Shown here: positions 1 through 64,000 of the stretch, in pieces | How the letters are laid out: each line of letters opens with the position of its first letter | How positions within the stretch are numbered: position 1 is the first letter of the stretch | DNA from: Gemmatimonadales bacterium | GTDB taxonomy: Bacteria; Gemmatimonadota; Gemmatimonadetes; Gemmatimonadales; GWC2-71-9 | DNA: 64,000 nt | NCBI GenBank assembly: GCA_035278885.1 | Contig: DATEIR010000004.1 | Coordinates: forward strand, 5,262 to 69,261 | Direction of reading: 5' to 3' | Translations under genes and position numbers: made by a program | The notes under the pieces: model-generated | What the model was told of the DNA's origin: nothing | The model's input: only the letters and a program-made list of their open reading frames with translations | Databases searched by the model: none

Positions 1-158
1 GGTATCGCACGCTCACCCTGTGGACCAATTCGGTGCTGGATTCGGCGCGGCACCTGTACCAGCAGGCCGGCTTCCGGATGGTGGGGACCGAGCGACACCG
101 CAGCTTCGGCCACGACCTCACGTCGGAAACGTGGGAGCTGGCGCTGGCGCGCGAATAG
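1..158 (+). CDS. C-terminal fragment of a GNAT acetyltransferase (probably a MarR-HTH/GNAT fusion); 5' end outside the window
   Basis: Frame from nt 3 reads YRTLTLWTNSVLDSARHLYQQAGFRMVGTERHRSFGHDLTSETWELALARE*, matching the typical LWTNxVLxxARHLYxxxGF...SFGHDL end. Not in the ORF track. Confidence 0.8.
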   Translation, partial: YRTLTLWTNSVLDSARHLYQQAGFRMVGTERHRSFGHDLTSETWELALARE

Positions 159-159
159 C

Positions 160-711
160 TCAGCCGTTCTCTTCGGTATTCTCCACGAAAGTCCCGCAGG
201 TCGCCGTGAGCCGGATCGGCGTGCCGGCGCCGTCCACACCGTCCACCACGATGGCGCCGCCGCCACCCGTGAGCCGCACCTCGGTGGCCGCCCGGCCGAA
301 CCGCTCACCCTGAGGCAGCGTCGCGATGCGGTGGCTCGTCTCGCCGATCTCGAGCCACATCGTCGTCTGCGTCCCGCTGCCGTCCTTGAGGCGCCAGGCG
401 GTCAGGTTCAGATGCCGCAGCGCCCCGTCGCCGGCGAAGCGGGCGGAATACATCGCGGTGGGAGCCTCGTAGACCGTGCCGTCGGGCTCGACGACACACT
501 CGCCGGTTCCGGAGCCGGTGTAGCGGCGGCCCCCGACCTCTGCGACGATGGTGAGCCGAACCCCGCCAGGGGCGGTGCCGCGGCTCGCGGCGCCCATGGT
601 CTCACCGCCGGACACGACGGCGCCGGAACGGAATGGCTCTGACGCCGGGGCGTCGGTGCAGGCCGCCAGCAGGGTCGCTCCGGCCAGTCCGGCCAGCAGC
701 ACTCGGTGCAT
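160..711 (-). CDS. hypothetical lipoprotein
   Basis: MHRVLLAGLAGATLLAAC lipobox; GAGGAG SD upstream of ATG 711. Confidence 0.7.
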   Translation of the reverse strand: MHRVLLAGLAGATLLAACTDAPASEPFRSGAVVSGGETMGAASRGTAPGGVRLTIVAEVGGRRYTGSGTGECVVEPDGTVYEAPTAMYSARFAGDGALRHLNLTAWRLKDGSGTQTTMWLEIGETSHRIATLPQGERFGRAATEVRLTGGGGAIVVDGVDGAGTPIRLTATCGTFVENTEENG

Positions 712-782
712 CGTCTCCTCCGAACAAGCGGGTCGTGAGTAAGTCACTTGCCCGGTTAGACGCTATGCTCCCGGGGCTCTTC

Positions 783-1391
783 TCACCGGGAGGAGGTCGT
801 GAGGGCGGAAGGGGGCCAGGCCGCCAGGGCCGCCTCGGCGTCGCCGCGCCGGAGCTCCCAGACCATGGTGGGGGCCACCTCGCCGTCGGAATACGGCACC
901 GGCTCGAGCGACGTTCGCAGCAGGCGGTACCCCAACCGCTCGGCCACCATGAAGCTGGGGCGATTGTCCGGATCGCAGCGGATCTCGATCCGCTCGATCC
1001 CCTGCATCGCGAGCCCGATCCGGGTGAGCGCGGCGGAGGCCTCGGTGGCATATCCCCGGCCGGTGCACTCGTTGCGCAGCCAGTAGCCCAGCTCCAGCGC
1101 GCCCGGACCCACGCGGGAGAGGAGCGACGCGCCGCCCAGCACTTCGCCGCTCGAGCGCAGGAAGATCCCGCAGGCCCAGTTGATGCCGGCCGCGAACTCG
1201 GCCTGGAACCGGGCCAGGCGCTCCGCGATCACCGGAAGGTCGCTGGGCTCCTGCTTGGCCCAGGCCATCCACCGCTGCAGCTCGGCCAGGCTGCCGTCGA
1301 TCGCGGCTTTGAGCGCCGGCGCATCGGGAGGCGCCCATCCTCTGATGAGGAGGCGGGCGGTGTGCCACCCGCCCGCTGCCGGGCCGCTCAC
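783..1391 (-). CDS. RimJ/RimL-type GNAT N-acetyltransferase
   Basis: ELGYWL..GRGYATEA..IEIRCDPDNRPS..AERLGY motifs; GTG start overlaps upstream stop (GTGA). Confidence 0.85.
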   Translation of the reverse strand: MSGPAAGGWHTARLLIRGWAPPDAPALKAAIDGSLAELQRWMAWAKQEPSDLPVIAERLARFQAEFAAGINWACGIFLRSSGEVLGGASLLSRVGPGALELGYWLRNECTGRGYATEASAALTRIGLAMQGIERIEIRCDPDNRPSFMVAERLGYRLLRTSLEPVPYSDGEVAPTMVWELRRGDAEAALAAWPPSALTTSSR

Positions 1392-1717
1392 GCGGGCTCG
1401 ACCACCACCGCGGTCCCGTAGCAGAGCACCTCCGTCACGCCCGACATGATCTCGGTCGCATCGTAGCGGATCCCTACCACCGCGTTGGCGCCCACTTTCT
1501 GAGCATGGGCGAGCAGGATGTCGAACGCATCGGCGCGAGCCTGCTCGCACATGCCGGTCAGCATCGAGATGTGACCGCCGAACAGGGTCTCCACCTTGGC
1601 GCCGATGGTGCCGAAGATGGAGCGCGAGCGCACCGTCACCCCGCGGACCAGTCCCAGTGTCTCGACGATGCGATAACCGGGAAGCTCGAACGTGGTGGAA
1701 GTCATCGTTTCATCCAT
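1388..1717 (-). CDS. YbjQ/UPF0145 family protein
   Basis: LGLVRG..GANAVVGIRYD..EVLCYGTAV. Confidence 0.9.
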   Translation of the reverse strand: MDETMTSTTFELPGYRIVETLGLVRGVTVRSRSIFGTIGAKVETLFGGHISMLTGMCEQARADAFDILLAHAQKVGANAVVGIRYDATEIMSGVTEVLCYGTAVVVEPA

Positions 1718-3032
1718 GGGTAGTCCTCGCGACTCGGGAGCGCCGGGCCCAGTAGGCGTAGACCGGCACGCCCAGCGCGATCAAGAGCGTGCCCAGCGCG
1801 GCGTTCCGGGGATTGGCTGCGATCGCGCTGACCACCACGTACGCGGCGGCGAGCACGAAGAGGGCGGGAGTGACAGGGTAGCCCGGGGCGCGGAAGCCGG
1901 TGGGCGGGGCACCCCGGTCCCGCCGCCGGTAGACGAAGAGGCCGGCCACGGTAAGGCCGAAGAAGATCCAGTCACCGAAGGTCACGTAGTCCACCAGCTG
2001 CGCGAAGCTGCCCGAGAGGATGAGCAGGATCGCCCACGCCGCCTGGAGGAGAATGGCCGCGGTGGGGGTCTGGTAGACGGGGTGCAGCCGGGCCAATCGG
2101 GGCAGGAAGACGCCGTCCGCGGCCATCGCCTGAAAGACCCGCGGCGTCACCAGGATCACCAGGTTGAGGAAGCCGAAGGAGGACACCGCGATGCCTGCCG
2201 CGATCACGCCGGCGCCCCGGGGGCCGAGCAGCCGCTCCATCACTTCCGCGGCGGGCGCGGTACTGGCCGCCAACCCGCCGAGGCCGAGCACCCGGAGGTA
2301 CGCCAGATTGGCCGAGAGGTACACGGCGACCACGATAACCACGCCAAGCACGAGGGCGCGCGGCAGGGTGCGCTCCGGCTCGACGATTTCCTCCGCGATG
2401 AAGTTGGTCTGCTGCCAGCCGCCATAGGTGAAGAGCACCGGGACCAGGGCGGCCCCGAAGGCGACGACCGGGTTGCCATGCGCCACCGGCTCGGAGACCG
2501 GGGCCGCGGGGGCGGCCCAGCCCAGGCCCACGCCGACCAGTAGTGCCAGGGCCAGCAGCTTGAGCACGGTGAACAGGTTCTGGGTGACCGCGCCGGGCCG
2601 TACACCGAGGTAATTGATGGCCGAGAGCAGCACGACGCTGCCCACCGCCAGCGGAAGCTCCCACCCGTCGGGAAGCCCGAGCAGCGCGAGGGTGTAGTCG
2701 GCGAACAGCACCGCCACCGCGGCGATGGCGCCGGTGGCGATCACCAGCAGGAGGGTCCACCCGTACAGGAAGGCGGGGAGCGGGCCGAAAGTCTCCCGCA
2801 GGTAGACGTACCCGCCGCCGGCCCGCGGCCGCCGGGCGCCGAGCTCGCCGAAGCAGAAGGCCCCGGCGAGTGCCACCGCTCCTCCCGTGATCCAGACGGC
2901 CAATGTGAGCCCGACGCTGCCGGCGCGCTCCGCCACCGCGGCCGGGGTGCGGAAGATCCCCCCGCCGATGATGCCGCCCACCACCGCCATGGTCCCGGAA
3001 AAAAGCCCGAGCCGGCGGGCGTAGCCGGTCAT
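1710..3032 (-). CDS. APC family amino acid permease
   Basis: GGIIGGGIF, ELGARRPRAGGGYVYL, FTYGGW; about 12 hydrophobic segments. Confidence 0.9.
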   Translation of the reverse strand: MTGYARRLGLFSGTMAVVGGIIGGGIFRTPAAVAERAGSVGLTLAVWITGGAVALAGAFCFGELGARRPRAGGGYVYLRETFGPLPAFLYGWTLLLVIATGAIAAVAVLFADYTLALLGLPDGWELPLAVGSVVLLSAINYLGVRPGAVTQNLFTVLKLLALALLVGVGLGWAAPAAPVSEPVAHGNPVVAFGAALVPVLFTYGGWQQTNFIAEEIVEPERTLPRALVLGVVIVVAVYLSANLAYLRVLGLGGLAASTAPAAEVMERLLGPRGAGVIAAGIAVSSFGFLNLVILVTPRVFQAMAADGVFLPRLARLHPVYQTPTAAILLQAAWAILLILSGSFAQLVDYVTFGDWIFFGLTVAGLFVYRRRDRGAPPTGFRAPGYPVTPALFVLAAAYVVVSAIAANPRNAALGTLLIALGVPVYAYWARRSRVARTTHG

Positions 3033-3039
3033 GCCCGGC

Positions 3040-3681
3040 TCACAGATCGGCCAGGATCCGCGACTTCACCTGCTCGAATTCGGCGTCGGTCATCAAGCCC
3101 TGCTGCAGCATCTCCCGCGCACGCTGCAGCCGCGCCGCCGGCGCTCGGCCGTCGTCGGCGCCGGGTCCGGAGACCGGTGCGGAGCCCGCGAGCTGGATGC
3201 CGCCCGACTTGGCCCGCAGCTCCTCGAGATCCCGCACCCGGCGCTTCTCGCGCCAGGCCTGCTCCTGAGCCTGGCAGGTGCGGTAGACCGCCTGGGCCTC
3301 GAGCTTCCGGAGCCCGGGAAAGACGAGCGTGCGGGCGGTGCCGGGTGACGCGCTCGCCAGGTCGGTGCTGGCGTAGGCGGTTACCGTGAGGGTGGCGCCC
3401 ACGATGCCGACCCGGAGCTGGGCGTCGTCCAGGTCCTGCCAGCGGATGTCCTCGGTGCTGAAGCCGCCGAAGAGGCCGCGCTCGACCGACAGGAGCCGGC
3501 CGCTGGTGGCGGCCACGAGGCGGCGGCGGTGGGTGAGCGCGAAGAGGCGGTGCTGCACCGCCCAGCTGGTGAGCTCCTCACCCGGAATCAGCAGGGTCCG
3601 AAGCGCATCGAGGGCGCGGGTCGCGCCGTGGTCGTCGGAGCCGGAGGATGAAGCGGGAGCGGGCTCGGTGGCGGAGGACAT
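3040..3681 (-). CDS. bacterial PH-domain protein with C-terminal SHOCT-like domain
   Basis: LIPGEE..VAATSGRLL..DIRWQD; C-terminus LQRAREMLQQGLMTDAEFEQVKSRIL. Confidence 0.7.
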   Translation of the reverse strand: MSSATEPAPASSSGSDDHGATRALDALRTLLIPGEELTSWAVQHRLFALTHRRRLVAATSGRLLSVERGLFGGFSTEDIRWQDLDDAQLRVGIVGATLTVTAYASTDLASASPGTARTLVFPGLRKLEAQAVYRTCQAQEQAWREKRRVRDLEELRAKSGGIQLAGSAPVSGPGADDGRAPAARLQRAREMLQQGLMTDAEFEQVKSRILADL

Positions 3682-3717
3682 CGGACGAGCTCCTGGTGCG
3701 GGTGCACCCAATGATAT

Positions 3718-4185
3718 CTAAAAGCGCGCGCAGGCGGCGAGTCGCTCGCGCAGCACCGCCTCCTGGTGAAAGCGGCGCATGTATTCGTCGGTCAGGGCGC
3801 GGACCGCGTCTCGGGAAGCCTCGTCGGCGGGATGCAAAAGGGTCAGCACCTCGGTGCGCTCCCGCTCCACGACCCCGCTGGCGCCGCGCCAGCGTCCCTC
3901 GGCCTCGACCACGGTGAACCCGGCCGGAAAGCGCGGCGTCACGACCGAGTCGAGGTACCCCTCCCACTCGGCGTCGCTCACGGTGCCGCCGTCGGGCCGA
4001 TTGCGTCCGAAGTAGACGACGTCACGCACCATCGCGGTGTCGCCCGCCTCACAACGGACCGCCGCCGTGGCCGGAGCGTCGGCCGGGGTCGGATCCGCCT
4101 TGGGAGTGACGGCCGGGGCGCAGGCTTGCCCTCCGGTCAGCAGGACGAGAGCCCAGGAGAATCTGAAGGACGGGAATGCGAACAT
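3718..4185 (-). CDS. DUF3574 family protein (probable lipoprotein)
   Basis: YFGRNRPDGGTVSDAEW..VVTPRFPAGFTV..GRW..FHQEAVL; start moved to MFAFP. Confidence 0.8.
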   Translation of the reverse strand: MFAFPSFRFSWALVLLTGGQACAPAVTPKADPTPADAPATAAVRCEAGDTAMVRDVVYFGRNRPDGGTVSDAEWEGYLDSVVTPRFPAGFTVVEAEGRWRGASGVVERERTEVLTLLHPADEASRDAVRALTDEYMRRFHQEAVLRERLAACARF

Positions 4186-4345
4186 ACGATGCTCCCCGGA
4201 AGAAGGTGTCCGCCCGACGACCGGCGCGCCAGACGGGTCCCGATGGTCAACCGGGCTGGGTGTGATCTGCGACCTAGTCCACCCGAGGGGCATCCCGTAG
4301 GTTCGCGGAATCACGGACAGCCCCACCCGCACCGGGAGCGCAGGC

Positions 4346-4666
4346 ATGCACAAGATTCTCTTCCTGGCAGCGGCCGCGGCGACGATCGCGGCCTGCCACA
4401 ACCGGAACGAAGACCAGGCAGGCCCCGCGCCCAGCGCGGCCGACACCGCCGCGACCACGCACGTCATCGATTCAACCCGCACCGGCCCGCCGGGCACCGC
4501 CGGGCGTCCGCCAGCGGCCACCGTCACCCCCGACAGCGTGGGGATTCCCGACAGCGCGGCCCGGGTAGATACGGTCTCGACCAGTCCGTCGCCGACCTCG
4601 GTGCCCCAGGACACTTTGGGTCCCCGCACCGACAGCACGATGACCGACACGACGAGCTCCCGGTGA
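4346..4666 (+). CDS. small low-complexity Thr/Ser/Asp/Pro-rich lipoprotein
   Basis: GGGAG SD; MHKILFLAAAAATIAAC lipobox. Confidence 0.7.
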   Translation: MHKILFLAAAAATIAACHNRNEDQAGPAPSAADTAATTHVIDSTRTGPPGTAGRPPAATVTPDSVGIPDSAARVDTVSTSPSPTSVPQDTLGPRTDSTMTDTTSSR

Positions 4667-4830
4667 GGAGCGGCTTCCTGCTCGGCCTCGTCGCGGTACT
4701 CGCGGGCTGCGGTGGTGGCCACCGGGATCAACCCAGTCCGGAGGGCACGCCGGCCATGGACAGCGCGATGACGACGGTGCACGACAGCGGGAGCCCTCAG
4801 GACACCACGGTCAGCGATACCACGCCCTGA
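4663..4830 (+). CDS. 55-aa lipoprotein
   Basis: GTG overlaps upstream TGA; MRSGFLLGLVAVLAGC lipobox; it is the 3' end of track ORF 3766..4830. Confidence 0.6.
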   Translation: MRSGFLLGLVAVLAGCGGGHRDQPSPEGTPAMDSAMTTVHDSGSPQDTTVSDTTP

Positions 4831-4899
4831 AGTCGCTTCGCAGGCGCTGGTGGTGAGCCGGAACAGGATGGACCTGTTCCGGCTCACTCGCTTATGCGC

Positions 4900-6303
4900 C
4901 TAGAAGTCGTACCAGTCCACGAACGCCGCTCGGCCCTCGGCCGTGTAGTCCACCTCCACCAGGGACGCGGCGTCTCTTCCGCGGCCCGCGGCGTAGCAGA
5001 TGCGCTGAATGGCCGAGCCGAGACGCTCCAGATGCCGGGCGGCCACCTCATCGCAGCCCTGCCAGGTCCATTCCCGCGGTGGACGCACCAGCTCGGCAAG
5101 CTCGTCCCGGAACTCCGGCGACACGAAGCGCGAGAGTCCGGGGGTGACCCCGCCGACCCTGCCGGACGTGATCTCCCGCAGCAGGTCCGGGATCGGCTGC
5201 GCCGGCGGGGGGCCGGAGGGCGGCGCCGAGATCATCTGCGGCGGCTGGAGGGCCGGCTCGAGAATCCCGGCGACCGCGAGGGTGATGGCCTCCGGCCGCG
5301 CCTCGGCCAGGTTGGCCAGCGCGATCACGGTGAGATTCTGCTCGGGGTAGCGCTGGATGCTGGCCTTGAACCCCTGCCACGAGCCGGTGTGGCCGATGCG
5401 GGGGAAGCCGCGCTGCTGATCGAGCGACCAGCCGAAGCCGTAGGGATAGGTGCCGCCATCATTGAGCCGCACCGGCGTCCAGCTCTGCCGGAGACCGTCG
5501 GCGCCGGGGAAGCGGAGGTGGTTCAACCCGACCGCCCAACGGGCCAGGTCCAGCACCGTGAAATAGAGCGCGCCGTCGGCGGTGGTGTTGAGCTTCGGGG
5601 CCACCCACTCCTGGTGCTGCAGCCGTCCCTCGACCAGCCGATAGCCGTCGGCGCGGTTGGGGACGATGTCGCTCTCCGAGATGATGCGGGCGGTACGCAT
5701 GCCCAGCGGTTCGAACACCTGTGCGCGGAGCAGGTCACCGTAGAAGGTGCCGGTGATCCGATGGATGATGACGCCGAGCAGCACATAGCCGGTGTTGCTG
5801 TAGCTCCAGCGCGCGCCGGGCTCGAACCGCGGCGGCAGTCCGGAGGCCAGGCGCACCAGCTCGTCCTCGGTGTAGTCGTGCCGGTAGTCGAGCGTGCTGT
5901 CGGCGTAGTCGGGGATGCCCGACGTGTGGGTGAGGAGGTGTCGCACCGTGACCCGCCGCCATGCCGGCGGTCCTTCGGGCAGCCAGCGGCTGATCGGATC
6001 GTCGAGCCGAAGGCGACCTTCCTGGGCCAGCCGGAGCACCAGGGCCGAGGTGAACTGCTTTCCTACCGAGCCGGACTGGTACACGGTGCTGTCGGCGGCG
6101 GGCACGTGGTGCTCGACGTTGGCCTCGCCCCAGCCTCGCGCGAGGAGCAGGCTGTCGCCCCGGAGTACCGCGAGGGAGAGTCCGGGAATGCGCTGCCGCG
6201 CGACTTCACTACGCACATAGCGGTCGACCGAATCGAGCGGAGCAGTCACGGAGGGCGCCTGCGGCGCGGCTATGAGGAGAAGAGAGAGCAGCAACGGCGG
6301 CAT
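4900..6303 (-). CDS. serine hydrolase, beta-lactamase/AmpC-like (S12)
   Basis: SVGK (SxxK), YSN, LLTHTSG, HTG motifs; signal peptide MPPLLLSLLLIAA. Confidence 0.9.
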   Translation of the reverse strand: MPPLLLSLLLIAAPQAPSVTAPLDSVDRYVRSEVARQRIPGLSLAVLRGDSLLLARGWGEANVEHHVPAADSTVYQSGSVGKQFTSALVLRLAQEGRLRLDDPISRWLPEGPPAWRRVTVRHLLTHTSGIPDYADSTLDYRHDYTEDELVRLASGLPPRFEPGARWSYSNTGYVLLGVIIHRITGTFYGDLLRAQVFEPLGMRTARIISESDIVPNRADGYRLVEGRLQHQEWVAPKLNTTADGALYFTVLDLARWAVGLNHLRFPGADGLRQSWTPVRLNDGGTYPYGFGWSLDQQRGFPRIGHTGSWQGFKASIQRYPEQNLTVIALANLAEARPEAITLAVAGILEPALQPPQMISAPPSGPPPAQPIPDLLREITSGRVGGVTPGLSRFVSPEFRDELAELVRPPREWTWQGCDEVAARHLERLGSAIQRICYAAGRGRDAASLVEVDYTAEGRAAFVDWYDF

Positions 6304-6306
6304 GGA

Positions 6307-6335
6307 TTGACTTTCGGTATTTCTTCGGTTACGAT
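6307..6335 (+). promoter_or_regulatory. sigma70-type promoter of the radical SAM gene with a TTCGGT direct repeat in the spacer
   Basis: TTGACT (6307-12), 17 nt, TACGAT (6330-35); spacer = TTCGGTatttcTTCGGT. Confidence 0.7.
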
Positions 6336-6361
6336 GGAGCGGGGTCTTCGGAGGATGCGCA

Positions 6362-7621
6362 ATGATACGGGTGCCGGATCTGGAGCAGAAGCTTGGCGCG
6401 CTCATGTCGCTGGCCGCGGCCGACCGCGAGGGACTGCCGCCGCGGCTCCGAAACGCCGGCAGTGTGGGCGCGCTCCGTCCGCTCAACATCCGGACCCTGC
6501 AAACCGGCCCGGGTGCGCGCACCTCGCTGTTGCGCATCCTCATGACCAACGCCTGCACCTTCAACTGTCACTACTGTCCCATGCGGCGGGATCGCAACAT
6601 GCCGCGCACGCTGCTCAAGCCCGAAGAACTGGTGCGCATCTTCCTCGATGCCCGCCGGAGGGGCTGGGTGCAAGGGCTCTTCATCACCACGGGCATTCCG
6701 GGGCGCCCGGTGCACGTCATGGACGATCTGATCCGCGCCCTCGAGCTGCTCCGCCGCACCCATCGCTTCGGCGGGTACATCCACGTCAAGCTGGTCCCGG
6801 GGGCGGAAACGGCCCAGATCGAGCGGGTCACCGCTCTTGCCAGTCGAGTCTCGCTCAACTTCGAGGCTCCCTGCGGCGCCAGTCTGGCGCGCATCGCGCC
6901 GGACAAGAGCTTCGACACCACGCTGGGCGATTTCGAGCAGGTCCGCCGGCTGGTGGTGCATGAGCGGCAGGAGCGGTCCCACGGTCGTCCCGTCGATCCG
7001 CTGCACCCGGGCGGCGCGTCGGGCATGACCATGCAGTTCGTGGTCGGCGCCAGCCCGGACACCGACCAGGGCATCCTCTCCACGGTCAGCCGGCTGCGGG
7101 CCGCTGGCGGCGTGCACCATGCGCATTTCAGTGCCTTCCGGCCCATCAGCGACACCCCGATGGAGCACGCGCCGGCCACCCCGGTGCTGCGGGAGCACCG
7201 CCTCTACCAGGCCGAGCATCTGCTCCGCACCTATGGCTTCGGGGCAGACGAGGTCGTCTACGGACCCGAGGGCAATCTGCCCCTCAATGTCGATCCCAAG
7301 AGCGCCTGGGCCCTGTCCCATCCCGAGCGATTCCCGGTCGAGGTCACCACGGCCTCGTCGGAGGAGCTGCTGCGAGTCCCCGGCATCGGGCCCGTCGCCG
7401 CCGGCCGTATCGTCGAGCAGCGCGCCGGCACCAGGTTTCGCGGGCTCGCCGATCTCGCCAAGCTTGGCGTGGTCACCACGCGTGCGGGCGGCTTCCTGAC
7501 GCTGCGGGGCCGACGGCTGCAGACCGCGCGATGGACGGAGCAGCTCGGGTTCTGGGCTCCCGAAGACGAGGTCGGCACCCACCACGTGGTCTACAGCGTC
7601 AGTCCCGGCACCTTCCGCTGA
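6362..7621 (+). CDS. putative DNA modification/repair radical SAM protein with helix-hairpin-helix (TIGR03916-like)
   Basis: CTFNCHYC (CxxxCxxC), REHRLYQA, DPKSAWAL, ELLRVPGIGP HhH. Confidence 0.88.
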   Translation: MIRVPDLEQKLGALMSLAAADREGLPPRLRNAGSVGALRPLNIRTLQTGPGARTSLLRILMTNACTFNCHYCPMRRDRNMPRTLLKPEELVRIFLDARRRGWVQGLFITTGIPGRPVHVMDDLIRALELLRRTHRFGGYIHVKLVPGAETAQIERVTALASRVSLNFEAPCGASLARIAPDKSFDTTLGDFEQVRRLVVHERQERSHGRPVDPLHPGGASGMTMQFVVGASPDTDQGILSTVSRLRAAGGVHHAHFSAFRPISDTPMEHAPATPVLREHRLYQAEHLLRTYGFGADEVVYGPEGNLPLNVDPKSAWALSHPERFPVEVTTASSEELLRVPGIGPVAAGRIVEQRAGTRFRGLADLAKLGVVTTRAGGFLTLRGRRLQTARWTEQLGFWAPEDEVGTHHVVYSVSPGTFR

Positions 7622-7624
7622 TCC

Positions 7625-7647
7625 CGGCCGGGGTACTCGCCCGGCCG
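7625..7647 (+). terminator. hairpin after the radical SAM gene
   Basis: CGGCCGGG-N7-CCCGGCCG inverted repeat; no clear U-tract. Confidence 0.4.
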
Positions 7648-7661
7648 CCTATCTTCAATCC

Positions 7662-8936
7662 ATGCATGTGATCGTCGTGGGAGCCGGTCTCGCCGGGTTG
7701 TCCGCCGCGGGCGTTCTTCTGGACCGGGGCTGCGCGGTCACGGTGCTCGAGGCGCGGGATCGGATCGGCGGGCGAGTGTACCCGGCCGGCACCGCAGCTG
7801 GAGTGCCGGTCGAGCTGGGTCCGGAGTGGCTCTCCGACGACGGCGAGCTGCACCGCCTCCTGACCGGGGCCGGGGTCCGGCTGGTGCCGTCTCGGGGAGC
7901 GCGCTGGCGGCGGCGCGAGGGCCGGTGGGAGAACCAGGACGACCTGGCCGAGCGCAACGCCGAGCTGGTCGAGCGGATCCGGAAGCTCCCGGGCTCCGAC
8001 CACACCCTGGTGGACGCGCTCGCGGAGTGCTGCGCCGACATGTCTGACGACGACCGCGCTCGGCTGCTCGGCTACGTGCAGGGATTCCACGCCGCGGACC
8101 CCGCGACGTTGAGCGCCCGGTGGCTGGCGGAAGTCGAGGCCAAGGAGCCGGCCGAAGACTCGGACCTCCGCTCACTCGACGGGACAGCCCCGGCGCTGCA
8201 CGCGCTGGCGACCGCGCCGGTAAAGGCGGCGGTACGCCTCGGCGCCGAGGTCGCGGGCATTCGCTGGGCACCCGGACGAGTCGAGGTTCAAGTCCGCGGC
8301 GCACACGAGGCGCTCGTGGGCGATGCCGCGGTGGTGACCGTTCCGCTGCCGATCCTGCGCGAGCTACCGATCACCCCCGAGCTTCCCGAGCTCGCCGAGG
8401 CGGCCGCGCTGCTCCGGATGGGGCATGTGGTCAAGCTGGTGGTCCGCTTTGCCGAGCCGTTCTGGGCCGACCTCGTGCCCGGCGGCCCGATGCTCTTCCT
8501 TCAAGTCCCCGGCACGCCTCTGCCGGTGTGGTGGACCGCGCCGAAGGACGCTCCGCTGCTCACCGGCTGGGCCGGCGGCCCTGCCGCGGAGCGCCTGGCC
8601 GGCACGCCGGACGACGAGCTGCTGCGTCTGGCGGTCGGGTCGCTCGCGGCGGGGCTGGGCGTCGGGGAGGACCAGGTGAAGCGGCAGGTCCGGGAGCACC
8701 GGTGGCACGACTGGAGCTCGGATCGGTTCACCCGGGGCGCGTACAGCTACGTCGGCGTCGGGGGCACCCGGGCGCACGAGGTGCTGTCGCGCCCGGTGGC
8801 GCGAACCCTTTATTTCGCCGGCGAAGCCACCTGCGGCGAGGGCCTCAATGCGACGATGGAGGGCGCCCTCCGTTCCGGCCGCCGTGCGGCCGCCCAGCTT
8901 TTATCGAATCCAGCACCCGGCGCTGCTCGGGGGTGA
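7662..8936 (+). CDS. flavin monoamine oxidase family FAD-dependent oxidoreductase
   Basis: VVGAGLAGL, EARDRIGGR, GAYS, FAGEAT..MEGALRSG. Confidence 0.9.
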   Translation: MHVIVVGAGLAGLSAAGVLLDRGCAVTVLEARDRIGGRVYPAGTAAGVPVELGPEWLSDDGELHRLLTGAGVRLVPSRGARWRRREGRWENQDDLAERNAELVERIRKLPGSDHTLVDALAECCADMSDDDRARLLGYVQGFHAADPATLSARWLAEVEAKEPAEDSDLRSLDGTAPALHALATAPVKAAVRLGAEVAGIRWAPGRVEVQVRGAHEALVGDAAVVTVPLPILRELPITPELPELAEAAALLRMGHVVKLVVRFAEPFWADLVPGGPMLFLQVPGTPLPVWWTAPKDAPLLTGWAGGPAAERLAGTPDDELLRLAVGSLAAGLGVGEDQVKRQVREHRWHDWSSDRFTRGAYSYVGVGGTRAHEVLSRPVARTLYFAGEATCGEGLNATMEGALRSGRRAAAQLLSNPAPGAARG

Positions 8937-9267
8937 GCAGTGAGTCGATCTCACGGGACGTCCGCTCCGCGATCGAGTCGTAGCGAGGCTGGATCGACTC
9001 CCTGATCTGCTGCACCTCGTCGCGTTGCCGGGCCAACACCGTGTCGAGCCTGGTCTGCTGCTCCGGAGAGAGCCCCAGGTCGCGTGTGAAGCGCGCGGTC
9101 GGATCGAAGGGCGGCCGGCGTCCATCGGGCCGGCGGCGATGCCCGGGGTCGGGGGCGCCGGCCGGCGGCGGTCCGCGGTGCAGCGCCCGGTCCAGGCCGA
9201 GCGCGGTGATGCCGCCGACGATCGCCGCGGCGAGGAGCAGGAGAAGCGTGGTCCAGCGTGTGCCCAT
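8845..9267 (-). CDS. membrane-anchored Spy/CpxP-like (LTxxQ motif) protein
   Basis: N-terminal TM; LGLSPEQQ and LLTPEQR motifs; GGGAGG SD. Confidence 0.65.
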   Translation of the reverse strand: MGTRWTTLLLLLAAAIVGGITALGLDRALHRGPPPAGAPDPGHRRRPDGRRPPFDPTARFTRDLGLSPEQQTRLDTVLARQRDEVQQIRESIQPRYDSIAERTSREIDSLLTPEQRRVLDSIKAGRPHGGRNGGRPPSSH

Positions 9268-9340
9268 CGAGTGCCTCCCTCAGACGTTGTCGAGCGGCGT
9301 GCTGAAGGCCGCTGCGCAACATACGTGGCCGAAGCACGAA

Positions 9341-9387
9341 GCGGACGTCCGGCGCCGAAGTCGTCGCGACTCCGCACCAGCGTCCGC
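9341..9387 (-). terminator. long hairpin downstream of the DUF4394 gene
   Basis: About 21-bp interrupted stem whose mismatches become G:U pairs on the minus strand. Confidence 0.45.
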
Positions 9388-9409
9388 CTGCCGGTGAGCC
9401 GGCCTCGTC

Positions 9410-10264
9410 TCAGGGCTTGAGCGCGATGCTGTGGATGGGAGCGCCCCCGATCGTTCCCAGCAGCGTGGCGGCGCCGGTCGCGAGGTCGAGGGTGTAGAGC
9501 TCGGATCCGGTGTCGGTGGACATGGCGGCGTACGCGGTGCCGTCGGCGTCGATGTCCATGCCGGAGCAGAGGTAGACGTTGAACCCGAATCCGCCCACCG
9601 TGGTCAGAGCGCCGGTGGCGGGCTCCATTCGCACCAACGTGTTGGCCGTGGCATCCACTCCATAGATTTCGCCGCTCGCCCGGGCGCCGGTGGCCGCGAT
9701 GGCGGGATTGGTGCCCTCGCTGGGATCACCGGGGACGTAGGCCAGGGCCGGGTCGGACGAGGCCGTGCCGCCGGTTGTCGGGTCGAAGGCCTGGTTGGCG
9801 TTGGACTCCACGCTCTGCAGCCGCAGGTCGTCGCCGGCGAAGGTAAGCCCGAAGTGCTCCCCCTCCACCGCCGGCGCGAAGCCCGCGCCGACCGACGACG
9901 CTGCGCCGGTCAGCGTGTCGACCGTGTACATCCGGCTGTCGCTCCCGATGCCATAGAGCTTCCCGTCGCCGGTCCGGAAGTCGATGCCGAGCATCGCGGC
10001 GCCCGCCGGCATGCCGGTGATCGCGACCTGGCGAGCCAGCGTCTCCGGATTGCCGCTCCCGAACAGCACCAGGTGGTTGTAGCAGTCGAGCCCGAAGATG
10101 GCGCGGCCCACGATCTGGGGCTGCGGCTGGGGCTGCGGCTTAGGGGTCGGATCGGGATCCGGACCGGAGGGGCTGCCCCCGTCGCCGCCGCAGGCGCCGA
10201 GGAGCGCGGCCGCGGCCAGAGTTGCGCCACCGAGGACGCGTCGCAGGATGCGGGTGGACGACAT
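9410..10264 (-). CDS. DUF4394 domain lipoprotein (beta-propeller-like)
   Basis: LLGAC lipobox, PQPQ linker, GIDFRTGDGKLYG..YTVDTLTGAA, LYTLDLATGAAT. Confidence 0.75.
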   Translation of the reverse strand: MSSTRILRRVLGGATLAAAALLGACGGDGGSPSGPDPDPTPKPQPQPQPQIVGRAIFGLDCYNHLVLFGSGNPETLARQVAITGMPAGAAMLGIDFRTGDGKLYGIGSDSRMYTVDTLTGAASSVGAGFAPAVEGEHFGLTFAGDDLRLQSVESNANQAFDPTTGGTASSDPALAYVPGDPSEGTNPAIAATGARASGEIYGVDATANTLVRMEPATGALTTVGGFGFNVYLCSGMDIDADGTAYAAMSTDTGSELYTLDLATGAATLLGTIGGAPIHSIALKP

Positions 10265-10304
10265 GATCGGGTTCCTCCGGTCGATGGGTGAGTAGGGTGG
10301 TGAA

Positions 10305-10868
10305 TCAGGGCAGCCGGGCATCGTCGTCGCTCATCGCGCTCATCGCGACGGCCTGCGACTCGGCGTTGAACCAACCGGTCATCGCGACCGTGCGCCGCTC
10401 GTTCTCCGGCTCGGCCGCGAGAAAGCCGCGGGCTTCCAGGCGGAAGCGGGCCTCGATCCTGCCGGCATCGGCGCCGAGGATCTCGAGGGTGCCGCTGGTG
10501 GCGCGAAAGGCGCCGGCGGGCCGCTCCGCCGGGCCGGCGAGGTACAGGGCCGAAAAGGTGCCGGGGGCGCCGCTGTCGGAGATGCGGTAGCTCCGGCCGG
10601 GTTGGGGCCGCTCGCCCGAGCGGGCGGTCAGCACGACGGCGCCGTCCTGGGCCGGACTGGTGAGGGTGATGCTGAACGTGGCGGCCCCGCCGCCCTGGGC
10701 CACGGCGCCGAACGCGGCCTCGCCGCGGGGGCGAGCCTCGACGGCGCCGGTGACGGTCGCGGCGAACACGCCGCCGGGTACCTGGGCCCGCGCGGGCAAA
10801 CCGTTGACCAGGACGGCGCCCCAGGTGAACGCCCAGGCGCGGATGCCGACGAGCAACGCGGACCGCAT
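10305..10868 (-). CDS. hypothetical secreted protein
   Basis: GAGGAGG SD; signal peptide ending ARA-Q; beta-rich. Confidence 0.6.
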   Translation of the reverse strand: MRSALLVGIRAWAFTWGAVLVNGLPARAQVPGGVFAATVTGAVEARPRGEAAFGAVAQGGGAATFSITLTSPAQDGAVVLTARSGERPQPGRSYRISDSGAPGTFSALYLAGPAERPAGAFRATSGTLEILGADAGRIEARFRLEARGFLAAEPENERRTVAMTGWFNAESQAVAMSAMSDDDARLP

Positions 10869-10963
10869 GGTGAACCTCCTCGATGACTGTGATGGCCGTC
10901 CGATCGACCGGCCAACACTAGGCGAGAGGGTTCACTCCGATCTCAATCGGATCTCATCCGGGA

Positions 10964-12217
10964 CTAGCGGGAAGGAGCAGACGCCGATTCGACAAGGAGT
11001 TGCGGCAGGGAATCGAGGCGACCGTCGGTGGGCGCCGGCACCACGCCGAGCAGCTCGGCGAGGAGGGGGTAGAGGTGCACGTTCTCGAAGGCCGGCACCA
11101 CGGCGCCGCGAGGGAACGACGGGCCGCGAGCCAGGAAGACGGCGCGCATCGAGGGGAGATCCGGGTCGTACCCGTGCATGCCCCGCGGAAGCCGGGAGAT
11201 TCGGGCCCGAGGGTGCGTCGTGACCAGCGAGCCTTCCGCGGCCAGGGCCACGATCGGAGCGATCCGGGGCGTGCTTTCGAAGTGGAACCGGGCGGGCAGG
11301 TCGCCTCGGCGGTACACGGTGAGGCGCGGGTTCCGGCCGGCCAGCAGGCGGTAGACGCTGTCTGCGCTGCCGTGGCGGGGCCAGATCATCAGGGTCGGCG
11401 CGAGCTCGGGGATCTCGATGCTCTCGGGATCGAGGTAGTCGTCGAGGTAGATCGTCCGGGTGGAATCCACCGCCGCCATGCCGTGGTCGGAGACGACCAT
11501 CAGGTCGACCCCATCGGTCAGGCCGCTTCCAGCGAGCCCATCCTCCAGCCGACCGATCGCGCTGTCCACCCGGGCGATCGCCGAATCCTCCTGCGGCGCG
11601 TCCGGTCCGAACGCGTGGCCCGCCTGGTCTACGTCGCCGAGGTAGAGCAGGACCAGGGCGGGCGCGGAATCCGCCGGCAGCCGGAGCCACGCGAGCACCT
11701 GGTCCACCCTCGCGCTGTCGGGCACGGCCGGGTCGAACCTGCGGTACCAGGTCGGGTGCATCCCGCCGATCGGCGCCTCCGTGCCGGGCCAGAAGAACGC
11801 GGCGGTCCGGCGTCCCTGGCGCTGGGCGGTAACCCAGATCGGCTCGCCGCCCCACCAGCGCGGGTCCTGAACGGCCGCGGTGTCGCGGATGCTGAACTGG
11901 TACCCGATGGCGGTGTCGCGAATGCTGTTGCCGACGATCCCGTGGTGGGCCGGATAGAGGCCGGTGACGATGGTGTAGTGGTTGGGGAAGGTGAGCGAAG
12001 GCGCCACGGGACGAAGCCAGCGGGCCCGCACGCCGTGCGCGGCCAGCTCGCGCAGGCGCGCGGCGGCGGGGCGGTCGAGGTAGTCGGGGTGGAACCCATC
12101 GAGCGAGACCAGGACCACGGCCCGCGGCCGGACGGGCGCCGGAGGGCGCTGGCTGCACCCGCCGAGCAGCAGGCCGAGTGCGAGCGGGACCAGACCTCGC
12201 CAGGTGAGCAATCTCAC
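10964..12217 (-). CDS. nucleotide pyrophosphatase/phosphodiesterase (alkaline phosphatase superfamily) lipoprotein
   Basis: SLDGF, SLTFPNHYTIVTGLYP, VSDHGM, GMHGYD; LGGC lipobox. Confidence 0.92.
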   Translation of the reverse strand: MRLLTWRGLVPLALGLLLGGCSQRPPAPVRPRAVVLVSLDGFHPDYLDRPAAARLRELAAHGVRARWLRPVAPSLTFPNHYTIVTGLYPAHHGIVGNSIRDTAIGYQFSIRDTAAVQDPRWWGGEPIWVTAQRQGRRTAAFFWPGTEAPIGGMHPTWYRRFDPAVPDSARVDQVLAWLRLPADSAPALVLLYLGDVDQAGHAFGPDAPQEDSAIARVDSAIGRLEDGLAGSGLTDGVDLMVVSDHGMAAVDSTRTIYLDDYLDPESIEIPELAPTLMIWPRHGSADSVYRLLAGRNPRLTVYRRGDLPARFHFESTPRIAPIVALAAEGSLVTTHPRARISRLPRGMHGYDPDLPSMRAVFLARGPSFPRGAVVPAFENVHLYPLLAELLGVVPAPTDGRLDSLPQLLVESASAPSR

Positions 12218-12292
12218 GGTGCGACCCTCCGGGCCGATCTACCCTGCATGGCCCCGCGCAGGTGGACCAGGCGAGGAATCTGGAGGTCGGGC

Positions 12293-13540
12293 ATGGCGCA
12301 GCGGCTCCGGGCAGTGGGACTCGGCCTCATCACCGGAGCCGCGGACGACGACTGCTCGGCCATCGGGACCTATGCGAGCGCCGGGGCGAAGTATGGCCCG
12401 GCGCTGCTCTGGACGGCACCCGTCACGTTCCCGATGATGTTCACGGTCGTCTACCTGTCGGCCAAGCTGGGACAGGTATCGGGCCGGGGGCTGTTCCACG
12501 CGATCCGCGATTTTCTCCCGCGCTGGGTGCTGTTCCTCACCCTCACGGGCGTCATGATCGGCAACACCATCGAGGCCGCCGCCGACCTGGGAGCCATGGC
12601 GGCCGCGATCAACCTGTTCGTCCCCCTGCCGATTCCGCTCATCGTGGTGCCGGTCGCGCTCTGCATCCTGGCGCTCCAGATCTGGGGCTCGTACACCCTG
12701 ATCCGGAACATCTTCCGGTGGCTCGCGCTCTCGCTTCTCGCGTACGTCATCGCGGCCTTCCTGGCCCGGCCCGACCCCATGTCCGTGATCCGGGGGACGC
12801 TGCTCCCGACCATCCGCTTCGACAGCGAGTTCCTGTCGCTGCTCGTGGCCATCATCGGCACGACGCTCTCCGCGTACCTGTACACCTGGCAATCGAACGA
12901 AGAGGTCGAGGAGGAGATCGCCCAGGGACGCACCACGCTGGAGCAGCGCCAGGGCGCCACCCGCCGCGAGCTGCGAGAGACCCGGCGAGACGTGCTCTGG
13001 GGGATGGCCTTCTCCAACCTGATCATGTACTTCATCATCCTCTGCACCGGATCCACACTCTATCCCGCCGGGCGGCACGAGATCGAGACCGCGGCCCAGG
13101 CCGCCGACGCGCTGCGGCCCGTGGCGGGAGATGCAGCCGGCGTCCTGTTCGCGGCGGGCATCATCGCGGTCGGGTTCCTGGCCGTGCCGGTGATGACCGC
13201 GGGCGCGGCCTATGATCTGGTCCAGTCTTTGGGCTGGCGCCACAGTCTGCACGCGAAGTTTCACGAGGCCAGGGGATTCTACCTGACGATCGCCGCCGTA
13301 ACGGCGGTCGCGATCGGCCTCAACTTCCTCGGGCTCAACCCGATGAAGGCGCTGGTCTGGTCGGGAATCGTGCAGGGCTTCTCGACCCCGCCCCTGCTGC
13401 TGCTGATCATGCTGATGACCAACAATCGGGCCATCATGGGCAACCGGGCCAACTCCCGCGCGATGAACTGGCTGGGCTGGCTCACCACGGCCACGATCTT
13501 CCTGGCCAGCGCCGGGCTGGTGGCGACCTGGTTCATGTAG
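12293..13540 (+). CDS. Nramp-related divalent metal cation transporter
   Basis: GAADDDCSAIGTY, GNTIEAAADL, GTTLSAYLYTWQ; GGAGG SD before 12293 (alternative ATG 12248). Confidence 0.85.
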   Translation: MAQRLRAVGLGLITGAADDDCSAIGTYASAGAKYGPALLWTAPVTFPMMFTVVYLSAKLGQVSGRGLFHAIRDFLPRWVLFLTLTGVMIGNTIEAAADLGAMAAAINLFVPLPIPLIVVPVALCILALQIWGSYTLIRNIFRWLALSLLAYVIAAFLARPDPMSVIRGTLLPTIRFDSEFLSLLVAIIGTTLSAYLYTWQSNEEVEEEIAQGRTTLEQRQGATRRELRETRRDVLWGMAFSNLIMYFIILCTGSTLYPAGRHEIETAAQAADALRPVAGDAAGVLFAAGIIAVGFLAVPVMTAGAAYDLVQSLGWRHSLHAKFHEARGFYLTIAAVTAVAIGLNFLGLNPMKALVWSGIVQGFSTPPLLLLIMLMTNNRAIMGNRANSRAMNWLGWLTTATIFLASAGLVATWFM

Positions 13541-13614
13541 CCGCGCGCGGTGAAACTCCGGCGCCGTTCCGCTCGAAGGATAGTGAACGTCCATCTCCTT
13601 CCCGGAGCCGAGCC

Positions 13615-14532
13615 ATGTCTTCGTTTCGATCGCCGGCGGCGCTGGTCCTGGCCGCGGCATGCGCGCCGGCGGCGCGTCGCGACTCACCGGCGCCCGTGTG
13701 CTCGGCCGCCATGGGCACCGAGACGGCGCTCGCACCGGCGCTCTCCGACTCGGGCCGAATCTTCCGCGGAACGCTCGCCCCCGATGGACGGGAGCTCTGG
13801 TTCTTCAAGAAGGTGACCGACGACCCGCAGTCGGAGGACTACCGGATCTTCCGCAGCCTGCGAACCGACAACGGCTGGGGACCCGCCCAGCGGGTGGACC
13901 TGGGTGGAGAATTCTCCGAGCTGTACCCGACGCTCAGCCATGACGGCCGACGGCTGGCGTTCACCTCCTACCGGCCGTTCCCGGGCGATACTTCCGCCCA
14001 TCCCAGCGCGAACCTGTGGTACGCCGACCGTCGAGGAGACGCCTGGACGGCACCCGTGCCCATCACCTCCGCCGTCCGCCCGGGGTATTACCACAGCCAG
14101 GTCTGGTTCGGTCCGGGCGACAGCCTGATCTTCCGCGCGACCACGCCGGACTGGGCGACCACCACGACGCTGGTGACCGTCTGGTCGGGCGCGGCATACA
14201 CCGAGCCGGTTCCCTACGAGCCGGTGGAGCGCTGGGCGGACTGGCGTCCCGATCTGTACGTCTGGGGCGGGGTCCCGGGTCCGCGCGGCAGCGTTGTCCT
14301 CGAGGTCTCGGCGCTGACCGAGGACGGCCGGCGGCGGGGGCCGACCGACCTGTGGCTGGCCGAGCAACGTGAGGGCCGCTGGAGCGAGCCGCGGCCCCTC
14401 GGTGGTGGCGTCAACACCGCCGGCAACGAGACCTTTCCCGCGGTGACCGCCGACGGTTGCGGGCTCGTCTTCGTGCGCGACTTTTCTTCGGTCCACCTGG
14501 TGACGCTCGCGGCAGCCGCCTCGCCGCCCTGA
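13615..14532 (+). CDS. PD40/TolB-like beta-propeller lipoprotein
   Basis: APDGRELWF, PTLSHDGRRLAFTS, VNTAGNETFPAVTADG; AAAC lipobox. Confidence 0.7.
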   Translation: MSSFRSPAALVLAAACAPAARRDSPAPVCSAAMGTETALAPALSDSGRIFRGTLAPDGRELWFFKKVTDDPQSEDYRIFRSLRTDNGWGPAQRVDLGGEFSELYPTLSHDGRRLAFTSYRPFPGDTSAHPSANLWYADRRGDAWTAPVPITSAVRPGYYHSQVWFGPGDSLIFRATTPDWATTTTLVTVWSGAAYTEPVPYEPVERWADWRPDLYVWGGVPGPRGSVVLEVSALTEDGRRRGPTDLWLAEQREGRWSEPRPLGGGVNTAGNETFPAVTADGCGLVFVRDFSSVHLVTLAAAASPP

Positions 14533-14565
14533 GACGGCGGGTGATCTTCTCCCGACGGAGAGCAC

Positions 14566-15651
14566 GTGCGACGGTATTCCTGCTTCGTCTCCGCAGCGCC
14601 CGTGCTCATCGCGGGCGTCCTTGCCTGTGCCGCACACCACGCGCCGGCGGGCAACACAGCCGTCGACCATCCGGCGGACCCGACCCTCACGCCGCAGCAT
14701 AGCGGCACGACCAGCCGACTCCAGGCGATCAGCCCGGTGAGTGCGCTGATCGCGTGGGCCAGCGGCACCGGCGGCACCTACGCGGTCACCACCGACGGGG
14801 GAGCGACCTGGCGGGCCGGCGTGGTGCCCGGCGCAGATTCACTGGAGTTCCGGGACGTCCAGGGCGTCGATGCGCGAACGGCGTACCTGCTCTCGGCGGG
14901 CAACGGCGATCTGTCCCGGATCTACAAGACCAGCGACGGCGGAGCCAGCTGGACGCGACAGTTCACCAGTCAGGATTCCAGCGCCTTCTACGACTGCTTC
15001 GCGTTCTGGAGCCCGAGTCGGGGCATCGCCATGAGCGACGGCGTGAAGGGCCGGTTTCCGGCCATCCGGACGGTAGACGGCTCCAGCTGGGAGGATATCG
15101 GCGGCCGGCTGCCTGCCGCCCTGCAGGGCGAAGGCGCGTTCGCCGCGAGCGGAACCTGCGTGGCGGTGCAGGGGGACAAGCGGGCCTGGATCGCGACCGG
15201 GGCAGGGACCTCGGCCCGAATCCTGGCGACCACCGACGGCGGGAACACCTGGGAGCCGCATGCCATCCCGATCGTCCAGGGTACGAGCACGTCCGGCGCC
15301 TTCAGCGTGGCCTTCGGCGACGCGCAGCACGGCATCCTGGGCGGAGGCGAGCTGTCGGCGCCGACCACGCCGGCGCGGAACATCGCTCGGAGCAGCGATG
15401 GCGGGCGCACCTGGGCGCCGGCGACCGGGACGTCGTTTCCGGGCGCGGTCTTCGGGTTGACCTACGTACGCGGAATGGACCGACCCACCGTCGTGGCGAC
15501 GGGCCCTTCGGGCGCGGCGTGGTCACCGGACGAAGGCGACCACTGGCTCACCTTGGCGGGAGTGGAGAACTACTGGGCCGTGGCGTTCGCGAGTCCGACG
15601 GCCGGATGGCTGGTGGGGACTGAGGGCCGGATCCTGAAGCTGTCCTTCTAG
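14566..15651 (+). CDS. BNR/Asp-box repeat (YCF48-like) beta-propeller protein
   Basis: Repeated TTDGGATW / TSDGGASW / TTDGGNTW / SSDGGRTW. Confidence 0.85.
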   Translation: MRRYSCFVSAAPVLIAGVLACAAHHAPAGNTAVDHPADPTLTPQHSGTTSRLQAISPVSALIAWASGTGGTYAVTTDGGATWRAGVVPGADSLEFRDVQGVDARTAYLLSAGNGDLSRIYKTSDGGASWTRQFTSQDSSAFYDCFAFWSPSRGIAMSDGVKGRFPAIRTVDGSSWEDIGGRLPAALQGEGAFAASGTCVAVQGDKRAWIATGAGTSARILATTDGGNTWEPHAIPIVQGTSTSGAFSVAFGDAQHGILGGGELSAPTTPARNIARSSDGGRTWAPATGTSFPGAVFGLTYVRGMDRPTVVATGPSGAAWSPDEGDHWLTLAGVENYWAVAFASPTAGWLVGTEGRILKLSF

Positions 15652-16112
15652 CGGGACTGACGGGTGAAGCGGAGCGACGGCGAGCTCTCGGCAGCGTAGA
15701 TCCGCAGCACATCTCCCTCCACCGCAAAACGCCGAGCGGCCTCCAGCTGCTTCAGGTAGCGGGTCTCCTGGTCCATGACCGCCTCGGCGCAGGCCATCCG
15801 AGTCGCACCCAGTGGCCCGAACCGGATATGGTCGCCGGTCACCTCGACCGTGCCGAAGAACCGGTTGCACGAGCCCCGACCGGCGACCTTTCCGGCGGCG
15901 GGAAACTCCAGCGTAGCCTGCGCGTCATCGATGACGCCGGCACCGGCGATATCCTCGAGCGTCCACGCGCTGCCCCACAGCGTGTCGCCGCTCACGGCCC
16001 CTGCATCGTGCGACGGACCGGCGCCGGTCGGCTCCGGAGCCGGCGCTCGCTGGCAGGCGGCGAGTGCGCCGACGAGCCAGGCGGCGGAGAGTGCGCGACG
16101 TCCTGGATACAT
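15648..16112 (-). CDS. META domain lipoprotein (HslJ-like)
   Basis: GRGSCNRFFG, LGATRMAC..MDQE; LAAC lipobox. Confidence 0.9.
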   Translation of the reverse strand: MYPGRRALSAAWLVGALAACQRAPAPEPTGAGPSHDAGAVSGDTLWGSAWTLEDIAGAGVIDDAQATLEFPAAGKVAGRGSCNRFFGTVEVTGDHIRFGPLGATRMACAEAVMDQETRYLKQLEAARRFAVEGDVLRIYAAESSPSLRFTRQSR

Positions 16113-16121
16113 CGTGCCAAT

Positions 16122-16991
16122 CTACGCCCGGGTGAGCGCCTCGGCGAACCGCGCCGCGGCGCGAGGCTCGTGGGCGAAGAACAGCGCGGGCTCGAGCAGC
16201 TCGAGCTCCATGAGCTGCGCTCGTCCATCGACCAGACACAGGTCAACCCGGGCGTAGAGCGTCGGGGCCGGCGCGGCCGCGAGGATCCGCGTCGCCGCGG
16301 CCACCACGTGCTCCTCCGGTCGGATCGGCTCCACGGTCCCGCCGAAATCCGTCTGGACCCGGAAGTCGCCCGGTCGCGGGCGCTTGAGCACCGCGTGGCT
16401 GTACTGCCCGCCCAGGAAGACCAGCGACAGCTCGCCCCGCTCGATGTCGGGGAGGTACGGCTGGACCAGGGCCGGCCGCTCGCCTGTGAGCCGGCGGAAG
16501 CGCTGCTCGTCCTCGCCGGTCACGTCCGGCCCGGCGCGCCAGGTCTCGAAGGCCGTCGCCGATACGCTGGGCTTCACCACCACCTGGCGCCAGCCCCGCG
16601 CACCGGCCAGGTCGGCGAGCGAAGCCTCGTCACACGTCTCGACCCAGGCGGTAGGAATCACCGCGATGCCCGCTTCGGCGAGATCGCGGAGATACCGTTT
16701 GTCCGCGTTCCACCGGAGCAGCGGGACCGGATTGAAGACCCGGGCACCCTCCGCGGCCAGACGATCGAGCCAGGCGTGGAACTCGCGCGGCCGGTGGTGG
16801 TAGTCCCAGCACGATCGCACCACCACGGCGGCGTGGCGCGCCCACGGCTCGGCCTGATCGTCCCAGAGGCGAGGCAGCGGCTCGAACCCGGCCGCCGTCA
16901 GCGCGGGGAGCAGGAGCCGATCGTCGCTGGAGAGCTCCGGGTGCGCGGCGCAGGTCACCAGCGCCACGGTCCCGCGCGAGGCAGCGCTCAT
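16122..16991 (-). CDS. ATP-grasp protein (RimK/glutathione synthetase-like)
   Basis: RSCWDY, WNADKRYL, VVKPSVSA, DFRVQ..FGG, YARVD, MELELLEP. Confidence 0.85.
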   Translation of the reverse strand: MSAASRGTVALVTCAAHPELSSDDRLLLPALTAAGFEPLPRLWDDQAEPWARHAAVVVRSCWDYHHRPREFHAWLDRLAAEGARVFNPVPLLRWNADKRYLRDLAEAGIAVIPTAWVETCDEASLADLAGARGWRQVVVKPSVSATAFETWRAGPDVTGEDEQRFRRLTGERPALVQPYLPDIERGELSLVFLGGQYSHAVLKRPRPGDFRVQTDFGGTVEPIRPEEHVVAAATRILAAAPAPTLYARVDLCLVDGRAQLMELELLEPALFFAHEPRAAARFAEALTRA

Positions 16992-17449
16992 CCGGCGAAG
17001 CGCCAGTGCAGCGGCGCGTCCGAACCCTGTGTGCCCTCGACCGGGCAGCCCTCGTGGCGCCAGTACTCCAGGCCGCCGATCATCTCCTTCACCCGGAAGC
17101 CCAGCCGGGCTAGCTTCGCGGCGGCCTTGGTGGAGGCGTTGCAGGCCGGGCCCCAGCAGTAGGTCACGATGATGGCCTCGCGATCGAACGCCGCGGTGGT
17201 CTCGGCCGCGATGCGCCGGTGCGGCAGATTGATGGCGCCGGCCGCGTGGCAGACGGCATACTCCTCCGCGCTCCGCACGTCCAGCAGGATCAGCTTGCCG
17301 GTGCCGCGGCTCAGGTCGTGGATGACGTCGGACACATCGGTCTCGACGGAGAGGCGGGCCAGAAAGTGTCGCGCGGCCTCGGCCGGATCGGCGGCGGGAT
17401 ACTCGGCCACCGCGGAGAACGTGGGGGCGGGCGTTCGGGCCTGGGTCAT
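16988..17449 (-). CDS. rhodanese-like domain protein
   Basis: LLDVRS..HAAGAINLP, YCWGPACN, EMIGGLEYW; AGGAGG SD. Confidence 0.9.
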   Translation of the reverse strand: MTQARTPAPTFSAVAEYPAADPAEAARHFLARLSVETDVSDVIHDLSRGTGKLILLDVRSAEEYAVCHAAGAINLPHRRIAAETTAAFDREAIIVTYCWGPACNASTKAAAKLARLGFRVKEMIGGLEYWRHEGCPVEGTQGSDAPLHWRFAG

Positions 17450-17471
17450 GAAATCCTCCTGAGAATGGGCG

Positions 17472-19094
17472 TCAGCGTGCGGTCGGCATGCGACGCAGAT
17501 CGGCCAGCAAGGCGTGGGGCGAGACCGGGCCGCCGAGAAATTCCTCGACCACCTCGCGAGTGGGACGCTCCAGGCCATAGCGATAGAGCCGCGCCGCGAC
17601 CCAGCGATACCAGCCGGAGTCGCCGCGGGTGAAATCGCCATGCCGCATCCGGGTGCGCTGGCGGATGGCCGCGATCACGATGGCGCCGGCGGCGTAGTTC
17701 ATCATGTATCCGGGCTCGTCCACCAGCTGCCCGCGCATGGCCCACCAGGCGAGCTCGGGGTGTGCGCGGATGTGCAGGTAGTCCTGGGTGAGACGCCCCC
17801 AGACCAGGTTGGGATCGGCCGCCGGATCGCGCAGCATCCGGAGCTCGAAGAGCGCCCACGTCATGTCGAGCAGGATCGCGCCGTACCGCCCGCGGAGCCC
17901 GTCGGCGAGCGGCACCGAGTCGCCCAGCCAGCGCTGCTGCCAGGCCGGCTCGTACACCTCGAGCGCGATGAAATCGGCCACCGCCTCGGTGAAGGGATCG
18001 GCATCGGGCCAGTCGGTGAACGCGGGACGGGTGCGGATGGCAGCCAGGTGGATGGCGTGGCCGGTCTCGTGGAGCAGCTCGTTCAGGTTGTCCAGTCCGC
18101 CGGTTCGGTAGGTGGCGAAGACCCAGGGCTCGATCGGCCGGCGCCCGCCGAAGGTGGTGAAGGCCACCGGCGTTTTCCCGTCGCGCGGGGCGAGGTCGTA
18201 GTGGACGCGGAGCGCCCCGAGGTCGGCGCCGAGCGCGCGGTACACCGAATCGTTGAGTCGGGTGAGCCGCTCCAGGGGAATGCGCGGGCCCAAGACGCGG
18301 CTCGCGCGTCCGGTTTCGTAGTACCAGTCCCACGGCTCGATCAGCGCCGAGGGCGTCACGTCGCGCCAGGTCTCCAGGATCGCGACCAGCCAGCGCTCCA
18401 GCGAGTCCGGCTCGATCCCGGTCGCGCGCGCCTGAGCCACGGCAGGCAGCTCTCGCCCGCGGCTACGCTCCGCCTCCAGCGCGATGAGCCGGCGGTACGG
18501 GCTTCCCGGTCCGTTGTCGGCATTCATGCTGCGCCAGACCGGTGCCAAGGCGAGGAAGCGGCGGCGCCGCCGGGTGGGATCCTCGTCGCGGCCGAGGCCG
18601 CCCAGCAGGGTGAGCCGGTCCGCCGTGTCACCATCCACCACGAGATGGGCCTGGGCCCAGCCGTAGCAGGCATAGATGCGGGCCTTGAGCGAGTCGGCTC
18701 CCCCGGGCAGCGAGGCGGAATCGTACCGACAGTCCGGCGCCGCAGTCGCGCCGGTGGTATCGGGTGCGGGCGCCGCGCCCAGGTCGCGCGCCAGGGTCCG
18801 GCGCATCACGCCGAGGGCGCGGGCATCCTCGGCGCCCAGGGTGGCCGAGTCCACGGCCGCCAGGCGCGTGGCGAGGCGCGCGCGCAGCTGGTCGTAGCGT
18901 CCCACCAGCAGCGGGCGCGTGGTCCCCTCCGGAGCGGCGGAGGCGCCCGACGCGTCCAGCACGTCGATCCGGTCGCGCAGGTCGCGGGTGTCCAGGTAGA
19001 GCGACTCCGCGGGCGCGACCGCCGCGGGCGCGGGCGGCGACGGGCTGCCGCACCCGATCGCGAGGATGACGGGCAGCAGGAGCGCCGCACGCAT
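17472..19094 (-). CDS. M3/M2-like gluzincin metallopeptidase lipoprotein
   Basis: HETGHAIH plus downstream FTEAVAD; YMMNY; AIGC lipobox. Confidence 0.7.
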   Translation of the reverse strand: MRAALLLPVILAIGCGSPSPPAPAAVAPAESLYLDTRDLRDRIDVLDASGASAAPEGTTRPLLVGRYDQLRARLATRLAAVDSATLGAEDARALGVMRRTLARDLGAAPAPDTTGATAAPDCRYDSASLPGGADSLKARIYACYGWAQAHLVVDGDTADRLTLLGGLGRDEDPTRRRRRFLALAPVWRSMNADNGPGSPYRRLIALEAERSRGRELPAVAQARATGIEPDSLERWLVAILETWRDVTPSALIEPWDWYYETGRASRVLGPRIPLERLTRLNDSVYRALGADLGALRVHYDLAPRDGKTPVAFTTFGGRRPIEPWVFATYRTGGLDNLNELLHETGHAIHLAAIRTRPAFTDWPDADPFTEAVADFIALEVYEPAWQQRWLGDSVPLADGLRGRYGAILLDMTWALFELRMLRDPAADPNLVWGRLTQDYLHIRAHPELAWWAMRGQLVDEPGYMMNYAAGAIVIAAIRQRTRMRHGDFTRGDSGWYRWVAARLYRYGLERPTREVVEEFLGGPVSPHALLADLRRMPTAR

Positions 19095-20503
19095 CACGGG
19101 GCTCCGGTGAGCGCCTTCATGAGCAGGTAGTTGAACTGGACGCCCTGATAAAACGCTTCCGCCAGCACTCGCTCGTCCCGGCCGTGCGCCCGATCTTCGT
19201 CGATGTCGATGAAGACACCTGACACGCCGTAGACGGGGACGCCGGCCCTCCGGAACCGGATACCATCGGTCGTCCAGGGGTCCATCACCGGCAGCACGAT
19301 CACGTCGGGCCACAGCGCGTGGGTGGCCGCCTCCACCGCGGACATGACGTCGGGGTTGAGCGGCGACTCGGGCGCCTCCTCCGGGAGCGCCCCCGCCGGG
19401 TCGCCCTTTATGGTGACGTGGATGGCGCTGTCGCCCACGACCCGGGCGAGGGTATCCAGGATCGCCGCCACGGACTCGCCCGGCAGCAGCCGGCACTGGA
19501 CGGTGGCCCGCGCCCGCTGGGGGAGAGCGTTCTCCGCGACCCCCGCCTCCAGCATCGTGGCGACGCAGGTGTTCCGCATCGAGGAGTTGTACATCGGCGT
19601 CTCACTCACTCGGGCTATCGCGGCGCTGTCTGCGCGGCCGGCCGCTATGGCCTGCAGGTCGTGCCCAGACTCGCCGCCGATCTGCCCGCCGAGGCGGTCG
19701 AAGAAGTTGCGGGTCGTCTCCGTGAGCCGCACGGGAAAGGCGTACGCGGCCAGCCTGTCGAGCCCGCGCGCGAGGGTATAGATGGTGTTGCCCGGCTGCG
19801 GCATCGAGCTATGGCCGCCCGGCCCGGTGACCTCCAGCAGGTAGGTGGCGTAGATCTTCTCGCTGGTCTGCACCGGGTTGCGGAGCCGCCGGCCGTGCTC
19901 CATCTGCCCGCCCGCGGCATCGAGGTTGATCACGTAGGCGGCATCGATCCACTCGCGCCGGTTCGCCAGCAGCCAGGCGGCACCGTTCGCGTCGCCTCCC
20001 TCTTCGTGGTCGGTGAGCGCCACGATGATGTCGCGATCCGGGACGTACCGCTCGCGCCGGAGCCGGACCAGATTGGTCACCAGATCGGCCGCCTCGTCCT
20101 TGATATCGATCGTGCCTCGGCCGTAGAAGTACCCATCCTGCTCCGTGAGCTTGAACGGCTCCATCGACCAGTCCTCCCGTCTTGCTTCGACCACGTCGAG
20201 GTGGGCCAGGAAGAGGATCGGTTTCGCCTTGCCACGCCCGCGCAGCCGGACCACGAGGTTCTGATTCCGCGGGCGTGGCCCGGCGAGTTGCACGTCGCGG
20301 GCGGGAAAGCCGGCTGCGGTGAGGCGCCGCGCGAGCGCGCGCGCCGCCCGGGTGGCGCCCGAGTCCTGGGTGGTGTTGATCGCCACCAGCTCGGCCAGGA
20401 TCTCCCGGGCCATCCGCCGGTCGGCCTCGGGAGGCGCCTGCTGGGCGGCCAGGCCGGCGGGAAGCAGCAGCAGGGTGGCGAACACCAGACGTCGGACGGT
20501 CAT
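19094..20503 (-). CDS. M20/M25/M40 family metallo-hydrolase, secreted
   Basis: AHLDVV, YGRGTIDIK, DHEEGG, GGHSS, AHGRDER. Confidence 0.9.
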   Translation of the reverse strand: MTVRRLVFATLLLLPAGLAAQQAPPEADRRMAREILAELVAINTTQDSGATRAARALARRLTAAGFPARDVQLAGPRPRNQNLVVRLRGRGKAKPILFLAHLDVVEARREDWSMEPFKLTEQDGYFYGRGTIDIKDEAADLVTNLVRLRRERYVPDRDIIVALTDHEEGGDANGAAWLLANRREWIDAAYVINLDAAGGQMEHGRRLRNPVQTSEKIYATYLLEVTGPGGHSSMPQPGNTIYTLARGLDRLAAYAFPVRLTETTRNFFDRLGGQIGGESGHDLQAIAAGRADSAAIARVSETPMYNSSMRNTCVATMLEAGVAENALPQRARATVQCRLLPGESVAAILDTLARVVGDSAIHVTIKGDPAGALPEEAPESPLNPDVMSAVEAATHALWPDVIVLPVMDPWTTDGIRFRRAGVPVYGVSGVFIDIDEDRAHGRDERVLAEAFYQGVQFNYLLMKALTGAP

Positions 20504-20537
20504 TGAATCTCCTGAGGCAGCCATGCACCCACACGTT

Positions 20538-20565
20538 TGCCATCCCGAGCGGAGCGAGGAGTCTC
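20538..20565. repeat. REP-like intergenic element (single degenerate copy)
   Basis: TGCCATCCCGAGCGGAGCGAGGAGTCTC resembles the widespread TGTCATCCYGAGCGNAGCGARGGATCT repeats; only one copy seen in the window. Confidence 0.45.
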
Positions 20566-20577
20566 CTCACCCGCGGG

Positions 20578-21810
20578 TCACGCCAACGACACCCTCCCGG
20601 GCTCGATCTCCGGCTCCGGCGCCGGCCGGTGCGGACCGCCGACCTCGAGGTCGGGCAGGAACCCGGTGAGCAGCCCCAGCGCCGGCAGATACGAGCAGAG
20701 ATGGTAGACGTACTCGATGCTGGTCGCGTCGGCCAGCCGGCCGAGCACCGCGGCGCCGATGCCGGCGATCCCGAACGCGAGGCCGAAGAAGAGTCCCGAG
20801 ATCATCCCGACCCGGCCCGGCAGCAGCTCCTGGGCGTAGACCAGAATGGCGGAGAAGGCGGAGGCGATGACGATCCCGATGATGACGCTGAGCACCCCGC
20901 TCCACATCAGTCCCACGTAGGGCAGCGCCAGGCTGAAGGGGAGCACGCCGAGGATCGAGACCCAGATGACCCGCTTGCGACCGATCCGGTCGCCCACCGG
21001 CCCACCGATGATCGTCCCCGCGGCCACGGCGCCGAGGAACCAGAAGAGGTGCAGCTGAGCGGTCTGGACCGAGACGCCGAAGCGGTGAATGAGGTAGAAC
21101 GTGTAGTAGCTCGTCAGGCTGGCCAGATAGATGTACTTGGAGAACACCAGCATGATCAGGACGGCGAGCGCCACGCGCACCTGGCCTGGCGGAACCGGGG
21201 TGCGGGTCGGCCCCCGGACCGCCGCGGCTCCCGCCGCCGACGCGCGGCGCCGCCGGTACCAGCCGCCCACCCGCCAGAGCACCACGATCGCGAGGAGCGC
21301 CGCGAGGGAAAACCAGGCTACGCTGCGCTGCCCGCGCGGGAGCACCACGAAGGCGGCCGCCAGCGGTCCCACGGCGGAGCCGGCGTTCCCGCCCACCTGG
21401 AAGAGCGACTGCGCCAGTCCGTGCTGCCCCCCCGAGGCCATCCGCGCCACCCGCGAGGACTCGGGATGAAAGACCGCGCTGCCCAGGCCCACCATTCCCG
21501 CCGCCAGCAGCACCATATGGAAGCTGTGCGCGGCGGAGAGCAGGATGAGGCCGAACAGGGTGAAGCTCATCCCCGTCATGAGCGAGTACGGCTGGGGCCG
21601 GTGATCGGTATAGTGGCCGATCAGCGGCTGCAGCAGCGATGCGGTGAGCTGGAAGGTGAAGGTGATGAGCCCCACCTGCCCGAAGTCGAGTCCGAAGTCC
21701 TGCTTCAGCATCGGGTACATGGCGGGCAGCAGCGCCTGCATCATGTCGTTGAGAAAATGGCAGAAGCTGATCGCGGCCAGGACCGTGAAGGCGGTCTGTC
21801 CCGGGTTCAT
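20578..21810 (-). CDS. fsr: MFS transporter, fosmidomycin resistance (Fsr) family
   Basis: ISFCHFLND, FHPESSRVARMASGG, QSLFQVGGNAG, GDRIGRK, LVYAQEL. Confidence 0.88.
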   Translation of the reverse strand: MNPGQTAFTVLAAISFCHFLNDMMQALLPAMYPMLKQDFGLDFGQVGLITFTFQLTASLLQPLIGHYTDHRPQPYSLMTGMSFTLFGLILLSAAHSFHMVLLAAGMVGLGSAVFHPESSRVARMASGGQHGLAQSLFQVGGNAGSAVGPLAAAFVVLPRGQRSVAWFSLAALLAIVVLWRVGGWYRRRRASAAGAAAVRGPTRTPVPPGQVRVALAVLIMLVFSKYIYLASLTSYYTFYLIHRFGVSVQTAQLHLFWFLGAVAAGTIIGGPVGDRIGRKRVIWVSILGVLPFSLALPYVGLMWSGVLSVIIGIVIASAFSAILVYAQELLPGRVGMISGLFFGLAFGIAGIGAAVLGRLADATSIEYVYHLCSYLPALGLLTGFLPDLEVGGPHRPAPEPEIEPGRVSLA

Positions 21811-22100
21811 GCCCGGCGCGCGGGCGGAAACGGCCCCAGCTCGCGCTCGTCGACGTAGCACCAGCCCCAGTCCTCGCCCGGCTCGTACGACTGGATGACC
21901 GGGTGGTCCGTGCGCCGGGCATGCTTGGTCGCGTGCTTGCCGGGAGAGTTGTCGCAGCAGCCGACGTGGCCACAGGTCAGGCACAGCCGGAGGTGGACCC
22001 ACTGCATGCCGCTCTTGAGGCACTCCTCGCAGCCCGTCGGAGTGCGGGGCTCGGGATGGGGAGCCGGGGGAACGTGGGAACAGGTGATCGCCGACGCCAT
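21807..22100 (-). CDS. UBP-type zinc finger protein
   Basis: GCEECL..WVHLRLCLTCGHVGCCDNSPGKHATKH..WGWCYVD. Confidence 0.92.
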   Translation of the reverse strand: MASAITCSHVPPAPHPEPRTPTGCEECLKSGMQWVHLRLCLTCGHVGCCDNSPGKHATKHARRTDHPVIQSYEPGEDWGWCYVDERELGPFPPARRA

Positions 22101-22217
22101 GATGCCGCTCCTGCTGGGGAAGTCCGATCGGGGTGGGCCGTTTCGGCGCTTCGAGCAAGATAGGCGGGAGGGGAACGGGTGGCGCGCCGCGAGCCGGGCC
22201 GCCTATTCTCCCGATAG

Positions 22218-23225
<1,008 letters not shown>

Positions 23226-23234
23226 TTCGGGCGA

Positions 23235-23633
23235 TCAGGGCGCCGTGCCGGTAATCTCGATCCGGTATTCGGCGATGTCCTGCAGGGCGTACGTGCCTCG
23301 CGCGGCCGCCTCGACCACCCTGGCCGAGTAGTCGTCGGCCCGGGTCCGGTCGGGCACCCAGATCCGCACCAGCTTGCCGCCGCGAAGCGCGCCGCTCACC
23401 ACGATCCGGAGCGGCGCCGTACCCACCGACGAGGCCTCCGTGCGATAGCTCAGGGCGGTCACCGAGTCCACCGTGCCGCCCGAGACCTCGACCAGCACGA
23501 TTCCGTCGTTGTCCGCCGGCGTCTGGAGCACCAGGTCGAGCGGTCCCGACAACGGCGCCGACAGATCGGAGCCGCCGCCGCAGGCGCTCACACCCAGCAG
23601 CGCCGCGAGCAGCAGCGCGCGCGCCTGCCTCAT
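23235..23633 (-). CDS. hypothetical beta-rich lipoprotein (possibly cohesin-like)
   Basis: VSAC lipobox; ATGA overlap with the S8 gene; alternating hydrophobic beta strands. Confidence 0.7.
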   Translation of the reverse strand: MRQARALLLAALLGVSACGGGSDLSAPLSGPLDLVLQTPADNDGIVLVEVSGGTVDSVTALSYRTEASSVGTAPLRIVVSGALRGGKLVRIWVPDRTRADDYSARVVEAAARGTYALQDIAEYRIEITGTAP

Positions 23634-26600
23634 TCGCCCTCCCGATCGAGCAGCGCCAGGTAGTCACCCACGTCGAACCGTCCGTTCCGGTTGCCCGCCT
23701 GGTCGAGGGCGCGCACCTGTTCCGGCGTCAGGTGGGGCTTGCCGAGAAGGTCGCCCGCGGCCACGCCGGCGGGCGGTTGGGGAATGAAGCGCGCCGTCAC
23801 TGCCGTCTCGGCGCCCACCGTCACGGCGCAGGACGGCGCGGTGCCGCAGGCGGGAACGCCGCTCCAGCCGGCGAACAGCGAGCCGGCCTCCGCGGTGGCC
23901 GTGAGCGTCACGACGCCGCCGAGCGCAACCTCGATCCGGCAACCTGACGCCGCGGCCACGCCTTCGCTGACCGTACAGGCGAGCCCCTCGCCGATGCCCG
24001 GTCCGCTCGCCACGCTCCCGCTCCCGGTGCCCGCGCCGGCGATCCTGAGCCCGGCCGTCTTCAGGGTGAAGGTCGCCGTCACCGCCCGGGCGGCGTCGAG
24101 GGTCACCACGCACTCGCCCGTCCCACTGCAGTCCCCGGTCCAGCCCGCGAAGGCGGAGCCCGACGAGGCCGTGGCAGCAAGGGTCACACTGGCTCCGCCC
24201 GAGTACACGGCCGCGCAGCTGCCGCTGGCCGCCCCGGCGGATATGGCGCAGGCGATGCCGCCGGGGCTCGCGCTAACGGCGCCGGAGCCGTCGCCCGCGC
24301 CAGCCACCGTGAGCGTCATCGGCTCGAGCGCGAAGGCCGCGCCGACGGTGATCGCCTGGCTCACCGTCACGACGCAGGGCGCCGTCCCGGTGCAGGCTCC
24401 CGTCCAGCCGGTAAAGGTCGAGCCCGCCGAGGGCGTGGCGGTGAGGGTGACCGTAGCGCCCGCAGGGAAGCCGGCCGCGCAGACTCCGGATCCGGTCCCG
24501 CCCGCCAGCGCGCAGTCGATCCCGGCGGGGTCGGCGGTCACCCGGCCCGCGCCGGTGCCGCTTCCCCCGACCGTGACGGTGAAGGGCACCAGGTCGAAGG
24601 TGGCGGAAACCGAGCGCGCCTGATCGAGCGTGACGGTGCAGTCGCCCGTGCCGGTACAGGCCCCGCCCCAGCCGCTGAAGCGCGAGCCCGCCGCGGCCGT
24701 CGCCTGCAGGGTGACCACGGTGCCCGCCGGGTACGCGGCGGAGCAGGTCCCCGTCGCGACGGCGGCCGCCGCCTGACAGCTCAACGGCGGCTGCGCACCC
24801 GGGGCCGTGGCGATCGTCCCGCCGCCCTCGCCGCCCGCCGACACGCCAAGCGCGAAGCTTCTGGACACGAAGCGGGCGGTGACGGTCCTGGCCTGGCTCA
24901 TGACCACGGTACACGGGCCCGTCCCGGAACAGGCCCCGGTCCAGCCATCGAACACCGCGCCGATCGAAGGTGTCGGGGTGAGGGTGACGGTCGTGCCCGC
25001 GGTATAGGTCGCGGTGCAGGCTCCACTCACGCTCCCGCCGGCCGAGGCGCAGGCGATGGCGGGGCTCAACCCTGCCTGGCTCGCGATGCTGCCGCTGCCC
25101 GCACCCGCGCCGGTCAGGTGCAGGGCGTAGGTCGCGACGTCGAAGCCGGCCGTGACCGTACGATTCTCCTCGGTGGTGAGCTGACAGCTACCGGTCCCGG
25201 TGCAAGCCCCCGACCAGCCGGTGAACACCGACCCCGCGCCGGGAGTCGCGCTCAGCGTCACCGCGGTGCCGCTCTCGAACTGGGTGCTGCAGCTTCCGCT
25301 CGCGGCCCCCGCGGCAGCCGAGCAGGCGATGCCCGCCGGGGTGCTGCCCACGGTGCCCGCACCGCTACCCGCCCCGGCGACGGTCACCGTGACGCGGCGC
25401 GGCTGGGCCCCGAGCTGGACCAGCGCCGCGCGAAGGTTGGGGAAGGGCCCGACCGATTGCGTTGCGCCCCCGCTCTGAGGGGTCCCGGTGGTGCGGAGCA
25501 GGGTGACGAGGTCGTCGGGCGAGAGCGGCGTCCCCCGCGACCCCCGGTTGAAGCCCTGCACCGCGACCGCCGCGGCCGCCACCATCGCCGAGGCGCTCGA
25601 GGTGCCGGCGAAGGTGGCGGTATAGCGGGTGCCCCGGCTGCCTCCGTCGAAGAGGTCGCCGTATCCGGTGCTGGTGACGCAGCAGCCCCACGCCTGCAGG
25701 TCCACCCGGGAGCCGTAGCTGGAGAAGGAGGAGCGGGCGTGCGCCTGGGTGCCGGCCCCGACGATGATCGCGTCCGAGTCGAAGCGGCTCCGGTCGAAGC
25801 GCCCCAGGAAGTCGGGGCCGTCGAGATTCTCGTTGCCGTTCCCCGCCGCCTCGACGACGATGACTCCGGTCTGGGTGACGACCCGGATGGCGTCGAACAC
25901 CGCCGGGTCCCATTCGACCGGTACGAAGGTCTGCCCGCCGTGCGGTCCCACCGCCTGCTGTTCGATCAGCAGCACGTCGCCCGGGCCGAGCGCGGCGCCC
26001 GCCGCCGCGATCGCGGCGGGAAGATTGTAGTGCAGGGTGCCGGTCTCGACGGGCGAGATGACCCGGGTAGTGGCCGCCGACACCGCGCCGGTGACGCCGA
26101 AGGCGTTGGCGCGCCCGACCAGCATGCCGAGCACCGCGGTGCCGTGGTCGTCGGCGCAGAAGGGATTGCAGGTCCCGCCGAGGGACGCGCCGTCGAGCTG
26201 CAGGTCCTCATGGGTCAGGACCCACGAGTACTCGAGGTCGATCAGCTTGACCCCGGCGCCGTCGCCGCCGACCTGGGTCCGGGCGAAGCGGGCGTCGAAG
26301 CCGTCGGGCGCCGGGCCCAGGTAGCCCTGCCTGCCGGTGAAATCGGGCGAGGCGAGCTCCTTGTGACGACCCGGCGGCGGCGCCGGCGCCGGCGCCACAT
26401 ACGCCGTATCCACCTCGGCCAGGGCGTTGAGCTCGGCCAGGAGCCGGGGGAGGTCGGCGGCCTGGCCCACCTCCAGGCGGTGCCAGCTTCCCAGGCTGGG
26501 CAGCGGTCGGCGGGCGCGCAGGCGGGCGCCGCTTTCGAGCGACTGCAGGGTGATCGCGGGGACGTGGGCGAAGAGGGTGCGCAGCTGCGGCGAGCCGTGA

Positions 26601-26791
26601 CCGCGGAGCACCTGATCGAGCCGAGGGGCTGTGCGCAGATCGTCGCGGAGCTTGACGTTCACGACGACCGCGCCCTGCGCCTCCGCCCGCTGCGCGCAGA
26701 GCAGCCCCAGGGCGAGTGCCGTCAGCGCTGGGGCCAGACGGACACGAGCCACGACTCCTCTGCGACTACGAGTCAATCGGAGACGGTGCAC
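23630..26791 (-). CDS. S8 subtilase with six divergent InlB-B-type repeats and a dockerin/EF-hand-like C-terminus
   Basis: Triad IDLEYSW / HGTAVLG / GTSSAS, oxyanion AAGN; repeats VTLxA..FxGWxGAC; start uncertain (26791 or 26752). Confidence 0.88.
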   Translation of the reverse strand: MHRLRLTRSRRGVVARVRLAPALTALALGLLCAQRAEAQGAVVVNVKLRDDLRTAPRLDQVLRGHGSPQLRTLFAHVPAITLQSLESGARLRARRPLPSLGSWHRLEVGQAADLPRLLAELNALAEVDTAYVAPAPAPPPGRHKELASPDFTGRQGYLGPAPDGFDARFARTQVGGDGAGVKLIDLEYSWVLTHEDLQLDGASLGGTCNPFCADDHGTAVLGMLVGRANAFGVTGAVSAATTRVISPVETGTLHYNLPAAIAAAGAALGPGDVLLIEQQAVGPHGGQTFVPVEWDPAVFDAIRVVTQTGVIVVEAAGNGNENLDGPDFLGRFDRSRFDSDAIIVGAGTQAHARSSFSSYGSRVDLQAWGCCVTSTGYGDLFDGGSRGTRYTATFAGTSSASAMVAAAAVAVQGFNRGSRGTPLSPDDLVTLLRTTGTPQSGGATQSVGPFPNLRAALVQLGAQPRRVTVTVAGAGSGAGTVGSTPAGIACSAAAGAASGSCSTQFESGTAVTLSATPGAGSVFTGWSGACTGTGSCQLTTEENRTVTAGFDVATYALHLTGAGAGSGSIASQAGLSPAIACASAGGSVSGACTATYTAGTTVTLTPTPSIGAVFDGWTGACSGTGPCTVVMSQARTVTARFVSRSFALGVSAGGEGGGTIATAPGAQPPLSCQAAAAVATGTCSAAYPAGTVVTLQATAAAGSRFSGWGGACTGTGDCTVTLDQARSVSATFDLVPFTVTVGGSGTGAGRVTADPAGIDCALAGGTGSGVCAAGFPAGATVTLTATPSAGSTFTGWTGACTGTAPCVVTVSQAITVGAAFALEPMTLTVAGAGDGSGAVSASPGGIACAISAGAASGSCAAVYSGGASVTLAATASSGSAFAGWTGDCSGTGECVVTLDAARAVTATFTLKTAGLRIAGAGTGSGSVASGPGIGEGLACTVSEGVAAASGCRIEVALGGVVTLTATAEAGSLFAGWSGVPACGTAPSCAVTVGAETAVTARFIPQPPAGVAAGDLLGKPHLTPEQVRALDQAGNRNGRFDVGDYLALLDREGE
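23787..25400 (-). repeat. six intragenic ~90-aa Cys-rich repeats
   Basis: Each has GxGxGxV..IxC..GxC...GTxVTLxATP..GSxFxGWxGACxGTGxCxVT....VTAxF with 4 Cys. Confidence 0.85.
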
Positions 26792-26909
26792 GAACTTGCT
26801 TTTGGGGTTGGGGGAACGCCCGAAGGGTACCGGGGTGGTTCGGTGGAATCAAGCAGGACTGGCGCGTCTCTTGCCCCTCCAGGGCCAACCATCGCCCAGA
26901 TAACGACCT

Positions 26910-27554
26910 ATGCGCCCGATGCCCATTCGATCGACTGCCGCCCTGCAACAGGCTCTGGCGGTTTGCGGCGCGCTGGCCCTGTCGGCCTGCGCCTCGCACT
27001 ACGCCCAGGTGCCCCCCCGGCTCGACCTCGCACCCTACGGTCGGGTCGCGCTGGTGACCTTCAGCTCGGAGCGGCAGGATCCCAAGCTCACGGCGTCGGC
27101 CACCCAGCGCTTTGCCGAGGCGCTGCTGTCGAACCAATCCGGCATCGAGCTGCTCGAGATCGGCGCGGCGGACTCCTCTCTGCGCGGACTCCCGTCCGAC
27201 GTCGACGGGGCCACGCTGGCCCGGGCGCTGGGGCGCTCGCGCGACGTGCCGGCGGTGTTCGTCGGCCGGCTCACCATGTCCGAGGTCAAGCCGCAGGGGC
27301 GGCTGGGTGTGGCGAGCGTGGACATGCGGGCCGGCGTCACCGCGCAGCTCACGGTGCAGCTGGTCTCGACCAAGACCGGCGGGACGATGTGGCGCTCGAG
27401 CGCCAACACCAGCGAGGAGCTCGGCCACCTCGGCCTGGGCACCGGCGGTGCGGCGGTCGCGATGCGGGATCCGGACGAAGCCTACGGTGAGGTGGTGCGA
27501 AGCCTGGTGGCGGACGTGACCCGGGACCTGCGTCCCACCTGGGTCAAGCAGTAG
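26910..27554 (+). CDS. hypothetical lipoprotein
   Basis: LSAC lipobox; alpha/beta pattern ending LVSTKTGGTMW, loosely CsgG/LpoB-like. Confidence 0.65.
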   Translation: MRPMPIRSTAALQQALAVCGALALSACASHYAQVPPRLDLAPYGRVALVTFSSERQDPKLTASATQRFAEALLSNQSGIELLEIGAADSSLRGLPSDVDGATLARALGRSRDVPAVFVGRLTMSEVKPQGRLGVASVDMRAGVTAQLTVQLVSTKTGGTMWRSSANTSEELGHLGLGTGGAAVAMRDPDEAYGEVVRSLVADVTRDLRPTWVKQ

Positions 27555-27615
27555 CGGTCGATCGGAGCATAGCCTTCGGGCCCCGGCGGCAGCCCGGGTA
27601 ACCAAGCTGCCGACC

Positions 27616-27643
27616 GTGCCCGGGCGAGACCTCGCCCGGGCAC
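27616..27643. terminator. perfect 12-bp hairpin between convergent genes
   Basis: GTGCCCGGGCGA-gacc-TCGCCCGGGCAC. Confidence 0.6.
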
Positions 27644-27651
27644 TCGGCGTT

Positions 27652-28236
27652 TCAGCCGTCGAGCTCGGCGGCCTTCGAAATGATCCGACCCACCAGCCCG
27701 TAGCGCACCGCGGCTTCCGCGCCCAGCCAGAAATTCCGGTGGGTATCCTCCTCGATCCGCTCCAGCGGCTGGCCGGTCTCCCGGGCGAAGATCCGGTTGA
27801 TCCGGTCGCGCATCTGCAGGATCTCCCGCGCCTCGATCTCGATGTCGCTGGCGGCGCCGCCCGCGCCACCGGAGGGCTGGTGCAGGAGGAAGCGGGTGTT
27901 GGGGAGGCAGTAGCGCTGCTCCCGCGGCGCGGCGACGTAGATCAACGCCCCGGCACTCGCCACCCAGCCGGTGCCGATCATGCGCACTCTGGGCCGGATG
28001 TAGCGCACCACGTCGTGGATCGTGTCGCCGGCTTCGACATGGCCGCCCTGGGAATTGACGAAGATCGTGATGTCGCCGTCCGAGTCGGCGGCCAGCGCCA
28101 GCAGCTGGCTCACGATGTCGGCCGCGAGCTTCTGGGTGATCTCGCCGCTGATGACGATGGTCCGGGCGCGGAGCAGCCGCTCCGCGACCGAATCGATGGG
28201 GCGGGTCGGGGCGACGGGGTCGTGGTCCTGATACAT
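27652..28236 (-). CDS. clpP: ATP-dependent Clp protease proteolytic subunit (paralog)
   Basis: FVNSQGG, GWVASAGA, RFLLHQPSGG, DTHRNFWL, YGLVGRI. Confidence 0.93.
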   Translation of the reverse strand: MYQDHDPVAPTRPIDSVAERLLRARTIVISGEITQKLAADIVSQLLALAADSDGDITIFVNSQGGHVEAGDTIHDVVRYIRPRVRMIGTGWVASAGALIYVAAPREQRYCLPNTRFLLHQPSGGAGGAASDIEIEAREILQMRDRINRIFARETGQPLERIEEDTHRNFWLGAEAAVRYGLVGRIISKAAELDG

Positions 28237-28291
28237 GCGGTGCCTCGAGTGCGGGTGTGGCCGAAGTGTAATCCCGCCGGTAGACTGGGGC

Positions 28292-28900
28292 ATGGATCCG
28301 ACTTTCTTCGCGACACCCGGCGCGTGGCGAGCCTGGCTGGCCGGCCATCATGCCTCGGCGAAGGAGCTCTGGGTCGGGTTCTACAAGCGGGGGACGGCCC
28401 GCCGCAGCATCACCTGGCCCGAGTCGGTGGACCAGGCGCTCTGCTACGGGTGGATCGACGGGGTTCGCCGCAGTCTGGGCCCGGAGAGCTACGTCATCCG
28501 GTTCACGCCCAGACGTCCGGGCAGCACCTGGAGCAAGGTCAACCTCCAACGGGTGGCCGAGCTCGACGCGCTGGGCCTGATGCAGCCGGCCGGGCGGGCC
28601 GCGCACGCGGCGCGGACGGCGGCCAAGTCGGGGATCTACGCGTACGAGCAGGAGAAGGCCGCGCGGCTCACCCCGGAGCAGGAGCGCGTCTTCAAGCGTA
28701 ACCGGAAGGCGTGGGCCTACTTCCAGGCGGAGGCGCCGTGGTATCGCCGTACGGCGACCCACTGGGTGGTGCGGGCCAAGCGGGAGGAAACCCGGGCCAA
28801 GCGGCTCGCCACACTGATCGCCGATTCGGCGGCGGGGCGGCGCATCGGGCTGCTCGCGCGGCCCGCGCGTCCGCTTGCCCCCGGCAGGACCGGCCCCTAG
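28292..28900 (+). CDS. YdeI/OmpD-associated family protein
   Basis: WPESVDQALCYGWIDG, RFTPRRPGSTWS, AKREETRAKRL. Confidence 0.92.
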   Translation: MDPTFFATPGAWRAWLAGHHASAKELWVGFYKRGTARRSITWPESVDQALCYGWIDGVRRSLGPESYVIRFTPRRPGSTWSKVNLQRVAELDALGLMQPAGRAAHAARTAAKSGIYAYEQEKAARLTPEQERVFKRNRKAWAYFQAEAPWYRRTATHWVVRAKREETRAKRLATLIADSAAGRRIGLLARPARPLAPGRTGP

Positions 28901-28939
28901 AATCCCCCCACCTTTTTCCCATCCGACCCCGAGGATTCC

Positions 28940-30997
28940 GTGCTGCCGCTCGTCGCGCTTCCCGCGCTCCTGCTCGCCTTCCAGCAGCCGACCGCTACGG
29001 CCACGGCCCCCGCGCCCGGCCTTCCGCCTTCACCGGTCAAGCGGATCGAGGTGCAGCCAGCCGGCCGTACCATCACCGCCGGCGACTCGGTGCGGCTCAC
29101 GCTGCGGGCGCTGGACGAGTCCGGCAAGCCGGTGACCAGCGCGGTGCTGGCGGTCAAGCTGCTGGGCGGGCAGGGCGAGGGCGCGGTGAACGACACCACC
29201 GGGTGGCTGGTGGCCAGCTCGGTGGGCAAGTTCCCGCTCGCCCTGATCGCGCTGGTGCCCGGCACCGAGCCGTTCGTGGACTCGACCTCGGTCGAGTTCC
29301 GCGGGGTGCCGGGTCCGGCGGTACGGCTCGACGTCACCCCGGCCGCGGCCACGATCGTGCCGGGGCAGTCGCTCCGGCTCAGCGCCATCCCCTTTTCCAA
29401 GGCCAATGACCGGGCGCTGGACACGGTGCGCTGGCGGAGCAGCGCGTCGAAGGTGGTGTCGGTGGATCGCGACGGCATCATCACCGGCCGGGCCGCCGGC
29501 ACCGCCAAGGTCACCGCCTCGGTGCGCGGGGTGGATTCCACCATTGTGGTCAAGGTTCTCGGCGGCCAGCTCGGGAGTCTCGCCCTCTCGCCCGCGAAAC
29601 CCACGCTGCGCCAGGGCGACGTCGTGCGCTTCACGCTCGAGGCCCATGACGCCGCGGGCAAGCCGGTCACCGGGCTCACGCCCAGCTGGAGCTTCTCCCC
29701 GGGCGACGGACAGCTCGGTGCCGACGGGCAGTTCGTCGCCTACAGGCCCGGTCCGTACACCGTCACGGCGACGGTGGGCCGCCACGCCGCGAGCGCCAAC
29801 GTCATGGTGGGCGAGCGCGAGGTGCGCCGCTCGGTCACCGTGGTGGGGCGGCTGCCCCGCACCGCGTTCGCCACCTCCGAGGTCTGGATCCACCCCAACG
29901 GGAAAGTCGCCTACCTCGGCACCCACATGGGCGGCGACCGGGTGTATGCCATCGACATCAGCAACCCCGGCAATCCGGTGGTGGTCGACTCGATCCTGGC
30001 GAACACCCGGCTGGTGAACGACATGCAGACGACGCCCGACGGGAACTACATGGTCTTCACCCGGGAGGGCGCGGCGGACCGGAAGAACGGCATCGTCATC
30101 GCCGACACCCACGATCCGCTCCACCCCAAGGAGATCTCCCAGTTCACCGACGGCGTCGCCGGCGGGGTGCACTCGGTGTACATCTACGAGCACCCACAGT
30201 ACGGGCGGTACGTCTTCCTGACCAACGACGGCACCGGCGCGATCGACATCGTCAACCTGTCCGATCCCGCCAAGCCGGTCCGCGCCGGCGAGTGGCGCAC
30301 CGACCGACCCGACGCCGCCCGCTACGTGCACGACCTCGACATCGTGGACGGCCTGCTCTACGCCAGCTACTGGAACGACGGACTGGTGATCCTCGACATC
30401 GGCAACGGCAAGTGGGGTGGACGGCCCGACAAGCCGACGCTGGTCTCCCAGTTCAAGTACAACCTCGACTCGCTCTACCGCGACGTGGAGGACGTGTCCG
30501 CCCCTGGCTTCACCCGCGGCACCCACACCGCGTGGCGCCAGCGGGGCGGGAAGTACGTCTTCATCGCCGACGAGGTGTACCTGAACGGCTCCATCCAGGG
30601 GGCCAAGGACGCATCGTCCAGCCGGATGTACGGCACCCTCCAGGTCATCGACGTGAGCGACATCGAGCACCCCAGGTCGGTCGCCTGGTACACGCCCGAG
30701 ATGGGTGGAGTTCACAACGTCTGGCAGGCGGGCGATACCCTGTACATGGGCGCCTACGATGCCGGCTTCCATGTCTTCGACATCTCCGGCGAGCTCAAGG
30801 GCGACCTCCGGGCCCAGCAGCGGGAAATGGCGTCGCTCAACACCGCCGACATGGGCGGCGTGGTGCAGAACGCGGCGTTCGATTGGGGCGTCGTGGTGAA
30901 CCCGAAGGACGGGTTGGCCTACGTGAACGATTTCAACAACGGACTCTGGGTGGTGCGGGTCAATCCGCGCCGGCCCCAAGGGCCGGTCATACCATGA
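28940..30997 (+). CDS. secreted Ig-like domain plus LVIVD-repeat protein
   Basis: WRSSASKVVSVDRDG Ig; YAIDISNP, LVILDIG, LQVIDVSD repeats. Confidence 0.8.
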   Translation: MLPLVALPALLLAFQQPTATATAPAPGLPPSPVKRIEVQPAGRTITAGDSVRLTLRALDESGKPVTSAVLAVKLLGGQGEGAVNDTTGWLVASSVGKFPLALIALVPGTEPFVDSTSVEFRGVPGPAVRLDVTPAAATIVPGQSLRLSAIPFSKANDRALDTVRWRSSASKVVSVDRDGIITGRAAGTAKVTASVRGVDSTIVVKVLGGQLGSLALSPAKPTLRQGDVVRFTLEAHDAAGKPVTGLTPSWSFSPGDGQLGADGQFVAYRPGPYTVTATVGRHAASANVMVGEREVRRSVTVVGRLPRTAFATSEVWIHPNGKVAYLGTHMGGDRVYAIDISNPGNPVVVDSILANTRLVNDMQTTPDGNYMVFTREGAADRKNGIVIADTHDPLHPKEISQFTDGVAGGVHSVYIYEHPQYGRYVFLTNDGTGAIDIVNLSDPAKPVRAGEWRTDRPDAARYVHDLDIVDGLLYASYWNDGLVILDIGNGKWGGRPDKPTLVSQFKYNLDSLYRDVEDVSAPGFTRGTHTAWRQRGGKYVFIADEVYLNGSIQGAKDASSSRMYGTLQVIDVSDIEHPRSVAWYTPEMGGVHNVWQAGDTLYMGAYDAGFHVFDISGELKGDLRAQQREMASLNTADMGGVVQNAAFDWGVVVNPKDGLAYVNDFNNGLWVVRVNPRRPQGPVIP

Positions 30998-32085
30998 TCG
31001 CGCTGCTCGCCGCGCTGGCGATCGCCGGCAGCCCGCCCGGCCCTCCCGACCGAGACTACCTGCTGTTCGTGGCGAGCGAGGGCAACGACCGGATCGCGCT
31101 GGTGCGATTCGGGCCGACCGGCGCGCGGGTCGAGCGTGAGCGGCGGATCAGCCTCAATCCCACCGAGCTGGCCGGGCCCCACGGACTGTCGGTGAGCCCC
31201 GACGGGCGGTGGTACTACGTGACCACGGCGCACGGCACTCCGGACGGGGCGCTGTGGAAGTTCGCCACCGCTGGCGACAGCCAGGCCGGCAGGGTGACGC
31301 TGGGCCGGTTTCCCGCCACGCTCCAGGTTGCCCCCGGCGGACATTACGGCTGGACGGTGAACTTCAACCTCTACGGCGACATGGTCCCGAGCTCGGTATC
31401 GGTAGTCTGGCTCGACCGGATGCTGGAGGTGAAGCGGATTCCTACCTGCGTCATGCCGCACGGCTCCCGGCTCTCGCCGGACGGGCGGCGGCACTACTCG
31501 GTCTGCATGATGAACGACGTGCTGGTCGAGATCGACGCCGACAAGCTGGCGGTCTCGCGCCACTTCCTCGTCGCTCCCGGCGCCGAAAAGGGGATGGACG
31601 GCCCGCCGACCGCTGTGGCGATGGGCAAGGTGACCTGCTCGCCCACCTGGGCGCAGCCATCCGCCGACGGACGCACCGTCTGGGTCGCCTGCAACAAGGC
31701 CAACGACATCGTCGAGATCGATGTCGGCTCGTGGACCATGCGGCGGCGGATTCCGGCGGGTGAGGGGATCTACAACCTGGCTGCGAGCCCGGACGGCCGC
31801 CTGCTGGTCGGGACCAACAAGAAGGGCAAGACGGTGTCGGTGATCGACACCCGGAGCGGCAAGGAGCTGGGCCGGATCGCCACCTCGCGCCAGCTGCCGA
31901 GCGGACTCGTGATCTCGCCGGACAGCCGCTACGCCTTCGTGACCCTGGAGGGGGTCGGCGCCGAGCCCGGGACGGTGGATGTACTGGACCTGACGACGCT
32001 GACCCGGGTGGCGAGCGTGGACGTGGGGCAGCAGGCTGGCGGGATCGATTTCTGGAAGGTGGAGGCCCCCGCCCACACCAACTGA
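30994..32085 (+). CDS. YncE/YVTN beta-propeller protein
   Basis: PHGLSVSPDGRWYYV, SPDGRLL, VSVIDT, SPDSRYAFV; ATGA overlap with upstream gene. Confidence 0.85.
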   Translation: MIALLAALAIAGSPPGPPDRDYLLFVASEGNDRIALVRFGPTGARVERERRISLNPTELAGPHGLSVSPDGRWYYVTTAHGTPDGALWKFATAGDSQAGRVTLGRFPATLQVAPGGHYGWTVNFNLYGDMVPSSVSVVWLDRMLEVKRIPTCVMPHGSRLSPDGRRHYSVCMMNDVLVEIDADKLAVSRHFLVAPGAEKGMDGPPTAVAMGKVTCSPTWAQPSADGRTVWVACNKANDIVEIDVGSWTMRRRIPAGEGIYNLAASPDGRLLVGTNKKGKTVSVIDTRSGKELGRIATSRQLPSGLVISPDSRYAFVTLEGVGAEPGTVDVLDLTTLTRVASVDVGQQAGGIDFWKVEAPAHTN

Positions 32086-32111
32086 TGAATTTTTCTACAC
32101 CGCCTTCCCTC

Positions 32112-32140
32112 TTGACCGTTTCAGGATTGTAGCGTACTCT
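32112..32140 (+). promoter_or_regulatory. sigma70-type promoter of the TPR gene
   Basis: TTGACC-17 nt-TACTCT. Confidence 0.55.
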
Positions 32141-32167
32141 GACGGAGCCTCCTCCAACCGATCCAGC

Positions 32168-33220
32168 ATGAATCCAGGCAGTACCGCCACCGCCGCCCGG
32201 CGTCCCGCCGAGGCGTGGGTCGACGTTCCTGAGCTGCTGCGGCAGGCCCGCGAGTTCGAGCTCGCCGGGCATGTCCGCGCCGCCGAGGCGGCATACGACG
32301 CCGTCATCGTGAGCGCCACGCGCCAGGACGATCAGGCCGCGCTGGCCGAGGCCTTCCGCCGCCGCGCCATCATGGCGCACCAGTGCGGCGACTCGCCCCG
32401 GGCTCGCAGCGGCCTGCGCCAGAGCTACGCCGTGGCCGCCATGCTCGGCAACCGACGCCTGATGGCCGAGACGCTCAACGCGGTGGGCGGCCTGGAGCTG
32501 GAGACCCGCAACCTGGTCGCCGCCGAAGCCGTCCTGACCGAGGCGCTCGAGCTCGCGGCCGACCATCCGTCGGTGCTCGCCCGGGTGGCGCAGAACCTCG
32601 GGATCGTGGCCAACATCCGGGGCGACCTGCCCGCGGCCGAAGCGCACTACCGGCGCTCGCTCTCCGCGTTCGAGTCCCTGGGCGACCGGAGCGGCAGCGC
32701 GATCACATTGCACAACCTGGGCATGCTCACCGCCGACCGCGGCGCCCACGACGAGGCATGCGCGCTCTATCGCGAATGCGAACGGCAGGCGGATGGCTCT
32801 ACCGACGCCCATCTCGCGGCGCTCTGCCGGGTCAACCACGCCGAGTCGCTCCTCGCGCTGGGCGAGGTGAGCGAGGCGCGCGCCACGGTCGAGCGGGCCG
32901 GACGCTCGCTCGAGGCGCTTGGCTCCCGGTTCGACGCCCCGGATGTCGAGCGCGTGCTGGCGCTCTGCGACCGAGCCGAGGGGCAGGACGCCCAGGCGGA
33001 GACCCGGCTGGGGCGGGCCCGCGAGCTGGCGCAGCTCACCGATGCGCGCCTCACCGTCGCCGAAATCGCCCGGGACCTTGGCCGGCTCTATGCCCAGACC
33101 GGCCGGCCCACCCAGGCGCGCAGCGCGCTCCGCGAGGCCGTGGACGCCTTCGGCGATCTCGGTGCCCTGGGCGAGGCCCGAGCCACCCGCCTCGAGCTGG
33201 AGACCCTCGCCATCCGCTGA
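32168..33220 (+). CDS. tetratricopeptide repeat protein
   Basis: QNLGIVANIRGDLPAAEAHYRRSL, HNLGML repeats; no signal peptide. Confidence 0.85.
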   Translation: MNPGSTATAARRPAEAWVDVPELLRQAREFELAGHVRAAEAAYDAVIVSATRQDDQAALAEAFRRRAIMAHQCGDSPRARSGLRQSYAVAAMLGNRRLMAETLNAVGGLELETRNLVAAEAVLTEALELAADHPSVLARVAQNLGIVANIRGDLPAAEAHYRRSLSAFESLGDRSGSAITLHNLGMLTADRGAHDEACALYRECERQADGSTDAHLAALCRVNHAESLLALGEVSEARATVERAGRSLEALGSRFDAPDVERVLALCDRAEGQDAQAETRLGRARELAQLTDARLTVAEIARDLGRLYAQTGRPTQARSALREAVDAFGDLGALGEARATRLELETLAIR

Positions 33221-33239
33221 TTCCCCGCAAGCTCCCGCC

Positions 33240-33274
33240 TTGACACCGTTAGACAGTTTGATAATCGTTAAACT
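33240..33274 (+). promoter_or_regulatory. promoter/operator of the ArsR gene
   Basis: TTGACA at 33240; imperfect palindrome AGTTTGAT-aatc-GTTAAACT abutting the ATG. Confidence 0.6.
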
Positions 33275-33601
33275 ATGTCGACGCGGACGCCGTCCCGGTC
33301 TGCGCTCTCGGAAGCGCAGTTCACCCTGATCGCCAAGGCGCTCGCCGATCCTCGGCGGATGGCGCTGCTGGAGACGATCTCGGGCGGGCGGGAGTGTCCC
33401 TGCGCCCGGCTGGGCTCGATGTTCCCGGTGTCCAAGGCCACGATTTCCCACCACATGAAGGAGCTGGTGACCGCCGGGCTGGTGGAGTCTCGGCGGGAAG
33501 GCCAGTACCTCCATTACTGCATCCGGCGGGACACGCTCCAGGCCTATACGGCGGAGCTGCTCCGGCGGGCGGGCGGGAAAGGGGAGCAGAAACAGGGCTG
33601 A
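33275..33601 (+). CDS. ArsR/SmtB family transcriptional regulator
   Basis: KALADPRR, VSKATISHHMKEL..AGLV..RREG. Confidence 0.93.
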   Translation: MSTRTPSRSALSEAQFTLIAKALADPRRMALLETISGGRECPCARLGSMFPVSKATISHHMKELVTAGLVESRREGQYLHYCIRRDTLQAYTAELLRRAGGKGEQKQG

Positions 33602-33783
33602 CCTGTACCGCGGGGACGCAGGGCGGTCCCGGAGGTCGAAGGTGTTGATGGTTCGACGGTTATACAACTGTTTTTACTCGGCACGGCGGCCATGGGCGAA
33701 GCTGCCGGCGTCCCCTGCGGGGCCCTTCCGTCGCATTCACCATGGGCGTCCCGTCTGAACCCTGTGTGGTGAGGAGTCGTCTC

Positions 33784-35259
33784 ATGCGGAATCCCGCGAT
33801 CACGCTCGCGGTCCTGTGCTCGGCGGTGCTCGCGGCCTGCGGAGCGCCCGAGTACCAATCCCCGCCGGTCCCCGTGCCGGCCCACTTCCGCGAGCCGGCC
33901 GATCCGGCGGCCACCCCGGCGTCGCCCAACGCGGTGCCGTCGGCGTTTCCCCCGCCGGCCGACTCCGGTGTGGCGGCCGCGGGGCAGGCGGCAGAGGCCG
34001 CCTGGCGGGTGCTCGGCGACACGACGCTCGACCGGCTGGTGACCGAGCTGGCCGGCGCCAACCTCGACGTGCGTGCCGCCGCGGCGCGGGTCCAGGGCGC
34101 GCGGTCGCTCAGGGCGGAGAGCACCTTCGACCTCGCGCCCACGATCACCTTCGGCGGAGGCTACACCCGGCAGCGGATCTCCGCCGCCACCTTCCCGGTG
34201 GCCGCGGAAAGGTTTCCCGATCAGGGGATCTGGGACGCGGGCTTCGACGCCTCGTGGGAGATCGACCTCTTCGGCCGCCTCCGCAAGAACATCCAGGCGC
34301 AGAGCGCCTTCGTCGCGGTCAGCCAGGAGGACCTGCGCAACATTCAGGTCTCGCTCACGGCCGAGCTCGCGCGGGCGTACTTCGAGCTGCGCGGGGCGCA
34401 GGAGCGTCTGGCGGTGGCGCAGCGCAACGCCGAGAACCAGCAGCACACCTACCAGCTGACCAAGGATCGCCTGGACGCCGGGCGGGGCACCGCGTTCGAT
34501 ACCGAGCGGGCGCAGGCGCAGCTCTCGTTCACGCTCGCGTCGATTCCCGCGCTCCAGTCGGCGGTCTCCGAAGCGCAGTACCAGGTCGGCGTGCTGGTCG
34601 GGCGGCCACCGGCGGTGGTGGCGGCGGAGCTCAAGCCGGCGCCGCTGCCCGCGCTGCCCGCCCCCACCGCGATCGCCTCGGCGGACTCGATTATCCGCCA
34701 TCGCCCGGACGTCGCCGCCGCCGAGCGACAGATAGCCGCCGAGAACGCCCTGGTGGGCTCCGCCAAGGCGGAGTATCTCCCCCGGCTCAGCGTGGGCGGG
34801 CAGGTGGGATTCACCAACACCAACCTCGACTCGTTCACCGACGAGAACGGCTTCCGCTATGCGGTCGGGCCGGTCGTCACCTGGCCGGCGCTGAATCTGG
34901 GGCGGGTAAAGGCGCGGGTGGACCAGTCGCGCGCGCGGGCGGCGGAGGCCGAAGCGGCCTACGGTCAGACGGTGCTGCTGGCGCAGCAGGAGGTGGAGAC
35001 CGCGCTGTCCCGGTATCGCACGGCGCGGGAGCGGGTGGCCCAGGTTCAGAACGCCGCGTCGGCCAGTGAGCGCGCGGCCGAGCTGGCCCGGCTCCGCTTC
35101 ACCGGCGGCGTGGCCGACTTCCTCCAGGTGCTCGACGCGGAGCGGACCCAGCTCGACGCCGAGGACCAGCTCGCGCAGGGACGCACTGACGCGGCCACCG
35201 CGTACGCCGCGCTCTACAAGGCTCTCGGCGGAACCGCGCCGGCCTCCAGCGCGGACTGA
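33784..35259 (+). CDS. efflux outer-membrane lipoprotein, NodT/TolC family
   Basis: LAAC lipobox, ASWEIDLFG, RPDVAAAE, VLDAER, LYKALGG; GAGGAG SD. Confidence 0.93.
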   Translation: MRNPAITLAVLCSAVLAACGAPEYQSPPVPVPAHFREPADPAATPASPNAVPSAFPPPADSGVAAAGQAAEAAWRVLGDTTLDRLVTELAGANLDVRAAAARVQGARSLRAESTFDLAPTITFGGGYTRQRISAATFPVAAERFPDQGIWDAGFDASWEIDLFGRLRKNIQAQSAFVAVSQEDLRNIQVSLTAELARAYFELRGAQERLAVAQRNAENQQHTYQLTKDRLDAGRGTAFDTERAQAQLSFTLASIPALQSAVSEAQYQVGVLVGRPPAVVAAELKPAPLPALPAPTAIASADSIIRHRPDVAAAERQIAAENALVGSAKAEYLPRLSVGGQVGFTNTNLDSFTDENGFRYAVGPVVTWPALNLGRVKARVDQSRARAAEAEAAYGQTVLLAQQEVETALSRYRTARERVAQVQNAASASERAAELARLRFTGGVADFLQVLDAERTQLDAEDQLAQGRTDAATAYAALYKALGGTAPASSAD

Positions 35260-35273
35260 CCTTCGGCGGCTCG

Positions 35274-35308
35274 GCGGGCGCGATCCTCACACGTGGGTCG
35301 CGCCCGCG
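35274..35308. terminator. hairpin between convergent genes
   Basis: GCGGGCGCGATCC-N8-GGGTCGCGCCCGC. Confidence 0.55.
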
Positions 35309-35325
35309 CTCGTTGGCCCGTCACC

Positions 35326-35949
35326 TCAGGCGGGCACGCCGTCGAAGAAGTCCACCACCCCGGTATCCAGCGAATACTCCGCACCCACCACCAGTAACCC
35401 ATCCGCGGCGATCAGCTGCTCCAGGATCGCCGACCCGTGCCGCAGGTGGTTGGCCGAAGCGCGGATGTTGGCCCGCACCGCGTGGTGGTGCAGTGCGGCC
35501 GGGTCGCGGGCGATGTCGGTGTGCAGCAGCGCCTCGACGGACGGACGCACCCGATCCACGATGGACCGGAGGTTCATGGACTGGGTTTCGCGGGTGCGGC
35601 GGAGCTCCTCGAGGGTGGCCGTGATGGCCCCGCATTGGGAGTGCCCGAGCACCACTACCAGCCGGGTATTGAATCGGGCCGCGGCGAACTCGACGGAGCC
35701 CACCTGCGACGGCGCGACGATGTTGCCCGCCACCCGGATCACGAACAGGTCGCCCAACCCCTGATCGAAGACGAGCTCGGCGGGGACCCGGGAGTCGGAA
35801 CAGCCCAGGATGATGGCGAACGGCTCCTGCGTGGTGGCGAGCTCGTGACGGCGGCGCTGACTGACATCGGCGCCGGACGGCAGCGCATCGGAGACGAACC
35901 TGCGGTTGCCGTCGCGCAGGCGAGTCAAGGCTTCTAGAGCGGGGATCAT
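35326..35949 (-). CDS. beta-class carbonic anhydrase
   Basis: LGCSDSRV, IRVAGN, LGHSQCGA. Confidence 0.95.
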   Translation of the reverse strand: MIPALEALTRLRDGNRRFVSDALPSGADVSQRRRHELATTQEPFAIILGCSDSRVPAELVFDQGLGDLFVIRVAGNIVAPSQVGSVEFAAARFNTRLVVVLGHSQCGAITATLEELRRTRETQSMNLRSIVDRVRPSVEALLHTDIARDPAALHHHAVRANIRASANHLRHGSAILEQLIAADGLLVVGAEYSLDTGVVDFFDGVPA

Positions 35950-36019
35950 GGCCTCTCTCGGTTCGGGTGCGGCTCCGTCCCAAGTTAGCACCATGCCTCG
36001 GCCGCACGCCGCCGCGTCG

Positions 36020-36493
36020 CTAGTGCCGGCAATCCATCCGGCGCATGGGGTACTCGATCCGCTTGGGGCCGTCCTTCCCCGGCCCCTCGATCCATGCGAC
36101 CAGCGAATCCGCGCCCTGCCGCCGGTAGCCGATCCGCTGGGGAAAGTCGTGCGCGGGGTTCGCCACCGTAAAGCTGTGGTCGGTGACCTCCACCGAGCGG
36201 AAGACGGCCTCGGACTGGCCCGAGGGTATCGCCGTGTAGACCAGGGTGTCGCCCACGAGCTCGAGCCGCAGCTGCTCGTACTCGCGCACCTGTCCGTCCA
36301 TGGTCGTACGGCTGGCGCCGAGCATCATGCCCGCTTCGGGCGGCATCCACATCTCTACCGCGCGCCGAGGGCCCTGGCGCAGCTCCCAGCAGCCTGCCAG
36401 CCAGCCTGGCGGCTGGACGATGGGGCCATCCGCCGCCGCGCCTGCCGCTCCGAGCCCGAGCACCGCCGCCACCGCGGCCGTCCGCAGGTCCAT
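36020..36493 (-). CDS. DUF6265-like secreted protein
   Basis: WLAGCW..EMWMPP..NPAHDFPQRIGY; GAGGAG SD. Confidence 0.75.
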   Translation of the reverse strand: MDLRTAAVAAVLGLGAAGAAADGPIVQPPGWLAGCWELRQGPRRAVEMWMPPEAGMMLGASRTTMDGQVREYEQLRLELVGDTLVYTAIPSGQSEAVFRSVEVTDHSFTVANPAHDFPQRIGYRRQGADSLVAWIEGPGKDGPKRIEYPMRRMDCRH

Positions 36494-36565
36494 GGTCGAT
36501 CTCCTCACGAGGGGAGCTGCAAGATGCATCCGTCCTGCCGAGCCGCCTTGTACCGGTGCGACAAC

Positions 36566-37384
36566 CTATCCTGTCCGCTGCCCGCCGCTGAAGGCGCGGG
36601 CCAGCTCCGGGTCGGCGCCGAAGAACGCCGACGGCGATGCGCCGGCAAAGCGGCGGAAGTCGCGAATCAGGTGGGCCTGGTCGAAGTATCCGGCGCGGGA
36701 CGCCACCCGGCTCCAGCGTCCCGGTGGAAGCCGCTCCAGCTGGCCAAAGGCGGCACGGAAGCGGAGGATGCGGCGGAACAGGGTGGGATCCATTCCCACT
36801 TCCGACTGGAAGCGGCGCTGGAGGCTCCGCGGCGTGAGTCCCACCGAACGGGCCAGGTCGCCGACGGTGCAGGACCGGTCGGTTTCGAGGCGGGCCACGG
36901 CGGCCTCGATGGGGCCGTCGGGTCGCAGATCGAGCGTGCGCGCGAGCGCGGCGCCGAGCATCGCCGCCCGGCGCCCCAGGTCGAACTCCCCGCGCACCGC
37001 ATCGAGCAGGCGTGCCTCGACGCCGCGCATCACGTCGGCCAGGGGCACGACGCGTCCGGTGAGCTCCGATTGTGGCAACGCGAGCAGGCGCTGCGCCCCG
37101 CCGGTGCGGAGCCGGATGCCGACGACGTCGGCCCCGGCGCACGACCGGAGCCGGAACGGCGCGGTGAGCTGGCCGGCCACGAGCGCCCGCTGCTGCGGCC
37201 GCGCTCGACCAGCCTGGTCCAGCTCCGCGAACGGCTCGCCCAGGTGCAGCACGATCTCGGCTCTCCCGTCGGGCACGATCGTCTGCGTCCCGGACGCGTC
37301 CGGGCCGTCGCCGGTCCGCAGAAACCAGAAGCGATGCACCACGCGGTCCAGCGGTGGCGGCGGGGAGAGCTCGAGGTAGTCCAT
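36566..37384 (-). CDS. AraC family transcriptional regulator
   Basis: IVPDG N-terminal domain; RSLQRRF..VG, GYFDQAHLIRDFRRFAG. Confidence 0.92.
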   Translation of the reverse strand: MDYLELSPPPPLDRVVHRFWFLRTGDGPDASGTQTIVPDGRAEIVLHLGEPFAELDQAGRARPQQRALVAGQLTAPFRLRSCAGADVVGIRLRTGGAQRLLALPQSELTGRVVPLADVMRGVEARLLDAVRGEFDLGRRAAMLGAALARTLDLRPDGPIEAAVARLETDRSCTVGDLARSVGLTPRSLQRRFQSEVGMDPTLFRRILRFRAAFGQLERLPPGRWSRVASRAGYFDQAHLIRDFRRFAGASPSAFFGADPELARAFSGGQRTG

Positions 37385-37443
37385 GCACTCAGGTGATGAG
37401 ATGGCGGCGTCGACCCGATGGGGGCGGCCCCCCGGGATGACGA

Positions 37444-38385
37444 TTACGGTCGGACCCGTGCCACCAGACCGAGCGGAACCCTCCGGGTGCCGGGCCAGCT
37501 CCAGGTGTCCGCGCCGTGGCGCAGCAGCAGCTGGCCGGAGATTCCGCCGTCCAGGAGCACCGCCTGGCGACAGCCCAGGGCTCCCATTACCGCCGCCATC
37601 TCTGGGGTGGTGAGACCGAACGGGATCCGCCCGAGCTCGGGGCCGAGCGCGTCGAACCGGGTGAGCGCGACGACCACCTGACCGCCTGCCGTCGTACCGA
37701 GGGCGAGCCGGGCGTCGCGATGGTCATGACTGACGCCGAGGCCGGGTGCCCGTACCGGCTCCGGAACGGCTCCATCCTGCAGCAGCATGGGATAGCTCTG
37801 GAAGGCCTCGCGCAGGCCGCCGGCGGCGCGGGCCGCCTCGACGCTGTCGGGCGACACGACCCGCACTCGTCCCGCATCGTCCACCGTGACCGCGCCCGCC
37901 AGCGGCGCGTACTGCGGCCGGAGCACTTCCCGCCCGCCGGTCAGGACCCAGCCCCACGGCAGCGACCCCCGGAACTGCCCCGCGTCGAGCGCCACCGCCG
38001 CGTCCGCCGCGGCGTCGCCGATGGTCCACTCGCGGTTCCGGGTGAAGGCGGGGTCCAGCGTCAGGTCGACTCGCGCGGGGTCGAGTCGCACCACTACCAC
38101 GCGGGTCCGCCAGGCTTCGCTCGCCCCGCGGAGCTGCAGCTCACCCCATTCCACGCCGGGCCGACCCGGCCGCCAATGGATTCGTTCGGCGAGCGGCGCG
38201 TCGCCGGTCCAGCGAGCCGGCGCGGCATCGCGCCGCCACCAGGTGTCCCATCCCGCCCAGGTGCGCACCGCGAGGGTGTCACTCGAGCGGGAGACGCCGG
38301 CGCGCGTCCCTGCCGCACCTGCCAGGAGCGCGGCCGAGCCCGCCGCCAGCGCCAGACGTGCGAATCGCATCGGATCTACTGACAC
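37444..38385 (-). CDS. phosphodiester glycosidase (NAGPA-like) family protein
   Basis: FQSYPMLL, ARLALG, AVLLDGGISGQ; start 38385 or 38370. Confidence 0.7.
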   Translation of the reverse strand: MSVDPMRFARLALAAGSAALLAGAAGTRAGVSRSSDTLAVRTWAGWDTWWRRDAAPARWTGDAPLAERIHWRPGRPGVEWGELQLRGASEAWRTRVVVVRLDPARVDLTLDPAFTRNREWTIGDAAADAAVALDAGQFRGSLPWGWVLTGGREVLRPQYAPLAGAVTVDDAGRVRVVSPDSVEAARAAGGLREAFQSYPMLLQDGAVPEPVRAPGLGVSHDHRDARLALGTTAGGQVVVALTRFDALGPELGRIPFGLTTPEMAAVMGALGCRQAVLLDGGISGQLLLRHGADTWSWPGTRRVPLGLVARVRP

Positions 38386-39386
38386 CCGGCGGACTGGAGC
38401 TGCCGGATGGTGTCGGCGATGGCCATGGTCTTCGGCATATCGTTGGCTTCCGACGCGGCCTTGGCCCGCTCGCCGAGCGCGGCGATTTCCTTCTCGTGCT
38501 TCTGGGCGTTCTGGGCCATGCAGTTGGCCAGCTTCGCCTGGTCCTGCGACATCCCCGACGGAGCCGCCGCGGCGGGCGCGGGCGTCGGTGCGGGCGCGGC
38601 CTTCGGGGCACGGGCCGGCGGCTGCTCCTGCAGGCCGAGCAGCGGCTTGAGCTCGGGGGAACGCTTGTTCACCGCGGACTTCTCGCCGGGAGAGGCGTCG
38701 CCCGGAGGGGTCTGGCCCTGCAGGATCATCCAGGCCCGCTCCTGGGCCATGGCGAATTCGCTCCGGCTCATCTTGGACGACTTGATCGCCTGCTCTTCCG
38801 CGCGGCCGTCGATCTTGCGCTGAGCCTCGTAGTAGCCGTCGGGCTGGGTCGGCTGCTTGACGACGCAGCCGGGGTCCTGCATCGCCATGGCGGAGTCGCT
38901 GTAGGCCTGCACCAGCTTGTTGTCTCCCGCCTCCTGGGCCTTGATCATCTTGTCGGTGTAGTCGCTGTAGCGCTTCATGAACTTCTCGTCGCCCGCCCGG
39001 GTGGCGAAGGTGGCCTGGCCCTGGGCGCAGCTGGTCTTGGCCGCCTCGTAGGCCGCCTGGTCCCGATGGAACCGGCCGTAGGGGGTGTTCTCCTTCTTCG
39101 CCGCCTCACGGTCGGCCTGTCCGGCCTTGAGTCCGGCGATGAGCTGGTCTACGAGCTGATCATCGAGCACCACGGTCTCCGCCGCGGCCGCGCCGCCTCC
39201 TGCCGGAGCAGGTGCCGCGGCGGTCGTGTCTCCGACCTTCTTGGCCGCCTCGGCGCCGGCTGCCTGCTGCGCCTTCTTCTTGAGGCCGCCGAACTGAGCT
39301 GCCGCCGGGCTGGCGAGCGCCAACGTCAGGCAGGCGACGGCGAGCATCCGCACGAGGCGGACGGAACGCCGGGGGGACGTGGACAT
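38376..39386 (-). CDS. hypothetical secreted helical protein
   Basis: Signal peptide ..AAAQFGGLKKKA; GGAGG SD; 4 Cys in the mature part. Confidence 0.7.
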   Translation of the reverse strand: MSTSPRRSVRLVRMLAVACLTLALASPAAAQFGGLKKKAQQAAGAEAAKKVGDTTAAAPAPAGGGAAAAETVVLDDQLVDQLIAGLKAGQADREAAKKENTPYGRFHRDQAAYEAAKTSCAQGQATFATRAGDEKFMKRYSDYTDKMIKAQEAGDNKLVQAYSDSAMAMQDPGCVVKQPTQPDGYYEAQRKIDGRAEEQAIKSSKMSRSEFAMAQERAWMILQGQTPPGDASPGEKSAVNKRSPELKPLLGLQEQPPARAPKAAPAPTPAPAAAAPSGMSQDQAKLANCMAQNAQKHEKEIAALGERAKAASEANDMPKTMAIADTIRQLQSAGCQ

Positions 39387-39588
39387 GGATCCTCCAGAGG
39401 GGTTCGGAAACGCCAGTGGGTTCGTCGGTATGACGCGCCCAACGCGGCTCCATTCTCGGTCGGTCGGTCTTGTGCGGTGGATGGAGCGGTAATGTACCGC
39501 CGGCGGGGTGCGCCGCCAGCGTTGCAGGGCGCGACAGGTGCCACGAGGTGGTGCATCCGCGCGGACCGTGGGCGTCTTACTCACTGCC

Positions 39589-40074
39589 ATGCGCGATCAA
39601 CACCGCACCCGCTCGGACCTGTCCGTCGAGGTCACCGCCCTGCGCAAGCAGGTGGCCGACCTCAAGGAGGCCATGCTGGCGCGGCGGCGGGTGGAAGACG
39701 CGCTGCGTCACGCGGAGGAACAGCTGCGCAGCCTGGCCGACTCGGCGCCGATCGGGCTCTGTCTTCTGCAGGCCGATGGAACCCCGGTGGTGGCCAACCG
39801 GCCGTTCGCCCACATGTTGGGATACGACTCCCCGGCCGAGCTGCAGCGTATAGCGTCCACATTCGGGATCTTCGGCGGCCCGGCCGAGCTCGATAGGCTC
39901 CGCTGTACGTTGCAGTCCGGCTCCCCCGCCACCCTGCTGTTCCGCCGCAAGGATGGGCAGCGCGTAGCGCTCGAGGTCGTGGGCGCGGGGTGGGCCGAAG
40001 CCGGGCTCAACGCCGTCGCGGTGCGCCGCGATGACTCCGCCGCACTCCCCAGAGCCACTCCCCGATCGGCCTGA
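39589..40074 (+). CDS. coiled-coil plus single PAS domain protein
   Basis: RRRVEDALRHAEEQLRSLADSAPIG..ANRPFAHMLGY..RRKDG. Confidence 0.75.
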   Translation: MRDQHRTRSDLSVEVTALRKQVADLKEAMLARRRVEDALRHAEEQLRSLADSAPIGLCLLQADGTPVVANRPFAHMLGYDSPAELQRIASTFGIFGGPAELDRLRCTLQSGSPATLLFRRKDGQRVALEVVGAGWAEAGLNAVAVRRDDSAALPRATPRSA

Positions 40075-40122
40075 CCGCCGCCGACAACGCTATCTTGAGC
40101 GCATCTCCCACCAGGAGCCCGG

Positions 40123-40911
40123 ATGGGTGTGTGCGCAGTGCGCCGCCGGCTGAGTGCGCTCGCCGGGGTCGCGAGTCTCGCCTGCGGCGGCTCCGCTGCA
40201 CCGGCGCCGGCCGTAGCGCCGCAGGCCGAGCCCGCGGCGGTGGCGGAGTTCTCGCCGACGGATACCGCCGCCTTTCTTCGAGTCCGCTTCGCGCAGGGGA
40301 CCACGTCGGGGATCCTCGACGACAGCCTCGCCGCGGGCCATGACCGGGGCTACCTGCTCGGCGCCCTGCAGGACCAGGTGATGCTGGCGCACGCCATCGC
40401 GTGGCCATCCGCGGTCGGCAAGGAGGCGCCGGAGGCGCGGGTCCGGGTCTACCGGGCGTACGACGGCGCCGAGCTGGAGGCGCCCGGCCCCGATGGACCG
40501 CTCTGGTTCGGCCACCTGCCCGGGACGGGCGACTACATCATCCGGGTCACCGCCCCGGCCGAGCGGCCCATCGGCTACACCCTCGCGGTGCAGATACCCC
40601 GCCGGTTGATCCTCGATCGCGGCCATCCGCAGAGCGAGGTCTCCGCCCGGGCGCCTTCGAGGGCGCCGGTAGACTTCGTGGTGAGGGGTGGAAAGGGCCA
40701 GCTGCTGAGGGCGGAGCTCCGCGGAGCACCGGAAGGCGGCGCGGCGCCGACGCTGCACCTCTACGGCCTGAACGACGGCGTGCAGCTGGCGCCGCTGGGC
40801 GAGCGGCGCCGGAGCTGGTCCGGCGCGCTGCCGGGCGATCAGGACTACGTGGTGAGCGTGATTCCTCCGGGCGAAGGCGCCCAGTACGATCTCATCGTCG
40901 GGCTGCGCTGA
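40123..40911 (+). CDS. hypothetical lipoprotein with two PPC-like beta domains
   Basis: SLAC lipobox; RVRFAQGTTS, LPGTGDYIIRV, LPGDQDYVVSV. Confidence 0.6.
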   Translation: MGVCAVRRRLSALAGVASLACGGSAAPAPAVAPQAEPAAVAEFSPTDTAAFLRVRFAQGTTSGILDDSLAAGHDRGYLLGALQDQVMLAHAIAWPSAVGKEAPEARVRVYRAYDGAELEAPGPDGPLWFGHLPGTGDYIIRVTAPAERPIGYTLAVQIPRRLILDRGHPQSEVSARAPSRAPVDFVVRGGKGQLLRAELRGAPEGGAAPTLHLYGLNDGVQLAPLGERRRSWSGALPGDQDYVVSVIPPGEGAQYDLIVGLR

Positions 40912-40917
40912 CCGGGC

Positions 40918-41949
40918 TCAGCCTACCGTTTCGCCCCCGAGAACCGGGAGTACCTCTCCGCTGATGTAGCTGGAGCAGACCGGCGCGGCCAGGAACACGT
41001 AGGCCGGCGCGATCTCCTCCGGCTGCGCCGGCCGCTTCATCGGCACGTCGCTGCCGAACTTCGCCACCTTCTCGGCATCCTGATCGGCCGGATTGAGCGG
41101 GGTCCACACCGGCCCCGGCGCGACGCAGTTCACCCGGATCCCGCGCTCCACCAGGTTCTGGGCCAGCGATTTGGTGAACGCGTGGATCGCGCCCTTGGTG
41201 CTGGAATAGTCGAGCAGCTCCTTGCTGCCTTCGATGCCCGTGACCGAGCCCGTGTTGATGATGGCTCCGCCTTCGGGCAGATGCGCCAGCGCGGCACGGG
41301 CCATGTAGAAGTAGCCGAAGATGTTGGTCTTGAAGGTGCGCTCCAGCTGCTCGTCGCTCAGCTCCTCCAGCGACGGCACGTGCTCCTGAAACGCGGCGTT
41401 GTTGACCAGGATGTCGAGCTGATCCAGCTCGCGCACCGTGGTCTCGACCGCCTCCCGGCAGAACTCGGGGTCGGTCACGTCGCCGGGAATGAGCAGCGCG
41501 CGCTGGCCCTCCGCCTCCACCGCCCGGCAGGTCTCCTCCGCGTCGGCATCCTCGTTCAGGTAGACGATCGCGACGTCCGCGCCCTCGCGGGCGAAGAGGA
41601 CCGCCACCGCCCGGCCGATACCCGAGTCGCCGCCGGTGACCAGCGCCACCTTGTCCTCCAGCTTGCCCGATCCCCGGTATTCCGGCGCCTGATAGCGTGG
41701 ACGTGGCTCCAGGTCGCGCTCGAGGCCCGGCTTGGCGAGCTGCTGCTTGGGCATCGGCGGCTCGGGGTAGCCGCGCTGGCCGACCTGCACCGCGCCCTCC
41801 TGCTTCTGCTTCTTCTTCTCGCCGCGGGACCGGGCGCTCTCGGCCTCGCGCTGGAGCTTCCGGTCCGAGCGCGCCTTGGCCTCGCCCTTCGCCTCGCCGG
41901 CGCGCGCATGCTTACCCGACCACCGTCCCGACTTTCGATTCACCGCCAC
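40918..41949 (-). CDS. SDR oxidoreductase, general-stress YghA/YdaD type
   Basis: TGGDSGIG, NNAA, YSSTK, VAPGPVWTP; AGGAGG SD before GTG 41949. Confidence 0.92.
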   Translation of the reverse strand: MAVNRKSGRWSGKHARAGEAKGEAKARSDRKLQREAESARSRGEKKKQKQEGAVQVGQRGYPEPPMPKQQLAKPGLERDLEPRPRYQAPEYRGSGKLEDKVALVTGGDSGIGRAVAVLFAREGADVAIVYLNEDADAEETCRAVEAEGQRALLIPGDVTDPEFCREAVETTVRELDQLDILVNNAAFQEHVPSLEELSDEQLERTFKTNIFGYFYMARAALAHLPEGGAIINTGSVTGIEGSKELLDYSSTKGAIHAFTKSLAQNLVERGIRVNCVAPGPVWTPLNPADQDAEKVAKFGSDVPMKRPAQPEEIAPAYVFLAAPVCSSYISGEVLPVLGGETVG

Positions 41950-42100
41950 GACAGCCTCCTGAGGATCGCCCGCCTGAGTGGATCGTGATGATGGGCGATC
42001 GGACCCCGCCGGGATGTGACAGGCCTCACCCGCGCGAAACGCCGGGGCGGCCTCGTCCGTAAGGCCACCATCGCACGCTCCCCGTATCCCAGAGGTCGTC

Positions 42101-42544
42101 ATGCGGTTGTCTTTCGCCGCGCTCGCGGCGCTCGCCATCGCCGTTCCCGCCGCCGCCCAGACCGCGGCCGATTCCGCAGCCGTCCGCGCCAGCGCACTCG
42201 ACTACGCCGAGGGCTGGTATGAAGGCAGCGCGGAGCGGATGGCGCGGGCGCTCCATCCCGAGCTCGTGAAGCGGATCGTGGTGTGGGACAGCACCACGGG
42301 CCGGAGCGTGCTGAACACCATGGGCGCGTCGGCGCTGGTGAACGCCGCCGGCCATGGCTACGGCACCAAGACCCCGAAGGAGAAGCAGGAAAGGGAGGTT
42401 CGGATTCTGGACCTGTACCGGAACGCCGGGGTCGCCAGGATCACGATGGCCGATTGGGTCGACTATCTGCAGCTGGCCAAGGTGGACGGCCGGTGGGTGA
42501 TCGTGAACGTGCTCTGGGAGCGCAAGCCGGAGAACGGCGCCTGA
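42101..42544 (+). CDS. secreted NTF2-like (lumazine-binding-like) protein
   Basis: ALDYAEGWY..RALHPEL, WVDYLQLAKVDGRWVIVNVLW. Confidence 0.8.
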   Translation: MRLSFAALAALAIAVPAAAQTAADSAAVRASALDYAEGWYEGSAERMARALHPELVKRIVVWDSTTGRSVLNTMGASALVNAAGHGYGTKTPKEKQEREVRILDLYRNAGVARITMADWVDYLQLAKVDGRWVIVNVLWERKPENGA

Positions 42545-43851
42545 TGGGCCTCGCGCCCGCGGCGCTCGCGCTGGCCGCTCTGCTGGCCGGCCCGGCCGAT
42601 CCGCCGACTCGCTCCTCCGGCTGGCTGGCCCGCCTGCCCGACGGCGAGGCCAAGCGGAAGTTCCTGCTCGATTGCACCGGCTGCCATCAGTTCGACGAGC
42701 GCATCGCCCGCCCGCGGGGCACGCCGCGCACCGAGGCGGGATGGGTGGAGGCCGTGACGCGGATGCTGGGCTATGGCGGTGCGACCGGCTCGTTCCCGGT
42801 CATCGCGGCCGATCGCGATGCCGGAGCGACGGCGGCCTGGCTGGCGCGGCATCTCCCGGCAGGCCCGGTGGCCGACCCCGTCGTGCCGAGTCCGGCCAGG
42901 GCTACCATCACCGAATACCTCATGCCGGAGCCGCAGGACCTGCCCCACGACGTGGTGGTCGAGCCCGACGGGCGGGTGCTGGTGACCGGGATGTTCACCC
43001 ACGTGCTCTACCGGATCGACCCTGCCCGAGAGGCCCCGACGGAGGTCCCGATCCCGGTCGAGAAGGCAAATCCGCGGGCGATCGATCGGGACGCGCGCGG
43101 GCGGGTGTGGGCGGTGCTCGGAGCGCCCAGGAAGCTCGCCATGCTGGCGCCCGACTCCACCTGGAAGGTGCACGATGTCGGGATGTACCCGCACAGCGTC
43201 GCGATCGGGCCGGACGGACGGGTGTGGGTCAACGGCCACTTTACCCGCGCCCCCGAGCTGATCGGCTCGGTCGATCCGGCCTCGGGAAAGTTCCAGACCT
43301 ACGAGATCCCGTCCCATCCGACAATGGCGGCGGTGCCCGGCGGCCCGATCCCCTATGAGATCCGCGCCGCGCCCGACGGCCGCATCTGGACCAGCGAGCT
43401 CCATGGAAACCGCATGGTGGCGTTCGATCCTTCCACCAACCGGTTCCAGACGTTCACCCTTCCGACGCCGCACAGCGGGCCGCGCCGCTTCGACGTGGAC
43501 GCGCAGGGCATTCTCTGGATCCCGGCCTATGCGACCGGACGGCTGGTGCGGCTCGACCCGGCGAGCGCCAGGTTCACCGAGATTCCCCTGCCCATGCCGG
43601 ACGCGCTGCCCTATGTGGTGCGTGCCGACCCCCGCGACGGCGCGCTGTGGATCGGCACCGGGGCCGCCGACGTGGTGTTCCGCTACGATCCCAAGGCTCG
43701 GCGATTCGACACCTACGACCTCGGCACCCGCGGGGCCATGATCCGGCACCTCGCCGTCGATCCGGCCCGCAACGCGGTCTGGTTGGCGTACGGCGCCTCG
43801 CCCGGCATTCCGGCCCGGATCGCGCGACTGGTGCCGGCCCGAAACCCGTAG
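42544..43851 (+). CDS. c-type cytochrome / Vgb-lyase-like beta-propeller fusion
   Basis: CTGCH heme motif then WxxxVxRM; repeated PDGRVW / PDGRIW / GPRR blades. Confidence 0.75.
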   Translation: MGLAPAALALAALLAGPADPPTRSSGWLARLPDGEAKRKFLLDCTGCHQFDERIARPRGTPRTEAGWVEAVTRMLGYGGATGSFPVIAADRDAGATAAWLARHLPAGPVADPVVPSPARATITEYLMPEPQDLPHDVVVEPDGRVLVTGMFTHVLYRIDPAREAPTEVPIPVEKANPRAIDRDARGRVWAVLGAPRKLAMLAPDSTWKVHDVGMYPHSVAIGPDGRVWVNGHFTRAPELIGSVDPASGKFQTYEIPSHPTMAAVPGGPIPYEIRAAPDGRIWTSELHGNRMVAFDPSTNRFQTFTLPTPHSGPRRFDVDAQGILWIPAYATGRLVRLDPASARFTEIPLPMPDALPYVVRADPRDGALWIGTGAADVVFRYDPKARRFDTYDLGTRGAMIRHLAVDPARNAVWLAYGASPGIPARIARLVPARNP

Positions 43852-43869
43852 GCAAGGCGCAGCCTCCCC

Positions 43870-44331
43870 ATGCCTCCCATCGTTCTCCAGGTCAACGGCG
43901 CTCGCCGCCGAGTGGACGTGGCTCCCGACACGCCGCTCCTCTGGGTGCTGCGCGACGCGCTCGGCCTGACCGGGGCCAAATACGGCTGCGGCGCCGGCCA
44001 CTGCGGCGCCTGCACCGTTCATCTCGGCGGCGCCGCGGTGCGCTCCTGCCAGGTCCAGGTGGGCGCGGTGGCCGGCAAGCCTATCACGACGATCGAGGGA
44101 CTGTCTCCCGGCGGCAGTCACCCGGCGCAGCGCGCCTGGGTGGAGGAAGACGTGGCGCAATGCGGCTACTGCCAGGCGGGTCAGATCATGGCGGCCGCGG
44201 CACTCCTCGCGGGCACGCCGAAGCCGACCGACACGGAGATCGACGACGCGATGTCCGGCAACCTGTGCCGCTGCGGCACCTACCAGCGGATCCGGGCGGC
44301 GATCCATCGCGCTGCCGAGGGTGCGGCCTGA
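43870..44331 (+). CDS. (2Fe-2S)-binding subunit, IorA/CoxS type
   Basis: [22 protein letters not shown]. Confidence 0.95.
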
Positions 44332-46464
44332 TGCAGCGGCGCGATTTTCTCCAGGTCACCACCACGGCGGCCGGCGGCCTGCTGGTGCTCGGCACGCTGC
44401 CCCGCACGATGCACGGGCTCGCGGGGGGCTCGCTTGGCCCCTTCGTCGAGATCGGCTCCGACGGGCTGGTCACCATCCCGGCGAAAAACCCCGAGATCGG
44501 GCAGGGTGTGAAGACCGCGCTGCCTCTCATCGTGGCCGAGGAGCTCGACGTGGCCTGGGAACGGGTGCGGGTGGTTCAGGCCGACCTGGACCGCCGCTAC
44601 GGCGACCAGTACGCGGGCGGGAGCGACGCCGTGAGCGAAAACTTCGACAGGTTGCGCCAGGCCGGCGCGACGGCGCGCCACCTGCTCGTCGCCGCGGCCG
44701 CGGCCCGCTGGGGTGTGGCCGCCGCCGCCTGCCGCACCGAGCTGGGCGTCGTGGTTCACGAGCCCAGCGGCCGCAGGCTCGGTTACGGCGCCCTCGCCGC
44801 GGAGGCCGCGCGGATTCCGGTTCCGGCAAAGGTCCCGCTCAAGCCGAGGTCGGCCTACCGGCTGCTCGGTACCCGGGTCCGCGCGACCGATCAGGCGGCG
44901 ATCGCGACCGGGCGAGTGACGTACGGCCTCGACGCGCGCGCCCCGGGCATGCTCCGGGCCAGCGTGCTGCATCCGCCGTTCGGGCACCGTCTCGCTTCGC
45001 TCGACAGCGCCGCGGCCGAGCGTATCCCCGGAGTGAAGCGGGTGGTACGGATCGACCCACTCCCGAGCCCGCTGCACCTGCGGCAGGGAGTGGCCGTGGT
45101 GGCCGACTCCACTTGGGCCGCGATGCAGGGCGTACGCGCGGTGCAGGCCACCTGGGAGCGGGTGGCCGGGCCACCGGTGGACAGCGAGGCGATCCGGACC
45201 GCGATGCGCCAGGCCGTGCTGGCTCCGGGCGAGGCGGTTCGCAGCGACGGCGACGTGGATCGCGCCCTCGCCGGGGCCGCCAGGATCGTGGAGGCGACGT
45301 ACGAGCTGCCGCTCCTGTCCCACGTCCCGATGGAGCCGATCAACTGCCTCGCCGACGTCCGCCGCGGACGCGCCGAGGTGTGGGGACCGATGCAGGATCC
45401 CGACGGCGTGCGCGAGCTGACGGCCCGCGTCACCGGGGTTCCTGCCACTGCCATCACGGTCCGCATGACTCGCGCGGGCGGCGGCTTCGGCCGGCGGCTC
45501 ATGTCCGATTACGGTGCGGAGGCCGCGTACCTGTCGAAGGAGATGGGCGCGCCGGTGCAGGTCATGTGGACCCGGGAAGAGGACCTGAGCCAGGACTTCT
45601 ATCGGCCGTGCGCCGTGCACCGGCTCCGGGCAGGCCTGGATACCGGCGGGCGGGTGATCGCCTGGGATCACCGGATGGCGAACCCCTCCCGCTACGCCTA
45701 CGCCGAGAACGGGCAGCCGCCGGTGGTGTCCGAGCTGTACGCCGACGATTTTCCCGCCGGGTTCATTCCCGACTTCCGCCTCGGCTACACCCACATCCCC
45801 TGCGGCATCCCCGGCGGTGCCTGGCGCTCCACGCTGCACTCTTCCAATGCCTTCGCGGTGCAGAGCTTCGTGGACGAGCTGGCGCACGCGACGGGCAAGG
45901 ATCCTCTGGCACTCCGGCTCGAGCTGCTCGGGCCGCCGCGGCGGCTCGACTACAAGGACTACGGCGGGCCCGTCTTCGACACCGGGCGCCTGGCCGGGGT
46001 GCTTCGGCTGGTGGCGGACAAGGCGGGCTGGGGATCACCGCCGGCGGCCGGCCGGGCGCGGGGAATCGCCGGCCACTTCACCTTCGGGAGCTACGCCGCC
46101 CACGTGGTGGAGGTCGCGCGCGCCGCCGACGGCTTCCGAGTGGAGCGCGTGGTGGTAGCGCTGGACTGCGGGCTGGTGGTGAACCGGAGCGGCGCCGAGG
46201 CGCAGGTACAGGGAGGGGTGCTGGACGGGCTCTCGGCCGCGCTCTACGGCGGAGTGACCGTCGAGGGCGGCCGGGTCCGGGAAACCAACTTCGACCGGTA
46301 CCGACTGACCCGGATGCGCGAAGCGCCTCGCGTGGAGACCTGGTTCGTCTCCAGCGAGGCGCCACCGTCGGGCCTGGGCGAGCCGCCGGTGCCGCCGGTG
46401 GCGCCCGCGCTGGCCGGCGCGGTCTTCGCGCTCACCGGCGAGCGGCCCCGGCGATTGCCGCTGA

Positions 46465-46481
<17 letters not shown>
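44331..46481 (+). CDS. xanthine dehydrogenase family molybdopterin subunit, IorB type, with Tat signal
   Basis: MQRRDFL, EIGQG, GGGFGRR, AQVQGG, GLGEPP. Confidence 0.93.
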
Positions 46482-48045
<1,564 letters not shown>

Positions 48046-48200
48046 AACCGAATACTCCTGAAAGGTTCGGGGATCACTCGTGTCAATGCCCGGTCGGCCG
48101 GGAGGGTCGCACGAAACCAGGCTTGCCCCGGCTACGTCTTCAGGCCATCATCCGGCCCCGGACGACCCGGTCGCCCGTTTACCCGCTGCTGGAGAAGCAG

Positions 48201-50198
48201 ATGTATCCCAAGGTGTTAGCTCATCGCCGGCCCGCCGGCATTCTGCTGGCAGGACTGGCGATCGCCGGCTGCGGAGGCGGACGCACCGAAGCGCCCGCGA
48301 CCGCCCCCACCCCTGCCGCGGGTGCCGCGGCGCCGACGACCCGGGCCATGGAGGTGCCGCAACTCGTCGGCTTCGAGAAGGCGCTCGCCGCGGGCACCAG
48401 GCAGGCCAATGGCGAGCCCGGGCCCAAGTACTGGCAGCAGTGGGCGGACTACAAGCTGGAAGCCGAGCTCAATCCAGTGTCCAAGCGGCTCACCGGGCAC
48501 GGCACCATCCGCTACCAGAACCGCTCGCCCGACACCCTGGCCGTCGTCTACGTCCAGGTGCTGCACAACATCTTCGCGCCGGGCGCGCGTCATGACACGG
48601 ACGTTCCCTGGTCGGTCGAGGGCATGGACCTCGACAAGGTGGTGGCCCAGGGCCAGACCTTGACCACCGGGGGCGGCTCCGATGCGCCCGGATACCAGGT
48701 CGACGGAACCATCATGCGCGTGATTCTCCCGCACCCGATCGTCCCGGGCGGTAGCGCCGACTTCGAGTTCAACTGGCGTCTGCGGGTTCCGCCCGATGGG
48801 GCGCCGCGGGGAGGCCAGGACGGGGAGGTCTGGTACATCAGCTACTGGTACCCGCAGATGGCGGTCTATGACGACGTGAACGGCTGGCAGACCGACCAGT
48901 ACCTCGGGAACGCCGAGTTCTACATGGGGTACGGGAACTATGACGTGTCTCTCACCGTGCCGGCCGGCTGGCTGGTGACCAGCACGGGGCGGCTGCTCAA
49001 CCCCGACCAGGTGCTCACTGCCCAGACCCGGGCCCGGCTCGACTCTGCGCGGGCCGGCAGTGCGATCGTCCACGTGGTGAACGAGAGCGACCGCGGGGCG
49101 GGCACGGCGACGACGGCGGGCACCGACGGCAAGCTCACCTGGCACTATCGCGCGGAGAACGTGCGCGACGTTTCCTGGGCCACCTCGTCGAAGTACCTGT
49201 GGGACGCGACCACGGCCGCCGTCGGAGACGCCAACGGCGACGGCAAGCCCGACACCTCGACGGTCGAGTCGTTCTGGCGCCCTGAGGAGCGGCGCAACCA
49301 CTGGGATGAGGCGGCCCGCTATGGCCAGCACTCGATCCAGTTCTTCTCCCGGTATCTGTGGCCCTACGCCTATCCCCACATGACCGTGGTGGACGGGCCG
49401 ACGTCGTGCGGCGGCATGGAGTTTCCGATGATGACGTGCATCGGGGGCCAGTGGGACACGCTCAGCTTCTACGAGGTGGTGAACCACGAAATCGGGCACA
49501 TGTGGTTCCCCATGATGGTGGGCTCCGACGAGAAACGCTTCGCCTGGATGGACGAGGGATTCACCCAGTTCGACCAGTCCCAGGCGATGGACGACTTCTT
49601 CAAGGGGTACGACGACGAGGCGGAGAACCGGCAGCCCTACATCAACCTGGCGGTGGCCGGCGGCGAGGTGGAGCTGATGCACCACGGCGACCGCTACCCC
49701 AACTACAACGCCTACGGGACGGCGAGCTATTACAAGACCGCGACCGTGCTGGTGGCGCTCCGGGGCGTGCTCGGCCGGGAGCTGTTCCACAGGGCGTTCA
49801 CCGAGTACGGCCGGCGCTGGATGTACAAGCATCCGACGCCCTGGGACTTTTTCAATACCATCGAGGACGTGTCCGGACGGGATCTCTCCTGGTTCTGGCG
49901 GACCTGGTTCTTCGAGACCTGGAAGCTGGACCAGGCGATCGACACCGTCGCGGCGGTGGGAGACTCGCTGGAGGTGACCGTCTCCAACCGGGGCAAGGCG
50001 ATGATGCCGGTGCATCTGGTGGTGAGCCGGACGGACGGCAAGACCGACAGCCTCGACGTGCCGGTCAGCGTCTGGTTCGACGGCCGCAAGCGAACGACGG
50101 TCAAGGTGGCCAAGGAGCCCACGATCAAGGTCATCGAGATCGACCCGGCCCGCGACTTTCCCGACGTGGACCGCTCCAACGGGACCTGGCCCCGGTAA
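48201..50198 (+). CDS. M1 family metallopeptidase lipoprotein
   Basis: GGMEFP, HEIGH..WMDEG, YYK; IAGC lipobox. Confidence 0.92.
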   Translation: MYPKVLAHRRPAGILLAGLAIAGCGGGRTEAPATAPTPAAGAAAPTTRAMEVPQLVGFEKALAAGTRQANGEPGPKYWQQWADYKLEAELNPVSKRLTGHGTIRYQNRSPDTLAVVYVQVLHNIFAPGARHDTDVPWSVEGMDLDKVVAQGQTLTTGGGSDAPGYQVDGTIMRVILPHPIVPGGSADFEFNWRLRVPPDGAPRGGQDGEVWYISYWYPQMAVYDDVNGWQTDQYLGNAEFYMGYGNYDVSLTVPAGWLVTSTGRLLNPDQVLTAQTRARLDSARAGSAIVHVVNESDRGAGTATTAGTDGKLTWHYRAENVRDVSWATSSKYLWDATTAAVGDANGDGKPDTSTVESFWRPEERRNHWDEAARYGQHSIQFFSRYLWPYAYPHMTVVDGPTSCGGMEFPMMTCIGGQWDTLSFYEVVNHEIGHMWFPMMVGSDEKRFAWMDEGFTQFDQSQAMDDFFKGYDDEAENRQPYINLAVAGGEVELMHHGDRYPNYNAYGTASYYKTATVLVALRGVLGRELFHRAFTEYGRRWMYKHPTPWDFFNTIEDVSGRDLSWFWRTWFFETWKLDQAIDTVAAVGDSLEVTVSNRGKAMMPVHLVVSRTDGKTDSLDVPVSVWFDGRKRTTVKVAKEPTIKVIEIDPARDFPDVDRSNGTWPR

Positions 50199-50219
50199 CT
50201 GTCGGCCGGGTAACGGCCT

Positions 50220-50241
50220 GGGCCGCCGGTTACGGCGGCCC
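50220..50241 (+). terminator. hairpin after the M1 peptidase gene
   Basis: GGGCCGCCG-gtta-CGGCGGCCC. Confidence 0.45.
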
Positions 50242-50265
50242 GAGGCGCCGGGGTAACTTGATCCT

Positions 50266-52497
50266 ATGTCCCGGCTCCTGATCGTGGCCAACCGGCTCCC
50301 GATCACCGTCCGCCCCACCGACTCCGGGGTGGAGGTGGAGCGGAGCACCGGCGGCCTGGCGACCGGCCTGCTCCGCCCGCACGCGGAGGGCGACGGGTTG
50401 TGGATCGGCTGGTCCGGCGCCGCGCCGGAGACGCTGACCCCCTCGCAGCAGGACGCCCTCGACCGCGAGCTGGCCGATCAGCGGCTGGTCGGCGTCACCC
50501 TCTCCAGCGATCAGGTCAACCGCTACTACGAAGGCTTCTCCAACGGGGTCCTCTGGCCCCTGTTTCACTACCTGCTCGACCAGGTTCCCCTGCAGGTGAG
50601 CGGCTGGGACAGCTACGTCGAGGTCAACCAGCGCTTCGCCGACGTGGTCGCCGCGCAGTACCAGAAGGACGATCTGGTCTGGGTTCACGACTATCAGCTG
50701 CTCCTGCTGCCCGGGCTCCTCCGCCGCCGGCTGCCCGAAGCCCGGATCGGATTCTTCCTCCACATTCCGTTCCCCTCGGAGGAGCTCTTCCGCACCCTGC
50801 CGGCCCGGGCGCAGCTCCTCGAGGGGGTGCTCGGCGCCGACCTGGTCGGCTTTCACACGCCGGCCTACCTGCGGCACTTCGCCACGGCGCTGACCGACAT
50901 TCTCGGCCTCACGGTGGACATCGACCGGGTGCAGCTCCCCGGCCGTGAGGTCCGCCTGGGGGTCTTTCCGATGGGCGTAGACAGCGCCTCGTTCGACACG
51001 CTCGCCCGCGACCCGGCCGTCGAGGCCGAGGCGGAGGCGCTCCGCGGCGATGGAAGCGTGCGGATGCTGGTCGGGGTGGACCGGCTGGACTACACCAAGG
51101 GCATTCCCCGGCGGCTGCTGGCCTACGAGCGGATGCTGCAGAGCCACCCCGAGCTGCGGGAGAGGGTCCGGCTGGTGCAGGTGGCGGTGCCTTCGCGCAC
51201 CGGGGTCGAGGCCTATCAGGAGTACCGCTCCCTGGTGGACCAGCTGGTGGGGCGGATCAACGGCACCTTCGGCACGGCGCGCTGGGTCCCGGTCCATTAC
51301 ATCTTCCGCGCCCTCTCGGTGTCCGACCTGGTGGCGCTCTATCGCGCTGCCGACGTGATGGTGGTGACGCCCCTCCGCGACGGGATGAACCTGGTCGCCA
51401 AGGAATTCGTCGCGTCCCGGAGCGACGGCGACGGCGTGCTGGTGCTGAGCGAGTTCGCCGGGGCAGCATGGGAGCTGCCCGAGGCGGTGCTGGTGAATCC
51501 CTACGACACCGACGGCACCGCCGAGGGATTCTATCGGGCGCTGAGCATGGAGCCGGACGAGCGGAAGGCGCGGCTCGCACCGCTCCGGAACCGGGTGCGG
51601 ACCTTCGACGTGCACCAGTGGGTGAGCTCGTTCCTGGAGCAGCTCGAAGGGGTGTCCCGTCCGTCGGTGCGAACCGTGTCCCCCGCCGCGGGCGAGACCG
51701 CGCTCCGGGCCGAGCTGGTTCAGGCGCTCGAGCGCACCGAGGAGCTCCTGCTCCTGCTCGACTACGACGGGACCCTGGTCCCGTTCACCGCCACGCCCGA
51801 GCTGGCCCGCCCCGATGCCGGCCTGCTGACGCTCCTGCGCCGCCTGGCGGAACGACGCGACACCGAAGTGCACATCGTGAGCGGGCGGAGCCGGGAAGCG
51901 CTGGAGCAGTGGATGGGCACGCTGCCGGTCTGGCTTCACGCCGAGCACGGCTTCTGGTCCCGTCCCCGCGGCGCGCGCGACTGGGTGCCCGCCGCGGAGG
52001 TAGGCGGCTCCTGGCGCGAGCCGGTGCTGCACATCCTCCGCGACATCACCGCCCGCACCCCCGGATCGCTGATCGAGGTGAAGGCGGTGGCCATCGCCTG
52101 GCACTACCGGATGGCCGACCTGGAGACCGGCGCCCGCCGGGCCAACGAGCTCCGGCTGCACCTGAACCAGCTCCTCAGCAATCAGCCGGTGGAAATCCTG
52201 GCGGGCAACCGGGTGCTGGAGATCCGGCCGCACGGGATCCACAAGGGACGGATCGTGCCGCCGCTGCCGCCGGAGCGGCTGGCGCGGACCGCGGTAGTGG
52301 CGATCGGCGACGACCGCACTGACGAGGACCTGTTCGTCAGCCTGCCGCCCGAGGCGATCACCGTGCGCGTCGGTCCCGGGCCGACCCGGGCGCACTACCG
52401 GCTGGAGGGGACCGGAGCGGTGCGCGGCGTGCTGCAGCTCCTCGCCGACTCCGGGGTCCGGGCCGGTGCGGGCGCGCCGGAGCCAGCCTCCCGATGA
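50266..52497 (+). CDS. bifunctional trehalose-6-phosphate synthase/phosphatase (OtsA-OtsB fusion)
   Basis: [35 protein letters not shown] motifs DYDGTL and GDDRTDED. Confidence 0.95.
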
Positions 52498-53075
52498 GCG
52501 CCGCACTTCCGCTCGCGATACCGACGCTCGACCCACCGGTCGCTCCGCGGGACCATGCGGCGGGGCCCGCGGGCGCCCGGGTCACCCTGGTGGAGTACGC
52601 CGACTTCGAGTGCCCCAGCTGTGGCGCGGCGCACGGGGTGATCCAGGCCGCGCGCCGCGCCTTCGGGGACAATCTGCGGCTGGTCTTCCGGCACTTTCCG
52701 CTGCGCGACTCCCATCCTCACGCGCTCGACGCCGCGCGGGCGGCGGAGGCGGCGGCGGAGCAGGGGCAGTTCTGGCCGATGCACGACCGGCTGTTCGAGC
52801 GGCAGCACGCGCTCGATCCGGGCGATCTCGTCCGGCACGCCCGCAAGGTCGGGCTCGACGTGGTGCGGTGGGGTCGGGTGATGGCCCTGGCCTCCACCGA
52901 GGAGCGGGTGCTGGGCGACCTGGCGAGCGGCCGGCGCAGCGGCGTGCGGGGCACACCGACCCTGTTCATCAACGGAGCGCGCTACGAGGGGCTGGTCGAG
53001 CGGGGCGCGCTCATCGATACCCTGGCGCGGGCCGCGCTCGGGAGCCGGCAGCCCGGTCCCGGGAGGCAGACATGA
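52494..53075 (+). CDS. DsbA-like thioredoxin-fold protein
   Basis: EYADFECPSC, FRHFPL, GTPTLFING; no signal peptide. Confidence 0.9.
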   Translation: MSAALPLAIPTLDPPVAPRDHAAGPAGARVTLVEYADFECPSCGAAHGVIQAARRAFGDNLRLVFRHFPLRDSHPHALDAARAAEAAAEQGQFWPMHDRLFERQHALDPGDLVRHARKVGLDVVRWGRVMALASTEERVLGDLASGRRSGVRGTPTLFINGARYEGLVERGALIDTLARAALGSRQPGPGRQT

Positions 53076-54055
53076 CCGCCAAGTTGCCCTCCGGCTCGAC
53101 CGCCCGCGAGACGGTTCGGGAGATCGGCCGTCACACCGTGGTCCGGCTGGTCGGCTACTACGTGATCGCCGGCAGCTTGCTGCTGCTGCTGAGTGCGATG
53201 CTGCCGGAGCATAGCCCGCCCGGCCTGGCTCCCGCGGCACCGATGCCGTCCACCATGAGCGGCATGCTGGACTGGTTCCGCGGCCGGATGGCGCTCTTTC
53301 CCCATGGGGCGCCGCGCTGGGTGGACGCCCTGCTGCAGATGGTGGGCGCGGTGCTGCTTGTGATCCCGCTGGCCTTCACCTACGTGCGGACCCGCACCCG
53401 CGTGAAGTTCGATCACTCCCTGGTGCAGACCGTGATCGTGCTGCCCATCGTGGTCACCGCGATCCTCGTCGTGGTGCGCGACAGCCTGGCGCTGGCCTTC
53501 AGCCTCGCCGGCATCGTGGCCGCGGTCCGCTTCCGCAACAACCTTCGGGAGTCGGGCGACGCGGTCTACATCTTCGGCGCCATCGGCATCGGCTTCGCGT
53601 CGGGCATCCACGCGCTGAGCGTGGCCGCGGTGCTCTCGATCGTCTTCGTCGTGGTGGAGCTGGCGCTCTGGAAATTCAACTTCAGCGCCGATTTCGAGCG
53701 GACCTTCGCCCGGCTCTGCCTGCCATCCGGGGCCGACCTGAGCGGCCTACCCGAGCTGCGCGAGCCCGCGCGCGCCGAGCCGGCGGCGGTCCCATCGGCG
53801 GACGGCAAGAGCACCCGGCTTCGGATCTACGTGGACCGGGTGGATGCGGCCCGACCGCTGATCGAGGCGGTGCTGGCCCGCGACGCCAAGCGGTGGACCT
53901 TCGAGGCAGAGGAACCCCCGGCTGACGGCGGCGCGCCGGTCCTGGCCTACCGGGTGCGGCCGCGCAAGAGCGTGGGGCTCGAGGGGCTGCGGAGCAATCT
54001 CCTGCGCGAGGGCGCGCCGCACGTGGTGGCCGCGGACGACACCCCGGAGCTCTGA
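53072..54055 (+). CDS. DUF4956 domain membrane protein
   Basis: SLALAFSLAGIVAAVRFRN..DAVYIF; GGGAGG SD. Confidence 0.8.
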   Translation: MTAKLPSGSTARETVREIGRHTVVRLVGYYVIAGSLLLLLSAMLPEHSPPGLAPAAPMPSTMSGMLDWFRGRMALFPHGAPRWVDALLQMVGAVLLVIPLAFTYVRTRTRVKFDHSLVQTVIVLPIVVTAILVVVRDSLALAFSLAGIVAAVRFRNNLRESGDAVYIFGAIGIGFASGIHALSVAAVLSIVFVVVELALWKFNFSADFERTFARLCLPSGADLSGLPELREPARAEPAAVPSADGKSTRLRIYVDRVDAARPLIEAVLARDAKRWTFEAEEPPADGGAPVLAYRVRPRKSVGLEGLRSNLLREGAPHVVAADDTPEL

Positions 54056-54114
54056 CAGGATTCTGTCACGCGGCGCGTAGACGCGCCTCCGGGGTCGAGC
54101 GCATACATGAGGGC

Positions 54115-55548
<1,434 letters not shown>

Positions 55549-55630
55549 GGCGGAGGGTCGGAGGAAGTGTGTTGCGCGATTGTAATCGTGCGCTGAGGCA
55601 GATCACTGAGCGAGAGAGTCGACCGCGCCG

Positions 55631-57343
55631 ATGCGTCGTTCCTGGTTGTCGCTAATCACCGGCTACCCTGCGACCCTGCGTCCCGGCGACCCTGCGCCTC
55701 CTGACCGCGGCCCTTCGCCCCTGCGCCCATCGGTACTCCTCACCCTCACCCTCCTCCTGGCCGGGCTGCTGGCCTTCGAGGCCCAGCGAGCCACCCGCTC
55801 GCACCGGGTGACCGCGGAGCGGGCCCTGCGCGACTACGCCGCCGTGGCCGCGCACGAGTTGCTCGTCTCCAACTCCGAGGAGCTCGACGATCTGCTGGCG
55901 CCCGCGCTGGCCCCGGTCGTCGGGAGCCCGGGGGCGTCACCCTACGACTCGCTGCCGGCGCCGAGCGCGATCGCGGGCGCCCTCGAGCTGATGCCCGCCT
56001 GCGCTGAGGGAGCCGATGCCGGCCGGTTCGTCTTCTCGCTCGACTTCCGGAGCGGCAGCGTGGTCACCGCGGGTGCGCCCGCGCCGACGGCCCTGAAGGA
56101 CTGGCTGGCTCAGGCCGTTCGTCCAACCGATGGGCTCGGCGCCGCCTGGGGCGCCGGTCCCGGGCGTGACCGGGTGGCGCTGTACCGGGTCAAGACGATC
56201 CGCTACAGCGGGTTCGCCGCGCATGAAGCGCCGCTCGCCGCCTACGGCGTCGTCGTGTGCCGCTCCGCGCTCGCCAGGGTGCTCTCGCGGGCGCTTCCGC
56301 GGCGCCCGTTGCTACCGCCGTCGGTCACCGGCGGGATCTCCAACGCGGCGCTCGCGGCGCTCGAGGTGCGAGGTCCCGACGGCAGCGTGCTCTGGCGCGC
56401 CGGCCCCGCCGCCGGCAGCGAGTACGCCGGGGCGCCGGCCGCCGATTCCGCGCGTGGCCTCACCGCCCGAGCGGCATTTCCGCCGGCCGTGGCCGCCCGG
56501 CTGGCATTGGTCGAGCCGCGGAGCCGCTTGCCGGTGCTGCTCCTGCTGCTCGCGCTCACCGGAGGGCTGGGAGTGGTCGCGCTCCGGCAGCTTCGGCGGG
56601 AACAGGAGCTCGCCCGCCTGCGCGCCGACTTCACCAGCAGCGTCTCCCACGAGCTCCGGACCCCGCTCACCCAGATTCTCCTCTATGCCGAAACCCTCGA
56701 GCTCGGCCGGTTGGCCGGGGACGACGAGCGACGCCAGGCCCTCGGCGTGATCGTGCAGGAAGCCCGGCGCCTGGCCCATCTGGTGGAGAACGTGCTCCAG
56801 TACTCCCGCGCCGAGCGGCGGGGCACGCTGGTGCATCCGGAACGCCGGTCGCTCGCGCCGCTGGCCCGGGAGATCGTGGAGCGGTTCACTCCGCTGGCGG
56901 GGACGGCGTCGGTGCGACTGCGGACCGAGCTGGACGAGACCGTGCTCGCGCCGGTGGATGCGGATGCGCTCACCCAGATTCTCCTCAACCTGCTCGACAA
57001 CGCCTTCCGGCACGGGGGCGATACCGGGGCCGTGGTGCTGCGCCTCGGCCTGCACGGCACGCTCGCGCGTCTCGAGGTGGAAGACGGCGGGCCCGGCGTG
57101 CCCGCCGCCATGCGGGAGCAGATCTGGGCGCCGTTCGTCCGCATAGACCGCCGCCCCTCGGCGCCGGGCAGCGGAATCGGACTCGCGGTGGTCCGTGAGC
57201 TGGTGCGGGCGCACGGGGGTGAGTGCCGGGTGGAAGAGGCCGAGGGCGGTGGGGCTCGGTTCGTGGTGGAGCTGCCGGGTGCCGCGCGGGCGGCCATGCC
57301 CTCTCCGACTCCGCCGATGGAGGCGCCGTGGCCCGCATCCTGA
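55631..57343 (+). CDS. two-component sensor histidine kinase
   Basis: Two TMs; VSHELRTPL, NLLDNA, EDGGPG, GSGIGL; start uncertain. Confidence 0.9.
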   Translation: MRRSWLSLITGYPATLRPGDPAPPDRGPSPLRPSVLLTLTLLLAGLLAFEAQRATRSHRVTAERALRDYAAVAAHELLVSNSEELDDLLAPALAPVVGSPGASPYDSLPAPSAIAGALELMPACAEGADAGRFVFSLDFRSGSVVTAGAPAPTALKDWLAQAVRPTDGLGAAWGAGPGRDRVALYRVKTIRYSGFAAHEAPLAAYGVVVCRSALARVLSRALPRRPLLPPSVTGGISNAALAALEVRGPDGSVLWRAGPAAGSEYAGAPAADSARGLTARAAFPPAVAARLALVEPRSRLPVLLLLLALTGGLGVVALRQLRREQELARLRADFTSSVSHELRTPLTQILLYAETLELGRLAGDDERRQALGVIVQEARRLAHLVENVLQYSRAERRGTLVHPERRSLAPLAREIVERFTPLAGTASVRLRTELDETVLAPVDADALTQILLNLLDNAFRHGGDTGAVVLRLGLHGTLARLEVEDGGPGVPAAMREQIWAPFVRIDRRPSAPGSGIGLAVVRELVRAHGGECRVEEAEGGGARFVVELPGAARAAMPSPTPPMEAPWPAS

Positions 57344-58020
57344 TCGTCGAGGACAACCGCAACCTCGCCCACGGGCTCCGGACCAACCTCGAGTTCGAGG
57401 GACATCAGGCGGAGATCGCCTCCGATGGCGACGCCGGCCTGCGCCGGGCCCGGAGCGGCGAGCACGACATCGTCGTGCTCGACCTCATGCTGCCCGAGCT
57501 GGACGGGTACCACATCCTGGAGACGCTTCGGCGCGAGGGGCACATCGTGCCCGTCCTGGTGCTCACGGCGCGCGGCGACGAGGCGGACAAGGTGCGCGGA
57601 CTCGACAGCGGGGCCGACGACTACGTCACCAAGCCGTTCGCGCTGCGGGAGCTGCTCGCCCGGGTGGCGGCACTCCTCCGCCGAAGCGCCGCCAGGTCCC
57701 CGGACTCATCGGGAGGTCCGGCGGCGATCCGTTTCGGCGACGTCGAGCTCGACCCGGCGATTCGCGAGGTCCGGCGAAGCGGCGCGCCCGTGGCCCTCCG
57801 GCCCAAGGAGTACGAGCTGCTCCACGCCCTCGCCCGACGGGAAGGACGGCTGGCCGAGCGGAGTGAGCTCCTCCGTGAGGTCTGGGGCTATCACGAAAGC
57901 GTGCTGAGCCGCACGCTGGACACGCACATCGGAGAGCTGCGGCGCAAGCTGGAAGCCGACCCTTCGGCGCCGAGGCACATCCTCACGGTCCGGAAGGCGG
58001 GGTATCGGTTGGTGGGGTAG
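57328..58020 (+). CDS. OmpR/PhoB family response regulator
   Basis: ILIVED, LDLMLP, GADDYVTKPF, winged HTH; GGAGG SD before GTG. Confidence 0.95.
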   Translation: MARILIVEDNRNLAHGLRTNLEFEGHQAEIASDGDAGLRRARSGEHDIVVLDLMLPELDGYHILETLRREGHIVPVLVLTARGDEADKVRGLDSGADDYVTKPFALRELLARVAALLRRSAARSPDSSGGPAAIRFGDVELDPAIREVRRSGAPVALRPKEYELLHALARREGRLAERSELLREVWGYHESVLSRTLDTHIGELRRKLEADPSAPRHILTVRKAGYRLVG

Positions 58021-58066
58021 CCTGCGCCACCTTGCCCCCTCGTCTCCTCGCCCCCTTCTTCCCCCC

Positions 58067-59188
58067 ATGCCCCGCATCGAGACCCTCGCCGTGCATGCCG
58101 GCCACGTCCCTGACCCGGGCACCGGCGCGGTGAGTCCACCGATCCACCTCTCCACCACCTTCGCGCGACACCCCGACGGGACGCTTCCGCAGGGATTTCT
58201 CTACGCCCGGAGCGACAATCCGAACCGCCACGCGCTGGAGGACGCCCTGGCATCCCTGGAAGGTGGGGCGGTGGCGCTGGCGTTCGCGTCGGGAATGGCG
58301 GCCACCACGGCCATCGTCCAGGCGCTCGCCGCGGGCGATCACGTCATCGCGCCGACCGACGCCTATTACGGCACGGCGAAGGTGCTGCGCGAGGTGTTCG
58401 GCCGGTGGGGATTGGCGTCCACCTTCGTCGACCTGACCGACGCGGCCGCGGTGCAGCGGGCCGTGACGCCGACTACCCGGCTGATCTGGGTCGAAACTCC
58501 GTCCAATCCCACTCTCGCGGTCACCGACATCGCCCGGATTTCCGCCATCGCGCGGGAGGCCGGTGCCTGGTGCGTCTGCGACAACACCTGGGCGACGCCG
58601 CTGCTGCAGCGGCCGCTCGAGCTGGGTGCGCACGCCGTGATGCACGCGACCACGAAATACCTCGGCGGCCACAGCGACGTGACCGGCGGGGCATTGATCC
58701 TGGGGGAAGCCGGCGAGCTGGCCGACCGGCTGCGAGTGATCCAGACCGTGGGCGGTGCGATTCCATCTGCCTTCGACTGCTGGCTGGTCCACCGCGGGAT
58801 CCGCACCCTGCCCTGGCGGATGCGGGGCCACTGCGACAACGCGGAGCGAGTGGCCGCCTTCCTGGCCGGTCATCCCCGGGTGGAGGCGGTTCACTACCCC
58901 GGGCTGCGCGGCGACCCGGGACACGCGGTGGCGCGCCGCCAGATGACCCGGTTCGGCGGGATGGTCTCGTTTCAGGTGAAGGGTGGGGCGGAGGCGGCGC
59001 TCGGTGTGGCATCGCGGGTCCGGCTCTTCACCCGGGCCACGAGTCTGGGCGGGCCGGAAAGCCTGATCGAGCATCGGGCCTCGGTGGAAGGACCCGAGTC
59101 CCGCACGCCTCCAGGGCTGCTCCGGTTGTCGGTGGGGTTGGAGCACGCCGACGACCTGGTCGAGGATCTCGGCCAGGCCCTCGGCTGA
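58067..59188 (+). CDS. PLP-dependent trans-sulfuration enzyme (cystathionine gamma-synthase/lyase family)
   Basis: YARSDNP, FASGMAA, ETPSNP, ATTKYLGGHSD, SLGGPESL, RLSVGLE. Confidence 0.93.
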   Translation: MPRIETLAVHAGHVPDPGTGAVSPPIHLSTTFARHPDGTLPQGFLYARSDNPNRHALEDALASLEGGAVALAFASGMAATTAIVQALAAGDHVIAPTDAYYGTAKVLREVFGRWGLASTFVDLTDAAAVQRAVTPTTRLIWVETPSNPTLAVTDIARISAIAREAGAWCVCDNTWATPLLQRPLELGAHAVMHATTKYLGGHSDVTGGALILGEAGELADRLRVIQTVGGAIPSAFDCWLVHRGIRTLPWRMRGHCDNAERVAAFLAGHPRVEAVHYPGLRGDPGHAVARRQMTRFGGMVSFQVKGGAEAALGVASRVRLFTRATSLGGPESLIEHRASVEGPESRTPPGLLRLSVGLEHADDLVEDLGQALG

Positions 59189-59198
59189 GGCGGAACGT

Positions 59199-59630
59199 CT
59201 AGTCGTTGTCCGGCTGGGCGGCGGTCAGGGCCTGAGGCTTGATGCGGCGGATCGCGCGCTTGGCGCCGGCGGCCACCTCGTCGTTGATATCCTCCTGCAT
59301 GACCTTGAGCAGCCTGGGCACCGCCGCCTCGGCGCCGGGGCCGATCTCGCCCAGCGCCACGGTCACCGGGAACCGCACCGCGGCGATCGGGTCGTCGAGG
59401 CTCTCGATCAGGGCGGGCACCGCGGCCGCGGCGGCGGGACCCATTCCGGAGATCTCGTAGGCGGCCGCGTTTCGAGTCTGCGGGGCCGGCGCCTTGAGGT
59501 CGGCAATCCACTCGCTCAGCGATCGCCCGTCGGAAACCGGCTCCTTCCCGGTGGCCGCCCCCTGGGCCGCGAGGGGCCCGGTGGCGAGCGTGAAGGCGAG
59601 GGCGGCGGAGCCGAGCGCACGAGTCAGCAT
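59199..59630 (-). CDS. secreted HEAT-repeat protein
   Basis: Signal peptide; AAVPALIESLDD..VR..ALGEIGP..AAVPRL. Confidence 0.75.
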   Translation of the reverse strand: MLTRALGSAALAFTLATGPLAAQGAATGKEPVSDGRSLSEWIADLKAPAPQTRNAAAYEISGMGPAAAAAVPALIESLDDPIAAVRFPVTVALGEIGPGAEAAVPRLLKVMQEDINDEVAAGAKRAIRRIKPQALTAAQPDND

Positions 59631-59756
59631 GTTTCCTCCAGAGTGGTCATCAGGGCGCCTCGGGCGCCATGCCGAAATATATCCCCCCCGGGAAACTTCC
59701 CCCGGGCCGATTCCGAAGTGGCAGCCGTGACCCATTCACCTCCACCGACCGGACCC

Positions 59757-61139
59757 ATGATCCGACTTCGCCCCGTCCTGGCGCTCCCCATCCTCCTGAT
59801 CACCTTCGCGGTTGCTCCACTGGCGGCCCAGACCCGGTCGGCGCCGAGGGACTACCGCGCCGTAGCCGACAGCCTCATCCGGGCCGCCACCGGCGACAGC
59901 GCCGCCTACCGGCGACTCGGCGATCTGGTGGATCGGTTCGGCCACCGGCTGGCCGGGTCGCCCAGCCTGGAGGCCGCGATCGACTGGATCCTCGCCGAGA
60001 TGCGGAAGGACGGACTGAGCAACGTGCGGGGCGAGCCGGTGATGGTGACGAGCTGGGTCCGGGGCCAGGAGTCGGTGAACCTGGTCTCGCCCCGCCGTAT
60101 GCCGCTCCGCATGCTCGGACTCGGCGGAAGCGTGAGCACTCCGCCGGACGGGATCACCGCCCGGGTGCTGGTGGTCTCCAGCTTCGACGAGCTGGAGCGG
60201 CGTCGGGCCGAAGCCCGAGGGCGGATCGTGCTGTTCGACGCGCCGTTCACCGAGTACGGCGAGACCCGGCGGTACCGCACCGACGGGGCGGTCGCCGCGG
60301 CGCGGGCCGGCGCGGTCGCCTCGCTGATCCGGTCGGTCGCGCCGTTCTCGATCCGGAGCCCGCACACCGGACGGGTCTCCTACCAGGCCGACGCGGCCAG
60401 GATCCCCGCCGCGGCGCTCAGCAACGAGGACGCCATGATGCTCCACCGGATGCAGGACCGGGGAGACAGCGTGGTGGTCACCCTCAGGATGCAGGCCCAT
60501 CAGCTGCCCGACGCCCAGTCCCGCAACGTGGTGGCGGAAGTCGTCGGACGGATCGAGCCCGACGAGGTGGTCGTGCTGGGTGGGCATATCGACAGCTGGG
60601 ACGTAGGCCAGGGCGCGATGGACGACGGCGGCGGGTCGGTGGCGGCATGGGAGGCGGTCCGGCTGATCCGGAAGCTGGGGCTGCATCCTCGTCGCACCAT
60701 TCGCGTGGTGCTCTGGACCAACGAGGAGAACGGCGTGGAGGGCGGCGCGGCTTACCTGGAGCGGCATCGTGATTCCCTGACCAGCCACGTGATGGCGATG
60801 GAATCCGACGGCGGGGTGTTCAACCCCCGGGGCGTGCTGGTCGCCGGGACACCCCAGGCGGTCGAGGTGGTGCGGCAGGTCGGCCAGCTGCTGCGCCCGA
60901 TCGGCGCCGACCGGGTCACCAAGGTGGACAGCAGCCCCGAGGCCGATATCGAGCCGATGGTGACGCTCGGGGTACCGGGCGTCGGGCTCGACGTGGACGC
61001 CTCGCGCTATTTCTGGTATCACCACAGCGACGGCGACACCCTCGATAAGCTCGACCCGGCGGAGATGGGTCGCTGCGTCGCCCTCATGGCCGTCATGGCC
61101 TACGTGATCGCCGACCTGCCGGTCCGGCTGCCCAGTTAG
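59757..61139 (+). CDS. M28 family peptidase (carboxypeptidase Q-like) with PA domain
   Basis: GGHIDSWD, GAMDDG, NEENG, ESDGG, YHHSDGD. Confidence 0.92.
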   Translation: MIRLRPVLALPILLITFAVAPLAAQTRSAPRDYRAVADSLIRAATGDSAAYRRLGDLVDRFGHRLAGSPSLEAAIDWILAEMRKDGLSNVRGEPVMVTSWVRGQESVNLVSPRRMPLRMLGLGGSVSTPPDGITARVLVVSSFDELERRRAEARGRIVLFDAPFTEYGETRRYRTDGAVAAARAGAVASLIRSVAPFSIRSPHTGRVSYQADAARIPAAALSNEDAMMLHRMQDRGDSVVVTLRMQAHQLPDAQSRNVVAEVVGRIEPDEVVVLGGHIDSWDVGQGAMDDGGGSVAAWEAVRLIRKLGLHPRRTIRVVLWTNEENGVEGGAAYLERHRDSLTSHVMAMESDGGVFNPRGVLVAGTPQAVEVVRQVGQLLRPIGADRVTKVDSSPEADIEPMVTLGVPGVGLDVDASRYFWYHHSDGDTLDKLDPAEMGRCVALMAVMAYVIADLPVRLPS

Positions 61140-61196
61140 GCGCTGCGGGAAACCGGCGGTCCAGGGCCCTCGTAGACCGAAGTATCTCTTCGGAAC

Positions 61197-63560
61197 GTGG
61201 GCATGCTCCTCCCTCTGCTTTTCGCGCTCGCCGGCCCCGAGGAACCCCCGGAGGTCTATCATGGCCGCTCGGGGAACCTCGACGTGCGGCCGCCCAGGAT
61301 CGAAGCGGATGTCACGATCGACGGGGTGCTGAACGAGCCCGAGTGGGCCCGGGCCGCCGTGCTCACCGGCTTCAGCCAGTACTCCCCCAGCGACGGGGTG
61401 GCCGCCTCCGACAGCACCGAGGTGCTGATCTGGTATGCGCCGGGCGCGATCTACTTCGGGATCCGGGCCTACGAGGCGCACGGGGGGGTGCACGCCACCC
61501 TCGCCGACCGTGACCGGATCGGATCGGACGATTACGTCCAGATCCTGCTCGGTACCTTCGGCGACGGCCGCCAGGCGACGGTCTTCGCGGTGAACCCGCT
61601 CGGCGTCCAATCCGACGGCGCGCTGGTGGAGACCGGATCGGTGCGCGGCGGCAACGGCTTCACCAGCGCCGTGGTACAGCGGGAGACCGCCGACCTGAGT
61701 CCGGACTACGTCTACGACTCGAAGGGGCGGGTCACCGATTGGGGCTACGAAGTCGAGGTCCGGATTCCGTTCAAGAGCCTGCGCTATCAGGCGGCCCAGG
61801 AGCAGAGCTGGGTGCTCAATGTGACCCGGCAGGTCCAGCACTCCGGGCACGAGGATTCCTGGGCCCCGGCGCGCCGGGCCAGCGCGTCGTTCCTGGCCCA
61901 GGGCGGCCACCTGGTGGGCCTCACCGATCTGCACCGCGGTCTGGTGCTCGACCTCAATCCTTCGGTCATCAGCCGCACCACCGGCGCGCCGGGCGCCACC
62001 GGCTGGGACTACCAGGGCGGGAGCCCGGAGCTCGGGGCGACGGTTCGCTGGGGGATCAGCAACAACCTCAGCCTGACCGGCACCGCCAATCCGGACTTCA
62101 GTCAGGTCGAATCCGACGCCGGACAGCTGCTCTTCGACCCTCGGGACGAGAGTTTTTTCCAGGAGAAGCGTCCCTTCTTCCTGGACGGCATCGAGCAGTT
62201 CACCACGCCCAACAACCTGATTTACACCCGCCGCGTGGTGCAGCCCTCCGGCGCGGCCAAGCTCACCGGCAAGTACCTGAGCACCGACGTGGCGGTGCTG
62301 TCCGCGGTGGACGACCAGCAGGTCTCCGCCGACGGGCAGGACCACCCCTTCTTCAACATCCTCCGGCTGCAGCGCGACGTCGGCGCCTCGTCGCGGATCG
62401 GGGTGGTGTATACCGACCGGATCGAGGGCGGGGACTACAGCCGCCTCGGCGGTGCCGATGCACGACTGGTTTTCCGGAAGATCTACTCGGTGCAGCTGCA
62501 GCTGGCCGGCAGCAGCACCCGGCTGGGCGGCGAGAGCTTCGGCGGCCCGCTCTGGATGGCCCGGGTGAACGGCAATGGCCGAACCCTCGGCTGGCGCAGC
62601 AGCATCCTGGCGAGCAGCGAGAATTTCCGCGCCCGGAGCGGGTTCTTCCCCCGCCCGGGACTGGTCCACCTGAACTTCGACCCTCGGGTCGCCGCCTATG
62701 GCAAGAGCGGCGCGCTCATGGAGAGCGTCACCTTCGACGTCAACCTGAACGGCCGCTGGCGCTACCGCGATTTCGTGTCGGGCGGCGGCATCATGGACGA
62801 GCAGCTCCACTTCAACCTGAATTCGACGCTCCGCGGAGGGTGGGGCCTCACCACGTCCCTGCTGCTGGAGAGCTTCGGGTACCCCTACGAGATCTACGGC
62901 GGGTACCGGGTCGAGGTGCCTCGTCCGGACGGCGGGGCGGACACCGCGGCGTTCGTGGGGCAGCCGCGGATTCCCAACCGCGACTACGTGCTCTCGGTCA
63001 CGACCCCCGACTTCAAGCAGTTCTCCGCCAACGCCTTCATCCTCTGGGGCAACGACGAGAACTTCTACGAGTGGTCGCCCGGGCGGATCATCATCGCCAA
63101 CGGCGGGCTCAACTGGCGCCCGACCGGCCAGATCCGGGTGGACGGCACCTATGCCCTCCAGGAGGTGCGCCGCCGGAGCGACGGGAGTCTGGTGAATCGG
63201 CAGCACATCCCGCGGGTCAAGCTGGAGTACCAGCTCTCCCGGCCGATCTTCCTCCGGGTAGTCGGCGAGTACCTCCACGAGCAGCAGACCCCGCTTCGCG
63301 ACGATACCCGGACCGAGGGCGCGATCCTGATCTACGATCCGGGCGTGGACGATTTCGTCCGCACCGAGGCCTTCACCCGGTCTTCCTTCCGGGGCGACCT
63401 GCTCTTTTCCTATCAGCCCGTGCCGGGCACCGTGGGCTTCCTGGGTTACGGCAGCACGCTGCAGGACCCGACGGTCGACGACGCGGGCTTCGACCGGAGC
63501 GGGATGCGGCGGGTGAGCGACGGGGTGTTTGTGAAGGTGAGCTATTTGTTTCGGATGTAA
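61197..63560 (+). CDS. CBM9-like plus DUF5916 protein (probable outer-membrane beta-barrel)
   Basis: IDGVLNEPEW, RIPFKSLRY, NPDFSQVESD, EKRPFF, C-terminal VKVSYLFR. Confidence 0.85.
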   Translation: MGMLLPLLFALAGPEEPPEVYHGRSGNLDVRPPRIEADVTIDGVLNEPEWARAAVLTGFSQYSPSDGVAASDSTEVLIWYAPGAIYFGIRAYEAHGGVHATLADRDRIGSDDYVQILLGTFGDGRQATVFAVNPLGVQSDGALVETGSVRGGNGFTSAVVQRETADLSPDYVYDSKGRVTDWGYEVEVRIPFKSLRYQAAQEQSWVLNVTRQVQHSGHEDSWAPARRASASFLAQGGHLVGLTDLHRGLVLDLNPSVISRTTGAPGATGWDYQGGSPELGATVRWGISNNLSLTGTANPDFSQVESDAGQLLFDPRDESFFQEKRPFFLDGIEQFTTPNNLIYTRRVVQPSGAAKLTGKYLSTDVAVLSAVDDQQVSADGQDHPFFNILRLQRDVGASSRIGVVYTDRIEGGDYSRLGGADARLVFRKIYSVQLQLAGSSTRLGGESFGGPLWMARVNGNGRTLGWRSSILASSENFRARSGFFPRPGLVHLNFDPRVAAYGKSGALMESVTFDVNLNGRWRYRDFVSGGGIMDEQLHFNLNSTLRGGWGLTTSLLLESFGYPYEIYGGYRVEVPRPDGGADTAAFVGQPRIPNRDYVLSVTTPDFKQFSANAFILWGNDENFYEWSPGRIIIANGGLNWRPTGQIRVDGTYALQEVRRRSDGSLVNRQHIPRVKLEYQLSRPIFLRVVGEYLHEQQTPLRDDTRTEGAILIYDPGVDDFVRTEAFTRSSFRGDLLFSYQPVPGTVGFLGYGSTLQDPTVDDAGFDRSGMRRVSDGVFVKVSYLFRM

Positions 63561-63651
63561 GGGCGGGGGGGAGAGGGGAAAGGGGAAGGGCGAAGGGAAT
63601 GTGCGGGTGGTCGCGCGTACCTTTCGCCTTTCCCCCTTCCTCCTTTCCCCC
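63561..63651. repeat. purine/pyrimidine tandem-heptamer inverted repeat
   Basis: GGGGAAA GGGGAAG GGCGAAG ... CTTTCGC CTTTCCC CCTTCCT CCTTTCC arms. Confidence 0.55.
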
Positions 63652-63664
63652 CAAACTTCCCCCC

Positions 63665-64000
63665 ATGACCCTCCCCCGCATCCTCGCCCTGTTCGGCCGG
63701 GCTCTGCTGCGCCGCTGTCCCAACTGTGGTGGCGGGCCGATTTTCGACGGCTGGTTTCGGATGCGGGTCCACTGTCCCCGGTGCGGACTCGAGCTGCAGC
63801 GCGGGGAGGAGGGATATCAGGTCGGCGCGTACATGTTCAATATCATCGCCGCCGAGCTGATCTTCGCGGCGCTGTTCGTCGGGGTGCTGGTGGCTACCTG
63901 GCCCGATCCACCCTGGAATTTTCTGCTCTACGGCGGGATGGCGCTGATGATCGTGGTCCCGGTGGTCTTCTATCCCTTTTCCAAGACCATTTTCCTGGCT
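63665..64000 (+). CDS. DUF983 family protein (3' truncated by the window)
   Basis: MTLPRILALFGRALLRRCPNCGGG..HCPRCGL..EEGY plus two TMs; not in the ORF track. Confidence 0.85.
   Translation, partial: MTLPRILALFGRALLRRCPNCGGGPIFDGWFRMRVHCPRCGLELQRGEEGYQVGAYMFNIIAAELIFAALFVGVLVATWPDPPWNFLLYGGMALMIVVPVVFYPFSKTIFLA

Follow-up and report, generated by a model that had tools for sequence, protein, structure and literature searches.

In the Gemmatimonadales bacterium studied here, predicted exported proteins carry the tripeptide D-[ST]-[AVLIMT] (hereafter, the sequon) at about twice chance frequency and cytoplasmic proteins do not; general protein O-glycosylation, described only for Bacteroidota, is therefore likely to be active in some members of another phylum, and we consider it probable, judging from sequence, that Gemmatimonadales run a system of this type. 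Expected counts were computed from each protein's own composition. Across the whole genome (G000; 70% GC, 90.5% complete), 682 predicted exported proteins hold 1515 sequons against 762.5 expected (1.99-fold, 1.84-2.15), and 1942 cytoplasmic proteins hold 1208 against 1216.1 (0.99-fold). Localisation and topology were predicted by our own heuristic, not SignalP, in its second version; the first, covering signal peptides and gene calling, placed some exported proteins among the cytoplasmic ones and was unreliable at low GC. At least one sequon occurs in 71% of the 437 predicted exported proteins of at least 150 aa. The excess is 1.61-fold once the densest 10% of proteins are removed and 1.99-fold with linker-like stretches masked. 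Two control motifs gave no excess (E-[ST]-x in exported proteins, 0.77-fold; N-x-S/T, 0.98-fold), and Tat substrates, only 6 proteins, hold 4 sequons against 5.5 expected. The sequon excess, which a sequence-only reading of part of this DNA had first proposed, is thus confirmed as real, genome-wide and beyond composition.

That reading concerned the window, by which we mean the whole 64,000-nucleotide stretch of DNA analysed. All 17 predicted exported proteins of the window, taken unselected, hold 49 sequons against 21.6 expected (2.27-fold, bootstrap 1.41-3.51), and the 25 cytoplasmic ones hold 12 against 11.3 (Table 1). Every earlier hand count agreed with our recount, both for exported proteins (9 in the NPP phosphodiesterase, then 8, 8 and 5) and for cytoplasmic ones (1, 0, 0 and 0, the last being an ATP-grasp protein). 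The exported examples chosen at the time are the best cases in the window; an InlB-repeat protein (1 against 3.6 expected) and a DegP-like protein (1 against 1.7) are exported without enrichment. The count of 8 in the protein called M3-like stands, but its peptidase label is weak, with no Pfam match and with TIGR02290 at E 6.5e-6, its 25 bits falling below the cut-off of 562. The window had also been described as free of glycosyltransferases, which is incorrect, given its GT20 enzyme. The small predicted lipoprotein at the head of Table 1 has the highest sequon density among the genome's 145 proteins with at least 6 sequons, making it the candidate for the densest substrate. An Rfam search of the window gave no match. 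As to the organism, the suggestion of Gemmatimonadota agrees with its placement in Gemmatimonadales.

Table 1. Sequon-bearing and contrasting proteins of the window, and the two candidate transferases encoded elsewhere in the genome.
Feature	Position	Strand	Observation
Predicted lipoprotein, 106 aa	4346..4666	+	8 sequons; no Pfam or NCBIfam family
Exported serine hydrolase (beta-lactamase fold)	4900..6303	-	4 sequons
Radical SAM protein and flavin amine oxidoreductase (cytoplasmic contrast)	6362..8936	+	1 and 0 sequons
NPP phosphodiesterase, lipoprotein signal, 417 aa	10964..12217	-	9 sequons; conforming D[ST] 9/9
Predicted lipoprotein, weak M3-peptidase similarity	17472..19094	-	8 sequons, 1.7 expected; conforming D[ST] 8/10
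Exported M20/M28 peptidase	19094..20503	-	3 sequons, 1.2 expected
Exported Ig-like and LVIVD protein	28940..30997	+	8 sequons; conforming D[ST] 8/9
M1 peptidase lipoprotein	48201..50198	+	6 sequons, 2.2 expected
GT20 trehalose-phosphate synthase/phosphatase	50266-52497		Glycosyltransferase unrelated to protein glycosylation
Trans-sulfuration Cys/Met PLP enzyme (cytoplasmic contrast)	58067..59188	+	0 sequons
Exported M28 peptidase	59757..61139	+	5 sequons, 1.5 expected; conforming D[ST] 5/7
TMEM260-like DUF2723 protein (PF11028)	G000:C35:6593-8881		Profile match above cut-off
YfhO-type GT-C (PF09586)	G000:C27:3393-5726		Pfam E 6e-12; 45.2 bits, cut-off 28.5

Ranked by export-specific excess, the top five of 3439 tripeptides are DSA, DSL, ADS, DSV and DST, and DS followed by a hydrophobic residue tops the list of dipeptide-plus-hydrophobic patterns in this genome (400 patterns), in other Gemmatimonadales (342) and in Bacteroidia (364). 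After DS, the excess is 2.8 for A, 2.6 for T, 2.5 for L, 2.2 for V, 2.0 for I, 1.6 for M and 1.5 for S, with charged and aromatic residues each below 1; an excess of Pro and Ala precedes the Asp. The DS half reaches 2.65-fold as against 1.36-fold for the DT half (DTA 1.17, DTV 1.10, DTI 0.98). Serine makes up 14.1% of the middle residues at D-x-hydrophobic sites of exported proteins, and 4.0-4.9% at E-x-hydrophobic, D-x-polar and cytoplasmic D-x-hydrophobic sites. Serine codons at sequons are of both kinds (TCN:AGY 440:280, against a background of 5937:4468), so the pattern lies at the protein level and a DNA-level cause is ruled out. Asp at -1 with Glu disfavoured, and Ser over Thr, fit the Bacteroidota rule as a statistical rather than a biochemical pattern. 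In Bacteroidota glycoproteomes (PMC12871550), the third position prefers L/I/V/T/A/S and serine is favoured. The third-position profile and Ser bias seen in our sequences match that motif, in agreement with its first identification as the Bacteroidota sequon.

Within single proteins, the excess tracks topology. On the kinase side of 38 membrane kinases of this genome, 14 sequons stand against 29.3 expected (0.48-fold), and beyond the membrane helix 181 against 66.0 (2.74-fold). In 14 two-helix sensors the loop holds 15 against 6.8 (2.2-fold) and the tail 1 against 9.0 (0.11-fold). Only the extracytoplasmic regions thus carry the excess, as had been claimed for extracytoplasmic proteins. In 20 acidobacterial kinases of like build, the stretches beyond the helix hold 21 against 26.9 (0.78-fold). 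The corresponding comparison in family f7 of the same class met with just 0-2 membrane kinase matches in each of five genomes.

Genomes other than G000 were each sampled at 50-400 kb only. In these samples, exported proteins of other Gemmatimonadales reach 2.22-fold, those of class families f6 and f7 0.56-fold (32 against 57.4) and 1.27-fold (109 against 85.7; 0.87-1.77), those of f10 and f12, which lie outside the class, 14 against 12.3 in a thin sample of 13 proteins, and those of Gemmatirosa plasmids 1.47-fold (61 against 41.6; 0.95-2.06); for DS-x, the plasmid proteins of Gemmatirosa kalamazoonensis show 38 against 19.1. The signal is therefore clear in the order Gemmatimonadales and is not phylum-wide; the proposal of an equivalent system in Gemmatimonadota is supported for the order and not for f6 and f7. 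Bacteroidia are enriched when pooled (1.48-fold), but this positive control is uneven, with five samples at 2.06, 2.17, 1.51, 0.68 and 0.93 and 8 Bacteroidetes NPP orthologues at 8 against 7.7. A Rhodothermales genome, high in GC, inside FCB and also meant as a positive control, is not enriched (88 against 94.8, 0.93-fold; 0.84-fold in another run). Seven YfhO C-terminal stretches of Ignavibacteria and Calditrichota hold 9 against 4.1, being homologous and hence not independent. The high-GC controls outside FCB showed no enrichment, whether Acidobacteriota or the small samples of Shinella (GC 66%; 7 against 14.0) and Nonomuraea (72%; 9 against 8.6).

A possible course of modification can be outlined. 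A polyprenol-phosphate sugar synthase, perhaps encoded by the GT2 genes that flank yfhO, would make a lipid-linked sugar, probably mannose, which would be flipped across the membrane; a periplasm-facing GT-C would then transfer it to Ser or Thr of Asp-(Ser/Thr)-(Ala/Leu/Val/Thr/Ile/Met) once the protein has crossed the inner membrane. On this view, the motif excess would be the mark of selection for acquiring and retaining glycosylation sites, chiefly at Ser. The suggested search for GT-C homologues yielded two candidates, the DUF2723 and YfhO-type proteins, both outside the window. No PF02516 (STT3/PglB) match exists in the genome; together with the lack of N-x-S/T excess, this rules out N-glycosylation. 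As for an LFG-type locus (metG, wzx, glycosyltransferases), which would serve the outer glycan, a metG candidate lies on contig C72 with no wzx beside it in this 90.5% complete genome, and the five wzx matches lie on C180, C14, C70, C62 and C162. Such a locus is not phylum-wide in Bacteroidota and is dispersed in P. gingivalis, according to a review.

For the first transfer we favour the TMEM260-like DUF2723 protein over YfhO, and give it an even chance. The genome has two DUF2723 copies (E 1.6e-45 and 1.1e-43). Strong matches occur in 36 of 36 Gemmatimonadota and, among 14 control genomes, in B. thetaiotaomicron only; for P. gingivalis, the label is absent from four supplementary files of PMC11436796. 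The protein matches human TMEM260 (9RQL) at E 6e-16 across membrane and luminal parts. Three residues that TMEM260 requires for activity, D52, H67 and the catalytic base D441 (bioRxiv 2026.03.17.711096), have aligned counterparts in its D37, H52 and D512. D37 and H52 are present in 38 of 38 aligned rows and D512 in 36, the other two rows being incomplete. A quick tree, from which two of the 38 loci (G202 and G194, the latter a Bacteroidia genome negative for YfhO) were left out as the anchor pattern could not be located, groups the proteins by lineage.

That the YfhO-type protein performs the first transfer seems rather unlikely; its role might rather be in lengthening the glycan or in decorating some other polymer of the envelope. 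YfhO was predicted as the Bacteroidota OTase (bioRxiv 2026.07.27.740950), and streptococcal enzymes of the family glycosylate proteins (PMC12041528). A sequence search of the PDB gave no match. The structural model (pLDDT 90.8) has AftD, AglB, ArnT and PglB as top Foldseek matches (AftD E 2e-10, AglB 8e-7; TM-scores only 0.3-0.46), consistent with a predicted GT-C fold. Besides the flanking GT2 genes, its neighbourhood holds a GT4 gene and a flippase-like membrane protein. YfhO was found in 21 of 21 Gemmatimonadota searched. An apparent loss in f7 seemed to offer a natural experiment, but all 9 Pfam misses among 121 were recovered with the G000 protein, leaving no loss to exploit. Full-length YfhO homologues and DUF2723 are common to Gemmatimonadota and Bacteroidota, and both, DUF2723 with motifs intact, also occur in f6, f7 and Rhodothermales, where enrichment is not clear; presence of the candidates thus does not account for the lineage pattern.

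Could the motif excess arise without any modification? Helix N-capping, or the Asp, Ser and Thr of exported proteins at 70% GC, might produce it. Helix starts favour Asp and Ser in general; of the nine NPP sites (S/T residues 102, 113, 168, 184, 212, 219, 252, 287 and 403), four lie at helix starts, and the Pro and Ala before the Asp point the same way. However, two NPP sites lie mid-helix, and the same fold behaves differently elsewhere: 46 Gemmatimonadota NPP orthologues hold 207 sequons against 52.0 expected (3.98-fold), and 14 acidobacterial ones 13 against 13.2 (0.99-fold). With an expectation already based on per-protein composition, an excess that survives linker masking, unenriched cytoplasmic proteins and acidobacterial kinases, and the small Shinella and Nonomuraea samples, a structural or compositional bias is largely refuted and highly improbable.

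A different extracytoplasmic mark or recognition on the same tripeptide, with no sugar, is improbable though less so; examples would be the transfer of phosphoglycerol or phosphoethanolamine, phosphorylation in the periplasm, or a signal for a chaperone or protease. The statistics show just selection for the motif on the membrane's outer side, and the enrichment does not go hand in hand with the candidate glycosyltransferases; yet the residues at the third position, the preference for Ser and the disfavouring of Glu fit the measured Bacteroidota motif, DS-hydrophobic ranks first in Bacteroidia too, and both groups have the two candidate families in common. Least probable to us is a relic of an ancestral FCB glycosylation system now defunct in the lineage. 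The patchy FCB pattern is what gains and losses would yield, but the excess is above that of pooled Bacteroidia (1.99 against 1.48), extends to the 38 membrane kinases, a family nearly absent from the five sister-family genomes, and persists in NPP despite letter turnover (DSA, DSM, DSL and DTA interchange in columns where acidobacteria show REA or DGY); the DUF2723 catalytic residues are also intact.

If O-glycosylation of the Bacteroidota type does operate in Gemmatimonadales, a second phylum has the same signature; the origin of the system would then lie in an early ancestor of FCB, and a glycoproteome not recorded so far would be expected in a lineage common in the environment. The missing enzyme would be narrowed to genes shared by both phyla, DUF2723 and YfhO among them, and with DUF2723 it would be a bacterial initiating transferase homologous to human TMEM260. 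Tentatively, and at somewhat less than even chance, sequon O-glycosylation may be an ancestral FCB trait, strongly selected in Gemmatimonadales, with DUF2723 as the initiating O-mannosyltransferase reading Asp-Ser/Thr-hydrophobic. Literature on the Gemmatimonadales signal was not found in the texts covered; a 2025 review computed the ratio across bacteria, in a figure outside its covered part.

Among known systems, human TMEM260 (PF11028; PMC10214176) places DUF2723 in a protein O-mannosyltransferase family, by which a similar activity may be predicted for the bacterial proteins. TMEM260, however, reads a long IPT-domain signature unrelated to D-S/T-x (bioRxiv 2026.03.17.711096). Its R355 aligns to a Tyr that adjoins the invariant motif R[ED]RDY, and with no equivalents mapped for R264, Y267 and R355 the residue match consists of D52, H67 and D441. 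Of YfhO relatives, streptococcal PgtC2 and PgfM1/M2 are protein O-glycosyltransferases, but with Ser/Thr-rich disordered targets and no sequon; those of B. subtilis and Listeria are teichoic-acid glycosyltransferases, unlike a sequon-directed enzyme, and P. gingivalis glycosylates although YfhO is reported absent. Bacteroidota are credited with the sole bacterial O-glycosylation system that has a defined motif (PMC12871550; bioRxiv 2026.07.27.740950), its first sugar being mannose (PMC12871550) and its transferase still to be identified (both sources). Gemmatimonadales differ from it in the commonest third residue (Ala instead of Leu), in a stronger Ser bias and in that no metG-wzx locus was found, and are known here from sequences alone. 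They resemble it in the tripeptide itself, in Ser over Thr, in the disfavouring of Glu at -1, in the third-position set, in the restriction of sequons to non-cytoplasmic regions, and in DUF2723 and YfhO homologues in common.

The D-[ST]-[AVLIMT] sequon, which directs O-glycosylation in Bacteroidota, is strongly over-represented in the exported proteins of the source genome (4.10 Mb, 187 contigs, GC 70.2%, 90.5% complete). Genes (3751 calls in a first version, 3712 in an improved version trying alternative starts) and signal peptides were predicted by custom-written heuristics in place of SignalP; the number expected was calculated exactly for a shuffle of each protein's mature region, with intervals from bootstrapping over proteins. 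With the improved classifier, observed/expected counts were 1515/762.5 in 682 exported proteins (1.99; 1.84-2.15) vs 1208/1216.1 (0.99) in 1942 cytoplasmic ones, confirming genome-wide the enrichment that the sequence-only reading had drawn from hand counts, every one of which was reproduced. With the earlier classifier the corresponding counts were 1011/532.9 (1.90) and 1505/1357.8 (1.11); these localisation classes are heuristic, and wrong assignments would mostly shift the ratios toward 1. Taking the window without selection, 49 sequons were counted in 17 predicted exported proteins where chance would give 21.6, and 12 in 25 cytoplasmic proteins where it would give 11.3.

The excess is specific to the motif. 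Among exported proteins, the control motifs E-[ST]-x, N-[ST]-x, D-[AG]-x and [ST]-D-x stood at 0.77, 1.05, 0.99 and 0.92, N-x-S/T showed no excess (0.98), and DSA, DSL, ADS, DSV and DST ranked highest of 3439 tripeptides tested. Serine carries most of the excess (2.65-fold; threonine 1.36-fold), using both of its codon families in background proportion. Removing the densest 10% of 645 proteins left a 1.61-fold excess, and masking linker-like stretches left it unchanged at 1.99. One sequon-dense predicted lipoprotein, adjoining valS and four genes from a DUF2723 gene, would make a good reporter substrate. An exported InlB-repeat protein in the window has 1 sequon vs 3.6 expected; it may have been acquired recently, or may sit on the surface beyond the system's reach.

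Single proteins that span the membrane show the same polarity. The catalytic motif of Ser/Thr kinases is present in about 70 proteins of the genome. In the 38 of these that also have a membrane helix followed by a large C-terminal part, the kinase side held 14/29.3 sequons and the stretch past the helix 181/66.0. Likewise, 14 two-helix sensors held 15/6.8 in the loop and 1/9.0 in the tail. For comparison, 30 acidobacterial loci yielded 29 kinases, of which 9 lacked a helix; the 20 others, built like those above, gave 9/18.7 on the kinase side and 21/26.9 past the helix. Five genomes of f7, another family of the same class, have 0-2 Pkinase matches each.

A rival source of the pattern, allowed for by the sequence-only reading, is helix N-capping, or a tendency shared by unrelated high-GC genomes. 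In the AlphaFold model of the window phosphodiesterase NPP (pLDDT 94.9), the sites comprise four helix starts, two mid-helix positions, two loops and one short helix, so that capping may place some of them. It cannot, however, account for the distribution of sequons by lineage and compartment. Exported sets of the high-GC Shinella (7/14.0) and Nonomuraea (9/8.6), both small, showed no excess. Among NPP relatives, which as kin are not independent, counts were 207/52.0 in Gemmatimonadota (n=46), 13/13.2 in Acidobacteriota (n=14), 8/7.7 in Bacteroidetes (n=8) and 4/3.3 in Rhodothermales (n=3). Asp185 is invariant across all 66 aligned sequences, and a sequon follows from it in 35 of 47 Gemmatimonadota rows vs 2 of 14 acidobacterial rows, with differing letters (DSA, DSM, DSL, DTA) among the former.

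Exported sets from other genomes (50-400 kb sampled from each) place the signal in the order Gemmatimonadales and not across the phylum. Four other members gave 117/52.7 (2.22; 1.72-2.78) and Gemmatirosa plasmids 61/41.6 (1.47; 0.95-2.06). Four f7 genomes gave 109/85.7 (1.27; 0.87-1.77), a ratio driven by a few dense proteins; two genomes of f6, another such family, 32/57.4 (0.56; 0.28-0.85); and other classes, in a small sample, 14/12.3. No excess was found in the sampled Rhodothermales (88/94.8) or Acidobacteriota (47/56.7). Five Bacteroidia genomes gave 129/87.1 (1.48; 1.11-1.87), singly 2.06, 2.17, 1.51, 0.68 and 0.93, and enrichment is reported for nearly all Bacteroidota families but not every species (PMC12871550). 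Enrichment is therefore good evidence of a system where present, and its lack does not prove the system missing.

Several genomes stand apart. Both f6 genomes (G104, G127; L231-L240; DS-x rank 278/283) are depleted although each has a YfhO and a tandem pair of DUF2723 genes whose motifs are intact; possibly glycosylation is avoided or the sequon has changed. A Rhodothermales genome (G037, L091-L110) stands at 0.93 although both homologues are present. G060 (L267), which belongs to a different class of this phylum, has three large proteins with 38, 13 and 11 sequons, 2.0-2.4 times expectation, hinting at enrichment beyond Gemmatimonadales. In f7, one predicted exported protein of the otherwise barely enriched G107 suggests a system that may have been retained for particular envelope proteins.

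Features of the source genome (G000; C, contig), the window and one f7 genome
Feature	Location	Strand	Remarks
DUF2723, copy 1	G000:C35:6593-8881		profile match
DUF2723, copy 2	inside frame G000:C179:14715-17045		profile match
YfhO-type protein	G000:C27:3393-5726		
Tightly packed run	G000:C27:394-7262		GT2, GT4, LPG-synthase-like membrane protein, yfhO, GT2, dapF; preceded by an rpoN-like gene (our reading of the sequence)
GT20 trehalose-6-phosphate synthase/phosphatase, fused	window 50266-52497	+	sole glycosyltransferase found in window
NPP lipoprotein	window 10964-12217	-	417 aa, 9 sequons
Sequon-dense lipoprotein	G000:C35:12969-14297	-	442 aa, 14 sequons
InlB-repeat protein	window 23630-26752	-	1040 aa, five divergent B-repeats
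Predicted exported protein of G107	L138:14043-16109		688 aa, 20 sequons vs 4.1 expected

The window was said to hold no glycosyltransferase, which the GT20 trehalose enzyme corrects for that enzyme only, as none of the glycosylation machinery lies in these 64 kb. STT3 was not found in the genome; eight PMT_2-type, two Wzy_C and five Wzx matches were, with no Wzx match beside metG. All 36 Gemmatimonadota have strong DUF2723 matches, as do the remaining FCB genomes that were searched, with the exception of a 0.5-Mb one; matches in 4/7 Acidobacteriota are weak, and among 14 control genomes only B. thetaiotaomicron has a strong one. The C35 copy matches human TMEM260 (E 6e-16), its D37, H52 and D512 lying opposite D52, H67 and D441 (counted on the PDB chain, consistent with the structure paper's numbering), which are reported to be essential, D441 being the catalytic base (bioRxiv 2026.03.17.711096). 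Four motifs, WD..E, HPPG, R[ED]RDY and GDNDT, show no variation among the rows covering them, and a quick tree groups by lineage; one may speculate that the additional Arg residues of RERDY read the sequon Asp.

The other candidate, YfhO, is predicted to be the Bacteroidota OTase and is absent from P. gingivalis (bioRxiv 2026.07.27.740950), which glycosylates proteins (PMC10897501). Pfam finds YfhO in 112/121 genomes of the phylum, and the G000 protein as query in 21/21, among them all nine Pfam misses; in Bacteroidia it occurs in 78/81 (G242 included), and one 1.3-Mb genome has DUF2723 and no YfhO match. A Bacteroidia YfhO is matched along its entire length by a profile of the Gemmatimonadota/FCB proteins (E 6e-126), and the structure model of the G000 protein has a GT-C fold. 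The C27 run around yfhO is a candidate lipid-linked sugar module. In P. intermedia, both proteins were detected in the inner membrane, and DUF2723 itself is listed as glycosylated at DTL (supplement, PMC10897501). Neither family tracks enrichment, as f6, f7 and Rhodothermales carry both. For transfer of the first sugar DUF2723 is our preferred candidate, on account of a core that begins with mannose and of P. gingivalis as the exception for YfhO, although a search of the PMC11436796 supplement did not confirm DUF2723 in that species.

The host had been judged probably Gemmatimonadota, and NPP loci (46 of the best 80 from this phylum) and YfhO homologues ('Gemmatimonadales bacterium' in 7 of 120 listed, 69-73% identity) bear this out, within Gemmatimonadales. 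A Bacteroidota-type system for general O-glycosylation, as proposed earlier, is the best and a probable explanation of the excess as judged from sequence statistics, for this order and not the whole phylum. A literature search, with most subscription journals outside its reach, listed no publication that deals with glycosylated proteins of Gemmatimonadota. A review that calculated this sequon ratio for GTDB genus representatives names Bacteroidota and Fibrobacterota, 'Gemmatimonad' not occurring in its text as available, and its Fig. 2A may already display the Gemmatimonadota signal (PMC12871550). The signature is robust and points to the question of which enzyme is the transferase of the Bacteroidota-type system.
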